Part shown: positions 1-64,000 of the stretch, one piece after another
How positions within the stretch are numbered: position 1 is the first letter of the stretch
Layout: the number at the start of each line of letters is the position of its first letter
From: Mustelus asterias
Lineage: Eukaryota
Direction of reading: 5' to 3'
NCBI RefSeq assembly: GCF_964213995.1
Contig: NW_027590128.1
Coordinates: 806,001-870,000 of the forward strand
Length of the DNA stretch: 64,000 nucleotides
Program-made: the position numbers and the translations under genes
Notes under the pieces: generated by a model
Databases searched by the model: none
What the model was told of the DNA's origin: nothing
Seen by the model: the letters and a program-made list of their open reading frames with translations, nothing else

Positions 1-198
1 CTGCGGACACACGAACGAGTTCACACTGGGGAGAGGCCATTCACCTGCTCTCAGTGTGGGAAGGGATTCACTCGGTTATCCACCCTGCGGACGCACCAGC
101 AAGTTCACACTGGGGAGAGGCCGTTCACCTGCTCTCAGTGTGGGAAGGGTTTCAGCGTTTCATCCCAGCTGCTGAGACATCAACAGGTTCACGAGTGA
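1..198 (+). CDS. 3' end of a tandem C2H2 zinc-finger gene (ZNF-1, partial at window start)
   Basis: Frame 1 reads [23 protein letters not shown]...HQQVHE* with TGA at 196-198; followed by the 3' UTR shared with 23676-23900 and 46860-47090. Confidence 0.85.
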
Positions 199-427
199 TG
201 ACAGTGGTTGGATTCTGCTGTTATTGTTTCTGCTCTCAATTACATCCAGGATTGCATTTTGTTCATTCTCACAGTTGGTCAATAGGAAGGGTCAGAGGGT
301 TTCTTTGTGCTGGACTGGCCGGTCTCAGCCTCCAGTGGGCTGATGCTCTTTGAGTCTTTTTGTGAATACCTGGTTTCAAATGTCACAAGGATCACAGAGT
401 GACAGTGTGTTAGGAAGTTTAGAGATA

Positions 428-1068
428 TTTAGTCAGAAGAAAACAGAGGTTGGCAGTGCAAAGGTACATTTCTGAATGGAGGGCTGTGACAAGTGACGTT
501 CCTCAGGGATCAGTGCTGGGACTTTTGCTGTTTGTAATATATATAAATGATTTGGAGGAAAATGTAACTGGTTTGATTGGTAAGTTTGTGGACGACACAA
601 AGGTTGGTGGATTTGCGGATAGCGATGAGGACCGGCAGAGGATACAGCAGGATATGGATCAGTTGGAGACTTGGGCGGAGAGATGGCAGATGAAGTTTAA
701 TCCGGACAAATGTGAGGTAATGCATTTTGGAAGGTCTAATACAGATGGGAAATATACAGTAAATGGCAGAACCCTGAAGAGTATTCATAGGCAGAGGCAT
801 CTGGGTGTACAGGTACACAGGTCATTGAAAGTGGCAATGCAGGTGGAGAAGATAATCAAGAAGGCATACGGCATGCTTGCCTTCATCGGCCGGGGCATTG
901 AGTTTAAAAATTGGCAAGTCTTGTTGCAGCTTTATAGAACCTTAGTTAGACCGCACTTGGAATCTAGTGTTCAATTCTGGTCACCACACTACCAGAAGGA
1001 CGTGGAGGCTTTGGAGAGGGTACGGAAAAATATTTATCAGGATGTTGCCTGGTGTGGAGGGCATTAGT
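428..1068 (+). mobile_element. CR1-clade LINE RT fragment, truncated
   Basis: ORF 450-1067 has VPQGSVLG, FVDDTK, KFNPDKCEVMHFG, LYRTLVRPHLE; near-identical to 23906-24546. Confidence 0.9.
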
Positions 1069-1552
1069 TATCAGGACTGAACATGTGGCTGTGTAACCTG
1101 AGGTGTAAGAAATATGTCCCAGCCACGCTCTTCCATGATTCAGTGGTCCTGGAGGCAGAACAGAAGCTCCTTTACAACTGGGTTTAGAGTCAGGAAGAAC
1201 AACGGTGAATATTGGAAATGTGATGTCAAGTCAGAGATTGGTGTTAAATTGGGATCTGTTCCAGACTGAGACTCTGAGAATAAATAGAAATGTGGAATGA
1301 ACATTTAAAATGTTTGTGTGATATTCTTGATCAGACAATAACAGCACTCTACATTTTTATTGTCTCTTTAACAGAGTAAATGTGAGAACTGACACTGTTT
1401 TCAGATGATGTCATTGATGGGAATATGTTGATGAGAAATAAGAGGCCAAGCCTCTGGAGACACCAGAGGTAAGTGTGGGAATGGGAAGGGAAGATATTAG
1501 AAGTGATTCTCTGACTCTGATTGAAGAGAGAAGAACAGTTTTAAAGTTTACT

Positions 1553-1843
1553 GATTTATTAGTGTCACAAGTAGGCTTACATTAACACTGCAATGAAGTT
1601 CCTGTGAAAATCCCCTGGTCGCCACATTCCTGCACCTGTTCGGGTACACTGAGGGAGAATTTAACATGGTCAATGCACCCTAACCAGCACATCTTTTGGA
1701 CTGTGGGAGGCAACCAGAACATCCGGAGGAAACTCACGCAGACAAGGGGAGAATGTGCAGACTCTGCACAGACAGTGACTCAAGCCGAGAATCATACCCG
1801 GGTTTCTGGTGCTTGTGGCAGCAGTGCTAACCACCATACCACC
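1553..1843 (-). mobile_element. tRNA-derived V-SINE (HE1-like)
   Basis: Minus strand has a tRNA-like head (GGTTAGCACTGCTGCC) and a V-domain-like core (TTCTCCCCTTGTCTGCGTGAGTTTCCTCCGG); related to 51335-51486. Confidence 0.75.
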
Positions 1844-1849
1844 CATATA

Positions 1850-2045
1850 GATCCAGGAGAGAGTAGCCCGACCCAGCTGCACAACAGTGGAGAGGGATGG
1901 AGCAGGATAATGTGGGCGACCTTGTCAAAGGCTGCAAATCGGTCGAGGATGAGAAGGGAGAGTTTATCTTTGTCGCAGTCACATAGGATGACAGTGCGGA
2001 CTTTGACAAGAGATGTTTCAGTAATGTGGCAAGGCAGAAACCTGA
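1850..2045 (-). mobile_element. L2-clade LINE RT relic
   Basis: Translation TETSLVKV...LSLLILDRFAAFDKVAH resembles the L2 RT motif TETALVKV..LLDLSAAFDTVDH. Confidence 0.65.
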
Positions 2046-2109
2046 TTGAAGAATTCAAATATGGAGTTCTGGGGAAGATGGCCTTGCCTTTTGGGACATG
2101 ACAAAACAT

Positions 2110-2782
2110 TGTGTGAATGAGGGGGCGGGGCTGGAGGACCAGTGAGAGCGGCTGGTCCTCCAACTAATAGGAGTGAATGAGGGGGCGGGGCTGAGGGTGG
2201 GTTGCATTGTGGGGATCTGGAGCATGCGCAGTGCCGATCACTGAGGATTGAGACGGTTGTGGAAATATTCAGTCCACGCGATAAAACGGGTAAATCAGGA
2301 ATGAGCGATGGGGCCGGTGGGTGGGCGGGCTTGGAGGCTTCATAAAAATCCCGTGTACGCCGCAAGTTCCCAATAGGAAGCTCGGATTCGATATTTGAAC
2401 CGTTGACAACTGCTCGGGCTTTTCCCCCGATTCAGGCCCAGGTGAACGACCGCCATCTTCACAGTGTGCGGCTGAGCGCACGCGCAAACAGAGGGCGCTC
2501 CAGGCCCAGCCCCGCCCCTCATTCAGTCTGATTGGTCGGAGGACCAGCCACTCCTGCTCGGTCCTCCAGCCCAGCCCCTCTTCCTATTGGACCGGAGCCG
2601 CCGTCAATCAGTCCCCGGGCATTGTGAGCTGGAACAAACCCTTCAGAATCATTGTCAGCTCCCTGGTTTGCAGCTGCGGGGCTTCTCCCTCCCTCCCGGG
2701 AACAGGCCCAGGTTAACGGCCCCATCCTGGCTCAGCCACTGGAGGATGGTTCACATCAGAGGATGGGGGAGGGGGACAATAA
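2110..2782. promoter_or_regulatory. GC-rich ZNF promoter/first-exon module P1
   Basis: GC boxes, ATTGG/CCAAT boxes, GCATGCGCA (NRF1-like), CGCCATCTT (YY1-like); 2633-2782 is shared with 20850-21000 (-) and 52306-52465 (+). Confidence 0.7.
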
Positions 2783-2927
2783 GTTATACAATCCCGACAG
2801 TGCAGAAGGAGGCCATTCGGCCCAGTGAGTCTGCACCGACCACAACCCCATCCCTCACTGTTTGTATGTTCCCACAATTCTGGGAGACGCCAGCCTTACA
2901 CAGCCTGACCTCAGTTCTGGCAAGACC

Positions 2928-3355
2928 CAGAGTCGCTGAGCAGAAACTGATAGCCAAGTTTCGCACACATGAGGACGGCCTCAACCGGGATCTTGGGTTC
3001 ATGTCAGACTATCTGTAACCCCCACGACTTGCCTGGGCTTGCAAAATCTCACAAATTGTCCTGTCTGGAGACAATACACATCTCTAACCTGTGCTTAACG
3101 CTCCCTCCACTCGCATTGTCTGTACCTTTAAGACTTGATTACCTGTAAAGACTCGCATTCCAATCATTATTCTGTAAATTGAGTTTGTGTCTTTTTATGC
3201 CCTGTTTGTAATCAGAACTCCCACTCACCTGACGAAGGGGCAGCGCTCCGAAAGCTAGTGGCGTTTGCTACCAAATAAACCTGTTCGACCTTAACCTGGT
3301 GTTGTGAGACTTCTTACTGTTTTTACACCAGTCCAACGCCAGTATCTCCACATCA
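2928..3355 (+). mobile_element. Penelope-like element 3' fragment with terminal repeat (pLTR)
   Basis: Encodes RVAEQKLIAKFRTHEDGLNRDLGFM, matching the C-terminus of ORF 37480-38463; followed by a terminal repeat like 38464-38801. Confidence 0.85.
3226..3260 (+). ncRNA. Minimal type I hammerhead ribozyme motif in PLE terminal repeat
   Basis: CAC-CTGACGA-A-GGGGC-AGC-GCTCC-GAAA-GCTA-GTG: stem I, CUGANGA core, stem II, GAAA, palindromic AGCT, UH site. Confidence 0.7.
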
Positions 3356-3414
3356 TGACATTTAAGGGGACAGTAAATTAATATAGGACAGATATAGGAC
3401 ACTGCGGGCGTGCG

Positions 3415-4835
3415 GTGGACTGAAAGGATTGAGTATGTGGACTTTAAGAAAGAGGTTGTGCTGGAATCTTTGAATGGCATCAAGATAGATAAGTCGCCGG
3501 GTCCGGATGGGATGTACCCCAGGTTACTGTGGGAGGCGAGCGAAGAGATTGCAGAGCCTCTGGCGATGATCTTTGCGTCGTCGATGGAGACGGGAGAGGT
3601 GCCGGAGGATTGGAGGATTGCGGATGTGGTTCCTATTTTCAAGAAGGGGAATAGGGATAGCCCAGGTAATTACCGACCGGTGAGTCTAACCTCAGTCGTT
3701 GGTAAACTGATGGAGAAGATCCTGAGGGACAGGATATATGAGCATTTAGAGAGGTTTAGTATGCTCAAGAATACTCAGCATGGCTTTGTCAAGGGCAGAT
3801 CATGCCTTACGAGCTGGTGGAGTTCTTCGAAAATGTGACTAAACACATTGACGAAGGGAAGGCGGTAGATGTGGTTTATATAGATATTAGCAAGGCGTTC
3901 GATAAGGTCCCCCATGCAAGGCTTCTAGAAAAGGTGAGAGGGCATGGGATCCAAGGGGCAGCTGCCCGGTGGATCCAGAAATTGCTTGCCCAAAGGAGGC
4001 AGAGAGTGGGTATAGATGGGTCTTTTTCTAAATGGAGGTCGGTCACCAGTGGTGTGCCCCAGGGATCTGTTCTGGGACCCTTGCTGTTTGTCGTTTTCAT
4101 AAATGACCTGGATGAGGAAGCGGAGGGATGGGTTGGTAAGTTTGCCGACAACACGAAGGTTGGTGGGGTTGTGGATAGTCTGGAGGGATGTCAGAAGTTA
4201 CAGAGGGACATAGATAGGATGCAAGACTGGGCGGACAAGTGGCAGATGGACTTCAACCCAGATAAATGCGTAGTGGTCCATTTTGGCAGGTCAAATGGGA
4301 TGCAGGAGTACAATATAAAGGGAAAGACTCTTAGTACTGTAGAGGATCAGAAGGACCTTGGGGTCCGGGTCCATGGGACTCTGAAAGCGGCCCCGCAGGT
4401 GGAGGAGGTAGTTAAGAAGGCGTATGGTGTGCTGGCCTTTATCAATCGAGGGATTGAGTTTAGGAGTCCGGGGATAATGCTGCAGCTATATTAGACCCTC
4501 GTCAGACCCCACATGGAGTACTATGCTCAGTTCTGGTCGCCTCACTATAGGATGGATGTGGAAAAGATTGAAAGGGTGCAGAGGAGATTTACAAGGATGT
4601 TGCCTGGATTGAGTGGCACGCCTTATGAGGATAGGCTGAGGGAGCTTGGTCTTTTCTCTTTGGAGAGACGAAGGATGAGAGGAGACCTATAGAGGTGTAT
4701 AAGATGTTGAGAGGCATAGATCGGGTGGACTCTCAGAGGCTTTTTCCCAGGGTGGAAATGTCTGCTACAAGAGGACACCAGTTTAGGGTGCTGGGGGGTA
4801 GGTACAGGGGAGATGTTAGGGGTAAGTGTTTGACA
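3415..4835 (+). mobile_element. CR1 LINE ORF2 (RT) fragment, frameshifted
   Basis: KSPGPDG, NYRPVSLTS, QHGF, DISKAFDKV, SGVPQGSVLGP, FADN across ORFs 3410-3838 and 3802-4494; stop at 4494. Confidence 0.92.
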
Positions 4836-5151
4836 CACTTCTGTTAAAATCCTGGTTGATTTGTACAAATAGAAAATCACTCTCTTTCTCTTCTTCTGCT
4901 TCCAATCCTCTCTCCCTCTTCTCCCCTCATAGAGGTCTTAATCTTGTGTAGGCTCAGATGGGGGTCAGCTTCCCTTCCCTGAAGGTTATTAATGAGCCAG
5001 TTGGGTTTTTAACAATCCAGCAGTTTCCATGCTCACTTTTTCCTTGTGCCAGCCCCAAAAATTGCCATATTTATTCAGCTCAATTTCACAACCTGCCTTT
5101 GTGTTTTGTGGATTCTCTCACTTTTTTTTCTGTTTTAAATTCACTTGACAG

Positions 5152-6180
<1,029 letters not shown>

Positions 6181-8124
6181 CTACATTGATTGGATTTTCC
6201 TGTTAATCTCATCCACGACAACCATCTTCAGTGGAGTCTGTTTCTGTTCATGTGAATAAACTCCAGGCCTGTTACAGTTAATATTGTTGATCAAAGGAAA
6301 ATAAATCAGTTTTGTCTGAAGCACACAGTGCGGTAAATCTTTTTAATTTCTCATTCATGTTAATTTCTTTGGAAGGGCTCTCCCTCTCTCCTGTCTCCTT
6401 CCATCCTCACCTCCAGTAACAAGTGTGAGGAGCTCATGGAGCTTCTTTGTCACTCAGATTGAGACAAATTGATCAACTACCTCTGCTGCTTCCCTTCCTT
6501 CCATTAGCCCATTGAGCCAGACTTTATAGAAAGTTCCTCATCCAAGTCCTAACCCCAGGTTTCTCCAGTTTCTATCCTATATCTCACTTATGCCCTCTCA
6601 GAGCACATACTGTCTTCTGTTGTATTGACCCTATTCCCACTAAACCACCGAGCACCCACCTTTCCCGTGTTAGCTGATACTGTTTGCAGCTCTCAATCTC
6701 TTTTAATCTCTTTTAATTCTGTCCCTCCTCCCTTCAAATTCACCACCATCACCCATCCTAAAAAATCAATCTGTGACCACACCGTTCTCGCCAACAACCG
6801 CTCCATCTCATATCACTTTTCTCTCCCAAGTCCCTGAACTCAGAGTCCCTCTGGGATCTATCCATGGCCCCTCCTATCTCTCATCTACATGCTGCCACTA
6901 TGTTATATCATTCAAAAGCACCATGTTTGTTTTCACATGCACACTGGCAATGCCCAGTTCTATCATAGAGTCCCTGCAGTGCAGAAGGAGGCCATTTGGC
7001 CCATCGAGTCTGCACCAACTCTGAGAGAGCATTTTATCAAAATTCATTGATTGTGACAAGGCAAGTTGACAAAGCTGTTTTTTTAAAAAAGCTAATGGGG
7101 TCCTCAGTTTATGAATGGAGGTATGGAGTGCAAAGCAGGGAGTTATCCTGAATCTTCATAAATTACTGATTACCCAGCAGTGAGGAAAATTGATCAGGTA
7201 CACCCTGCATACAAAAAGCAGGACAAATGCTACCCGGCCAATTATTGGTGCATTCAACCTCCCTTGATCATCAGTAAAGTGATGAAAGGGGATATCTGCT
7301 GTTAAGTGGCACTTGCTTCAGAAGAAACTACTCACTGATGGTCAGTTTGGGTTCTGCAAGGGTCACTGAGTTCCTGACCTCATTACAGCCTTGGTTCAAA
7401 CATGGAGAAAAGAGCTGAACTGCCTCATAGAGGTGAAAGTACCTTATTGTATCAGCTGATGTTACTACTGGCAATGTCAGATTCCAGGATGGAAGATGGC
7501 TTGATAGATCCTCACTATTATTTTGTTTAGATAGCTGGATGAGCAGACAGAGATTTTTGGTAAACTTTTATTAAACAAGAAAACATTAAGTAGAATTAAC
7601 TCTCCTTCACCCCAGCAATACCTTGACAGATATAAACAGATTTCTACCATTACACAAGTTACAAACTTTATCTTACACTCAAATATTCTCAGTAAGTTCA
7701 CAGTCCATGCAAACCAATCGGTGAAATGTGGCCAGACACCCCACACTCTGAAACCAAGTGACAGATGTCACCGAATACAACTTCTCTGGATTTCTCATCA
7801 TTTCCCCAGATGGTTGTCAAACTGTGAGCCAACTGATCTCACTGAAATTCTGTCTTCCACATGAGCATTTCCAATCCCACACTCTCGAAGATGACACTTT
7901 GGAATCTTCTCCTATACAATTCTTTCTATTGGATGCCTTCACCAAGGATCCACCGCCAGGATTTCAACTTCTTTCTGTATTCGTCTGGCCTCGATCTCCA
8001 TGTGCATTCAAGCTTCCAAACAATCTCTCAGGTACCCAACCACGCTAACAGAACACACTTGTTTCACAGGCTAGATTCAGGTGTCAGCAACTTTTTGATC
8101 ACCTCGGATCCCAAAAGGCCAGTA

Positions 8125-8800
8125 TACAGGAACAGCAAGTAATTAGGAAAGCTCATAGAATGTTATTGTTCATAGTGAGGGGAAGTGATTACAAAAGTAG
8201 GGAGGTTATGCTCCAGTTGTACACACAATTGGTGAGACCACATCTGGAGTGTTGTGCACAGTATTGGTCTCCCTACTTAAGGAAAGATGTAAATGTATTG
8301 GAAGCAGTTTTGAGAAGGTTTTCTAGACTAATACCAGGAATAGACAGGTTGTCTGATGAGGAAATGTTGGACAGGGTCAGCTTGTATCCACTAGAGTTTA
8401 GAAGAGTAAGAGGTGATTAGATCAAAACCTGAGGGTCTTGACAGGGTGGATGTGGAGAGAATGTTTTCTTTTAATGGAGAATCTAGACCTGGCAGGGGTG
8501 GAGCATATGTTTACAAATAAGAGTTTGCTCATCTATGACCAAGATTACTAATGTTTTCTCTAAGAGGGCTGTGAGTCTCTGGAACTCTTCCTCAAAAGAC
8601 AGTGGAAGCATTGTCTTTGAATAAGTTAAAAGCACAGTCAAATAGAATCTTGATTTATGAGGGACTGAAAAGTTATTAGGAGTAGCCAGGACTGTGGGGT
8701 TGAGGCTAAAATCAGATCTGCCATGATCTTATTGAATTGTGGAGCAGGTTGGAGGGACTGAGTAGCCTACTCCTAGTTCATTCGTTCATATATTCTTATG
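8125..8800 (+). mobile_element. Old CR1 3' fragment
   Basis: YKSREVMLQLYTQLVRPHLECCAQYWSPYLRKD plus a decayed 3' UTR. Confidence 0.8.
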
Positions 8801-9084
8801 TCTTTTTCCCTGGAAATCTCTCTCTCTCTTGGGAATGTGCATCACTCAACTTTTCCATTCGCACTGATGATTGAAATCTTTTTGAACAGGGCATCATTGT
8901 TCCTCTGACATTTGATCACTGATGATAGTCGTGTCCAAATGAACCAAGATATTTCTGACTGAAAATCCTTCCATTCTAATCCCTTGTAAATAAAAACATC
9001 TATCAAAGCAATGAATGTAAGCACAGGATAGAAATTTGAAACTGATATTCTGGTTGTCACATAACCTTCTCCTCCCTTTCTGGA

Positions 9085-9540
9085 AAGCATTCTTTCTGGT
9101 TGTATCACAACTTGATATTGCTCCTGCTCTGTCCAAGACCACAAGAAACTACAAAGGGTCATGAAAGACCAAATCCATCCTGCAAACCAGCCTCCTATCC
9201 ATTGACTATGTCTACATTTCCCACTGTCTTAGAAAAGCAGCCAGCATAATCAAGGACCCCACGCACCCTGGACATTCTTTCTTCCACCTTCTTCCATCGG
9301 GAAAAAGATATAAAGGTCTGAGAACATGTATAACCAAATCGAGAACAGCTTCTTCCCTGAGGCCATCAAACTTTTGAATGGAACTACCTCACATTAATTT
9401 GATCTTTCTCTATATCCTAGCTATGACTGTAATACTACATTCTGCACCCTCCTCTTTCCTTCTCTTTGTCAGTAAAACGTACAAGAAACAAACTTCTCAC
9501 TGTCTACTAATACATGTGACAATAATAAATCAAATCTAAT
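9085..9540 (+). mobile_element. L2/Rex-like LINE 3' fragment
   Basis: Homologous to 34125-34620 (AAAGCAGCCAGCATAAT.AAGGACCCCACGCACCC, shared tail). Confidence 0.65.
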
Positions 9541-9819
9541 CAAATTTCAAACTTTAAACATCTGCCTCCTCCCTATCAATTGTAAGCCTAATTCTTTTGA
9601 CCATCCTCCTTATTTTTCCCCAGTTCTCCCCCAAGGACGCTGCTGACTCTGGGGTTCAGTTTCACATTGAGCTATTCCACTCCCCAATATGTCACCCAGG
9701 TGTCTAAATTTTTACACCTGAATTTTGCTATCAATTCCAGTGACTACCCAGATGTACATCATATCTGGATGGGGTCACTTCGCCTCCTCCCCATCCCATC
9801 CATCGCAGTCCCAGGTGTT

Positions 9820-10290
9820 TGGAGACTGGGCTCCGGCCGAGTAATGGCGGCCGCGGCTCCCACAATCCCCCGCGCTGAGGAAATCGCTCTATTCGCCGGG
9901 TGGGACTGCGCATGATGAACCCAGAGAAGTGCTGCGCATGTGCGGAGGATAGCGTTTCCCATTGGCCAACAACTGAGAGCGACCGGGGTCAAAGTGTCTC
10001 CCACTCACTTCCGCTGCACCACTGTCTTCATGAGGGGTATTGACCAATGGGAAGAATTGGAGGACCGGAAGGACACTGGTCCTCCAGCCAATCAGAGTGC
10101 GGGCTTTGTGACAATGCAGATTGGATTTCAGACAGACTGAAACCTCTTCCTACATGTCAGTAAAACACTTTGTTTTCTTCTCTCCTTTTTCTCATTCTGG
10201 GGTTAAATTGGGGACTTGCAGCAACTGAAGGGAAAGGAAGTGAATTCAGGGAGGCTGCAGACTCTGGAAAGGTTGGCCCAGGTATCTCTC
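9820..10290 (+). promoter_or_regulatory. ZNF promoter module P2 (upstream of ZNF-3)
   Basis: CpG-rich, two TGCGCATG, CACTTCCG (ETS-like), CCAAT pair around the GGAGGACC/GGTCCTCC dyad; 10040-10290 is the reverse complement of about 33455-33725. Confidence 0.65.
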
Positions 10291-11021
10291 TCCTTCTTAA
10301 AGACATTGCCATCCTTTGCTTCCTCAACTTGTCACATTTATTTGTCTGGTTAAGAGGATGGTCTCTTTCCTAATGTTCACAATTTAAAGGAGTGATTTCC
10401 TGAGGAAATAGCTGAAATTTAAGGGGCAGTAAATTAATATAGGACAGCGATGTGTGCAGTCTTGTAATATGGTACAAATTAGATATATTATGCATGGTCC
10501 AGTAATAAAGTTCATTTTTTATTATTTTTAGTTTTGTTAATACTGTAACTAAGTAGTTTATTTTCAGTAATCGGGTTATTGTATCACACAAGGAGTCCAT
10601 TCAGCAACTCAAGTCCATGCTAACTCTCTGTAGAGCCAACCAGTCAGTCCCATTCCCCCTTAAGTTCATAAGATAGAGGAGCATAATTAGGCTATTTGGC
10701 CCATTGAGTCCGCTCCGCCATTCAATCATGGCTGATATGCTCCGCATCCCGTCTGTATCCCTGTTCCCCTGCCAGTCTATTTTGACTGCCCATCTAATTT
10801 CATTTTGAAATATTGAATGTATCAAAATGCACCATCCTCATAGCCAAACAATTGATATTCAAGAATGTTCACTGTTGAAATAATGTTCTATCTCATAGCC
10901 TTGCTGTACTTCTATTTATTAAACTGGTCCCCTATGTTACATACATTTTACTTCACTAAGTATATTTAGGTATTTAGACGAGCAACCTGCATGAAGATAT
11001 CTCAGTGCTGGAGAAGAAGCA

Positions 11022-11244
11022 GTGAGTATGGATTTGTTGATCAGCATGAATCAACACCTTCAGGAGAATTGGAAGGGTGTATTATACATACAGCAGAGTG
11101 AGGATACAGGGATAGGGTGTGGGATGGAGATGTACAGATTCAGAGGAACGAGAAAGGAAGAAATGTTCCACAGAAACTAGAATTGTCTATTCTGAATTTC
11201 TGTTTGATACTGACAGTGATGACTTTTGTAAACTCATTTTACAG
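11022..11244 (+). other. Predicted conserved 5'-UTR intron of ZNF-3
   Basis: GTGAGT...TTTTACAG; homologous introns at 45472-45693 (+), 60030-60270 (+), 43549-43769 (-). Confidence 0.55.
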
Positions 11245-11579
11245 GAAGTTATAAGGGGAAGATTTGCTGCCAGCAATCTCAAAACATGTTAAGGCTTAAT
11301 AGAGTCACTCAAATTATCAGAACCTGAATATCATCAGACTTTGAATCGAGAAGAAGAAATATTTATCTGTTTTTTCTGTCACATCAGTGTGACTGGAAAG
11401 GCACCAAGGAACACAGAGCTGAGTGAGAGTGTCCAGTACACTGACTGTCAAAAGACCAGTTACACAGACTGCAAAAATATCACATCATTTACAGCGGGGA
11501 CAGACAGTACACATGCTCTATGAATGGATGAGGATTTAACTGATTGTTAAACCTGGAAAGACACAAGGACATCCACACC

Positions 11580-12794
11580 ATGGAGAAACCGGGGAAAGAT
11601 GAGGATTGTGGTAAGGAATTCCGTATCCCGTCTGCACTGCAAACTCATCAACATATTCACACTGGGGAGAGACTGTTCCCCTGCTCCAAGTGTGGGGAAG
11701 GAGACTGCTCCCCATCTGCCCTGAAGATTCATCAATGCAGCCACACTGGGGAGAGGCCCTTCATCTGCTCCGAGTGTGGGAAGGGTTTTCTCCAGGCAGC
11801 CGACCTGTGGAATCACCAAGCAGTTCACAGTAGGGAGAGGCTGTACACCTGCTCTGATTGTGGGAAGGGATTCACTCAGTTATCCCACCTGCTGACACAC
11901 CAGCAAGTTCACACTGGGGAAAAACCGTTCAACTGCTCTGAGTGTGGGAAGCAATTCAATCATTCATCTGAACTTTTGAATCACCAACAAATCCACACCG
12001 GAAAGCGACCATTCACCTGCTCCGACTGTGGAAAGGGTTTCACTCAGTCATCTCACCTGCAGATACACCAGCGAGCCCACACTAAGGAGAGGCCTTTCAA
12101 CTGCTCTGAGTGCAGGAAGTGTTTTATTCAGTTATCACACCTAGTGACTCACCAGGGAGTCCACAGGAGGGAGAGGCCGTTCCCCTGCTCCGAGTGTGGG
12201 AAGCGTTTTATTCAGTTATCACACCTAGTGACACACCAAGGAACCCACACAAGGGAGAGGCCATTCAGCTGCCCCGAATGTGGGAAACGTTTTATCCAAT
12301 CGTCACACCTAATGTCACACCAGGGAGTTCACAGCAGGGAGAGGCCATTCGTCTGCTCCGAGTGTGGGAGGCGTTTTATTCAATCATCCCACCTAGTGTC
12401 ACACCAGGAGGTTCACACCAGGGAGAGGCCATTCACCTGTTCCGAGTGTGGCAGGGGATTCATTCAGTTATCCGACCTGCAGAATCACCAGCAAGTTCAC
12501 ACCGGGGAGAGGCTGTTCACCTGCTCTGAGTGTGGGAAGGGATTCACTCGTTCAGCTAACCTGCAGGCACACCGACGTGTTCACACCAGGGAGAGACCAT
12601 TCACCTGCTCTGAGTGTGGGAAAGGATTCGCTCTTTCATCTTATCTGCAGAGTCACCAGCAAGTTCACACCGGAGAGAGGCCGTTTATCTGCTCTGAGTG
12701 TGGAAAGGGATTCATGCAGTCATCCCACCTGCTGACACACCAGCGAGTTCACAAGGATTCACAAAGGGATTCACTCAGTCATCCCACCTGCTGA
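11580..12794 (+). CDS. Tandem C2H2 zinc-finger protein (ZNF-3), 13 fingers plus one degenerate
   Basis: Open frame from ATG (MEKP) with 28-aa CxxC...HxxxH repeats and TGERPF-like linkers; no effector domain. Confidence 0.88.
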
Positions 12795-13029
12795 GACACC
12801 AGTAAGTTCTCAAGTGATGACAGTGGTTGGATTCTGCTGTTATTGCTGCTGTTAATCACATCCGGGACTGAACTATGTTCATTTTGACAATTGGTGAAGT
12901 GGGAGGGTTGGAGGGTTTCTTTCTGCTGGACTGGCCGGTCTCACAACTTTGTTTTCAGTGGACTGATGCTCTTTGAGTTTGGGAGAGCACATTTCCACTG
13001 AAATGATCCACAAAAAAAAAGCTGATGAA

Positions 13030-13120
13030 TGTGCCAACTCGACACAGCCACCCAAGGCCGGAATCAAACCTGGGTCCCTGGGGCTGTGAGCCAACTGGTC
13101 TAACCACTGTGCCACCATAT
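13030..13120 (-). mobile_element. V-SINE tRNA-head fragment
   Basis: Matches the SINE head at 51420-51486 (CTAACCACTGTGCCACC, GGGTCCCTGG). Confidence 0.6.
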
Positions 13121-13129
13121 CATGGACCC

Positions 13130-15670
13130 CGAGCAAAACTGGAATCAATGGATATCAAGGGGCAAACTCTCTGCTGGTTGGACTTATACCTGGCAATTAG
13201 GAAGATGGTTGTGGTTGTGGAGGGTCAGTCATCTCAGCTCCAGGACATCAATGCAGGGATCTCTCAGGGTAGTGTCCGAGGCCCAACCATCTTCAGCTGC
13301 TTCATCAATAACCTTCCCTCCGTCATAAGGTCAGAAGTGGGGATGTCCGCCAATGAATACACAATGTTCAGCACCATTTGTGATTCCTCAGATACTGAAG
13401 CAGTCCATGTCCAAATACAACAATATCCAGGCTTGGGCTGACAAGTGGCAAGTAACATTCATGCCACATAAGTCCGAGGCAATGACCATCTCTAACAGGA
13501 GAAGATCTAACCATCACCCCTTGAGATTCAAGGGCATTACCATCACTGAATCCCCCTTCCACTATCAACATCCTGGGGGGTTACATTGACCAGAAACCCA
13601 TAGATACTGTGGCTACCAGAGCAGGTCAGAGACTGGCAGCCCTGAGGAGAGTAACTCACCTTCTGACTCCCCCACCCAAAGCCCGTCCACCATCTACATG
13701 ACACAAGTCAGGAATGTGATGGAATACTCTCCACTTGCCTGAATGAGTGCAGCTCCCAACAACACTCAAGAAGCTCAAAACCATCCAGGACAAAGCAGCC
13801 CCACTTGATCAACACACTAACCACAAACATTCACTCCCTCTACCACCGACGGACAGTAGCAACAGTGTGTACCATCTACAAAATGCACTGCAGGAACTCA
13901 CCAAGACTCCTTAGGCAGCATCTTACAGACCCAGAAACATTACCATCTAGAAGGACAAGAGCAGCAGATACATGAGAATATCACCACCTGGAAGTTCCTC
14001 TCTAAGTCACTCATGTCAGGAAAACAGAGATAGTTTTAAGTGATCTATGTTTCTATTGTTAAATATTAGAAATAAAGTATAGATTTAAGTAAGTTTGATT
14101 TAGTGTTTCTGTGTAGGAAGAGGAGAACTTTGGTTGGATTAATGTTGAACAAAGGTGTTTGCATGTGTGGGGGATAGGTTTCAATTGAAATTGTATTCCT
14201 GTTGTGCTGAGAGAGTTTATGGCGTGAAAAATAAACGTGAAGTTGGAGAAGTAATGCATTGTTGCATAGCAACCAGGGGCACCTTTAGGGTGAGAAGGTT
14301 TTTGAGTGTAGTATTAGTTGAATTTATAGTCTTTGGTCGTGACTTTTAAGGGGCGTCTTGACAAATACATGAATAGGATGGGAATAGAGGGATATGGTCC
14401 CTGGAAGGGTAGGGGGTTTTAGTTCAGTCGGGCAGCATGGCCGGTGCAGGCTTGGAGGGCTGAAGGGCCTGTTCCTGTGCTGTAATTTTCTTTGTTCTTT
14501 GTTCTATAGCAGTTGGGATGAGGAAACGAGAGAGTGAGCAGCTCTCAGCTCTACTAGAAGCAGGAAAGCCATACAATGGAGTAATGTGTGCGAAAGCAAG
14601 CTCCAGAGGAACTAAAGGACAGTTAGTTTGAGAAACCCGGGAATGGAAAAGAAGCTCCAGGAATATTGAAGAAAAAAAGGAACAGCATTGTCTTTTGAAC
14701 AGGATACTATTCATGGAAGTTAAACTCAGACCTGGGAAGAAAAGAACTGATGAGGTTGGTGACAGACAAGCCGCATATCTGAATAGTGGGAAGGTTTGAT
14801 GTCCTTAAATCCAGATTTTGAAGCAATTGTATTCTGTTACAGACTGATGATCTGAGTTTATGCAGAATTTTGGAAGCATGTTGCAATTCAAGGCAAAGGA
14901 ATTCTGAGAGTTAAAAACCTAGAGGCAGCTTCTTGCTAAAAGAGTGGAGAGAAAGGCTTGTTTGAAAGGATAATTGGAAGACCTGGAAGTGGATCTTTGT
15001 TGAAAGCAATGGAGAGAAACTTGGTTTGGAAGGAGATATTAACACGTGTCTTTCTGAGAGCGGAGTTTGAAAACACTCGAGACAATCATCTGGGGGGGAA
15101 ATTTGAGGAGAAATCCACAGAGGATCGATTGAGTTGCATCTGCCACTTGGTTTCAGAGTGGGGGTTGTCTGATCACAGCTAACCTGTGGGTTTAAAGGAA
15201 CCATGTGTTTACTGAGAACATTATAGCATAAGGAATTTTAAATCTATGTTATCCTTGAAATCTGGATACATTTGTGAAGGTAAGTGTGAGTCAAGGAGTA
15301 TTTTGTTATCGTCAAACTCTTCGTGTTTAATAAATATTTTATTAAAAGCTAATTGGCAGTCCTGAGATTCTGTTCCTTTATGTTTTCTACAAAAAGTAAA
15401 AGTTGCAGTCTTTTGAGCCAGTGTTCCATCCTGGAATCATCCTGTCCAATTATAACATCAACTGGGATCGTAACACTCACATCTTGACTTCAAAATATAT
15501 CGCTGTTCCTTTGCTGTCACTGGACCAGAATCCTGGAGCTTCCTCCCAAACAAGTGTGGGTGTCCCTACACCACAGGGATTGCTGTGGTTCTAGAAGGCA
15601 GCTCAACACCACCTTCTCAAGGCCATTTAGAAATGGGCAATAAATGCTGACCTAGCCAGTGAGGCCCACC
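13130..15670 (+). mobile_element. CR1/L2-group LINE 3' fragment split by a solo LTR (14014-15475)
   Basis: GISQGSVRGPTIFSCFINNLP and WADKWQVTF motifs; sequence resumes after the insertion at 15476 and ends with an AATAAA-containing tail. Confidence 0.7.
14014..15475 (+). mobile_element. Solo LTR (Gypsy/ERV-like) with nested CR1 tail at about 14337-14505
   Basis: Begins TGTCAGGA, ends TCGTAACA, flanked by 4-bp direct repeat CTCA (14010-14013, 15476-15479); AATAAA near 15269. Confidence 0.75.
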
Positions 15671-17274
15671 TTTTATTATTCAGGGCAGGCTGTGGGCTTT
15701 GACCTCTGTAAACGAATAAAAAATAAGGTAATACCTGTTTTTAGCCCATTGAATTGGTTTTCAATGACAGCATTGTCTTCTCCCTTGTTCTTATGTCCTG
15801 GGCCTATTACACGGTTATACTTGAAGGAATAGAGCCAGCCTGACTCCACTGTGTTATCTCTGACACTGTTATCATTCCCTAAGCTGCTACAGACTAGTTC
15901 ATTAGCTCAAACAAACACATCTTTCTCACAGTGTGAGGCCAGTTTCCTGCACAATTTAATTCATTTTGCAGACATTGCTAATTCCAGCAAGGCTGCGACT
16001 TGACTACATTGACCAGCATGCTTTGCACATTGAACCCACAATGCAGTTCAGTGCAGTTCTTCAGATATGCTCAGTCTGGGTTCTTCTATCACCCTCGATA
16101 TTTCCTGTTACCACCATGAGAGACTCCACACACAGCGTTACACCACAACCCGTGAACACTGATTAATATAAAATAAATAAAGTTACAAACTGACTGCACA
16201 TTAAAAAGGTCCATAATACATTGGTTTCCAATAGAGCCATTGTAATAAAAGCCAATGAAGTTATGCTGAGGCTTTATGAAGCACTGTTTAAACCACAATG
16301 GGAATATTGTGTTCATATCCAGACAGCACGCTTTAGGAATGATGGGATGGTCCTTGAGAAGGTGCGGAGGTTCACCAGAATGGTTCCAGCAATGAAGGAT
16401 TTTAACTCCAAGGTCAGGTTTGAGAAGTTGGAGTTATTCTCCCTGGAATGAAGGAGGCTAAGGGAAGATCTGATAGAGGTGAACACTATTATGACAGGTT
16501 TAGATCAAGTGGATACAGAAATTGGCCACGATTGACAGAGACTGCTGGAGGCAAGGCTATTGGTTAATATAACTTTTTATTGCACCTTCTTCTAAATATG
16601 TACAGCACAAGGCTCAGCAGACAACCATCTCTCAGCAGACTCTTATCATCTGATCTTACATCACTGGGTAGAATATTTACAAATTTAACATTAACCCTTT
16701 ACACTGCACCAAGTCTTCAGTCAGCCTCCTAACATCCCCTCAGTGCCAGTTGTCTGATTTATCAATTGATGTTTCTGAGATTCACCTTGGGACACTCTCC
16801 TACATTGAAGGTCTGATGTAAACAAAAGTTATTTTTTAAATCTCATTGTAACAGACTGAGGAAGTCAGGATTAAAACAATATCTGGGTAAATGGAGTTAG
16901 GTCACAGATCAGCCATGACCTCAGTGAATGAGAGAACAGGCTTGAGGGGATAAATGACCTCCTCCTGTTCCTGGTAAACTTGGACTCAGACACCAGCTGA
17001 TGAATGGAAAGTGATGGGAGACCTGGGGAGAAGAGACTTCATCAGAAACCAGCACTGGAGCAGAGTTAGAGAGTGGGAGAATCCTGGGGAGAAACTACAC
17101 AGGAACTGGAGCAGGTTGTTCAGCCCTTCCAGTCTGCTCTGTCATTCAGTTAGACTCTGGCTGATCAATCAGATTATTATCAAGATTTATTTGATTCTAT
17201 TCTGTAGATTAAGCTGCAGCTCAGTTTTATGGGAAATTAACATCAGCAGAAACAAACTCCAACTATCACAATGG

Positions 17275-18590
17275 GAACATGTGAATTAGGAGCAGGAGAA
17301 GGCCACTCGGCCCCTCGAACCTGCTCCACTATTAAATAGGATCCCGGCTGATCCGATTGTAGCTTCAACTCCACTTTCCTTCTTGTCCCTCACACCCTTT
17401 GACTCTCTTGTCAATCAAGAATCTATTAAATTCAGACTTCAGAATATTCAGTGAGCCAGCCTCCACCACTCTCTGTGGAAGAGGATTCCACACTGTAACA
17501 ACCCTCTGAGAGAAAAGGTTTCTCCTCATCTCAGTCTTAAATGGGAGACCCCTTATTTTTAAACTGTGCCTCTAGTTCTCCTCTCTCTACAATCAACATC
17601 AGTCAAGTCCCCTCTGAATTTTATATGTTTCAATCAGATCCCCTCTCATTCTTCTAAACCCCAATAGATATAGGCCGAACATTCCAACTTTTCATCATAT
17701 GATAACTCCCTCATCCCAGGAATCAGTCAAGTAAACCTTCTCCAAGCTACTTCTCACACAAGTCCTCTCTTACGTAAAGAGACCAAAACTATACACCGTG
17801 CTCTTGATGTGGTCTCACCAATACCCTGAACAAATGTAGCAAAACATCCCTGCAATAAACAACAATTCATTTACCTTTCTAATCATTTGCTGTGTCCACA
17901 CACTAACTTTTCCTGATTACAGTACCAGGACACCCAGATCCCTCTGTACCTCAAAGTTCTGCAATCGCTCGCTTTAAATAATCAACTGCTTTTCCATCCT
18001 TCCTGCCAAAGTGGACAAGTTCACATTATTCAAAAATCTTGTTCCAGCTGCCAACTTTTTACCCACTCACTGACCCTATCTATATCGCTTTACAGGCTTG
18101 TTATGGTCATTCACATCTCACTTTTCTTCCTAACTTTGTGTCATCAATAAATTTTGACCCTGTCAGTCATCCACATCATGAAAATAGTTTGTCAATAGTT
18201 GAGGGCCCAGCACTGGTCCCTGTGGCACTCCACAGGCTACACTTTGCCATCCCAAAAATGACTCATTTCTCCCTCCTGTTTCCTATTAGCTAATCAATCC
18301 TCTATCCATGCTAATATAAAGAATCAAAGTGGATGGGATGCTAATATGCCATGCCTTATGCTACAAATTCTTATTTAGTGTGGTAAACTTTGACGTGGCA
18401 CCGTGTCAAATGCCTTCTGGAAATCTAAATACACCACATCCACAGGTTCCACTTTATCCACATTGCTTGTCACTTCCTCAAAGAAATCCGATACATCAAT
18501 TAACATGATTTCCCTTGCACAAAACCATGTTGACTCTGCCTGATTGCACGGAGATTATCTGTGTCCCACCCCAGTCTCCTTAATAACAGA
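17275..18590 (-). mobile_element. Decayed CR1 3' region
   Basis: Antisense similarity to the CR1 tail and RT at 36033-37314 (GGAGCAGGAG..GGCCA; AAATGCCTTCTGGAAATC). Confidence 0.7.
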
Positions 18591-18670
18591 ATGAACATGA
18601 TTCAGTCCTGCATGGGATTATTTATTTACTAATTACTTAAATAATAGATAGATAAATAAATGAACATGAT

Positions 18671-19889
18671 TCAGTCCTGCATGGGATTAGCAGCAACGGC
18701 AGAATCCAATCCCTGCAGTGACTTGTGAACTTGCTGGTGTCTCAGCAGATTGGCTGACCGAGCAAATCTCTTCCCACATACGGAGCAGGTGAATGATCTC
18801 TCTCCAGTGTGAACTTGCTGGTGTTTCAGCAGGTCCTTAGTGCTTTTAAAACTCTTCTCACACTCAGAACATTTGAAAGGTCTCTGATCAGTGTGGACCA
18901 GTTGATGTGCAATGAGCTGGGGTGGCTGAGTGAATCGTTTCCCACATGTGGAGCAAGCGAAGGGTTTCTCCCCAGTGTGAATTCGCTCGTGTATCAGAAG
19001 GTGAGGTGAATCCCTTCCCACACACACAGCAAATGAATGGCTTCTCCCCGGTGTGAACTCGCTGGTGTCTCAGACGGTGGGATGAATGGGTGAATCCCAT
19101 CCCACACACCGAGCAGGTGAACGGTTTCTCCCCAGTGTGAACTCGCTGGTGTGTCACCAAATCCTGTTTACTTTTAAAGCTCTTCTCACAGTCAGAACAC
19201 TGAAATGGTCTCTTATCAGAGTGAACTCGCTGGTGTGTTTGCAGCTGGGTTAAACGTCCGAATCTCCTCTCACACACGGAGCAGGTGAATGGCTTCTCCC
19301 CAGTGTGAGTGCGCTGATGGACTTGTAAATCATTTTTACTTTTAAATCTCTTCTCACAGTCAGAACATTGAAATGGTCTCTGATCAGTGTGAACAAGTTG
19401 GTGTGTCAGAAGGTGGGATGACTGAGTGAATCCCTTCCCACACACTGAGCAGGTGAACGGTCTCACCGCCATGTGAGTGCGCTGGTGTCTCAGGAGGTCC
19501 TTTGTGCTTTTAAAGCTTTTCTCACAATCAGAACACTGAAACAGTCTCTGATCGGAGTGAACCTGCCGGTGAATCAGGAGGCTTGATAAAGCATGACATC
19601 CCTTCCCACATTCGAGGCAGGTGAATGGCCTCTCACCAGTGTGAACACGCCGGTGTGTATAGAGGCTGGATGAGTAAGCAAATCCTTTCCCACACTCAGA
19701 GCAGGTGAATGGCCTCTCACCAGTGTGAATGCGACGATGAATATCCAATTCGGACGGGTAATTGAATCCCCTCCCACAGTCACCACATTTCAGTGGTTTC
19801 TCTGTGGAGCGGGTATCCTCATGTGACTCCAGGTTGGATGATGAGTTGAAGCCACGTTTACACAGAATATGTGTCGGGTCACTACTCAC
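18671..19889 (-). pseudogene. Tandem C2H2 ZNF (ZNF-4), 13 fingers with a frameshift in finger 10
   Basis: ORF 18888-19889 (9 fingers) continues in ORF 18671-19027 after a small deletion near 19005; C-tail LQGLDS...QD* as in ZNF-9. Confidence 0.8.
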
Positions 19890-20390
19890 TGAGAATGATG
19901 TGATTATTTTTCAGACTTTTTAAACCACTTTCCACATTCAGCACATTGGAAACTCTCAGGTGTGTTTGTGTGTAGGTGCTTTTTCAGTCACACTGATGTT
20001 TGAAATCTTTGCCCGCAGACAGAATGAACATTTCTCCTTCTGGAGACAAAGGCTGACGATATTCAGTTTCTGATTAATCAAATCACTGAAACAGATCTTG
20101 ATGTGAAGTTTGGTTTGAGTTTCACATCTGTAAATCCTGCTTCATAATACCCTGCAAAAACAGTTTACAAATACCATCACTGTCAGTGCAGGATAGAAAT
20201 TCTGAACAGACAATTCATAGTTTCTCTGGAACATATTTTCCTCTCTTGTTCCCCCAAATCTATAAATCCCCGTCCCACACACTCTCCCTCCTCCCCTGGG
20301 CTGAAATCCAAACCCATCTCACCATCTCCACCATTTCTTCCCTCCACTCCCAGTTTTCTCCCTCCCTCTCCTCTGTCTGGGTTCAGTTCT

Positions 20391-20675
20391 TGATGTGGAA
20401 ATCTCACCAACTGTCCTGGCTGGAGACAATACATATCTCTTTAACCTGTGCTTAACCCTCTCTCCACTCACATTGTCTGTACCTTTAAGACTTGATTACC
20501 TGTAAAGACTCGCATTCCAACCATGATCTTGTAAATTGAGTTTGTGTCAATATATATGCCCCGTTTATGAACACAAGTCCCACTCACCTGACGAAGGAGC
20601 AGTGATCCGAAAGCGAGTGGCTTTTGCTACCAAATAAACCTGTTGGACTTTAACCTGGTGTTGTGAGACTTCTTA
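20391..20675 (+). mobile_element. PLE terminal-repeat insertion with 14-bp TSD
   Basis: TSD CTGGGTTCAGTTCT (20377-20390, 20676-20689); empty site in paralog at about 52628-52642; degenerate hammerhead at 20585-20619. Confidence 0.85.
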
Positions 20676-20849
20676 CTGGGTTCAGTTCTCCAGCTCCTGT
20701 CTGCAGACTGACAATAAAACCAATGGGTCTTATTGGGGGTGTTGGGGCCTCCAGAGGGTGTTTGTGAATCCTCCCCGCCCACCTCCCAGGGTTTCCTTCC
20801 TTCCCAGAGATCAGAGTCCTCATTGATTTGAGGCCAAAGTGTAACCTCT

Positions 20850-21980
20850 TATTTATTGTCCCCCTCCCCCATCCTCTGATGTGAACCATCCTCCAGTGGC
20901 TGAGCCAGGATGGGGCCGTTAACCTGGGCCTGTTCCCGGGAGGGAGGGAGGGAGAAGCCCCGCAGCTGCAAACCAGGGAGCTGACAATGATTCTGAAGGG
21001 TTTGCGGATCCACAAAGTGTTTCCAAATCCTCCCAGCCACCGCCTGACGCTGACTCCGCTACTCCGGGACAAACAAGCGCCAAGGACAGCACTGACACTG
21101 CGCATGCTCCACATCACAATGCCCGGGGACTGATTGACGGCAGCTCCGGACCAATAGGAAGAGGGGGCGGGGCTGGGGGACCGAGCGGGAGCGGCTGGTC
21201 CTCCAGCCAATCGGAGTGAATGAGGGGCGGGACCTGAAGCATGCGCAGTGCGGGTAATGGCGACGGACGGCCGGTTTTAGTTTGGAAGCGAGATCATTAC
21301 GAGGTAGAGGGCGGCGTGCGGGGAATGATAAATGTGGCGGGTGGGTGGAGAGACTTTGTAAACATGTTGTTCAACCCCAAACCCCGGAAATGAACTTCCC
21401 GGTCCCCCCCTTTGTACCAAATGGAGCGGCAGCTTGTAGTGTTAGACCCGGGCTGACTGCCGCCATTGAGGCTGCATGTGGGAGGCCGGCAGAGGTTGTG
21501 ATCGGAGAGTGAAGCCCTGACGTCACAATGGAATGAGTGAGGGTGTGACATCACAATGCAATGGGTGAGGGTGTGACGTCACAATGGACTGGGTGAGGGT
21601 GTGACGTCACGAGGGTGTGACGTCACAATGGAATGTGATCGGAGAGCAAAGTTTCACTCTGAAGCTCATTGGACAACTTCCGCATTGTGATGCCACGATA
21701 GAGCCCTACCTGAATCAGCCAATAGGAATCACTCTGCTCCGCGGTGACGTCTCTGGGTTCCAGTGAGCAGGCCCGGGCGCGCGGACCCAGGAGCCCCGCC
21801 CCCACCCATTGTTCCCCTCCCCCTGCACCACATCGAGCCAAGGTTTCCAGGCAACCGACTGGCGGCTCCGGCCAGAGCGAGAAGCCGCTCGGTGATCTCC
21901 CCCTCCCCCTGGCCCGGGACTGCAAAATGTCTAAGGGAGGGGGAAGCTGTGCATATGCGGGGGAGAACCCACCCTCTGAA
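20850..21980. promoter_or_regulatory. Bidirectional CpG promoter P3 between ZNF-4 (-) and ZNF-5 (+)
   Basis: Head-to-head genes; NRF1-like, CCAAT, GC-box, ETS-like (ACTTCCCGG), YY1-like (GCCGCCATT) motifs and a CRE array. Confidence 0.75.
21515..21634. repeat. 28-bp CRE minisatellite, about 4.5 units
   Basis: GAGGGTGTGACGTCACAATGGAATGGGT-like units; 4 perfect TGACGTCA. Confidence 0.85.
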
Positions 21981-22408
21981 TGAGAGAGGAAAGAATGTTC
22001 CATAGAAATTGTCTGTTCTGAATTTCTATCCTGTACTGACACTGATGACTTTTGTAAACTCATTTTACAGGATATTGAAAGAGGAATCACAGGCCGAAAT
22101 CTCAAACGTCACGTTTCGACGTGACAGTCATATCCCTTGTCATCGGACTTTGAATCCAGAAGGAGAAATGATTGTCCAGTCTGTCGATTTGAAAAGATTT
22201 GAAATGTCAGTGAGAGTGAAAAAGCATCAACACACTGCCACACTTGAGTGAGTGTGTTCCAATGCACTGACTAAAGAGCTTTAACCAGTTACACAGCCTG
22301 AACAAATATCACACCATTCACAGCGGGTGGAGACTGTAATCTTGTTCTGTGTGTGGATGAAGTTTCAACTAATTGTCCACTCAAGAGAGAGGCAAGGACA
22401 CCAGCACC

Positions 22409-23676
<1,268 letters not shown>

Positions 23677-23905
23677 TGACAGTGGTTGGATTCTGCTGTT
23701 ATTGTTTCTGCTCTCAGTTGCATCCAGGATTGCATTTTGTTCATTCTCACAGTTGGTCAATGGGAAGGGTCAGGGGGTTTCTTTGTGCTGGACTGGCTGG
23801 TCTCAGCCTCCAGTGGGCTGATGCTCTTTGAGTCTTTTTGCAAATACCTGGTTTCAAATGTCACAAGGATCACAGAGTGACAGGGTGTTAGGAAGTTTCG
23901 AGATA

Positions 23906-24980
23906 TTTAGTCAGAGGAAAACAGAGGTTGGCAGTGCAAAGGTACATTTCTGAATGGAGGGCTGTGACAAGTGGCGTTCCTCAGGGATCAGTGCTGGGAC
24001 TTTTGCTGCTTGTAATATATATAAATGATTTGGAGGAAAATGTAACTGGTTTGATTGGTAAGTTTGTGGACGGCACAAAGGTTGGTGGAATTGCGGATAG
24101 CGATCGGGACCGGCAGAGGATACAGCAGGATATAGATCAGTTGGAGACTTGGGCGGAGAGATGGCAGATGAAGTTTAATCCGGACAAATGTGAGGTAATG
24201 CATTTTGGAAGGTCTAATACAGATGGGAAATATACAGTAAATGGCAGAACCCTTAAGAGTATTGAGAGGCAGAGGGATCTGGGTGTACAGGTACACAGGT
24301 CATTGAAAGTGGCAATGCAGGTGGAGAAGATAATCAAGAAGGCATACGGCATGCTTGCCTTCATCGGCCGGGGCATTGAGTTTAAAAATTGGCAAGTCAT
24401 GTTGCAGCTTTATAGAACCTTAGTTCGACCGCACTTGGAATCTAGTGTTCAATTCTGGTCACCACACTACCAGAAGGATGTGGAGGCTTTGGAGAGGGTA
24501 CGGAAAATATTTATCAGGATGTTGCCTGGTGTGGAGGGCATTAGCTATGAGGAGAGGTTGGAGAAACTTGGTTTGTTCTCAGTGGAACGACAGAGGTTGA
24601 CGGGGGGGGCGACCTGATAGAAGTCTACAAGATTATGAGGGGCATGGACAGAGTGGATAGTCAGAAGCTTTTTCCCAGGGTGGAAGAGTCAATTACTAGG
24701 GGCATAGGTTTAAGGTGCGAGGGGCAAGGTTTAAAGGAGATGTACAAGGCAGGTTTTTTTACAGAGGGTGGTGGGTGCCTGGAACTCGTTGCTGGGGAAG
24801 GTAGTGGAAGCAGATACGATAGTGACTTTTAAGATGTGTCTTGACAAATATATGAATAGCATAGCAATAGAGGGATATGGTCCCCGGAAAGGTAGTGGGT
24901 TTTAGTTCAGACGGGCAGCATGGTTGCTGCAGGCTTGGAGGGCCAAAGGGCTTGTTTCTGTGCTGTAATTTTCTTTGTTC
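23906..24980 (+). mobile_element. 5'-truncated CR1 with 3' tail
   Basis: ORF 23928-24617 is an RT C-terminus; tail GCTGTAATTTTCTTTGTTC; absent from the paralogous site at about 47095. Confidence 0.9.
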
Positions 24981-26689
24981 ATCATTCTGTTTGGAACATC
25001 CCAAATGCCCATCCAATTTCCTTTTTAATTGTTTATTGTCTCCACTTCCTCCACCCCCGTAGGCAGCGAGTTTCAGGTCATTACCATTCACTACATCAGA
25101 ATATTCTTCCTCACATCTCTTCCCACACCCCCCCCCCCCGCCTCTTCAATCTCTGACCCAAAACAAGAAATCTGTGTCTCCCTCGTCCTTGTCCCTTCAG
25201 CTAATGGGAACAGCTTTTTTTTGTCCACCTTATCTAAACCTGTCAGAATCTTGTCCACCTCTATCAAATCTCCCCTCAACCACCTTTGCTCCAAGGAGAA
25301 CAACCCCAGCCTGACATTGACAATAAAGAACAAACTAACAGAATATGTTACTGTCTCAAATCAAATGGGAATGTTTAATTTCTATTTTAAAGATATTGTG
25401 AATATATTGTCCTGGACAATAAAGGAATTGGAATAACTCACCTTGGGTGTGGTTGAATGGAATATATCAATCTGGTATCCACCTACAGTCCAGTGAAAGT
25501 CTGGAATGTGTAGCTGGAAGTCCCTTCCTAACAGCACTGTGGGTGTACGTGCACCTCCGGCATTGCAGCAGTTCAAGAAGGCACCCTTGGGGTTGGGGTT
25601 GACCATGGCCAAGGCAGCTACATACAGCCACATATTCTGTTATAATTGAAGGACTGCAGATTGAATGTGAGGCATTGTGGGACTGGACTATCTTGACCAT
25701 ATTCCTGTGACTGCCCGGAAACTTGTGCCTATTTTAGTTTATAATTGAGGATTTCTGGGAATAAGTTAAATGTGGAAATATTAACCATAGCCTGGAGGAA
25801 TTTGGAATAACTGAGAATTTTATCCCCAGATAAAGAACAAAGATTTTGCCGGTGTTTGGGTGTAACGTGTTTGGGATTTTAAATCACCAAAGACAAGATG
25901 TTGCCTCTAAAATCAGTCCTTGTAAGTTGGCTTAAAAAAGGTTAAGTTATAATGAAGGATCTTGTATCTTATTTTAATCAAGGAGTTGTGAACTTGTAGT
26001 GCTCTGTCGCTTTAAGAAGCTATAGCTGCGAGAGAGAATGCTGAGGATTCATTGTTTGAAATTTATGAGCTGTGAGCATCTGTGTGTTTTGTTTGTTTTA
26101 TGTGGATGTTTGTCGATGTGTTTTATTATTGTTTTGGGCTACATTTGTTCAGGTTTATCTTTCTGGAGAATTAACCTTACCTTGAGTCTTTAATTAAAGG
26201 CATTTTTGGAAGTTTAAAAACAGGATCACAAGAACACTTAAGGAATTAATTTTGGTTCTTGTTGTTGTAAAGCACATGTTAACTTTCTCTGTTTGTGTGT
26301 GGATGATATTTGTGGGATGAACGCTTCACACTTTGAGGTTTTCTGTCTGTGATTTAAATCAAACAGATTTTTAAAAAAGGAAGTGTGATTAATAAAGCAT
26401 TTTTTGTTCAGAAGTTATGAACCTGGAGCCATATTTACTGGCCAGAGACAGGATTCCAGGATATTTTACTAAACATGTGGGAATTTTAATCCGGATACAA
26501 TTCACCCATGTGAGAATGAGAGTTTTAATTTGTAATGGTTATTTAAAATTTGATACATATGAAACGATTCTGACCAATCCTGTGTTGGATTGACCTTGGG
26601 TTAAACTTCCTGTCAGGTCCAAAGATTTATTCCTGACGCAAGTAACACAAAGAAAAGGAAAATTTTGGAATTGGATACTGAAGAAAAGC

Positions 26690-27440
26690 GTTTAAAAGGA
26701 GAGATTATTAAATAGAAATGATTCCCAGACCATGTGGTCGTTAGATTAAAACAAAGGGTGCTGACATCCATTTGAGAACTTTTAATCCACCCCATTTCAA
26801 ACAAAAGAAGTCTATATACAAAACCCAAGGATGGTAGATAAAGGGTCTGGAAAGCATCATGATGGGGGCACCTATCTGTCCATGAGATGATCACAAAGAC
26901 CCATAACGCCCAGATACTAATTTTGCTGGACCTCTATGTAATGTGTGTAATCTATAACCATTCTGATTGGATTGTGTCCAGCTGGGATGGACTGAGTAAC
27001 TGCATAAGAATTGATGATATTCTTTGTTGGGTGGATTTGCACATGGTCAGTCCCTGTGGCTTCTCCCCGCTGGCGTAACTCAATAAATTGTTTGTCAATT
27101 GAATCACAGGTTTGGGTGTTGAATGATTCTTCTGAGTTCATTCCCCCCAACACACTGGGTACATTACCACTTCATCCTTGGGGGTGTTCTGATAGACTGT
27201 GGTCCAGACATGTGGACTTTGGGGGACCTTTGATGAATCACGTGTTTGGTTGTTGTAGATGCACATTCAAAATGGTTGGAAGCACAGATCATGAGTAATA
27301 TTCCAGCTCCTGTGACAATTGAGAAGCTCTGTCAAATTTTCACAAGCCCTGGGTTACCAGATTGGCTTGTTTCAGATAACGACACTCTGTTTACAAGTGA
27401 GGTGTTTCAGGAATTCCTGTAAAGGAATGGTCTACGCCAT
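26690..27440 (+). mobile_element. Decayed Gypsy-like pol/integrase relic
   Basis: PLHPW..DRLWSRHVDFGGP; inverted paralog at 30190-30820. Confidence 0.65.
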
Positions 27441-27447
27441 GTGCATA

Positions 27448-29631
27448 CATAGAACAGTACAGCACAGAACAGGCCCTTCGGCCCACGATGTTGTGCCGAG
27501 CTTTATCTAAACCAAGATCAAGCTATCCCACTCCCTATCATCCTGGTGTGCTCCATGTGCCTATCCAATAACCGCTTAAATGTTCCTAAAGTGTCTGACT
27601 CCACTATCACTGCAGGCAGCCCATTCCACACCCCAACCACTCTCTGCGTGAAGAACCTACCTCTGATATCCTTCCTGTATCTCCCACCACGAACCCTATA
27701 GTTATGCCCCCTTGTAATAGCTCTATCCACCCGAGGAAATAGTCTTTGAACGTTCGCTCTATCTATCCCCTTCATCATTTTATAAACCTCGATTAAGTCT
27801 CCCCTCAGCCTCCTCCGCTCCAGAGAGAACAGCCCTAGCTCCCTCAACCTTTCCTCATAAGACCTACCCTCCAAACCAGGCAGCATCCTGGTAAATCTCC
27901 TCTGCACTCCTTCCAGCGCTTCCACATCCTTCCTATAGTGAGGTGACCAGAACTGCACACAATATTCCAAATGTGGTCTCACCAAGGTCCTGTACAGTTG
28001 CAGCATAACCCCATGGCTCTTAAACTCCAACCCCCTGTTAATAAAAGCTAACACACTATAGGCCTTCTTCACAGCTCTATCCACTTGAGTGGCAACCTTC
28101 AGAGATCTGTGGATATGAACCCCAAGATCTCTCTGTTCCTCCACAGTCTTCAGAACCCTACCTTTGACCCTGTAATCCACATTTAAATTAGTCCTACCAA
28201 AATGAATCACCTCACATTTATCAGGGTTAAACTCCATTTGCCATTTTTCAGCCCAGCTTTGCATCCTATCTATGTCTCTTTGCAGCCTACAACAGCCCTC
28301 CACCTCATCCACTACTCCACCAATCTTGGTGTCATCAGCAAATTTACTGATCCACCCTTCAGCCCCCTCCTCTAAGTCATTAATAAAAATCACAAAGAGC
28401 AGAGGACCAAGCACTGATCCCTGCGGCACACCGCTCGCAACCTGCCTCCAATCCGAAAATTTTCCATCCACCACCACCCTCTGTCTTCGATCAGACAACC
28501 AGTTACCTATCCAATCGGCCAACTTTCCCTCTATCCCACACCTCACTTTCATCATAAGCCGACCATGGGGGACCTTATCAAACGCCTTACTAAAATCCAT
28601 GTATATGACATCAACTGCCCTACCTTCATCAACACACTTAGTTACCTCCTCAAAAAATTCAATCAAATTTGTGAGGCACGACTTGCCCTTCACGAATCCG
28701 TGCTGACTATCCCGGATTAATCCGCATCTTTCTAAATGGTCGTAAATCCCATCTCTAAGAACCTTTTTCATCAATTTACCAACCACCGAAGTAAGACTAA
28801 CCGGTCTATAATTACCAGGGTCATTTCTCTTCCCTTTCTTAAACAGAGGAACAACATTCGCCATTCTCCAGTCTTCTGGCACTATCCCCGTGGACAGCGA
28901 GGACCCAAAGATCAAAGCCAGAGGCTCTGCAATCTCATCCCTTGCCTCCCAAAGAATCCTAGGATATATTTCATCAGGCCCAGGGGACTTATCGACCTTC
29001 AGTTTATTCAAAACTGCCAGGACATCCTCCCTCAGAACATCTATTTCCTCCAGCCTATTAGCCTGTAACACCTTCTGTTCCTCAAAAACATGGCCCCTCT
29101 CCTTGGTGAACACTGAAGAAAAGTATTCATTCATCACCTCGCCTATCTCTACTGACTCCATACACAAGTTCCCACTACTGTACTTGACCGGCCCTAACCT
29201 CACCCTGGTCATTCTTTTATTCCTCACATAAGAGTAAAAAGCCTTGGGGTTTTCCTTGATCCGACCCACCAAGGACTTATCATGTCCCCTCCTAGCTCTC
29301 CTAAGCCCCTTTTTCAGCTCATTCCTTGCTAACTTGTAACCCTCAATCGAGCCATCTGAACCTTGTTTGCTCATCCCTACATAAGCTTCCCGCTTCCTTT
29401 TCACAAGACATTCCACCTCTTTCGTGAACCATGGTTCCCTCACTCGGCCATTTCCTCCCTGCCTGACAGGGACATACCTATCAAGGACACACAGTATTTG
29501 TTCCTTGAAAAAGTTCCACTTTTCATTAGTTCCTTTCTCTGACAGTTTCTGTTCCCAACTTATGCCCCCTAATTCTTGCCTAATCGCATCATAATTATCT
29601 CTCCCCCAATTGTAAACCTTGCCCTGCCGTA
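27448..29631 (-). mobile_element. Young 5'-truncated CR1 with uninterrupted 641-aa RT ORF (27518-29443)
   Basis: KSPGPD, NYRPVSLTS, YMDFSKAFDKV, SGVPQGSVLGP, FADD; intact C-terminus and 3' UTR; no endonuclease domain. Confidence 0.95.
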
Positions 29632-30189
29632 CAGTAATGCACTGTATTACCTGGTTAGAGAGACATGAAGAATGTGAGGAGGATTTTTATTGAGGCAGCG
29701 AGTGGTGACCTGGAAGTTAAAAATTGAACTCCAGAATGAGAAAAGAAATGGAAAGGGGGAGAAAAGAAAGTGTCGACCGATAATTGGTTCACATCAGTCA
29801 TTCAATGTTGAGACATCTTGAACAGGAGCCAATTCATTCCCTCCAGTCAAGGTTAACAAGTCCTTTCAGCTTTTTTTATTCTGTCAGCATGAGAAGGGAA
29901 CATCTTATAATTCCCACAGCATTTTAACCATTCTTAATGTGTTTACAATTCTAAACGTTATAAACTTGTGTTCAAATTTACATTTCCAGCCTTTATAACA
30001 TTTGTATTAATGAATCATTTATTATTTAATTGTCTCACAATTAATGCTGTCTATTTAACTAATCTGGCTGCTTTCCAATTGTGGGAACTTCAGGCCACAA
30101 AAAAGGTAGTTAGAGTCATAGAGGTTTACAGCATGGAAACAGGCCCTTCGGCTCAACTTGTCCATGCCGCCCAGTTTTAGTCCTAATTG

Positions 30190-30820
30190 CCCTGGAATAT
30201 TACTCATGATCTCTGCTTCCAACCATTTTGAATGTGCATCTACAACAAGCAAAAACATGTGATTCATGAAAGGCCCCCCAAGGGCCACATGTAGTCTGGA
30301 CCACGGCCGATCAGGCCACACCCAAGGATGAATTTGCAATGTACCCAGTGTGTTGGGGGGGGAATGAACTCAGAAGAATCATTCAACACTCAAACCTGAT
30401 TCAATCGACAAACAGTTTATTGAGTTACGCCAGCGGGGAGAAGCCACAGGGGCTGACCATGTGTAACTCCACCCAACACAGAATATCATCAATTCTTATC
30501 CAGTTACTCAGCCCATCCCGGCTGGACACAATCCAATCAGAATGGTGATAGATTACATACATTATATATAGGTGCAATCAAATTAGTACCTGGGCATCAT
30601 GGGGCTTTGTGAGCATCTCGTGAACAGATAGGTGCCCCCATCATGATGTTTTCCAGACCCCCTCATCTACCATCCTTGGGGTTTTCTTTGTACATAGACT
30701 CCCTCAGTTTGAAAAGGGGTGGATTAAAAGTTCTCAAATGGATGTCAGCACCCTTCCTTTGTTTTAATCTAATGACCACATGGTCTGGGAATCATTTCTA
30801 TTTAATAATCTCTCCTTTTC
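30190..30820 (-). mobile_element. Gypsy-like integrase relic
   Basis: IHPWVWPDRPWSRLHVALGGPFMNHMFLLVVDAHSKWLEAEIM resembles the rve integrase N-terminal core. Confidence 0.75.
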
Positions 30821-30889
30821 AACTTATAATTCTCACAGCATTTTAACCATTCTTATGTCAGCAATAAATCTTTGGACCTGACAGGAAGT

Positions 30890-31750
30890 TTAATCCAACA
30901 CAGGATTGGTCAGAATCATTTCACATGTCCCAAATTTTAAATAACCATTACAAATTAAAACTCTCATTCTCACATGTGTGAATTGTATCCGGATTAAAAT
31001 TCCTGCATGTTTAGTAAAATATCCTGGAATCATGTAAATATTGTTCCCACACTGAGAGCAGATAAACGGTCTCTCCCCAGTGTGAACTCGCTGGTGTCTC
31101 CGCAGGGTGGATAAATCAGTGAATCCCTTCCCACACTGAGAGCAGGTGAATGGTCTCTCTCCAGTGTGAACTCGCTGGTGCGTCTGGAGGCTGGATAAAT
31201 GAGTGAATCCCTTCTCACACTGAGAGCAGATGAACGGTCTCTCCCCAGTGTGAACTCGCTGGTGTGTCCGCAGGTTAGCTAACTGACTGAACCCCTTCTC
31301 ACACTGAGAGCAAATGAACGGTCTCTCCCCAGTGTGAACACGCTGGTGCGTCTGCAGGTTAGATAACTGACTGAACCCCTTCTCACACTGAGAGCAGGTG
31401 AATGGTCTCTCCCGAGTGTGAACTCGCTGGTGTGCCTGCAGGCTGGATAACTGACTGAATCCCTCCCCACACTGAGAGCAGGTGAAGGGCCTCTCTCCAG
31501 TGTGAACTCGCTGGTGGGTTTGCAGGCTGGATGATTGAGTGAATCCCTCCCCACATTGAGAGCAGGTGAACGGTCTCTCCCCAGTGTGAACTCGCTGGTG
31601 TGCCTGCAGCTGGGACAACCGAGTGAATCCCGCCCCACAGTGAGAGCAGGTGAATGGCCTCTCCCCAGTGTGGCTGCGCCGATGAGCTTCCAGCAGGGAT
31701 GGGTATCTGTATCTCTTCCCACAGTCGCCACATTTCCATGGTTTCTCCAT
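30890..31750 (-). CDS. Tandem C2H2 ZNF (ZNF-6), 8 fingers fused to a non-ZNF tail
   Basis: MEKPWKC at 31750 (upstream in-frame ATG at 31795); finger 9 breaks at about 31045 and the frame runs on for about 50 aa. Confidence 0.75.
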   Translation of the reverse strand: MEKPWKCGDCGKRYRYPSLLEAHRRSHTGERPFTCSHCGAGFTRLSQLQAHQRVHTGERPFTCSQCGEGFTQSSSLQTHQRVHTGERPFTCSQCGEGFSQLSSLQAHQRVHTRERPFTCSQCEKGFSQLSNLQTHQRVHTGERPFICSQCEKGFSQLANLRTHQRVHTGERPFICSQCEKGFTHLSSLQTHQRVHTGERPFTCSQCGKGFTDLSTLRRHQRVHTGERPFICSQCGNNIYMIPGYFTKHAGILIRIQFTHVRMRVLICNGYLKFGTCEMILTNPVLD

Positions 31751-32594
31751 GGTGCAGGTGTCCTTGCCTCTCTCTTCAGTTGAAGACTCGTCCATACACA
31801 GAACAGTCCCCCCACACCTCCCCCCCGCTGTGAATGGTGATATTTATTCAGGCTGTGTAACTGGTTCAAGCTCAGTGCACTGGAACACACTCACTCCAGT
31901 GTGGCAATGTGTTGGCGCTTTTCCAGTCACACTGATGTTTGAAATCTTTTCAAGTCACCAGACCGGACAACCATTTTTCCTCGATTCAAAGGCCGATGAT
32001 ATTCAGGTCCCAAGGAATATGACTCTGTCAGATCTAGATGTGACATTTGAGATTTCAGCCTGTGATTCCTCTTTCGATACCCTGTAAAATGAGTTTACAG
32101 AGGTCATCAGTGTCAGTGCAGGATAGAAATTTAGAACAGACAATTCAAGTTTCTATTGAACATTCCTTCCTCTCTGCAGACTCGAAACATTGGCTCTATT
32201 CTCTCTCTATCTGGGGGATAGCGTGGGAAATGATGCTGCGGTAGATCAGCCAATTCTCAATGAATGGTTGAGGCAGTTCGATGGGCTGAATGGCCAACTG
32301 CAGCTCCTGTTTCTTATGATTTCTGTGTCCAGGACAGGAAGCAGTGAGCATGGATCTGTCAATCAGCCTCAATCAGCACCTTCAGGAGAATTGGGAGGGT
32401 GAATATTAGATACAGCAGAGTGAGAATGGAGGGAGAGTGTGTGGGATGGAGATTTGCAGCTTTTGGGGAACGAGAGAGGAAAGAATGTTCATTAAAATAA
32501 TAGAATTCTTACATCTTATCAGCTGTCCCTGAGCCTTCACAATGAATCTCTCTTCTCAGGACACTCTTATCTCTGAGTTGTCTGTGCTGCTCGC

Positions 32595-32975
32595 AGTCTC
32601 ACAAAGCAGCTGCCTGTGTGTTGATACAAGGGGCCCTGCGAGGCAAGTTTAATGCTCCATGGCTGTGTGTTTACCATTCTTTCCCTTCATCTGAGCAGGA
32701 ATATACTTCTCCTGGACTCTTGATATCACACTTCTAAAAGCTTCGCATTAGCCAGTCATTCCTTTCTCTTCAAACAGACTCACATAATCAACATCTGCTA
32801 GATCCTGCCTAATGCCCACAACATTGGCCCTGCTCCAGTTTAGGGCCTTAACCTGTGGATCACTCCTATCTTTTTCCAGAACTATTTTAAAACTAATAGT
32901 GTTCTGGTCACTGGACACAAAGTGCTCTCCGACTGACACTTCAGTCACTTGCCCTACTTCATTTCTTAAGAGTCT
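32595..32975 (-). mobile_element. CR1 ORF2 endonuclease-region fragment
   Basis: NEVGQVTEVSVGEHFVSSDQNTISFKI...LNWSRAN resembles the APE C-terminal SDH region. Confidence 0.7.
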
Positions 32976-32999
32976 TATAGAAAGTGAGTCCAGCAATTA

Positions 33000-33450
33000 A
33001 AAATGAAAAATAAGGAGCTGGGAGATGAATGGAACAAGTATTTTGCCTCGGTGTTCACAATAGAGGATACAGTTAAAACTCAGAAACAGCTGGAAATCAG
33101 AAAACAGAAGTGTGGGATGAACTCTGAAAAAGCACAATTCCCAGGGAAGTGGTCCTCAGCAAACTGTTGGAGCTGTGGGCTGATGAGTCCTCGGGTCCTG
33201 CTGGGCTCCATTCTCGGGTCTTAACAGAGTGAGATCGTTGATGTGTTGTTTAATTTTCTAAAATTCCCCATCGGGAATTGGATAAATGGAATCAGTGGAT
33301 GTGCTGTACTTAGATTTCCAGAAGACATTTGATGAGGTGAAACATCAAAGATTATTGCAGTAAATAAAAATTCATGCTGTGGGGATAACATATTGGCGTG
33401 GATAGAAAATTGGCTAACAGCAAACAGTGGGCAGAAATGGATCATTTTCT
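33000..33450 (+). mobile_element. Decayed CR1 ORF2 fragment
   Basis: NKYFASVFTIED; AWIENWL; a D.QK.FD.V-like DNA relic. Confidence 0.65.
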
Positions 33451-33454
33451 GGTT

Positions 33455-33960
33455 TGAGAGAGAGAGAAACCTGGGCCAACCTTTCCAGAGTCTGCAGCCT
33501 CCCTGGATTCACTTCCTTTATCTTCAGTTACTGCAAGTCCCCAATTTCCCCCAGAATGAGAAAAGAAATGGAAAGGGGGAGAAAAGAAAGTGTTTTACTC
33601 ACAGATGTTTGAGACAGGAGGAGGTTTGAGTCTGTCTGAAGATCAATCTTCATTCACACAAAGCCCGCGTTCTGATTGGCTGGAGGACCAGAGTCCTTCC
33701 GGTCCTCCAAGTCTTCCCATTGGTCAACCCCTCAGCACCAAGGTCAGGGGGTGGGATCTCCGCCGCGCGGACCCGGGAGCCCCGCCCCCACCCATTGTTC
33801 CCCTCCCCTTGCACCTCCTCGAGCCAAGGTTTCCAGGCAACTGGCTGGCCGCTCCGGACAGAGCGAGAAGCCGCTCGGTGATCGCCCCCTTCCCCCGGCC
33901 TGCGCATGTCCAAGGGAGAGGGGAAGCTGCGCATGTGCGGGGGTGCTCCCGCTGACCTGC
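33455..33960 (-). promoter_or_regulatory. ZNF promoter module P4 (upstream of ZNF-6)
   Basis: CCAAT pair with GGAGGACC/GGTCCTCC dyad, two TGCGCATG; shares blocks with P2, P3, P5 and P6. Confidence 0.65.
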
Positions 33961-34124
33961 ATGCTGAAGGGTTCATCAATGAAATATTCCTTTAACTTTC
34001 TGGAAGCCGATTGTCTTCGAACATTCAAAAACCATTGAAACTGCCTTTTTACTCAGCACTTGCTAAAATACTGATTAAAAAACACAAAACTCACAGCTTG
34101 GACTCAAATACTACCCAGTGCAAG

Positions 34125-34620
34125 GAACTCGTCTACTTTCTCAGAAGACTAAGGAAATTTGGCATGTCAGCTGCGACTCTCACCAACTTTTACAGATGCC
34201 CCATATCACAGCTTGGTCTGGCTTCTGCTCTGCCCAAGACCGCAAGGAACTACCAAAGGTCGTGAATGTAGCCCAATCCCTCACGCAAACCAGCCTCCCA
34301 TCCATTGACTCTGTCTACACTTCCCGCTGCCTCGGCAAAGCAGCCAGCATAATTAAGGACCCCACGCACCCCGGACATTCTCTCTTCCACTTTCTTCCGT
34401 TGGGAAAAAGAAACAAAAGTCTGAGGTCACGTACCAACAGAACAGATTTTTCCCTGCTGCTGTCAGACTTTTGAATGGACTTCCCTTGCATTAAGTTGAT
34501 CTTTCTCTACACCCAAGCTATGACTGTAACACTACATTCTGCACTCTCTCATTTCCTTCTCTATGAATGGTATGTTTTGTCTGTTTAGCACACAAGAAAC
34601 AAAACTTTTCACTGTATGTT
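34125..34620 (+). mobile_element. L2/Rex-like LINE 3' fragment
   Basis: YFLRRLRKFGMSAATLTNFYRC...KAASIIKDPTHPGH; an inverted piece of the same family (34670-34789 and 38802-38935) is the PLE target. Confidence 0.7.
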
Positions 34621-34841
34621 ATCTTGGTTTTACACAATCTTGGTTTGCGTGATGGATTGGGCTACACTACGACCTTTTGTAGATCCTTGTGGTCTTGGGC
34701 AGAGCAGGAGCCATATCAAGCTGTGATACAACCAGAAAGAATGCTTTCTGTAAAAATTGGTCAGAGTCATATCTGAAATGCCACATTTCGAAGTCTCACA
34801 ACACCAGGTTAAAGTCCAACAGGTTTATTTGGTAGCAAATA

Positions 34842-34878
34842 CCATAAGCTTTCGGAGCACAGCTCCTTCGTCAGATGG
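34842..34878 (-). ncRNA. Hammerhead ribozyme motif in the inverted left pLTR
   Basis: Exact reverse complement of 38672-38708. Confidence 0.7.
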
Positions 34879-34994
34879 AGTGGATATCTGTTCTTCAACA
34901 GTGCACAGACACAGAAATCAAGTTGCAGAATACTAATTAGAATGCAAATCTCTACAGCCAGCCAGGTCTTAAAGGTACAGATAATGTGGGTGGA

Positions 34995-37900
34995 TAATGT
35001 TCTCAGCCGAGGGCTCAACTTTTGCCCCACTACCAAAATAGACCCCATCAGTCTCGCAGCAGACACAGAGGAATTCAGCAGGCGAATGAGGCTGCGGGAG
35101 TTCTTCCACAAACCCCAAGAGGTCAACACCGAACACAATGAGACAGCTAATGAACGGGATCAGCAGACAGAGAGACCAGCAGTGCTACCGAAGAGGAAAG
35201 AGTCGAATTGGACTCCTCCGGAAGGCCGCTGCCCTCGACTTGACATGTATGCCCAAGCTATCAGGAGGTGCGTCAACACCAAATTCATCAGCCGCACTCA
35301 CAAGACAGCACCGAACATCACCCAAGCACAACGCAACGCCATCCACGCTCTCAAGACCAACCGCAACATTGTCATCAAACCAGCAGACAAAGGAGGGGCC
35401 ATCGTCATACTGAACAGAACGGATTACTGCAAAGAAGTGTACCGACAACTGAACAACGAGAAACACTACAGACAGTTACCCACAGATCCGACCAAAGAAC
35501 ACACCCGTCAACTCAACACTCTGATCAAAACCTTTGATCCGGACCTTCAGAGCACCCTCCGTGCTCTCATCCCACGTACTCCACGCGTTGGAGATCTCTA
35601 CTGCCTTCCAAAAATACACAAGGCAAACACACCCGGCCGTCCCATCGTTTCAGGAAATGGAACCCTGTCCGAGAACCTCTCCGGCTATGTCGAGGGCATC
35701 TTGAAACCCATTGTACAAAGAACCCCCAGCTTTTGTCGCGACACTACGGACTTCCTACAGAAACTCAACACACATGGAGCAGTTGAACCAGGAGCACTCC
35801 TCGTCACAATGGATGTCTCGGCACTCTACACCAGCATCCCCCACGATGATGGCATTGCTGCAACGGCCTCAGTACTCAATGCCGTCAACTGCCAGTTTCC
35901 AGATGCAATTTTACAACTCATCTGTTTCATCCTGGACCTCAATATCTTCACCTTCAACAATCAGTTCTTCATCCAGACACACGGAACAGCCATGGGGACC
36001 AAATTCGCACCTCAATATGCCAACATCTTCATAAGAACATAAGAACATAAGAAATAGGAGCAGGAGTAGGCCATCTAGCCCCTCGAGCCTGCCCCGCCAT
36101 TCAATAAGATCATGGCTGATCTGACGTGGATCAGTACCACTTACCCGCCTGATCCCCATAACCCTTAATACCCTTACCGATCAGGAATCCATCCATCCGC
36201 GCTTTAAACATATTCAGCGAGGTAGCCTCCACCACCTCAGTGGGCAGAGAATTCCAGAGATTCACCACCCTCTGGGAGAAGAAGTTCCTCCTCAACTCTG
36301 TCTTAAACCAACCCCCCTTTATTTTGAGGCTGTGTCCTCTAGTTTTAACTTCCTTACTAAGTGGAAAGAATCTCTCCGCCTCCACCCTATCCAGCCCCCG
36401 CATTATCTTATAAGTCTCCATAAGATCCCCCCTCATCCTTCTAAACTCCAACGAGTACAAACCCAATCTCCTCAGCCTCTCCTCATAATCCAAACCCCTC
36501 ATCTCCGGTATCAACCTGGTGAACCTTCTCTGCACTCCCTCCAATGCCAATATATCCTTCCTCATATAAGGGGACCAATACTGCACACAGTATTCCAGCT
36601 GCGGCCTCACCAATGCCCTGTACAGGTGCATCAAGACATCCCTGCTTTTATATTCTATCCCCCTCGCAATATAGGCCAACATCCCATTTGCCTTCTTGAT
36701 CACCTGTTGTACCTGCAGACTGGGCTTTTGCGTCTCATGCACAAGGACCCCCAGGTCCCTTTGCACGGTAGCATGTTTTAATTTGTTTCCATTGAGATAG
36801 TAATCCCATTTGTTATTATTTCCTCCAAAGTGTATAACCTCGCATTTGTCAACGTTATACTCCATTTGCCATATCCTCGCCCACTCACTCAGCCTGTCCA
36901 AATCTCTCTGCAGATCTTCTCCGTCCTCCACACGATTCACTTTTCCACTTATCTTTGTGTCGTCTGCAAACTTCGTTACCCTACACTCCGTCCCCTCCTC
37001 CAGATCATCTATATAAATGGTAAACAGTTGCGGCCCGAGTACCGATCCCTGCGGCACGCCACTAGTTACCTTCCTCCAACCGGAAAAACACCCATTTATT
37101 CCGACTCTTTGCTTCCTGTCGGATAGCCAGTCCCCAATCCACTTTAACACACTACCCCCAACTCCGTGTGCCCTAATCTTCTTCAGCAGCCTTTTATGGG
37201 GCACCTTATCAAACGCCTTTTGGAAATCCAAAAACACCGCATCCACCGGTTCTCCTCCATCAACCGCCCTCGTCACATCTTCATAAAAATCCAACATGTT
37301 CGTCAAGCACGACTTTCATGCACAGGTTCGAACAAGACTTCTTCACCGCACAGGACCTTCAACTGATGCTATACACTAGATAAATCGATGACATTTTCTT
37401 CCTTTGGAGTCATGGTGAGCAATCACTGAAACAATTATATGATGACATCAACAAGTTCCATCCCACCATCAGACTCACCATGGACTACTCTCCGGAATCG
37501 GTTGCATTCTTGGACACACGCATCTCCATTAAGGACAGTCACCTCAGCACCTCACTGCACCGCAAGCCCACGGATAACCTCATGATGCTCCACTTCTCCA
37601 GCTTCCACCCTAAACACGTAAAAGAAGTCATCCCCTACGGACAAGCCCTCCGAATACACAGGATCTGCTCGGATGAGGAGGATCGCAACAGACACCTCCA
37701 GACACTGAAAGATGCCCTCATAAGAACAGGATATGGCGCTCGACTCATCGGTCAACAGTTCCGACGCGCCACAGCGAAAAACCGCACCGACCTCCTCAGA
37801 AGACAAACACGGGACACAGTGGACAGAGTACCCTTCGTCGTCCAGTACTTCCCCGGAGCGGAGAAGCTACGGCATCTCCTCCGGAGCCTTCAACATGTCA

Positions 37901-38463
37901 TTGATGAAGACGAACATCTCACCAAGGCCATCCCCACACCCCCACTTCTTGCCTTCAAACAACCACGCAACCTCAAACAGACCATTGTCCGCAGCAAACT
38001 ACCCAGCCTTCAGGAGAACAGTGACCACGACACCACACAACCCTGCCACAGCAACCTCTGCAAGACGTGCCGGATCATCGACACGGATGCCATCATCTCA
38101 CGTGAGAACACCATCTACCAGGTACACGGTACCTACTCTTGCAACTCGGCCAACGCTGTCTACCTGATACGCTGCAGGAAAGGATGTCCCAAGGCATGGT
38201 ACATTGGGGAAACCATGCAGACGCTACGACAACGGATGAATGAACACCGCTCGACAATCACCAGGCAAAACTGTTCTCTTCCTGTGGGGGAGCACTTCAG
38301 CAGTCACGGGCATTCAGCCTTGGATCTTCAGGTAAGCGTTCTCCAAGGCGGCCTTCACGACACACGACAGCGCAGAGTCGCTGAGCAGAAACTGATAGCC
38401 AAGTTCCGCACACATGAGGACGGCCTAAACCGGGATGTTGGATTTATGTCACATTATCAGTAA
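34995..38463 (+). pseudogene. PLE polyprotein, split by CR1 and with YIDD mutated to *IDD
   Basis: YANIF (36030) joins MHRFEQDF (37318); TAA at 37381-37383 precedes IDD, in frame with ORF 37480-38463. Confidence 0.88.
36033..37314 (-). mobile_element. Young CR1 inserted antisense into the PLE RT
   Basis: 391-aa RT ORF 36131-37306; (TTCTTATG)n tail; 5-bp TSD TTCAT (36028-36032, 37315-37319). Confidence 0.93.
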
Positions 38464-38671
38464 CCCCCACAACTTGCCTCCTGGGCTTGTAGAATCTCAC
38501 TAGCTGTTCTGTCTGGAGACAATACACATCTCTTTAACCTGTGTTGAATGCTCCCTCCACCCACATTATCTGTACCTTTAAGACCTGGCTGGCTGTAGAG
38601 ATTTGCATTCTAATTAGTATTCTGTAACTTGATTTCTGTGTCTGTGCACTGTTGGAGAACAGATATCCACT

Positions 38672-38708
38672 CCATCTGACGAAGGAGCTGTGCTCCGAAA
38701 GCTTATGG
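38672..38708 (+). ncRNA. Minimal hammerhead ribozyme motif in the right pLTR
   Basis: CCAT-CTGACGA-A-GGAGC-TGT-GCTCC-GAAA-GCTT-ATGG. Confidence 0.72.
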
Positions 38709-38933
38709 TATTTGCTACCAAATAAACCTGTTGGACTTTAACCTGGTGTTCTGAGACTTCTTACTGTGTTTACCCCAGTCCAACGCCGGCATCTCCACAT
38801 CATGCCACATTTCCTCAGTCTTCTGAGAAAGTAGAGGCATTTGTGGGCTTTCTTAACTATAGTGTCAGCATTGGGGGACCAGGACAGATTGTTGGTGATC
38901 TGGACACCTAAAAACTTGAAGGTCTTGACCCTT

Positions 38934-39860
38934 TCTAAATTTGCGGATGATACAAAGATATGTAGAGGGACGCGTAGTGTTGAGGAAGTCGGGAGGCTGC
39001 AGAATGACTTGGACAGGCTAGGCAAATGGGCAAAGAAGTGCCAGAAGGAATATAACGTGGGCAAGTGTGAGGTTATGCACTTTGGTCGGAAGAATAAAGG
39101 CATAGACTATTTTCCAAATGGTGAAAGGCTTCGGAAATCTCAAGCACAAAGGGACTTGGGAGTCCTGGTTCTGGACTCTCTTAAGGTTAACATGCAGGTT
39201 CAGTTGGCAGTTACGAAGGCAAATTCAATGCTAGCATTCATTTCTAGAGGGCTAGAATACAAGAGCAGGGATGTACTGCTGAGGGGGTATCAGGCTCTGG
39301 TCAGACCCCATTTGGAATATTGTGAGCAGTTTTGGGCCCCATCCTAAGGAAGGATGTGCTGGCCTTGGAGGGGGTCCAGAGGAGGTTCACAGGAATGATC
39401 CCAGGAATGAAGGGTTTGTCATTTGAGGAGCAGTTGAGGAGTCTGGGTCTATCGTCGATGGAGTTCAGAAGGATGAGGGGGGATCTAATTGAAACTTACA
39501 GAATACTGAGAGACCGAGATAGAATGGACGTGGAGAGGATGTTTCCACTGGTGGAACAGACTGGAACTCGAGGTCATAACCTCAGAGTGAAGGGACACTC
39601 CTTTAAAACTGAGATGAGGTGGAATTTCTTGAGAGGAGGGTGGCGAAAGTGAAACTCATTGCACAGAGGGCTGTGGAGGCCAGGTCATTAAGTGTCTTTA
39701 AGACAGAGATGGATAGGTTCTTGATCAATAAGGGGATCAAAGGTTACGGGGAGAAGGCAGGAGAATGGGGATGAGAATCATATCAGCCATGATTGCATGG
39801 CAAAGCAGACTCGATGGGCCAAATGGCCTAATTCTGCTCTGATATCTTATGGTCATATGG
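38934..39860 (+). mobile_element. CR1 3' fragment
   Basis: SKFADDTKI...LVRPHLEYCEQFWAP plus 3' UTR ending in a TATGG-repeat tail. Confidence 0.88.
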
Positions 39861-41854
39861 ATCACTGTCTTTTAGTCACAAAGGCTGAGGGAGTCATGCC
39901 TCTCTCAGGGGGTGGCATTTCTCTCAGGAGCACAACACACAGGGGTCTATGTTCACTCAATGTCAGTTCGAGGCAGAGCGACTGCCCCCAATCAATGAGC
40001 TCCTGTGCCCATTCCTCAGTGCAGAACTCCTTCAGCCTGATCCTCCCACAGTACTCAGCCTGATACAGAGTTAGCTCTTCTAACCATCAGCCTTTGCTGT
40101 TGTCTTCATTTGCTTTATGGTCACGCATCAGGTTATACTCTCTTTAGATCAGTCAAGAATTAGGGTCGCGAATGCGGCCATCTGGCTCATTAAGTCCATG
40201 CCGGTTCCCTGTGAATCAAACCATTGCCCCGTTCTATCCCCGTACCCCTGTAGGTTTATTTCCCTCAATTGCCCATATAATTTCCTTTTGGAAAGATTCC
40301 ATCATCTCTGCTTCTCCCCTTTGCCGGAAGTGGGTTCCAGATATTTACCACTTTCATCAAATGAAAATGAATCTGAGAGCAGAGAAGGAGGCCATTCCAG
40401 CCATTGTACCCATGATATCCCTTTGAACAAGCTCTTCCATTAATCCCATATTTCATTTCGAATCTGTCCAATTCCCTTTTGAAAGATCCAGTTTAATTTG
40501 CTTCCTGCACAATTTTCAGGCAGTGAATTCCAAATCACAACAACTCATTCTGTTTTGAAACAAATAATTTCACAACATATTGTGTTTGGATTTTCACAGA
40601 GGATTTGGAAATGGAGTGACAGTTGTCACTCAAAATTGAGACTCAGTCTTTATTAATGATCTCCATGAGCGGACTGAGTGTGATGTATCCAAGTTGGGGA
40701 CTATTTCTAAAAAGGAAATTACATTTCTGCAGCTTCTTGCATGACCACAAGATCTTGGAAAGTGTTTTACGGTCAAGTTATTTTGAAGTGTAGTCACTGT
40801 TGTGATGTGGGAAACTGTAGGGGTGCCTCAGAAATGAAAATGATCACTTTCATCTGTATTAACAGTTAAATATAACTAGGTCAAGGAAGCCATGTTAAAC
40901 TCTAACATGTGATGAGAACTTTATATCATAAAGCTAAAAGCCTCTAGACACTGCTGAGCAAGGAATTAAGGAATTCTTCAATAATTTTGATAAGTTAGAG
41001 GACACTATATTCTGCTAAAGTCTGGCTCAATAATGAGGCTGATTGTTCAACCTGATCAAGATTAGTAAGAAAGCTTTGTGTCTTTCACAAAGTATATTTT
41101 TGAACCATTGTATCTTGTATTAACCAAATGTATTCATTAAAGATTACTCTAACAATTAGCTACCAGTCAGTAACAGATGGGTGAATAAGTAGTGAGCCAT
41201 AATTGAGTTAATGTTAATGAATCAATAATGAATCAGTAGTTATAATGAAAGATTGAGTTTTATTTGCAGTCAAATGTAAAAGTTTAATTGCTGTGTATGT
41301 AAAGAATGTGCAGTGAAGATAAATGTACTGGCGAGAGAGACCTTCCAGCTCTGATTAGCCTCAACATTTGTACAGGGATTGTATAGAATCAGATAAAGGG
41401 ATGGTGTGAAATTATTCTATTGTATTCCTGATAATGACAGAAAATGGGGCAAGTAATTGAGGATACAATTAATCTAGTGACAAAACTGCTTTCTTTCTTC
41501 ACTACAACCATTACCTCTCCCTTTGCCTTTAATTCCAGGACATTTTTGACATTTAATCTCGTCGCCCTCTAACCAATCCCCGACTTTCCCTTTTGTTCGA
41601 CCTGACCCTCCCCCTTTCTCATCAGTATCAAACCCATCACATTTCTCCCTCTAGTTCTGAAGTAGAGTTACATTGGACGTGAAACATTAACTCAGTTTCC
41701 CTCCCCACAGATGCCTGCCAGACCTGTGTTTTTCCAGTTCTTTCTGTATTTATTTTAGATCTACTTGCAGTGGAGGAAAAACACTATTTACTATCCAGGA
41801 TAAAATAAATGTCTTTCGTCAGATTTTGTGGATCATTTTGTTTATTTGTTTGTT

Positions 41855-42272
41855 TAGCTATGAGGAGAGGTTGGAGAAACTTGGTTTGTTCTCACTGGAA
41901 CAACAGAGGTTGAGGAGCGACCTGATAGAAGTCTACAATATTATGAGGGGCATGGACAGAATGGATAGTCAAACGCTTTTTCCCAGGGTGGAAGAGTCAC
42001 AGCTTTAAGGAGCGAGGGGCAAGGTTTAAAGGAGATGTATAAGGCAGATTTTGTACACAGAGGGTGGTGGGTGCCTGGAACTCGCTGCCGGGGGTGGTAG
42101 TGGAAGCGGATACGGTAGTGACTTTTAAGGGGCATCTGGACAAATACATGAATAGGATGGGAATAGGGGAATATGGTCCCCGGAAGGGTAGGGGGTTGTG
42201 GTTCAGTCAGGCAGCATGATCAGTGCAGGCTTGGAGGGCCTGTTCTTGTGATGTAATTTTCTGTGTTCTTAT
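41855..42272 (+). mobile_element. CR1 3' end
   Basis: SYEERLEKLGLFSLE and tail; same subfamily as 24540-24980. Confidence 0.85.
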
Positions 42273-42444
42273 TTCATTGGAAATGTGCTCTCCCAGGCTC
42301 AAAGAGCATCAGCTCATTGGAAGCAGAGGGGTGAAACCAACCAGTCCAGCAGAAAGAAAACCCTTCAACCTTCCACTTCACCAACTGTCAGAATGAACGT
42401 GGTTCAGTGCTGGATGTGATTAACAGCAGAAACCAACTCGATAA

Positions 42445-43203
42445 TCATTTGTGAATCTGTTGGTGTTTCTGCAGGTTGGATAACCGAGTCAATCCCTTCC
42501 CACACACAGAGCAGGCGAACGGTCTCTCCCCAGTGTGAACTCGCTGGTGTATCCGCAGTGCAGATGACCATTTAAATCTCATTGTGCAGTGAGTGCAGCT
42601 GAACGGTCTCTCCTCAGTGTGAATGCGCTGGTGGGACACCAGATCCACTGAGCTTTTGAATCCGCTCCCACAGTCAGAACATTTAAAGGGTCTCTCATTG
42701 GTGTGAATGAGATTGTGTCTCAGCAGGATGGATAGCTGAGTGAACCCGTTCCCACACACAGAGCAGGTGAACGGCCTCTCCCCAGTGTGAACTCGCTGGT
42801 GTTTCCGCAGGTGGATTGTCGTTCTAAACATTTTTGTGCAGTGAGAGCAGCTGAACGGTCTCTCCTCAGTGTGAATGCGCTGGTGAGACTTCAGTTCTCG
42901 AGAACTTTTAAATCCACTCCCACAGTCAGTACATTTAAAGGGTCTCTCATTGGTGTGAGTGACTTTGTGACTCAGCAGGTGGGAGGACCGAGTGAATCCC
43001 TTCCCACACTGAGAGCAGGTGAATGGCCTCTCCCCAGTGTGAACACGCTGGTGTCTCTGCAGGTGGGATGACTGAGTGAATCCCTTCCCACAATCAGAGC
43101 AGCTGAACGGTCTCTCTCCAGTGTGACTGCGTCGATGAGTTTCCAGCTCTGATGGGGCATTGTATCCCTTCCCACAGTCCCCACATTTCCACGGTTTCTC
43201 CAT
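42445..43203 (-). CDS. Tandem C2H2 zinc-finger protein (ZNF-7), 9 fingers
   Basis: Intact ORF MEKPWKC...HQQIHK*. Confidence 0.9.
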
Positions 43204-43944
43204 GGTTCGGGTGTCCTTGTGACTCTCCAGGTTAAACAATCAGTTAAATCTCACACAGAACACGGGTACAGTCTCTCCCCGCTGTGAATGCTGCGATGTA
43301 TTTTCAGGCTGTGTAACTGGTTAAAGCTCTTTCCACACTCAGTGCACTGGAACACTCTCACTCGGGTGTGTGTGAGTCTCGGTGCTTTTCCAGTCACACT
43401 GATGTTGAGAATCTTCTGAAGCAGACAGAACAGAGAAACATTTCACCTTCTAGAATCAAAGGTCAGTGATATTCAGGTCCCGATAAATTGAATGCTGACG
43501 TGATGTTTGTTTTGAGTTTTTGTCTGTAAATCCTCACCTTCTGATATCCTGTAAACGAGTTTGAAAAATTCACCATTGTCAGTACAGCATAGAAATTCAG
43601 AACAGACAATTCTAGTTTCTATAGAACATTCTTTCCTCTCTCATTCCCCAAAACTGTAAATCTCCATCCCACACACTCTCCCTCCATTCTCACTCTGCTG
43701 TATCTAATATTCACCCTCCCAATTCTCCTGAAGGTGCTGATTGAGGCTGATTGACAGATTCATGCTCACTGCTTCCTGTCCTGGACACAGAGAGCTGGAA
43801 ATCTCCATGCAGGAGAATAACAGAAATATGGCTACTTTCCTCGACTAAGAATGTTTTAAATGGATTGTTTCAGTTAGTGAAGATACAGGGGGTTGTGATT
43901 GATGATAGTCTTGAACTTGCTGCCTGTGAGGGTGGTCATAGAGT

Positions 43945-44658
43945 TTGACAGCATGGAAAGAGGCTCTTCAGCCTATCGTGTTAACGCCGACCATCAAACA
44001 CCTTTCTATTCTAATCCCATTTTCCACTCTTGGTGCGTAACCTTGTATGCTATGGCATTTCAAGAGCTCATCTAAATACTTCTTAAATGTTTCATGCAGT
44101 GAGTTCCAGATTCCCACCACCGTCTGAGTGAAAAGGTTTTTCCTCACATCTTCAAGAAACCTCCTGCCCCTGAACTTAAATCCATGCCTTTGGTTATTGC
44201 CCCCTCTACTAAAGAGAAAAGTTCCTTCCTGTCCCCCTCCATCTGTGCCCCTCAGAATTTTATACACCTCAATAAGGTCCCTCTCACCCTTCTCTGCTCC
44301 AAGAAAAACAACGCCAGCCTATCCAGTTTCTCTTGATAGCTGAAACACTCCAGCCCAGGCAACACCCTGGGGAATTTCCTCTGCACCTTCTACAGTGCAA
44401 TTACATCCTTCCTATAGTGTGGCAACCAGAACTGCACACAGTACTCCAGCTGTGGCCTCACCAGTGTTTTATACAGCTCCATCATAACCTCCCTGCCCTT
44501 ATAGTCAATGCCTCGGTTAATAAAGGCAAGTATGCCACGAGCCTTCTGAACCACCTTATGTCGCTGTCCTACTGTCTTCAGAGATCTATGATCATACGCA
44601 CCAAGGTCCCGCTGATCCTCTCTACCTCCGAGGATCTGACTATTCATTGTGCATTCCG
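43945..44658 (-). mobile_element. Decayed CR1 3' fragment
   Basis: EDQRDLG...LYKTLVRPQLEYCVQFW; frameshifted 3' part. Confidence 0.82.
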
Positions 44659-44733
44659 AGATGCCGCTTTTAAAAACTGCTTCAATTGAAGCTAAAATGT
44701 AACCAAATGACTTCAACCAAGCACAGCATGTCA

Positions 44734-44772
44734 ATACTACACTGGATCTTAGCCAAAAGGCCGAGAAGCGAT
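44734..44772 (-). pseudogene. RNU2: U2 snRNA 5' fragment (nt 1-39)
   Basis: Reverse complement ATCGCTTCTCGGCCTTTTGGCTAAGATCCAGTGTAGTAT matches vertebrate U2 nt 1-39 at 38/39 positions, including the GTAGTA branch-point recognition sequence. Confidence 0.9.
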
Positions 44773-44809
44773 ACCTCCTGCTCTTAATATACTGACAGAA
44801 CACCTTTGG

Positions 44810-45400
44810 AATTGCTCACAGGTGTTGCTGAGAGGAGGAGGTTTGGTCTGAAGCTCATTGGCCAACCGACTTCCGCATTCAGACAATGGGAGCTCTGATT
44901 GGCTGGAGGACCAGACTCCTTGCGGTCCTCCAACTCTTCCCATTGGTCAAAATCTCAGTATGTCTCAGCTGGTGGGCACCTCCCCCGCACATGCGCAGCT
45001 TCCCTCTCCCTTGAACATGCGCAGTCCGGGCCGGCGGGAGGAGATCACCGAGCGGCTTCTCGCTCTGGCCGGAGCTGTCAGCCGGTTGCCTGGAAACCTT
45101 GGCTGGAGGAGGGGGAGGGGAAAAATGGGTAGGAACGGCCGGGCCTGCGCATTGAAACCGCAGTGACGTCACCGGAGAGCAGCGACATTCCTATTGGCTG
45201 ATTCAGGCAGGGCTCTATCGTGACGTCACAATGCAGAAGTTGTCCAATGAGCTTCAGAGTGAAACTTCCTCCTCTGGGCAACATCTGGGGGGAAATCAAT
45301 GTTTCCCCATTTCCATTTCTTTTCTCATTCTGGGGGAAATTGGGGACTTGCAGCAACTGAAGGGTAAGGTCGTGAATCCAGTCTGTATATTCCTCACATT
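44810..45400. promoter_or_regulatory. Bidirectional promoter P5 between ZNF-7 (-) and ZNF-8 (+)
   Basis: GCGCATGTGC/CATGCGCA, two TGACGTCA, several CCAAT boxes, dyad element; mirror-image core ends. Confidence 0.75.
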
Positions 45401-46019
45401 TTTAGTCAGTCATATGGGCATATATCTGTCTGGCAGCCTGCATGGAGATTTTCAGCTCTCGGCAGGAAGCCGTGAGCACGGATCTGTCAATCAGCCTCAA
45501 TCAGCACCTTGAGGAGAATTGGGAGGGTGAATATTAGATACAGCAGAGTGAGAATGGAGGGAGAGTGTGTGGGATGGAGATTTACAGCTTTTGGGGATTG
45601 AGAGAGAAAGAATGTTTCATAGAAACTGGAATTGTCTGTTCTGAATTTCGATCCTGTACTGACACTGATGACTTGTGTCAACTTGTTTTACAGGATATTG
45701 AAAGAGGAATCACAGGCTAAAATCTCGAACGTCACGTCTAGATCTGACAGAGACATATTCCTTGGGACCTGAATATCATCGGCCATTGAATCTGGAAGAT
45801 TTGAAAAGATTTCAAACATCAATCTGACTGAAAAAGCACCAACACACTTCCACATTCAAGTGAGAGTGTTCCAGTGCACTGATTGAAGAGCTTTAACCAG
45901 TTACACAGCCTGAATAAATATCACACCATTCACAGCGGGGAGAGACTGTACACTGTTGTGTGTGTGGATGAGGCTTCAGCTGATTGTCCACCCAAGGGAG
46001 AGGCAAGGACACCTGCACC

Positions 46020-46861
46020 ATGGAGAAACCATGGAAATGTGCGGACTGTGGAAAGAGATACAGAGCACCATGTCGGCTGGATGCTCATCGGCGCAACCAC
46101 ACTGGGGAGAGGCCATTCATTTGCTCTCAATGTGGGGAGGGATTCATTCGGTTCCCCCACCTGCAGTCACACAAGCGAATTCACACTGGCGAGAGACCGT
46201 TCACCTGCTCTCAGTGTGGAAAGGGATTCACTGTGTCATCCACTTTGCAGAGACACCAGCGAATTCACACTGGGGAGAGGCCGTTCACCTGCCCTCAGTG
46301 TGGGAAGGGATTCAACCAGTTATCCAATCTATGGACACACCAGCGAATTCACACTGGGGAGAGGCCATTCATCTGCTCTCAGTGTGGGAAGGGATTCACT
46401 CGGTCATCTGACCTGCAGACACACCAGCGAGTTCACACTGGGGAGAGGCCATTCACCTGCTCTCAGTGTGGAAAGGGATTCACTGTGTCATCCGCCTTGC
46501 AGAGACACCAGCGAGTTCACACTGGGGAGAGGCCATTCACCTGCTCTCAGTGTGGGAAGAGATTCACTCAGTCATCCGTCCTGCGGACACATCAGCGCAT
46601 TCACAGCGGGGAGAGGCCGTTCACCTGCTCTCAGTGTGGGAAGGGTTTCAGTCAGTTATCCAACCTGCGGAGACACCAGCGAGTTCACACTGGGGAGAAA
46701 CCGTTCACCTGCTCTCAGTGTGGGAAGGAATTCACTCAGTGATCCCACCTGTTGAGACATCAGTGAGGTTACACTGGGGAGAAACCGTTCACCTGCTGAG
46801 TGTATAAAAAGGGTTCAGAATTTCATCCCAGCTGCTGAGACACCAACAAGTTCACGAGTGA
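46020..46861 (+). pseudogene. Tandem C2H2 ZNF (ZNF-8): 8 intact fingers, then premature TGA (46740-46742); may encode a truncated protein
   Basis: ORF 45984-46742; decayed fingers 9-10 end at the ancestral CACGAGTGA. Confidence 0.75.
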
Positions 46862-47649
46862 TTCCAGGGGTTGGATTCTGCTGTTATTGTTTCTGCTCTC
46901 AATTACATCCAGGACTGCATTTTGTTCATTCTCACAGTTGGTCAATGGGGAGGGTCGGAGGGTTTCTTTCTGCTGGACTGACCGGTCTCATGACTTTGCC
47001 TCCAGTGGGCTGATGCTCTTCGAGTCTTGTTGTGAATACCTGGTTTCAAATTTCACAAGGATCACAGAGTGACAGGGTGTGAGGAAGTTAAGAGTTACTA
47101 TTTCTGTTTGAAACTTCCCAAATGCTCATCCAATTTCCTTTGTAATTGTTTATTGTCTCCACTTCCTCCACCCTCGTAGGCAGCGAGTTCCAGGTCATTA
47201 CCATTCACTGCATCAAAATATTCTTCCTCACATCCGCCCCTGCATCTCTGACCCAAACCATAAATCTGTGTCCCCCCTCATCCTTGTCCCATCAACTAAT
47301 GGGAACAGCTTTTCTTTGTCCACCTTATCTAAACCTGTCAGAATCTTGTCCACCTCTATCAAATCTCCCCTCAACCTCCTTTGCTCCAAGAGGAACAACC
47401 CCAGCCTGACATTGACAATAAAGAACAAACTAACAGAATATGTTAATACCTGAAATCAAATGGGAATGTTTAAATTCTGTTTTAAAGATATTGTGAATAT
47501 ATTGTCCTGGACAATAAAGGAATTGGAATAACTCACCTTGGGTGTGGTTGAATGGAATATATCAATCTGGAATCCACCTTCAGTCCAGTGAAAGTCTGGA
47601 ATGTGTAGCTGGAAATCTTTCCCTAATATCACTGTGGATGTACTTACAC

Positions 47650-47923
47650 GATGTGGAGATGCTGGCGTTCGACTGGGGTAAACACAGTAAGAAGTCTCAC
47701 AACATCAAGTTAAAGTCCAACAGGTTTATTTAGTAGCAAACGCCACTTGCTTTCGGAGCGCTGCTCCTTCGTCAGGTGAATGGGAGATCTGATCACAAAA
47801 CAGGATTTTTTATGATCAGAACTCCCACTCACCTGACGAAGGAGCAGCGCTCCGAAAGCTAGTGGCGTTTGCTACCAAATAAGCCTGTTGGACTTTAACC
47901 TGGTGTTGTGAGACTTCTTACTG
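47650..47923. mobile_element. Fold-back PLE-derived mini-element with two opposed hammerhead motifs
   Basis: Arms 47683-47800 and 47808-47925 are near-perfect reverse complements; TSD TGTACTTACAC (47639-47649, 47924-47934); empty site at about 25544-25554. Confidence 0.88.
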
Positions 47924-48309
47924 TGTACTTACACCTCAGGCATTGTAGCAGTTCAGGAAGGCAGTGTTGGGGTTAACCATGTCTGAGGCAGCTACATACA
48001 GCCACATATTCTGTTATAATTGAAGGACAGCAGATTGAATGTGAGGCATTATGGGACTGGACTATCTTGACCACATTCCTGTGACTGCTCAGTTTCTGCA
48101 ATCACGGACCATTAAAGCTGCTTAGCAGGGCCCCAACAGAGGACCTGGTGAGAATATTTACTCAGAATGAGTTAGAATTAATCTTATTCCAGCACCGCTG
48201 GTGTTCAGCGGCTGAGATACCCGAATCTGTGAACAGGAGGTCTGGCCAATCAACAAACAGTGGTAGATAGTTGGTTAAGAAGTTAAAGATATTGGTCAAC
48301 ACCTCAGTA

Positions 48310-48878
48310 TGAAGATCAGAGGGTGGGCTCTCCCCAGCACATGTGCAGCTTCCCCTCTCCCCCGCACATGCGCAGTCCCGGGCCGGGGGGAGGGGGAGCT
48401 CACCGAGCGGCTTCTCGCTCTGTCCGGAGCCGTCAGCCGGTTGCCTGGAAACCTTGGCTCGATGTGGTGTAGGGGGAGGGGAACAATGGTGGGGGGCGGG
48501 TCTCCCGGGTCCGTGCCCCGAGCCTGCGATTGGAACCCGGAGACGTCACCGCGGAGCAGAGTGATTCCTATTGGCTGATTCAGGCAGGGCTCCATTGTGA
48601 CATCACAATGTGGAAGTTGACCAATGAGCTTCAGAGTGAAACTTCCTCCTCTGTACAACACCTGGGAGGAAATCAATGTTTCCCCCTTTCCATTTCTCTT
48701 CTCATTCTGGGGGAAATTGGGGACTTGCAGCAACTGAAGGGAAAGGAAGTGAATCCAGTCTGTATATTCCACACATTTCTACTCCAGTAATGTAGACATT
48801 TATCTGTCTGGCAGCCTGCATGGAAATTTTCAGCTCTCTGCATCCAGGGCAGAAGCAGTGAGCATGGATCTGTCAATC
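48310..48878 (+). promoter_or_regulatory. Orphan copy of the ZNF promoter/first-exon module (P6)
   Basis: Highly similar to 44980-45490; no ZNF exon follows. Confidence 0.7.
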
Positions 48879-49268
48879 ACACATGAGGACGGCCTCAACC
48901 GGGATCTTGAGTTCATGACACACTATCTGTAACCCCCACAACTTGCCTAGGCTTGCAAAATCTCACTAACTGTCCTGGCTGGAGACAATACACATCTCTT
49001 TAACCTGTGCTTAACCCTCTCTCCACTCACATTGTCTGTACCTTTAAGACTTGATTACCTGTAAAGACTCGCATTGCAACCATTATCTTGTAAATTGAGT
49101 TTGTGTCTTTATATGCCCTGTTTGTGAACAGAACTCCCACTCCCCTGATGAAGGGGCAGCGCTCCGAAAGCTAGTGGCTTATGCTAACAAATTAACCTGT
49201 TGGATTTTAACCTGGTGTTGTGAGATTATTTACTGTGCTTACCCCAGTCCAACGCCGGCATCTCCACA
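48878..49268 (+). mobile_element. PLE 3' fragment with pLTR and hammerhead motif (49142-49176)
   Basis: THEDGLNRD-coding end plus terminal repeat; CTGATGA-A-GGGGC-AGC-GCTCC-GAAA-GCTA. Confidence 0.85.
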
Positions 49269-49699
49269 CTCTGAGTGGAAACAGAGAGAAGTAGGAGAGG
49301 CCGGAGGTGAGGAGAGAGATTTTATACATCTGCAACTCAACAGGAACTTTGACAAAATTTCCAAACCCTGTGAACACCATCAGCTCCAAGTTCCTCTCCA
49401 ACCCACACACCATCCTGACTTGTCTGACATCCAGTACTGAAAGAACAGAAATTTATTTCATATAAATACTGGGAAGACTGAACCCATTGTGTTCAGTCCC
49501 CACTACAAACTCCACTCCCTCGCCAACAACTTTATCTCTCCTCCTGGCAACTGTCTGAGGCTGAACCAGGCTGTTCACAACCAGGGTGAAATAGTTCATC
49601 CCAAGATGAGCTTCCAGCCACATGTCCACATCATCATCAAGACCACCTTCATTCATAGAAGCATTAATAGTAATTAATTAACAATAATGAATAATAAAA

Positions 49700-51486
49700 T
49701 ACAGTGCAGAAGGAGGCCATTCAGCCTATCGAGCCTGCACCGACAACAATCCCATCCAGGCCCTATCCACATATTTCCCTGTTAACCCCCTGATCGCAAG
49801 TGGCAATTTATCATGGCCAATCTTTCTAACCGGCACATAGAAGCATAGAATATTACAGCACAGAAACAGGCCTTTTGGCCCTTCTTGGCTGTGCCGAACC
49901 ATTTTTCTGCCTCGTCCCACTGACCCGCACCTGGACCATATCCCTCCATACCCCTCTCATCCATGTACCTGTCCAAGTTTTTCTTAAATGTTAAAAGTGA
50001 GCCCGCATTCACCACTTCATCTGGCAGCTCATTCCACACTCCCACCACTCTCTGCGTGAAGAAGTCCCCCCTAATATTCCCTTTAAACTTTTCCCCCTTC
50101 ACCCTTAACCCACGTCCTCTAGTTTTTTTCTCCCCGAGCCTCAGTGGAAAAAGCCTGCTTGCATTCACTCTATCTATACCCATCATAATTTTATACACCT
50201 CTTTCAAATCTCCCCTCATTCTTCTACGCTCCAGGGAATAAAGTCCTAACCTATTCAACCTTTCTCTGTAACTCAGTTTCTCAAGTCCCGGCAATATCCT
50301 TGTAAACCTTCTCTGCACTCTTTCAACCTTATTAATATCCTTCCTGTAATTAGGTGACCAAAACTGCACACAATACTCTAAATTCAACCTCATCAATGTC
50401 TTATACAACCTCATCATAACATTCCATCTCTTCTACTCAATACTTTAATTTATAAAGGCCAATGTACCAAAAGCATTCTTTACAACCCTATCTACCTGTG
50501 ACGCCACTTTTAGGGAATTATGTATCTGTATTCCCAGATCCCTCTGTTCTACTGCACTCTTCAGTGTCCTACCATTTACCTTGTATGTTCTACCTTGGTT
50601 TGTCCTTCCAAAATGCAATACCTCACACTTGTCTGCATTAAACTCCATCTGCCATTTTTCAGCCCATTTTTCTAGCTGGTCCAAATCCCTCTGCAAGCTT
50701 TGAAAACCTTCCTCACTAAACACTACACCTCCAATCTTTGTATCAACAACAAATTTGCTGATCCAATTTACCACATTATCATCCAGGTCATTGATATCGG
50801 TGACAAACAACAATGGATCCAGCACTGATCCATGTGGCACACCACTCGTCACAGGCCTCCAATCAGAGAAGCAATCCTCCACTACCACTCTCTGGCTTCG
50901 TCCATTGAGCCAATGTCTAATCCAATTTACTACCTCTCCATGTACACCTAGCGACTGAACCATCCTAACTAACCTCCCATGTGGGACCTTGTCAAAGGCG
51001 TTACTGAAGTCCATGTAGACAACATCCACTGCCTTCCCTTCATCCACTTTCCTGGTAACCTCCTCGAAAAACTCTAATAGATTGGTTAAACATGACCGAC
51101 CACGCACAAAGCTGGACTCTCCCGAATAAGTCCCTGTCTATCCAACTATTTGCAGATCCTATCTCTTCGTACTCCTTCCAATAATTTATCTGCTACTGAC
51201 ATCAAAGTTACCGGCCTATAATTTCCCACATTACTTTTTGAGCCTTTTTAAACAACGGAACAACATGAGCTATCCTCCAATCATCCGGCACCTCACCCGT
51301 GGATACCAACATTTTAAATATATCTGCCAGGGCCCTTTGGACTGTGGAAGGAAACCGGAACACCCGGAGGAAACCCACACAGACACGGGGAGAATGTAGA
51401 AACTCTGCACAGACAGCGACCCGAGGCTGGAATTGAACCCGGGTCCCTGGCGCTGTTAGGCAGCTGCACTAACCACTGTGCCACCG
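49700..51486 (-). mobile_element. V-SINE (head 51335-51486, tail 49700-49834) split by a CR1
   Basis: The two halves are collinear with the SINE at 1553-1843 in their central part. Confidence 0.7.
49835..51334 (-). mobile_element. CR1 RT fragment
   Basis: ORFs 50445-51107 and 49782-50417 with YMDFSNAFDKV, SGVPHGSVL; (TTCTATG)-like tail. Confidence 0.9.
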
Positions 51487-51540
51487 GGTCACATGTCAGT
51501 GCCATCGCCCGACTCCAGCCCAGTCTCAGCTCATCTGGAA

Positions 51541-51790
51541 CCCTCACCCATTCCATTGTGACGTCACATTCTCACCCATTCCATTGTGACGTCACACCCT
51601 CACCCATTCCATTGTGACGTCCCACCCTCACCCATTCCATTGTGACGTCACACTCTCACCCATTCCATTGTGACGTCACACCCTCACCCATTCCATTGTG
51701 ACGTCACACTCTCAACCATTCGATTGTGATGTCACACTCTCACCCATTCCATTGTGACGTCACACCCTCACCCACTCCATTGTGACGTCA
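51541..51790. repeat. 28-bp CRE minisatellite, 9 units
   Basis: CCCTCACCCATTCCATTGTGACGTCACA x9; 7 perfect TGACGTCA. Confidence 0.92.
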
Positions 51791-52470
51791 GGGCTTCACT
51801 CTCCGATCACAATCCCTGCCGGCCTCCCACATGCAGCCTCAATGGCGGCAGTCAGCCCGGGTCTAACACTACAAGCTGCCGCTCCATTTGGTACAAAGGG
51901 GAGGGACCGGGAAGTTCATTTCCGGGATTTGGGTTTGAACAACATGTTTACAAAGCCTCTCCACCCACCCGCCACATTTATCATTCCCCGCGCGCCGCCC
52001 CCTACCTCGTATTGCTCTCGCTTCCAAGTTAAAACCGTCCGTCTGTCGCCATTACCCGCACTGCGCATGCTTCAGGTCCCGCCCCTCATTCATTCCGATT
52101 GGTTGGAGGACCAGCCGCTCCCGCTCGGTCCACCAGCCCCGCTCCCTCTTCCTATTGGTCCGGAGCTGCCGTCAATCAGCCCCCGGGCATTGTGATGTGG
52201 AGCATGCGCAGTGTCATTGCTGTCCTTGGCGCTTGTTTGTCCCGGAGAAGCGGAGTCAGCGTTAGGCGGTGGCTGGGAGGATTTGGAAACACTTTGTGGA
52301 TCCGCAAACCCTTCAGAATCATTGTCAGCTCCCTGGTTTGCAGCTGCGGGGCTTCTCCCTCCCTCCCTCCCTCCCTCCCGGGAACAGGCCCAGGTTAACG
52401 GCCCCATCCTGGCTCAGCCACTGGAGGATGGTTCACATCAGAGGATGGGGGAGGGGGACAATAAATAAGA
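51790..52470 (+). promoter_or_regulatory. CpG promoter/first exon P7 of ZNF-9
   Basis: Inverted near-identical copy of 20850-21517; ETS-, NRF1-, YY1-like, CCAAT and GC boxes. Confidence 0.75.
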
Positions 52471-53211
52471 GGTTACACTTTGGCCTCAAATCAATGAGGA
52501 CTCTGATCTCTGGGAAGGAAGGAAACCCTGGGAGGTGGGCGGGGAGGATTCACAAACACCCGCTGGAGGCCCCAACACCCCCAGTAAGACCCATTGGTTT
52601 TATTGTCAGTCTACAGACAGCAGCTGGAGAACTGAACCCAGACAGAGGAGAGGGAGGGAGAAAACTGGGAGTGGAGGAAAGAAATGGTGAGATGGGTTTG
52701 GATTTCAGCCCAGGGAGGAGGGAGAGTGTGTGGGATGGGGATTTACTGATTTGGGGGAACAAGAAAGGAAAAAATGTTCCAGAGAAACTAGAATTGTCTG
52801 TTCAGAGTTTGTATCGTGTTCTGACAGTGATGACTTTTCTAAACTGTTTTTACAGGATATTGGAAGTGAAAGAATGGCAGTCGGAAAGCTCAAACCGGAC
52901 ATCACATCTGACAAAGTCATTCAGTTCCTTCGGAGCTGAATATCATTGGTCTTTGAATATAGAAAGAGAAATATTTGTCTGTTCTGCCTGTGGTCAAAGA
53001 AATTAAACATCAGTATGACCGGAAAAGCATCGAGACAAACACACCCGAGTGAGAGTGTTCCAGTGAACTGAATGTGGAAAGAGCTTTAACCAGTTACACA
53101 GCCTGAAAAAACATCACAGTTCACAGCAGGGTGAAACTACGTGTATGTTGTGTGTGTGGATGAGGCTTGAACTGATCATCCAACCTGGAGAAACACAAGG
53201 ACACCAGCCCC

Positions 53212-54360
53212 ATGGAGAAACCGTGGAAATGTGTGGAGTGCGGGAAGGGATTCGGTTTCCCATCACAACTGGAAGTTCATCGGCGCAGTCACACTGGGGA
53301 GAGACCGTTCACCTGCTCTGTTTGTGGGAAGGGATTCACCCATTCATACAACCTTCAGACTCACCGACGGGTTCACACTGGGGAGAGGCCGTTCACCTGC
53401 CCTGTGTGTGGGAAGGGATTCACTCGCTCATCCCACATTGTGACACACCAACTTGTTCACACTGATGAGAGAATGTTTACATGTTCTGACTGTGAGAAGA
53501 GTTTTAAATGCAAAAAAGATCTGCTGACGCACCAACGTATTCACACTGGGGAGAGACCGTTCACCTGCTCTGTGTGTGGGAAAGGATTCATTCAGTCATC
53601 TCACTTGCAGACACATCAACTTGTTCACTCTGATAACAAACTTTTTAATTGTTCCCACTGTGAGAAGAGCTTTAAAAATAAAAAAGATCTGCTGACGCAC
53701 CAATATGCTCACACTGGGGAGAGGCCATTCACCTGCTGTGTGTGTGGGAAGGGATTCAGCCGTCCATCTGCCCTATTGAACCACCAGAGAATTCACACTG
53801 GGGAGAGGCCCTTCACCTGCTCAGACTGTGGGAAGGGATTCATTAATTCATCCAACCTTCTGATACACCAGCAACTCCACACAGGGGATCGACCGTTCAC
53901 CTGCTCTGAATGTGGGAAGGGATTCACCCGTTCATACAACCTTCTGACACACCAGCAGGTTCACAGTGAGGAGAGGCCATTCACTTGCTCCGTGTGTGGG
54001 AAGGGATTCACTCGTTCATCCAACCTATTGAATCACCAGCGAGTTCACACTGGGGAGAGGCCGTTCACCTGCTCCACGTGTGGGAAGGGATTCAGTCAGT
54101 CATCCAACCTGCTGACACATCAGCGAGTTCACAGTGCGGAGAGGCCATTTACCTGCTCTGTCTGTGGGAAGGGATTTTCTCATTTATCTTATCTTCTGAA
54201 ACACCAGCGAGTTCACACTGGGGAGAGGCCGTTCACCTGTAATGTCTGTGGAAAGGGATTTATTCAGTCATCCCACCTGCTAACACACCGGCGAGTTCAC
54301 AAGGGACTGCAAGGTTTGGATTCTACACTTATTGATGCTGTTAATCATATCCAGGACTGA
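53212..54360 (+). CDS. Tandem C2H2 zinc-finger protein (ZNF-9), 13 fingers
   Basis: Intact 382-aa ORF from MEKPWKC; AATAAA at 54408. Confidence 0.92.
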
Positions 54361-55269
54361 ATCATCTTCATTCTGACTTTTTTCTTCTGTTGAGATTTGA
54401 TATTCTGAATAAATGTGAAATAGACATTTGATTGAATCATTGTTGTAGATTTTTGTCTTTTCCATTTGAGTGTTTAACATCACCAGGCTGGAGCTCAGAA
54501 AGGGCAATCTGAGGGAGGGTCACACAGTAGGAACAGAACTTCATTCTTGACCCAGTCCTTCAGGGTCACGCTGAGAGGGACAAACAGCACTTTGGTCTTT
54601 TTCGTCACTTTTCACTGACAGCAAAGTCCCCGTGTGGGTGAATCCTGAGGTGTGTAAGAAATGTTTCCCAGTCGTTCTTTTCCATGGTTCAGAGCTCCCA
54701 GACATGGAACAGAAGCTCCTTTACAACTGTGTTCAGAGTCAGCAAGAACAACGGTGAATGCTGGAAACGTGCTGTCAAAGATTGGTGTAAAACTGGGATC
54801 TATTCCTGACTGAGAGTGAAACGGCAGGTTTAGGTTTCCAGACTTAGAATGAAAAAAAGTCTAAAATATTTTAATGTGTGTGTGTCAGTCCTGGTTTATT
54901 GAACAGAAACTGGCTTCAAATAAATTGGTTGAAGTCTGCATTAAAGTAGCAGCTGGAGACGTTCAAAGGAGCCTGTTAACTGCTGGGACAATTAGACAAC
55001 AATTTGATTCCCAGATAGAGAAGGAGCTGCAGTGTGTGTCCAAGAATTCTCAGTTTTGTTGATGTGTGCTTCCCATACACTATCCTTTTAAATAAACCTC
55101 ACTCCTATCAGCCTTTAACCATTATAAACAGAACAGAGAGAAGCTGAGCAGCATCAGAGTCCTGACTGATCATTTAAGAATGAGTGATGTGTTCAGCTGA
55201 AGTTTCCTGTTGGTAGTTTTCTGGGTGACCTCCTTATTTTGATCATTCTCAGTGATCCCTGGGTGTGAA

Positions 55270-55760
55270 CCTGCTCTCCTCTCTTTCAGACATTCACTCA
55301 CTTAGCATCTCCTCTCCCTCAGAAACTCAATCACTTAACATCTCTCATCTCTCTCACACTCACTGAACATCTCTCTTTCTCTCCAGGCATTCACTCACAC
55401 TTACCTTACCTTCCACCTCTCTTACACTCTAACCTCGCTCCTCTCTCACATTCACTTCACCTCTCTCCTCTCAGAAACTGTCTTCATCACTTAATGTCTC
55501 TCTATCTTTCTTTCAAACACTCACTCATTTAACCTTCCTATTTCAGATCTGCTTAAACTTATTCATTGTTTTCTCTCTCTCATTACCTCTCTCTCAAAAA
55601 GCACAAACACACTTCATCTCTCTTCGCTGTCTGAGAAAACATCTAATTGATGGAGATTCAATCCTCTCTGTTTCTCTCTCCCACTTCCTCTGACAGGCCC
55701 TGACTCACTTTAAATCTCCTCTTTTCTAATAACCCTCTTTGGGAAAACTCATTTGTTCTC
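55270..55760. repeat. Pyrimidine-rich low-complexity tract
   Basis: Degenerate CTCTCTC/CACTCACTT repeats. Confidence 0.6.
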
Positions 55761-57750
55761 TAATTCCTCCTCATTTCTCCCAGTGATGACCCTCAGTCCA
55801 TCTCCCAATTCAGTGAATGTGTTAAAAGTCCAAATAATCTCCTTTATTGTTTAAAATGGGAATGGAGGTGAATGTAATGCTGAGAGCGGCAGCAATCTGT
55901 GTGGTTGTTCTTGATGCTGTCAGAGTGAGTTCACCCTCACAGACAGGAAGACTGTTCATGGTGATAACATCAAACTGACGCCGGCTGTTTCATTCTCAGG
56001 TATCACAACTTCCTGTTTCTCTGCTGCCGGTTCCAAACCTCACATCTCACTTCTGAGCAGAAAATAAATCCAGGAACCACAATCTGGTGAGAACATCTGT
56101 CAATGTGACCGATATCTGTCCACAGAGTCAGGGCAGAGTCTCACAGGTCACATTGTGGTGACATTTACAAATGAGCCAGTTATTTCTGTTCAGAGTTTCC
56201 ATTCGCAGATATAACCAGCTGTGTCTGTGGATCAGTTACTGAGTTCCCTCTGCTCCCCATAGCTGGGAACTGATAGCCTGCTCCTTTATATTCCAGATCA
56301 TTCTCTCTGTATTGCTTGTTTCCTCTGATTCTCAGCTTTTATCTTTGACCACCTCATCTTTCTGCTTTTTAAATCTTTCTCAATTTTTCTCTGTCTTTCT
56401 GTCTCTCCCTTCCGCTGTATCTCTCTCAGGCTTTGTGTGTTCCTATTTAATCGAGCTGTTCAAAATCATGAAGAGTTTCTGATTGATTTTCGAAGGAAAA
56501 ACAGGGAGAGAAGCAGAAAAACCCAGCAGATCCGGCGGCATCTGTTCAAAGAGAAACAGTTAACATTTTGAGTCCATATAATTCTTCAGGGCAGGAAAAA
56601 CATGGGTTATCCACCTTAGATCAGGGAATGTAATGGGGAGAGGTGTTTAAAATGACAAATGATTTATGATAGTGTCAATGGAGAGAAATGATCTCCCAGG
56701 AGCACGAGGGTTTGTCGATGGAGAGAATCTATTTCCCCGGTGCAGGAGGGTCTGTAAGCAGAGGACACAGAGATTTAACTTAATTGACAACAGAACTGGA
56801 GGGGGTGATAAGGAGAATGTTTTACACAATAACTTGATATGATCTGGAATGCACAAACTGACAGGTGCTCGAAGCAGGTTTAGTAGTAACTTTCAAAGGG
56901 AATTGGATAAATACTTGCAGAAGGTAAATTGGCAGAGTTATGGTGAATGGGATTAATTGGACAGTTCACTCATCTTTGTGACATTCTGAATGTTTCTCTC
57001 CGAAGGTTTTAATATTTGATCTTTTCGGTCATAATGTGTCTCAAACAGAAGATTTAAACATTGGGTTTGATGAGCTGTCAGATCTCTTTCCTGTGTGTCT
57101 CTGTAACTTGCGAACTGGAGATAACCATGAGAAGGAACTGATTATTTTCAGTTCCTCTAACAGATTCCCCTCAGATATCAGGAATCCCTGGAGTTCCCCA
57201 TGTCCTCATTATTCTCCCCTTGAGTATAACAGCTCTCAGTCAGGCCGAGTCAGTCACATGTGTCTCTGTCATGATGTTTCCACTTGTATTTTATCACTCA
57301 CCTCCCAGTGACACTCACCATAACACAGACACCCTAAAATATCATTGTTCCCTTACACTTTGTCCTCCTATTATAATCAAATTTTTGTTGGGCCTCTTGT
57401 CTCCCTTAATGTCAGATTATCTGCAGTTAAAATGACCTCAGAGACACTGAAACCGACCTTTGTGATTATTATACCAGACTCCAATCAGCCCCAGGAGCTG
57501 CAGTTGTAAAATACAGCAGAATTGGAATAACAGACAGGTTATTGTCTGATAATGACAGTGGCAGAGTAACACACACTGGAATCTAAACACATTATATCAA
57601 TGGACCATGACTCACTCACACTATCAAATGAAACCTAAACTTTGGTTATGGTGCACGAGATACTGACTGTATTACCATTACATTGGATCCAATGCTGTGT
57701 TCACTAACATACTGCAACGTGACTCTTATTATTTGAACAAACATTGTATT

Positions 57751-58367
57751 TGTTACACTCAGAGTAAGTCAGTGTTTGCTGTGTTGTCTCTGTGCTCCAT
57801 CCCCACTCTGATTGTATTGGAGCCTGTGTGTGTCATTGTTACACTCAGAGTAAGTCAGTGCTTTGCTGTGTTGTCTCTGTGCTCCATCCCCACTCTGATT
57901 GTATTGGAGTCTGTGTGTGTCATTGTTACACTCAGAGTAAGTCAGTGCTTTGCTGTGTTGTCTCTGTGCTCCATCCCCACTCTGATTGTATTGGAGTCTG
58001 TGTGTGTCATTGTTACACTCAGAGTAAGTCAGTGTTTGCTGTGTTGTCTCTGTGCTCCATCCCCACTCTGATTGTATTGGAGCCTGTGTGTGTCATTGTT
58101 ACACTCAGAGTAAGTCAGTGCTTTGCTGTGTTGTCTCTGTGCTCCATCCCCACTCTGATTGTATTGGAGTCTGTGTGTGTCATTGTTACACTCAGAGTAA
58201 GTCAGTGCTTTGCTGTGTTGTCTCTGTGCTCCATCCCCACTCTGATTGTATTGGAGTCTGTGTGTGTCATTGTTACACTCAGAGTAAGTCAGTGCTTTGC
58301 TGTGTTGTCTCTGTGCTCCATCCCCACTCTGATTGTATTGGAGCCTGTGTGTGTCATTGTTACACTG
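57751..58367. repeat. 86/87-bp tandem repeat, 7 units
   Basis: Units start at 57751, 57837, 57924, 58011, 58097, 58184, 58271 (partial at 58358). Confidence 0.95.
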
Positions 58368-58374
58368 AGATTCT

Positions 58375-58900
58375 GTCACTGTGATTATTGGACAAGCAGC
58401 AAGTCACCGTCACAATGCCCGGCTGATTGACGGCAGCGTGGACCAATGGGAAGAGGGGGCAGTGCTGGAGGACCGACCTGGAGCGGTCGGTCATCGAACC
58501 AATAGGAGCGAATGAGGGGCGGGGCCAGCTTTGACTCGAGCATGCGCAGTGTGAGTAATGGCAATGGAAAGCGGCTTTTGTTTTGGGCTCGGAAATCTGT
58601 TAGAGGTGATTGGCGGTACGGAGAGAGCAATGGATCGTCCAGGTTGGTGGAAACGCTGCGTAAGCATGTTGTGTAAGCCGCAAACCGCGGAAGAGAGCTT
58701 CCCGGACCCAGTTTGTACCGAGCAGGGCTGCAGCTCCTCATGTTCGTCCCGGGTTAACGTTCGCCATCTTTATTGGGGGCAATATACAGCAGTGCGCATG
58801 TGCGGCCGCCATGTTTGTAGAGGGCAATATTGTCTATCATTGGGAGGAGCTTGTTCCCCATTGTTCAGAATGGAGACAACTTGTCCATCAAACTGTATCA
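58375..58900. promoter_or_regulatory. ZNF promoter module P8 (upstream of ZNF-10)
   Basis: CCAAT pair, GC box, GCATGCGCA, two CGCCAT (YY1-like); paralogous to 62360-62855. Confidence 0.65.
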
Positions 58901-60423
58901 ACCCTCTGAGTCCCAATGTCTTATTGATGAGGCAGAACGGTGACAGAGAAGGAGAAAAGAAAGGGAAATAAAAACAGTAAATGCTGGAAAATCTCAGCAG
59001 ATCTGACAGCATCTGTGGAGAGAGAATAGAACCAATGTTTTGAGACTGGATGACCCATAGACAGAGCTTGTACACGTGTAAACAGAGCATGTAAACTTTG
59101 ACATCTCCATGTACCCTTGTACACCTCTATCAATCTACTTTGCTCCAAGGAGAACAACCCCAAGTTATCCAGCCTAACATTGTAACTATAATTCCTCATC
59201 CCTGGAACCATTTTGATAAATCTCCTCTGCACCCTGTCAAGGAGCCTCACATCCTCCATAATGTGTGGTGATCACTGGTTTGCACAGACCCAGGTATTCT
59301 GTGTTCCTGTCTGTGATCTCATCACATACTTACAATTGCACAGTGACATCACCCCCACTCCCCAGGGATTTCCTCAACTGGGAGATTTTTCTCTGATGCC
59401 AATGCTTCTGATATCTTTCCAGCTGCAGGCTCCAGCAGGAGATTTTAATATTAAAATCAGTTAAATTGTTTCAGAGGTGAGTGTTTGTGACCATTCACCC
59501 ACAATTTAGAGTTTTAAATGATGTGCTCTGTTATCTGTGCTCTGGTTCCACATCTCTTGGGCTGGTCTGACTCCTTTACTGTGGATCTGAATCCATGTCC
59601 ATTCATTGCTCTGCTTCACCTCTGCCCTCCCTGATCACCTCTCAGTCATTGTCTAACTTCCTCTGCCTCTAATAATGGCTGTATTTTAGTTATGCTGCTG
59701 GTTTAGCAGCTTTATCTTAGAATCATAGAATGCCGACAGTGCAGGAGGCCATTTGGACACGTTTCTGTGTGTGGCCAAGGCTTCAGTCAATCATCTGGTC
59801 TGTCAATTAATGGGTCATTAATCTTTGCAGTTCTCTTCCCTCGAGAGCAATGGAGGTGCATCATTAAATATAGGGTCAAGGGTTATGGGTGACAGGAAGA
59901 AAATGAAGCCAAAATCACAATCAGATTAGCCAGGATCTTATGAAATTGAACAGCAGACTTGGTGGGCTGAATGTCCTACTCCTTCTCCTGTTTCATAGGA
60001 TCTTGTTGCTTGGTCGAAAACAAGAAATGGTGAGTGTCAACATGGATTAGCACCTTGAGGAGAATTGGGAGGGTGAATATTAGATACAGCAGAGTGAGAA
60101 TAGAGGGAGAGTGTGTGTTGCAGGGGAGGTGGGGGGAATGGAGCAAGGGGTAGTTACTTACAGGTTTTGGGGAATGAGAGAGGAAAGAATGTTTCACAGC
60201 AACTAGAATTGTCTGTTCTGAGTTTCTGAGCTGTACTGACTGTGATGACATTTGTAAACTCCTTTTACAGGATATTAAAAGGAGAGGATTTGCCACAAGA
60301 AATCTCAAACTAAACTTCACATCAAGATCTGACAGTGTCACTCAATTCATTTGGACGCAGGGAGCCATCGCCCAGTTACCATCAGTGTGACTACAAAAGC
60401 ACCGAGACACAGACAGCCATACC

Positions 60424-61098
60424 ATGGGGAAACCGTGGAAATGTGCAGATTGTGAGAAGAGATTCACTTCCCCATCTCATCTGGAAATTCACAGGCGCAG
60501 TCACACCAGGGAGAGACCGTTCACTTGCTTCCAGTGTGGGAAGGGATTTGCTAATTCATCAAACTTGCTGACACACCAGCGAGTTCATTCTGGGGAGAGT
60601 CCCTTCACCTGCTCCATGTGTGGGAAAGGATGCAGAAATTCATCCACCCTGCTGGCACACCAGCGAGTTCATAACGGGGAGAGTCCATTCAGCTGCTCCG
60701 ACTGTGGGAAGGGATTCATTAATTCATCAAGCCTCCTGAGACACCGGCGAGTTCACACTGGGGAGAAACCCTTCATCTGCTCTGCATGTGGGAAGCGATT
60801 TAGTCAGTTATCCAGCCTTCTGACACACCAGCGAGTTCACACTGGGGAGAAGCCATTCACCTGTTCGACCTGTGGGCAGGGATTCGCTCGGTCATCCCAT
60901 CTGTTGAGACACCGTCGAGTTCACACCGGAGAGAGGCCATTCACCTGTTCTGTGTGTGGGACAGGATTCACTCGATCATCCCACCTGCTGAAACACCAGC
61001 GAGTTCACACTGGGGAAAAGCCGTTCATCTGTTCTGACTGTGGGAAGGGATTCACCCAGTCAACCAGCCTGCTGAGACATCAGGGAGTTCACAAATGA
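60424..61098 (+). CDS. Tandem C2H2 zinc-finger protein (ZNF-10), 8 fingers
   Basis: Intact ORF MGKPWKC...HQGVHK*; conserved acceptor at 60270. Confidence 0.9.
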
Positions 61099-61339
61099 TT
61101 ACAATGGTTGGATTTGCTGTTATTGCTGCTGTTAATCACATCCGGGACTGAACCATTTTTATTCTGACTGTTGGTGAAGTGGGAGGGTCAGAGGGTTTCT
61201 TGCTGCTGGACTGGCTGGTCTCTCAATTTTCATTCCAGTGGCTGATTCCCTTTGAGCGAGGGCACATTTCCACTGAAATGATCCACAAAAGCAGATGTAG
61301 TATATTAACTTTATACTGGATAGTAAATAGTCTTTTTCT

Positions 61340-61850
61340 TACCGCTACAGGTATCTTGTCTTTTATCCGTCCTCGTTCTGAGGGTTGGCCGCGCTCTGAA
61401 CAGTCTTTCTCCACTGATTTCTCAGCTGCTCTCACTGCCTGTCCCATCGAGAGGCCGGTCCACATTCTGATATTATCCATCCATCTCGGGCCTTCCTTGT
61501 GCACATTTTCCAGGTGATTTGTCTCACGTTGCCTCTTTTTCCAAACACTCCCTCCCTATTCACAACACATGTCCAAAATAGGTGAGCTTCCTGGATGTGA
61601 GAGCCTCAGACAAGTTCCTGTGAACACCAGCTTTCTCCAGCACTCATTCATCCACTTTGCCGTTCGTGGCAATATCCGTCTGAGTCCTTTCATTTCAAAC
61701 ACTTTTAATGGCGGCTCATCACTCTTATTGACAGTCCAGCTTTCACAGACACACATTGTCACCGGCCACACAAGGACTTTCAGAAGATGAATGTTCATTG
61801 TAGCCGAGATGCTGTGGCTGCTCCATACCCTTTTAACTTAGATCACAACA
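61340..61850 (-). mobile_element. RTE-clade LINE 3' relic
   Basis: CESWTVNKSDE..KVFEMKGLRRIL and RWMDNIRMWTGLSM..AVRAA resemble the RTE ORF C-terminus. Confidence 0.7.
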
Positions 61851-62169
61851 ACATTACCCTTAATTCTGAGCTGAATTTATTTGATAGATTCTGCATCTCC
61901 TACTGCTTGGAACTAAAGTAAATGCATTTGTCTCTGTGCCATTGAGTACAGCACAGGGCCGGGCCAGTCGGCTCAATCAGTGTGTGTCAGTATTTATACT
62001 CCACGTGAGCCTCCACTTACCACTCTTCATCTGCCCCATCAGCATATCCTTCTATTCCTTTCTCCCTCATGTGTGTATTTATCTTACAAAAGGGACACAG
62101 AATTAAGATTTTGGGAAGAGACAGAAGGGGAAATGAAGTTTTTTTTATACAGTAAGTGTAATGAGCTGG

Positions 62170-62860
62170 AACTCAACACTTAAACTCAAAGGCTGATAAT
62201 ATTCAGGTCCTGATGAATGGGGTTTGTCCTGAATGTTGAAGCTTCCCCTGGGTGTGTGTATGTCACCTCCCCACCCCCACCGAACGCTGCCTCCGCTTAT
62301 CCGCCTGAAGATGAGACAAACAAGCGTCTGTCCCTGGACATGAGCTGCACTGCGCATGCTCAATGTCACAATGCCCAGAGAATGATTGACGGAAGCTTCG
62401 GACCAATAGGAAGAGGGGGCGGAGCTGGAGGACCGAGCAGGAGCGGCTGGTCCTCCAACCAATCGGAGTGAATGAGGGGCGGGATTTTCAGCATGCGCAG
62501 TGCGGGTCATGGGGATGGGCGGATGGTTTTTACTCGGATCCGAGATCAATTGGAAGTAAAAGGCGGTGCGCAGAGAGCGGTGAATCTGGCAGGTGGGTGG
62601 AAAGGCTTCGTAAACATGTTATTCAAATCCAAACCTTGCAAAACAACGTCTCGGTCCCCCCGGTTTGTTCCAAATGGAGCCGTAACGTGAAGCGTTGGGA
62701 GTGAGCTGACTGCCGCCATTTTGTAGGTGGGAATGTTAATAACAAAGATCTGCGCATGTGCGTCTGACGCTGCCGCCATCTTTGTAGGGGGCAATGTTGT
62801 CAATGAGTGGGAGGAGCTTGTTCCCCATTGTTCAGAATGAGACAACTTGTCCAAAAGAAA
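62170..62860. promoter_or_regulatory. ZNF promoter module P9
   Basis: NRF1-like x3, CCAAT pair with dyad, GC boxes, GCCGCCATTTT/GCCGCCATCTT. Confidence 0.65.
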
Positions 62861-63039
62861 GCACAGGATTTTAGAAGGGAGGATTTGAAACCAAATATCA
62901 CAGGAGAATATCATGGAGTTGGCCAATTTACTGTAGTCTGAATACCATTGTATTTTTAATATAGAAGGGAAGAACACCGTGTGTGGTTAAGATTTCAACC
63001 AATCATCTGGCCTTCCAGAACATAATTATCGTCCCAACA

Positions 63040-63210
63040 GGGAGATGGCATGGGAATGTGGGGACTGGGGGAAGGGACTCAAAGATTCATCCAAGTTGGA
63101 AACTCATCGATGCAGTCACACGGGGGAGAGGTGGTTCACCTGTTCCTATTGTGGGAAGGGATACATTACCTCATCCAGACTGTGAAAACACCAACAAATT
63201 CCAACTAACT
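63040..63210 (+). pseudogene. Two-finger ZNF relic (ZNF-11)
   Basis: WECGDWGKG...LETHRCSHTGERWFTCSYCGKG with a stop; followed by a ZNF-type 3' UTR. Confidence 0.6.
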
Positions 63211-63779
63211 GCAGTGATTGGATTTTGCTGTGATCATATTCAGACTGAACCATATTCATTTGGGTCTGTTTCTGCTGAATTGCAAAATAGCTCCATCTTT
63301 GTTGTAGGTGTTAATATATTAATCTTAGTGATATATAATCAGAGCCTCAGCTTGGGATAAAATTTGACAACCAGATTATGAACTGTCTGGTTCAGCCTCA
63401 AAGAGTTACAGCAGAGAGAGTAGGTGGGGAGTGGATTTTGTTGCAAGCACTGAAGACAGTGGCTTTCCTCTTCCCAGTATTGAATTGGAGGACATTTCTG
63501 CTCAACGAGCACTGGATGTCATACATGAGAGGATGGTGTGTTACTTGGAGGGGAATTGGAGGTGTTCATGTTCACACACACACGCTGCTCTGGACCTTTT
63601 AGGTGGCTGAACTAAAGGTTTGGATGTTCCATCAAAGCTCGGGTCGGGTTGGAGATATATAAAATCCTCTCCTTCAATACTTCCCATTCCCACCTCACTA
63701 TCTTTCTCTTCCTTGCTCCCCTCATTGATCCCAGAGTCTTGTGTTGGTTCAGACCTGGTGTAGACCCAGACTGTATGGG

Positions 63780-64000
63780 CAGGTTTCCTCGCCTGAAGAA
63801 CACTAGTTGGGTTTTCATGACAATCCAGCACTTTTCATGGTCATCTTTTCCTAGTGCCAGCTCCACAAATTACCTGATTCATTCAGCTCAATTTCACACT
63901 TTGCCTTTGTATTTAGTGGGTTCTCTCTCACTCCCTTTTTTTCTGTTTTAAGTCAATTTCACAGGGTATTGGAAGTGGAGGATTTGCAGTTGGGAAATTT
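63780..64000 (+). other. Intron end/acceptor of a further ZNF gene beyond the window
   Basis: Homologous to 4970-5185, which precedes ZNF-2; TTTCACAG|GGT at 63964. Confidence 0.55.

Follow-up and report, generated by a model that had tools for sequence, protein, structure and literature searches.

The window, a stretch of 64,000 nucleotides from the shark Mustelus asterias, contains eight paralogous zinc-finger genes within 50 kb (Table 1). They are built as tandem C2H2 arrays with TGE(K/R)P linkers in a single reading frame. A preliminary description of the locus had reported starts of the form M(E/A/G)KP, mostly in the context ACCATGG. Seven such starts were located, six of them in ACCATGG and that of Z53k (53212) in CCCATGG. 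The eighth paralog, Z19k (19805, minus strand), has ACA where the others have ATG, and its sequence marks it as a probable pseudogene. One MEKP start per gene is too simple a rule for Z31k (minus strand), where an 11-nt deletion supplies a second in-frame ATG 15 codons (45 nt) above MEKP. Four of the eight copies are damaged by a missing ATG, internal stops, truncation or a frameshift. The other four have clean ORFs of 8 to 13 fingers, ending in C-terminal tails of 1–19 aa. Two additional pseudogenes lie near the paralogs, and gene birth and gene loss keep the family in turnover. Besides noise below the cutoff, Z43k and Z53k have Pfam matches of the zinc-finger type only; read from the inferred start position, the proteins would consist solely of C2H2 fingers, an OZF-like architecture.

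Table 1. Zinc-finger genes, leaders and promoter-like regions, in window coordinates.
Feature	Position	Strand	Description
M(E/A/G)KP starts	11580(+), 31750(-), 43203(-), 46020(+), 53212(+); 22409(+); 60424(+)		MEKP at the first five; MAKP at 22409; MGKP at 60424
Z5k	5152..6180	+	broken sister-subfamily member; acceptor and spacer homologous to those of the paralogs; lacks F1-F2, keeps an intact F3 with HTGEK linker
Z11k leader	11245..11579	+	predicted acceptor 11245, decayed spacer, F1-F3; TGA in F1 (11390) and F3 (11541)
Z11k ORF	11580..12794	+	MEKP, 404 aa, 13 C2H2 fingers, no interruption
Z19k array	18671..19805	-	ACA for ATG; 9 fingers, frameshift, then 3 fingers
Z19k leader	19806..20151	-	fossil fingers; F3 stop position reads TCA
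Z19k-Z22k region	20676..21979	.	GC-rich, bidirectional promoter-like; 20676-21635 94% identical to 51661-52641
Z22k leader	22071..22408	+	F2 from 22257; F3 TAA 22370
Z22k array	22409..23676	+	MAKP; 5 fingers, TGA 22877-22879, 7 in-frame fingers, frameshift
Z31k ORF	30890..31750	-	MEKP, 8 fingers; ninth cut, continues into unrelated sequence
Z31k leader	31751..32081	-	11-nt deletion behind F3 TGA, giving the in-frame ATG 45 nt upstream
Promoter-like module	33465..33943	-	with candidate short non-coding exons (splice motifs only)
Z43k ORF	42445..43203	-	MEKP, 252 aa, 9 fingers, no interruption
Z43k leader	43204..43548	-	best-kept fossil: F1 from 43441, TGA 43396; F2 43352-43271; F3 from 43268, TGA 43242
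Z43k-Z46k region	44809..45493	.	bidirectional promoter-like; orphan copy 48291-48879
Z46k leader	45694..46019	+	F2 from 45869; F3 TGA 45981
Z46k array	46020..46797	+	MEKP, 8 fingers; TGA 46740-46742 inside ninth
Promoter-like region	51661..52641	+	with candidate Z53k first exon; covered by contigs of relatives' presumed-RNA runs
Z53k leader	52856..53211	+	F1-F3, F3 TGA 53173
Z53k ORF	53212..54360	+	MEKP (CCCATGG), 382 aa, 13 fingers, no interruption
Z60k short leader	60271..60423	+	deletion fuses F1 to F3 end; upstream ATG absent
Z60k ORF	60424..61098	+	MGKP, 224 aa, 8 fingers, no interruption

All eight genes have in common a predicted splice acceptor with a branch-point motif, 326–356 nt above the start (153 nt in Z60k). 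The leader that follows contains a decayed spacer and then three fossil fingers, F1 to F3, of which F3 holds the exact 28-residue register right up to the Met. Relics were searched for with a DNA profile made from 77 undamaged window fingers at a threshold of 8 bits. At least this score was reached in the leaders of six of the eight genes, with just 7.4 bits in Z31k and none in Z60k, where the region is deleted. The top relic, in Z43k (43352-43271), scores 46.2 bits, and none of 800 shuffled leaders reached 8 bits. The 33-residue relic quoted in the preliminary description was recovered in frame, ending at 43251 (minus strand), and those placed at about 22260, 45870 and 53060 begin at 22257, 45869 and 53058. 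The fossil fingers are thus where they had been reported, but they number three instead of one. That they lie in the same exon as the array is supported by the acceptor motif in all eight genes, but not by a spliced joint in contigs from relatives' runs presumed to be RNA. Among the 15 listed of 58 contig joints no GT..AG joint occurs, one listed contig runs through the acceptor unspliced, and four of the 32 listed contig pieces span both the fossil fingers and the ATG.

The reading frame of the leader is broken in a similar way throughout the cluster. F1 carries a TGA in six of the seven aligned leaders and also in Z60k, where it sits 12 codons above the start. F3 contains a stop in six of the seven aligned leaders, and an in-frame stop lies 12–13 codons above the ATG in six of the seven ATG-bearing genes. 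Among seven paralogs, 28 indel events (23 frameshifting) fall in the 360 nt of leader and none in the next 183 nt (binomial p 2e-5). Measured against the consensus, dN/dS is 1.02 in the spacer, 1.17 in F1 and 0.89 in F2-F3, and drops to 0.43 in the first 61 codons of the array. Because the stops are common to the paralogs and dN/dS is neutral, the upstream fingers must have been dead before the copies multiplied, in agreement with the earlier proposal that N-terminal fingers were lost to the UTR before amplification. Selenocysteine insertion or read-through at the TGAs was ruled out, as single copies read TAA, AGA or TCA and frameshifts surround these sites. The ancestral phase-2 frame is still open for 49 codons in the Z53k spacer. 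Seven of the eight leaders contain one to six upstream ATGs, some of which run across the start in another frame. The F1 ATG is retained in four of seven leaders, and in Z43k it opens a 15-codon uORF. A leader tree groups Z22k, Z31k and Z46k (support 1.0) and leaves the remainder without resolution, so the ACA and TCA of Z19k may be ancestral or derived. Rfam gave no match, so the conserved intron end does not represent a known snoRNA.

The identity of the start Met becomes apparent from a sister elasmobranch subfamily, represented in the window by Z5k. Its members (P0002, P0005, P0009 and P0010, named in RefSeq 'zinc finger protein 271/91/850-like') start with M(E/K)(G/A/S)KS..HSGEKPY. Acceptor, spacer and signature finger are common to both subfamilies, but the sister form lacks F1-F2, has an intact F3 and starts one finger upstream. 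In some of its members the spacer frame continues into upstream sequence, as is the case in P0019, P0015 and P0033; the spacer is open in P0008. Before the same finger, Z5k reads H-T-G-E-K against R-T-M-E-K, and the subfamily shows HTGEKP at this point. The alignment thereby shows Met in place of the linker Gly, as first proposed, with Z5k, which lies outside the 11400..61098 range of the preliminary description, as the internal control for this homology. The ACCATGG context loses its value as a sign of selection, because in every TGE linker Thr (ACN) already places A at -3 and Glu (GAR) places G at +4. The ATG is retained in six of seven aligned copies, and 87 of 358 leader triplets are kept equally well; retention by itself is not significant.

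A comparison of 19 elasmobranch proteins gave 28 rows for the signature finger (33 minus five internal fingers), in which the preceding residue is M in 10, G in 8, T in 6 and another residue in 4. RefSeq/UniRef proteins of Heterodontus (horn shark) and Pristiophorus (sawshark) start MEKPWKC, and the Heterodontus protein P0009 runs through this frameshifted F2 as well. TEKP forms without the ATG are seen in Z19k and in proteins of Heterodontus and Heptranchias. Annotated starts in Heterodontus are weak evidence, since many of its models join several genes into one. In these 19 proteins MEKP is found in sharks and skates have the sister form only. Within this set the start may be shark-specific; the wider family includes skates. 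A word search with the Heterodontus spacer yielded no candidate. With fossil F2 it gave six matches among eight candidates, none named as shark, a weak sign that F2 may be absent from annotated proteins. Exact matches to seven window proteins were not present in the protein collection (0/7), and DNA motif scans of metagenome and viral contigs were empty. In the ESM Atlas, Z43k falls in generic ZNF clusters, and a skate N-terminus reached a best score of 0.77, giving no lead.

The earlier suggestion of a selection test at the helix positions was taken up with the Z22k/Z31k/Z46k pairs. At positions -1, 3 and 6, pN is 0.45–0.51. Elsewhere pS is 0.24–0.26 and pN 0.07–0.09 (p <1e-5 in 3/3 pairs), although these three comparisons depend on one another and fingers of the same index are perhaps not orthologous. 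The excess of pN at the contact residues has Fisher p values of 0.002–0.011, so that these positions diverge faster than synonymous sites. A point against this is that within the contact codons pS also amounts to 0.23–0.36. L(+4) is kept in 77 of 79 fingers and -1, 3 and 6 are the most variable positions; the Zn ligands are invariant by definition. These comparisons show a scaffold under purifying selection and DNA-contact positions under diversifying selection, as judged from substitution patterns. Clustered paralogs with diversifying contact residues are features of KRAB-ZNF genes.

Concerning the regions further upstream, the module at 33465..33943 is also present upstream of Z11k, Z43k and Z46k. 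A coding N-terminus from the candidate exons 33690-33470 and 10100-10290 was dropped, as the first contains a stop in one copy and a TAA opens the second in the other. The reported absence of visible KRAB, SCAN or BTB domains was borne out by a domain search of 240 upstream ORFs of at least 40 aa (0 matches), and the Pfam lists of the 19 elasmobranch proteins contain none either. Neither an in-frame upstream KRAB exon nor an N-terminal SCAN or BTB domain was found, and the stops and frameshifts behind the common acceptor speak against an in-frame FiNZ exon. Since an in-frame stop lies at codon -12/-13 in six of seven genes, an upstream effector, as read from the genomic frame, cannot be fused through this acceptor.

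Most likely, the products of the cluster genes are bare DNA-binding arrays that evolve fast and begin within a former finger linker. The parent group would be a large elasmobranch family of tandem C2H2 zinc-finger genes, in whose ancestor the last exon, with a spacer of about 40 codons and the array, was presumably preceded by a coding exon spliced to it in phase 2. The spacer and F1-F3 died in one shark lineage, through the nonsense changes seen in F1 and F3 and then through frameshifts. Translation may then have shifted to the ATG at the Gly of the F3-F4 linker, where the adjoining Thr and Glu codons already provided a favourable context for initiation; that this ATG serves as a start is suggested by how abruptly selection changes there. 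The truncated gene would have been amplified together with promoter and leader, yielding bare arrays of 8–13 fingers. These products may act as sequence-specific DNA binders, expressed at a low level past several upstream ATGs. Taken as a whole, this explanation is considered likely. The targets could be repeats or transposons, bound sterically or via finger-recruited cofactors, which is a somewhat doubtful guess. An unlikely extension is that such genes are what sharks chiefly have in the role of KRAB-ZNFs. A finger-only family with hundreds of members or more would then descend from one truncation before the main shark groups split and track transposons without a repressor domain, the dead fingers serving as a translation-throttling 5' UTR module.

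Alternatively, the copies might mostly be decaying co-duplicated DNA, in which exchange of 84-nt units keeps the arrays in frame and translation seldom begins at the MEKP ATG. The four damaged copies, the two nearby pseudogenes and the numerous upstream ATGs would fit this, as does the nonsense change that Z22k and Z46k have in common in identical context, which is expected under finger exchange. However, decay accounts poorly for the low scaffold pN in all three pairs, for the retention of L(+4) next to variable contact positions and for the four clean ORFs. The first finger, which is not repeated, is likewise free of indels, and the same start is seen again in distant sharks, all of which makes decay quite improbable. 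An effector might still be supplied by splicing past the fossil leader to an acceptor no more than 36 nt above the ATG, or by TGA read-through. AG dinucleotides do occur in the interval from the F3 stop to the ATG, and some Heterodontus models enter exactly there, but a pyrimidine tract is absent before these AGs and the models in question fuse several genes and carry unrelated sequence upstream. The N-terminal extensions of the sister-subfamily relatives P0019, P0015 and P0033 and the candidate upstream exons point in the same direction. Against this, the candidate exons have no common ORF, frameshifts plus stops exclude read-through, and the scan of ORFs of at least 40 aa for catalogued domains gave no match. 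Such a supplied effector is judged very improbable.

Compatible with the truncated-ancestor explanation, and adding to it, is the view that the fossil leader is kept as a regulatory 5' UTR. A uORF from the F1 ATG to the common TGA, with conserved blocks, would limit or time translation of the array. Leader divergence of 0.12–0.15 is about half the array synonymous divergence of the same pairs (0.24–0.26), but CpG decay or finger shuffling may inflate the latter. The best-kept 20-nt window exceeds shuffles at p 0.03, which is marginal and uncorrected. The relics are still legible in Heterodontus, and the F1 ATG persists in four leaders but is gone in three of seven. Z60k is intact despite the loss of most of its leader, and Rfam gave no match. 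A regulatory role of this kind is regarded as unlikely.

Shark ZNF expansion counts and finger-only ZNFs are already known. The genes resemble the tetrapod KRAB-ZNF clusters, as outlined in parts of PMC2443715 and PMC4592553, in their tandem order, last-exon array, TGEKP-type linkers, variable contacts and birth and death. In mammals, loss of effector domains through sequence degeneration is recurrent, according to passages of Tadepally 2008 (PMC2443715) and Wolf 2015 (PMC4592553). Unlike these clusters, the shark genes have no KRAB exon, and a whole subfamily would derive from a truncated gene that lost three fingers with its N-terminus and starts in the former linker. Sections of PMC8455134 and PMC11603059 describe cartilaginous fishes as lacking KRAB-ZNFs. 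With the cyprinid FiNZ-ZNFs, as portrayed in portions of Wells 2023 (PMC10547256), they have in common a lineage-restricted expansion outside tetrapods and positive selection on the fingers. FiNZ genes, by the same partial account, have a 28-aa N-terminal exon in frame, whereas upstream fusion is blocked in the shark genes, and their repression of TEs was demonstrated by zebrafish knockdown. A supplement table of that work lists 475–3586 ZNF ORFs per assembly for the eight chondrichthyan assemblies looked up. Its binding tests covered seven species, none of them a shark, and its main text does not name sharks.

ZNF146/OZF ('Only Zinc Fingers') is a finger-only protein with 10 C2H2 motifs, to which the resemblance is architectural only; it is one conserved mammalian gene, while the shark genes form an amplified family (Creamer 2022, PMC8896011, in excerpt). 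The same excerpt reports that ZNF146/OZF binds LINE-1, indicating that fingers alone are enough to direct a protein to a transposon. Such binding does not necessarily entail silencing, because L1 is not derepressed upon loss of ZNF146 in HEK293 cells. A published description of the present gene structure was not found among the openly accessible papers searched. If a large share of shark ZNFs were bare diversifying arrays, recognition without a dedicated repressor domain could drive expansion, and the role of ZNF expansions outside tetrapods would become testable in catshark embryos. The locus may also illustrate cleanly how a repeat linker can give rise to a start codon, while the former N-terminus survives as a neutral clock. 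In addition, the leader and start structure offers a rule for correcting the chimeric Heterodontus gene models.

Seven of the eight C2H2 paralogs located within 11.2-61.1 kb of the window (Z11k to Z60k, named by position) have an ATG within M(E/A/G)KP, with ACCATGG context in six, much as the preliminary description had it; the eighth, Z19k, has ACA. A branch-point and acceptor motif is common to all eight, 326-356 nt above the start (153 nt in Z60k). The leader between acceptor and start yields a seven-copy consensus of a spacer and three fingers, F1 to F3; the 28-residue register of F3 is exact all the way to the Met. The broken fingers reported there earlier were recovered with a profile from 77 intact fingers: relics score 8-46 bits in six of the eight leaders, and none of 800 shuffled leaders reached at least 8 bits. 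A family with a linker-derived start and a fossil-finger leader is real and appears undescribed, as the literature search returned no account of one.

The Met of the MEKP start aligns to the linker Gly. In Z5k, a broken gene of the related sister type, acceptor and spacer are homologous, F1-F2 are missing and F3 is retained intact, reading H-T-G-E-K versus R-T-M-E-K of the MEKP genes; the proposed derivation from TGEKP is thereby borne out as to position. In 19 relatives, the residue before the signature finger is M in 10, G in 8, T in 6 and another in 4 of 28 rows (33 minus 5 internal fingers; the pattern missed P0004 with M and P0018 with T). MEKP starts also occur in proteins of Heterodontus and Pristiophorus. 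Since both main groups of sharks are thereby represented, the event probably dates far back. Skate proteins show the sister form only, a sample (n=3) too small for calling the MEKP form shark-specific. Many Heterodontus RefSeq models (among P0001-P0013; 900-1600 aa) fuse several tandem genes, P0001 containing three MEKP starts.

By its pattern of change, the leader is not coding. Over 360 nt it carries 28 indel events (23 frameshifting) versus none over the first 183 coding nt (p 2e-5), and dN/dS against the consensus is 1.02 in the spacer, 1.17 in F1 and 0.89 in F2-F3, falling to 0.43 after the ATG. The F1 TGA is present in six of seven aligned copies and in Z60k, and the F3 stop in six of seven. 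Since these stops are shared and change since has been neutral, F1-F3 were dead before the copies arose, which upholds the suggested order of finger loss followed by amplification. In one Heterodontus model the F3 stop position is occupied by R, and in others the last His of F3 survives (P0008, P0005, P0009), consistent with decay from real fingers.

Neither context nor retention of the ATG identifies it as the start. The good context is a by-product, because the Thr and Glu codons flanking any linker Gly supply the A at -3 and the G at +4, and retention proves little, as 87 of 358 leader triplets are equally kept in at least six of seven copies. We infer initiation there from the point at which stops, indels and neutral dN/dS cease. 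The Heterodontus proteins P0011 and P0013 begin with MERHKD. That start lies ten codons upstream of the linker Met; window copies show CTG there in similar context, and the site is a possible second start.

An in-frame stop lies above the ATG at codon 13 in five genes and codon 12 in Z60k, so translation of any sequence joined at the shared acceptor ends before the array; Z31k is exceptional in having gained an in-frame ATG 15 codons upstream. As previously stated for KRAB, SCAN and BTB, no such domain was detected by Pfam in 240 upstream ORFs of at least 40 aa, where only three reverse-transcriptase matches exceeded the cutoff. An upstream coding exon was probably present in the ancestor, because the frame of the spacer stands in phase 2 to the acceptor, is uninterrupted in Heterodontus P0008, and runs on from upstream sequence in P0019, P0015 and P0033, whose N-termini contain no Pfam domain. 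Skate P0015 and P0033 have a common N-terminal stretch in the spacer frame (residues ~20-60) with P-x-V-x-L (PRVVL, PLVVL). PxVxL is an HP1-binding motif, and the stretch is possibly a trace of the ancestral effector; the best ESM Atlas score for the skate N-terminus was 0.77.

Contigs of four presumed-RNA runs from relatives span the Z53k promoter-like region, leader and start, and 4 of the 32 contig pieces listed join fossil fingers to the ATG with at least 31 letters on each side. None of the 15 joints listed, of 58 in all, is GT..AG and one of the pieces runs through the acceptor without splicing, so splicing and translation are only inferred. Seven of the eight leaders contain 1-6 upstream ATGs; array output would therefore need leaky scanning or re-initiation. 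In Z60k (60271-60423), a deletion fused F1 to F3, leaving the last exon without any upstream ATG, a natural control for leader function.

The genes combine a dead N-terminus, a linker Met, a bare array and diversifying contacts. Variability peaks at helix positions -1 and 3, and Leu is conserved at +4 in 77 of 79 fingers. The selection check proposed for helix positions, made at -1, 3 and 6, showed an excess in three close paralog pairs, where contact pN is 0.45-0.51 (elsewhere pS 0.24-0.26, pN 0.07-0.09) and exceeds pS with p 0.002-0.011, the pairs being non-independent and finger orthology assumed; over all 78 spanning-tree edges contact pN and contact pS are equal at 0.39, and the excess appears in the closest pairs. 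Four copies are clean (13, 9, 13 and 8 fingers) and four damaged. An identical TGA occupies helix position +1, with matching context, in Z22k (22877-22879) and Z46k (46740-46742); seven in-frame fingers lie beyond it in Z22k, so fingers are also being lost on the 3' side.

Transcription would proceed from shared GC-rich, partly bidirectional promoters, with initiation at the linker ATG and DNA binding by bare arrays. By analogy with FiNZ-ZNFs and ZNF146, repeats or transposons have slightly less than an even chance of being the targets. Silencing is less certain than binding, since ZNF146 loss gave no L1 derepression in the account of Creamer 2022 (PMC8896011), which also illustrates that finger-only ZNFs are known. 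The cluster's mode of action would resemble that of the diversifying KRAB and FiNZ clusters, but it belongs to neither type. Effector loss through degeneration is described in mammals (Tadepally 2008, PMC2443715; Wolf 2015, PMC4592553); shark ZNF counts are given in the Wells 2023 supplement, and the main text does not treat sharks (PMC10547256).

The window DNA reads as shark-like, the nearest named proteins being from Heterodontus, Pristiophorus, Heptranchias, Scyliorhinus, Mustelus and two skates (19 of 35 matches). Two broken sister-type genes and retroelement fragments are also present. Among the long reverse-transcriptase-like ORFs, a putative CR1-like fragment, so named by its motifs, appears to be inserted into a putative Penelope-like element.

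Further features of the window
Feature	Position	Strand	Remark
Partial array	1-198		
Promoter-like module copy	2511-2782		
Promoter-like module copy	48291-48879		
Promoter-like module copy	58410-58887		
Promoter-like module copy	62266-62853		
28-bp tandem repeat with TGACGTCA	21518-21626		~3 copies; within shared promoter-like module
28-bp tandem repeat with TGACGTCA	51540-51790		9 copies; within shared promoter-like module
87-bp tandem repeat	57750-58370		7.2 copies, 98% identity; adjoins Z60k promoter-like region
Long reverse-transcriptase-like ORF	27518-29686	-	
Long reverse-transcriptase-like ORF	36131-37315	-	
Long reverse-transcriptase-like ORF	34813-38463	+	
Additional broken sister-type gene	62900-63300		
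Acceptor of another sister-type gene	63965-64000		truncated by window end

Behind the promoter-like copy at 48291 there is no ZNF exon; the copy terminates at a repeat insertion. Conservation among the paralogs is highest (4% change) in a 20-nt intron block that precedes the branch point, at about 65-45 nt above the acceptor of each gene (52790-52812, for example); it has zero matches in Rfam. Upstream of the Z31k acceptor, at 32318-32507, the shared intron segment recurs in inverted orientation, which suggests a local inversion.

Follow-up and report, generated by a model that had tools for sequence, protein, structure and literature searches.

A fold-back pair of Penelope terminal repeats in a shark zinc-finger gene cluster, probably the product of one integration event

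Introduction

When a short insert consists of little more than two opposed copies of one retroelement repeat, each with a hammerhead ribozyme motif, it may be asked whether it is a mobile unit in its own right or what is left of a single integration. The question is raised here by a locus in Mustelus asterias, within a 64,000-nt stretch of contig NW_027590128.1 (the whole stretch is called the window below). A first-pass annotation of this DNA offered two origins for the insert. One of them, a one-off, 5′-truncated and inverted insertion of a Penelope-like element (PLE), fits all of the tests described below. The other, a hairpin or retrozyme-like family, is without support, because the unit is not tandem, none of the differences between its arms is compensatory, its hammerheads are predicted to be unable to fold and, by analogy with the one PLE studied in vitro, the template sequence needed downstream of its tail is missing.

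Insertions of PLEs are described as typically comprising inverted, 5′-truncated copies with a one-sided tail of 30–40 bp (PMC8557442). The layout reported for Penelope itself includes an inverted terminal repeat (pLTR), a 31-bp tail at one inverted pLTR, a target-site duplication (TSD) of 8–10 bp and palindromic inverted junctions, for which self-priming has been proposed (PMC3846280). Clustered C2H2 zinc-finger genes make up the window, with segments duplicated on both strands (one inverted duplicate, 20938-21413 and 51896-52371, runs for 476 nt at 96%), an 84-bp periodicity and many LINE-type reverse transcriptase (RT) fragments. One LINE-type RT frame on the minus strand (27518-29686, 722 aa) is uninterrupted; several zinc-finger copies end in fingers with stop codons, and a repetitive frame at 57768-58430, with no Pfam match, is apparently a minisatellite-like array.

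Anatomy of the insert and its target site

The insert measures 274 bp between the two TSD copies (47650-47923). Its inverted arms, 47682-47800 and 47808-47926, are 119 nt each, 93% complementary (8 mismatches in 119 positions) and separated by a loop of 7 nt (47801-47807); the ~274 bp, ~118 bp and ~7 nt given by the first-pass annotation were thus close to the mark. The hairpin has a folding energy of −210.6 kcal/mol (z = −26.9), matched by none of 200 shuffled sequences, and a duplex of about 115 bp in the predicted fold. Among the open reading frames of at least 150 aa, none overlaps the insert, in keeping with the earlier statement that it has no ORF.

The insert is bounded by an exact direct repeat of 11 nt on the plus strand (47639-47649 and 47924-47934), the length that had been claimed. 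At a lag of 285, this is the only 11-mer that recurs among 63,000 positions of the window. Its significance was taken from anchored nulls (5/200,000 and 1/63,000); a looser null (609/20,000) was inflated by the zinc-finger repeats and by loose windows, and the anchored nulls were used in its place. The empty site reported in a paralogous segment of the zinc-finger cluster is indeed there: at 25544-25554 (plus strand) the target occurs unfilled and in a single copy, with 9 of the 11 TSD letters matching, and the flanks of the insert align to this segment with 21 differences over 350 positions and 12 over 155.

Each arm had been described as a Penelope terminal repeat. Both arms are indeed pLTRs, but the symmetry that this implied does not hold, because the left arm extends 32 nt past the paired region (47650-47681, minus strand). 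These 32 nt are the PLE tail; they align to the extreme 3′ ends of three further copies of the pLTR within the window (3200-3356, 38657-38803 and 49117-49268), and the right arm has no such tail. Since the tail is on the left arm only, the sense of the element lies along the minus strand, with the right arm as the tail-less inverted partner. Along this strand one copy of the TSD is followed by the tail-less inverted pLTR, a short joint, the pLTR with its tail and the other TSD copy. The tail-bearing arm runs from 47682 to 47804 (minus strand), its family homology reaching 47804 and its pairing stopping at 47800. The tail-less arm occupies 47808-47923 (plus strand), and its pairing extends 3 nt into the TSD. 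The loop would then be made up of 4 unpartnered nt of left-arm pLTR and, presumably, about 3 nt of filler. The insert is 87–90% identical to the 3′ repeat of the element at 34790-38803, and the 64-kb window holds no second copy of the fold-back.

The hammerhead motifs

Both arms carry a motif of the minimal type I hammerhead. In the plus arm (47829-47865, plus strand) the core is complete in sequence, as the first-pass annotation had it, with C3 at 47833, U16.1 at 47860 and the cleavage position after 47861. Stem I has 4 bp, stem II has 5 bp with G10.1-C11.1, stem III with loop 3 is a palindromic 4-nt unit and an extra A follows position 9, features that match the list given in PMC4209133. The motif of the minus arm (47744-47779, minus strand) has the same core, with C3 at 47775, but is decayed, U16.1 being replaced by A at 47748; this is the mutation that had been noted before. 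Tested for U16.1 together with a palindromic stem III, this arm came out negative, and its dimer helix is put at −2.3 kcal/mol, against −4.5 kcal/mol. In one related sequencing run (X2), the letter at 47748 encodes U in 96% of the summed contig depth, so that the change at U16.1 is private decay. An Rfam scan of the window gave one match in total, a U2 fragment, and no hammerhead in either arm. The U2 snRNA fragment (44672-44772, minus strand) scores 42.9 bits, below the gathering score of 46; its first ~39 nt alone match, and it is probably a pseudogene.

Folding predictions suggest that both hammerheads would be locked inside the hairpin in either transcript: at equilibrium, the predicted pair probability of stem II is about 1e-18, and on both strands the hammerhead fold is put at 49 kcal/mol less favourable than the hairpin. 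In a transcript of the plus strand the antisense arm is synthesised first, and in a transcript of the minus strand the sense motif is the mutated hammerhead. Lone minimal hammerheads are reported to be inactive and dimers to be weak (PMC4209133). As the two motifs lie on opposite strands, the cis dimer that minimal hammerheads need is not available. If the insert arose by integration as set out below, the hammerheads would very probably be passengers of the pLTR, and the insert inert, neither mobile nor self-cleaving.

Other PLE insertions in the window

The window contains five PLE insertions of the same or a sister family, the fold-back included. Three of the five have a TSD, and every one of these three pairs one tail-ended arm with one tail-less arm. 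The most complete is a near full-length element with RT and GIY-YIG frames (34790-38803, plus strand; 34778-38813 with its 12-bp TSD), whose 5′ end is a tail-less inverted arm of 205 nt and whose 3′ end is a tailed pLTR; its arms are 98.5% identical, which marks it as a young insertion. It belongs to a sister subfamily, being about 84% identical to the fold-back in the pLTR core, and a LINE-type RT fragment on the minus strand (frame 36131-37315) interrupts its RT region. The DKG and RT motifs of its frames were recognised by eye, and homologues of the frames carry RVT_1 or GIY-YIG domains; the GIY-YIG match itself (E 3.5e-4, 21.2 bits) falls just below the Pfam cut-off of 22.6 bits. The closest named relatives of the PLE protein are uncharacterised shark proteins, up to 96% identical, and searches of PDB sequences with two PLE frames gave nothing useful.

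The third TSD-bounded insertion is a stub (20391-20674, plus strand; 20377-20688 with its 14-bp TSD) with an empty paralogous site at 52628-52641. It consists of a tail-less arm of about 280 nt, and its opposite end is the last 9 nt of the tail, inverted; it is easily taken for a plain truncated copy. Its hammerhead is likewise altered at U16.1. Expressed as tail arm and tail-less arm, the lengths are thus about 155 and 116 nt in the fold-back, the whole body and 205 nt in the near full-length element, and 9 and about 280 nt in the stub, and the TSD varies with them (11, 12 and 14 bp, respectively). The remaining two copies, 2928-3356 and 48878-49268, are tail-ended; exact and 2-mismatch searches found neither a TSD nor an inverted arm, and they were perhaps joined by microhomology or rearranged later.

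The fold-back is the case in which both arms are short and nearly equal. Because the two other TSD-bounded insertions share its layout with different arm lengths, it is most likely an extreme outcome of ordinary PLE integration.

Related sequence in other species

A query comprising one arm, the loop and 28 nt of the other arm was compared with the contigs (not raw reads) of four related sequencing runs, out of 24 listed, which come from other species; the search turned up no run of the same species, and the best run shares 0.51 of the 126 words. Among the loose ends listed, one cluster falls at 47650 (368, 223, 1222 and 40 contigs in the four runs) and a second at 47683-47686, with flanks that are unrelated (agreement 0.33–0.42). 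From the contigs, these clusters appear to be two families of 3′ ends, 33–36 nt apart, and they match the two tail-bracketing RT start sites seen in vitro (PMC11167929). Hundreds of contigs depart from the arm at 47731 and continue, upstream of the hammerhead complement, as a shorter variant, which is a sister pLTR subfamily, and an opposite-strand joint at 47731/47779, present in 23 contigs, is likely to come from that subfamily's own fold-backs.

The loop itself is sparsely covered. Its summed depth, which is not a copy number, is 0.007–0.6% of that of the adjacent arm bin, though nonzero in the related runs (62–913). Past 47799, the consensus of the loose ends listed is ordinary pLTR and not the fold-back loop in 3 of the 3 DNA-like runs. 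Among the 32 pieces listed, beside which there are 100,844 further pieces, 870 loose ends and 8 joints, no contig bridges the loop; such a contig would align straight through and not appear as a joint. The low depth speaks weakly against this loop belonging to a large family, and nothing firm about its uniqueness follows. Seven of the 15 joints listed are opposite-strand, at several positions, and some of them reflect alignment ends or a sister subfamily; in one contig of run X6 the sense arm starts a few bases from the fold-back turn (joint 47698 to 47809), so that there may be a preferred turn point.

A 100-nt contig of run X2 (depth 247; 47559-47658) consists of flank followed by 9 nt of tail, and thus falls short of the 31 letters that the comparison requires. 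It may hint, faintly, that the site is filled in a related species, perhaps in several duplicated segments. An exact 34-nt pLTR motif had 0 matches in each of three further collections, namely metagenome, prokaryote-genome and viral contigs.

A single integration as the probable origin

We consider, with a probability of roughly 0.85, that the insert is a single integration of an endonuclease-bearing PLE, shortened at its 5′ end and later decayed. The order of the molecular steps is what we infer from this anatomy. The GIY-YIG nuclease would make a staggered cut of 11 nt, from which the TSD would derive, and reverse transcription of uncleaved PLE RNA would start at two sites that bracket the tail. 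The outer start site, at the tail end of the left arm, would yield the tail-bearing arm, and the other copy would end at the inner site, giving the tail-less arm. Synthesis of both copies would halt some 30 nt upstream of the hammerhead core, and their ends would be joined in head-to-head fashion, about 3 nt of filler lying between them, after which the insert would decay neutrally. That the template was uncleaved is indicated by the arms themselves, which run through the hammerhead cleavage position. In vitro, the PLE protein of Anolis is reported to cut and extend both target strands and to use uncleaved RNA; reverse transcription begins at two internal sites bracketing the tail, and RNA beyond the start sites is required (PMC11167929).

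How the second arm was primed is a separate matter. Priming at the second nick accounts for all three TSD-bounded insertions, and we lean slightly towards it. Snap-back of the first cDNA, to which we give somewhat less credence, best accounts for the loop-side ends of the two arms lying within 4 nt of each other; it resembles the self-priming that has been put forward for inverted junctions with palindromes (PMC3846280). This same closeness counts against the overall scheme, since two independently stopped cDNAs are unlikely to end no more than 4 nt apart unless the template ended there or snap-back took place. The two PLE copies of the window that have neither TSD nor inverted arm also count against it, as does the GIY-YIG match just under its cut-off. 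An RNA end defined by a promoter was considered but not adopted: sister copies do have a TATA-like stretch immediately upstream of the turn, but a start 25–30 nt further on would fall inside the arms.

The later history of the insert looks neutral. None of the eight differences between the arms (six mismatches and two G-U pairs) is compensatory, the arms have diverged by 6.7% (2.9–12.8), like the paralogous flanks (6.5%), and the left arm with 6 changes against 2 in the right shows no significant excess (p = 0.29).

Alternative explanations

The alternative that survives best is that integrations recurrently abort at one turn point, so that look-alike hairpins with different fillers would arise independently, as by-products that do not replicate. 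The turn point could be the RNA 5′ end or a snap-back site, as the close arm ends would allow, and the opposite-strand joints, with the X6 contig that starts its sense arm near the turn, are in its favour. The other two TSD-bounded insertions of the window turn at quite different points, however, and the joints listed are spread over several positions, some having the other sources named above. We think it unlikely, at perhaps one chance in a few; it is a refinement of the single-integration origin and concerns the same kind of element.

A self-propagating, non-autonomous fold-back family would require the hairpin unit to be transcribed and re-inserted in trans by the PLE protein, with its loop kept. 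The insert does retain the 3′ part of the pLTR and a tail with both start sites, pLTRs are reported to be able to mobilise unrelated sequence in trans (PMC3846280), and the loop is present at some depth in the related runs. Against this stand the single copy in the window and, in those other species, the ordinary pLTR consensus past 47799 and the small loop fraction. The RNA of the unit would moreover be a hairpin of −234 kcal/mol and, by analogy with the Anolis element, the unit is missing ORF sequence that this element requires in vitro past its start sites, downstream of the tail (PMC11167929). With pairing that shows no compensatory change, such a family is distinctly improbable.

Nor is it at all probable that the host has kept the insert as a hairpin within a zinc-finger gene's 3′ region, to supply siRNA against PLEs or to regulate the mRNA. 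The insert does lie about 0.9 kb behind a plus-strand C2H2 frame (45984-46742), it folds into the long duplex described above, and siRNAs matching Penelope inverted repeats are known in Drosophila (PMC3681739); and yet two AATAAA signals (47417 and 47513) precede it, stop codons occur in the last fingers of the neighbouring zinc-finger frame, the insert is absent from the paralogous segment and the pairing shows no sign of selection. A MITE or Foldback-type DNA transposon, or a non-LTR retrozyme, scarcely merits consideration in spite of the inverted arms, TSD, hammerhead motifs and missing ORF, being already contradicted by the asymmetry of the tail and the lack of tandem units (there are 0 tandem arrays in 47000-49500, and the motifs are on opposite strands); the arms are, besides, a retroelement pLTR, and the TSD length of the family is not fixed.

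Possible function and significance

With no compensatory change and an arm divergence equal to that of the paralogous flanks, no function is indicated and the decay looks neutral, as far as can be judged from the sequence. If the insert were transcribed, a role as a source of dsRNA or small RNA against PLEs, as the first-pass annotation had proposed, would be plausible given the Drosophila precedent (PMC3681739), and hairpins of this kind could feed small-RNA silencing. That this insert actually has a self-propagating or silencing role is nevertheless improbable. The same low credence applies to a broader conjecture, in which shark PLEs would prime from both nicks at the two start sites that bracket the tail, and a preferred stop close to the present turn would seed many hammerhead-bearing hairpins, some of them re-mobilised as units, which together would be a dsRNA or siRNA source that limits the parent.

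A single decayed insertion carries little weight, and this one is a real but ordinary product of PLE integration. What it offers is one clean observation on how such integration comes to leave inverted arms and a tail on one side. All three TSD-bounded insertions have this layout, with unrelated arm lengths, and they suggest a simple rule of one arm per nick and one per start site.

Comparison with known systems

The pattern of an inverted pLTR with a tail, and that of hammerhead pairs on opposite strands, are already known in print; a title-level literature search, which cannot speak to absence from print, returned no relevant title on non-autonomous inverted elements of shark PLEs or on PLE twin priming. 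By its features the insert falls with the endonuclease-bearing (EN+) PLE insertions: it is built from the pLTR of an element with an RT and, at the C terminus, a GIY-YIG domain, and has a 32-nt one-sided tail, a head-to-head, inverted and 5′-truncated copy and an 11-bp TSD with an empty site. Insertions such as Pen2a_Av (PMC3846280, PMC8557442) are described with the same head-to-head pLTRs, one-sided tail, short TSD and palindromic junction. In contrast to these, the body of the shark insert is only the last ~155 nt, so that the arms meet directly and no ORF remains.

In Schistosoma, pairs of minimal hammerheads on opposite strands, about 100–700 bp apart, were described in 2014, with truncated PLEs given as their source (PMC4209133). 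They share with the shark motifs the opposite strands, the closeness, the extra base after position 9, G10.1-C11.1 and the palindromic stem III, whereas the shark cores are 58 nt apart, stem II has 5 bp and one motif lacks U16.1. The Poseidon element of Anolis carolinensis, PAc, is likened to the insert by its two RT starts bracketing the tail and its uncleaved-RNA template, but it is an active element of full length, examined in vitro, and the main text of that study gives no account of inverted arms (PMC11167929). Finally, non-LTR retrozymes are likewise short, non-coding and pLTR-derived, with a type I hammerhead; they are described as repeats arranged head to tail, each unit with its own hammerhead, that cleave and circularise (bioRxiv 10.64898/2026.07.22.740005), whereas the shark insert is a single head-to-head pair with its hammerheads on opposite strands.
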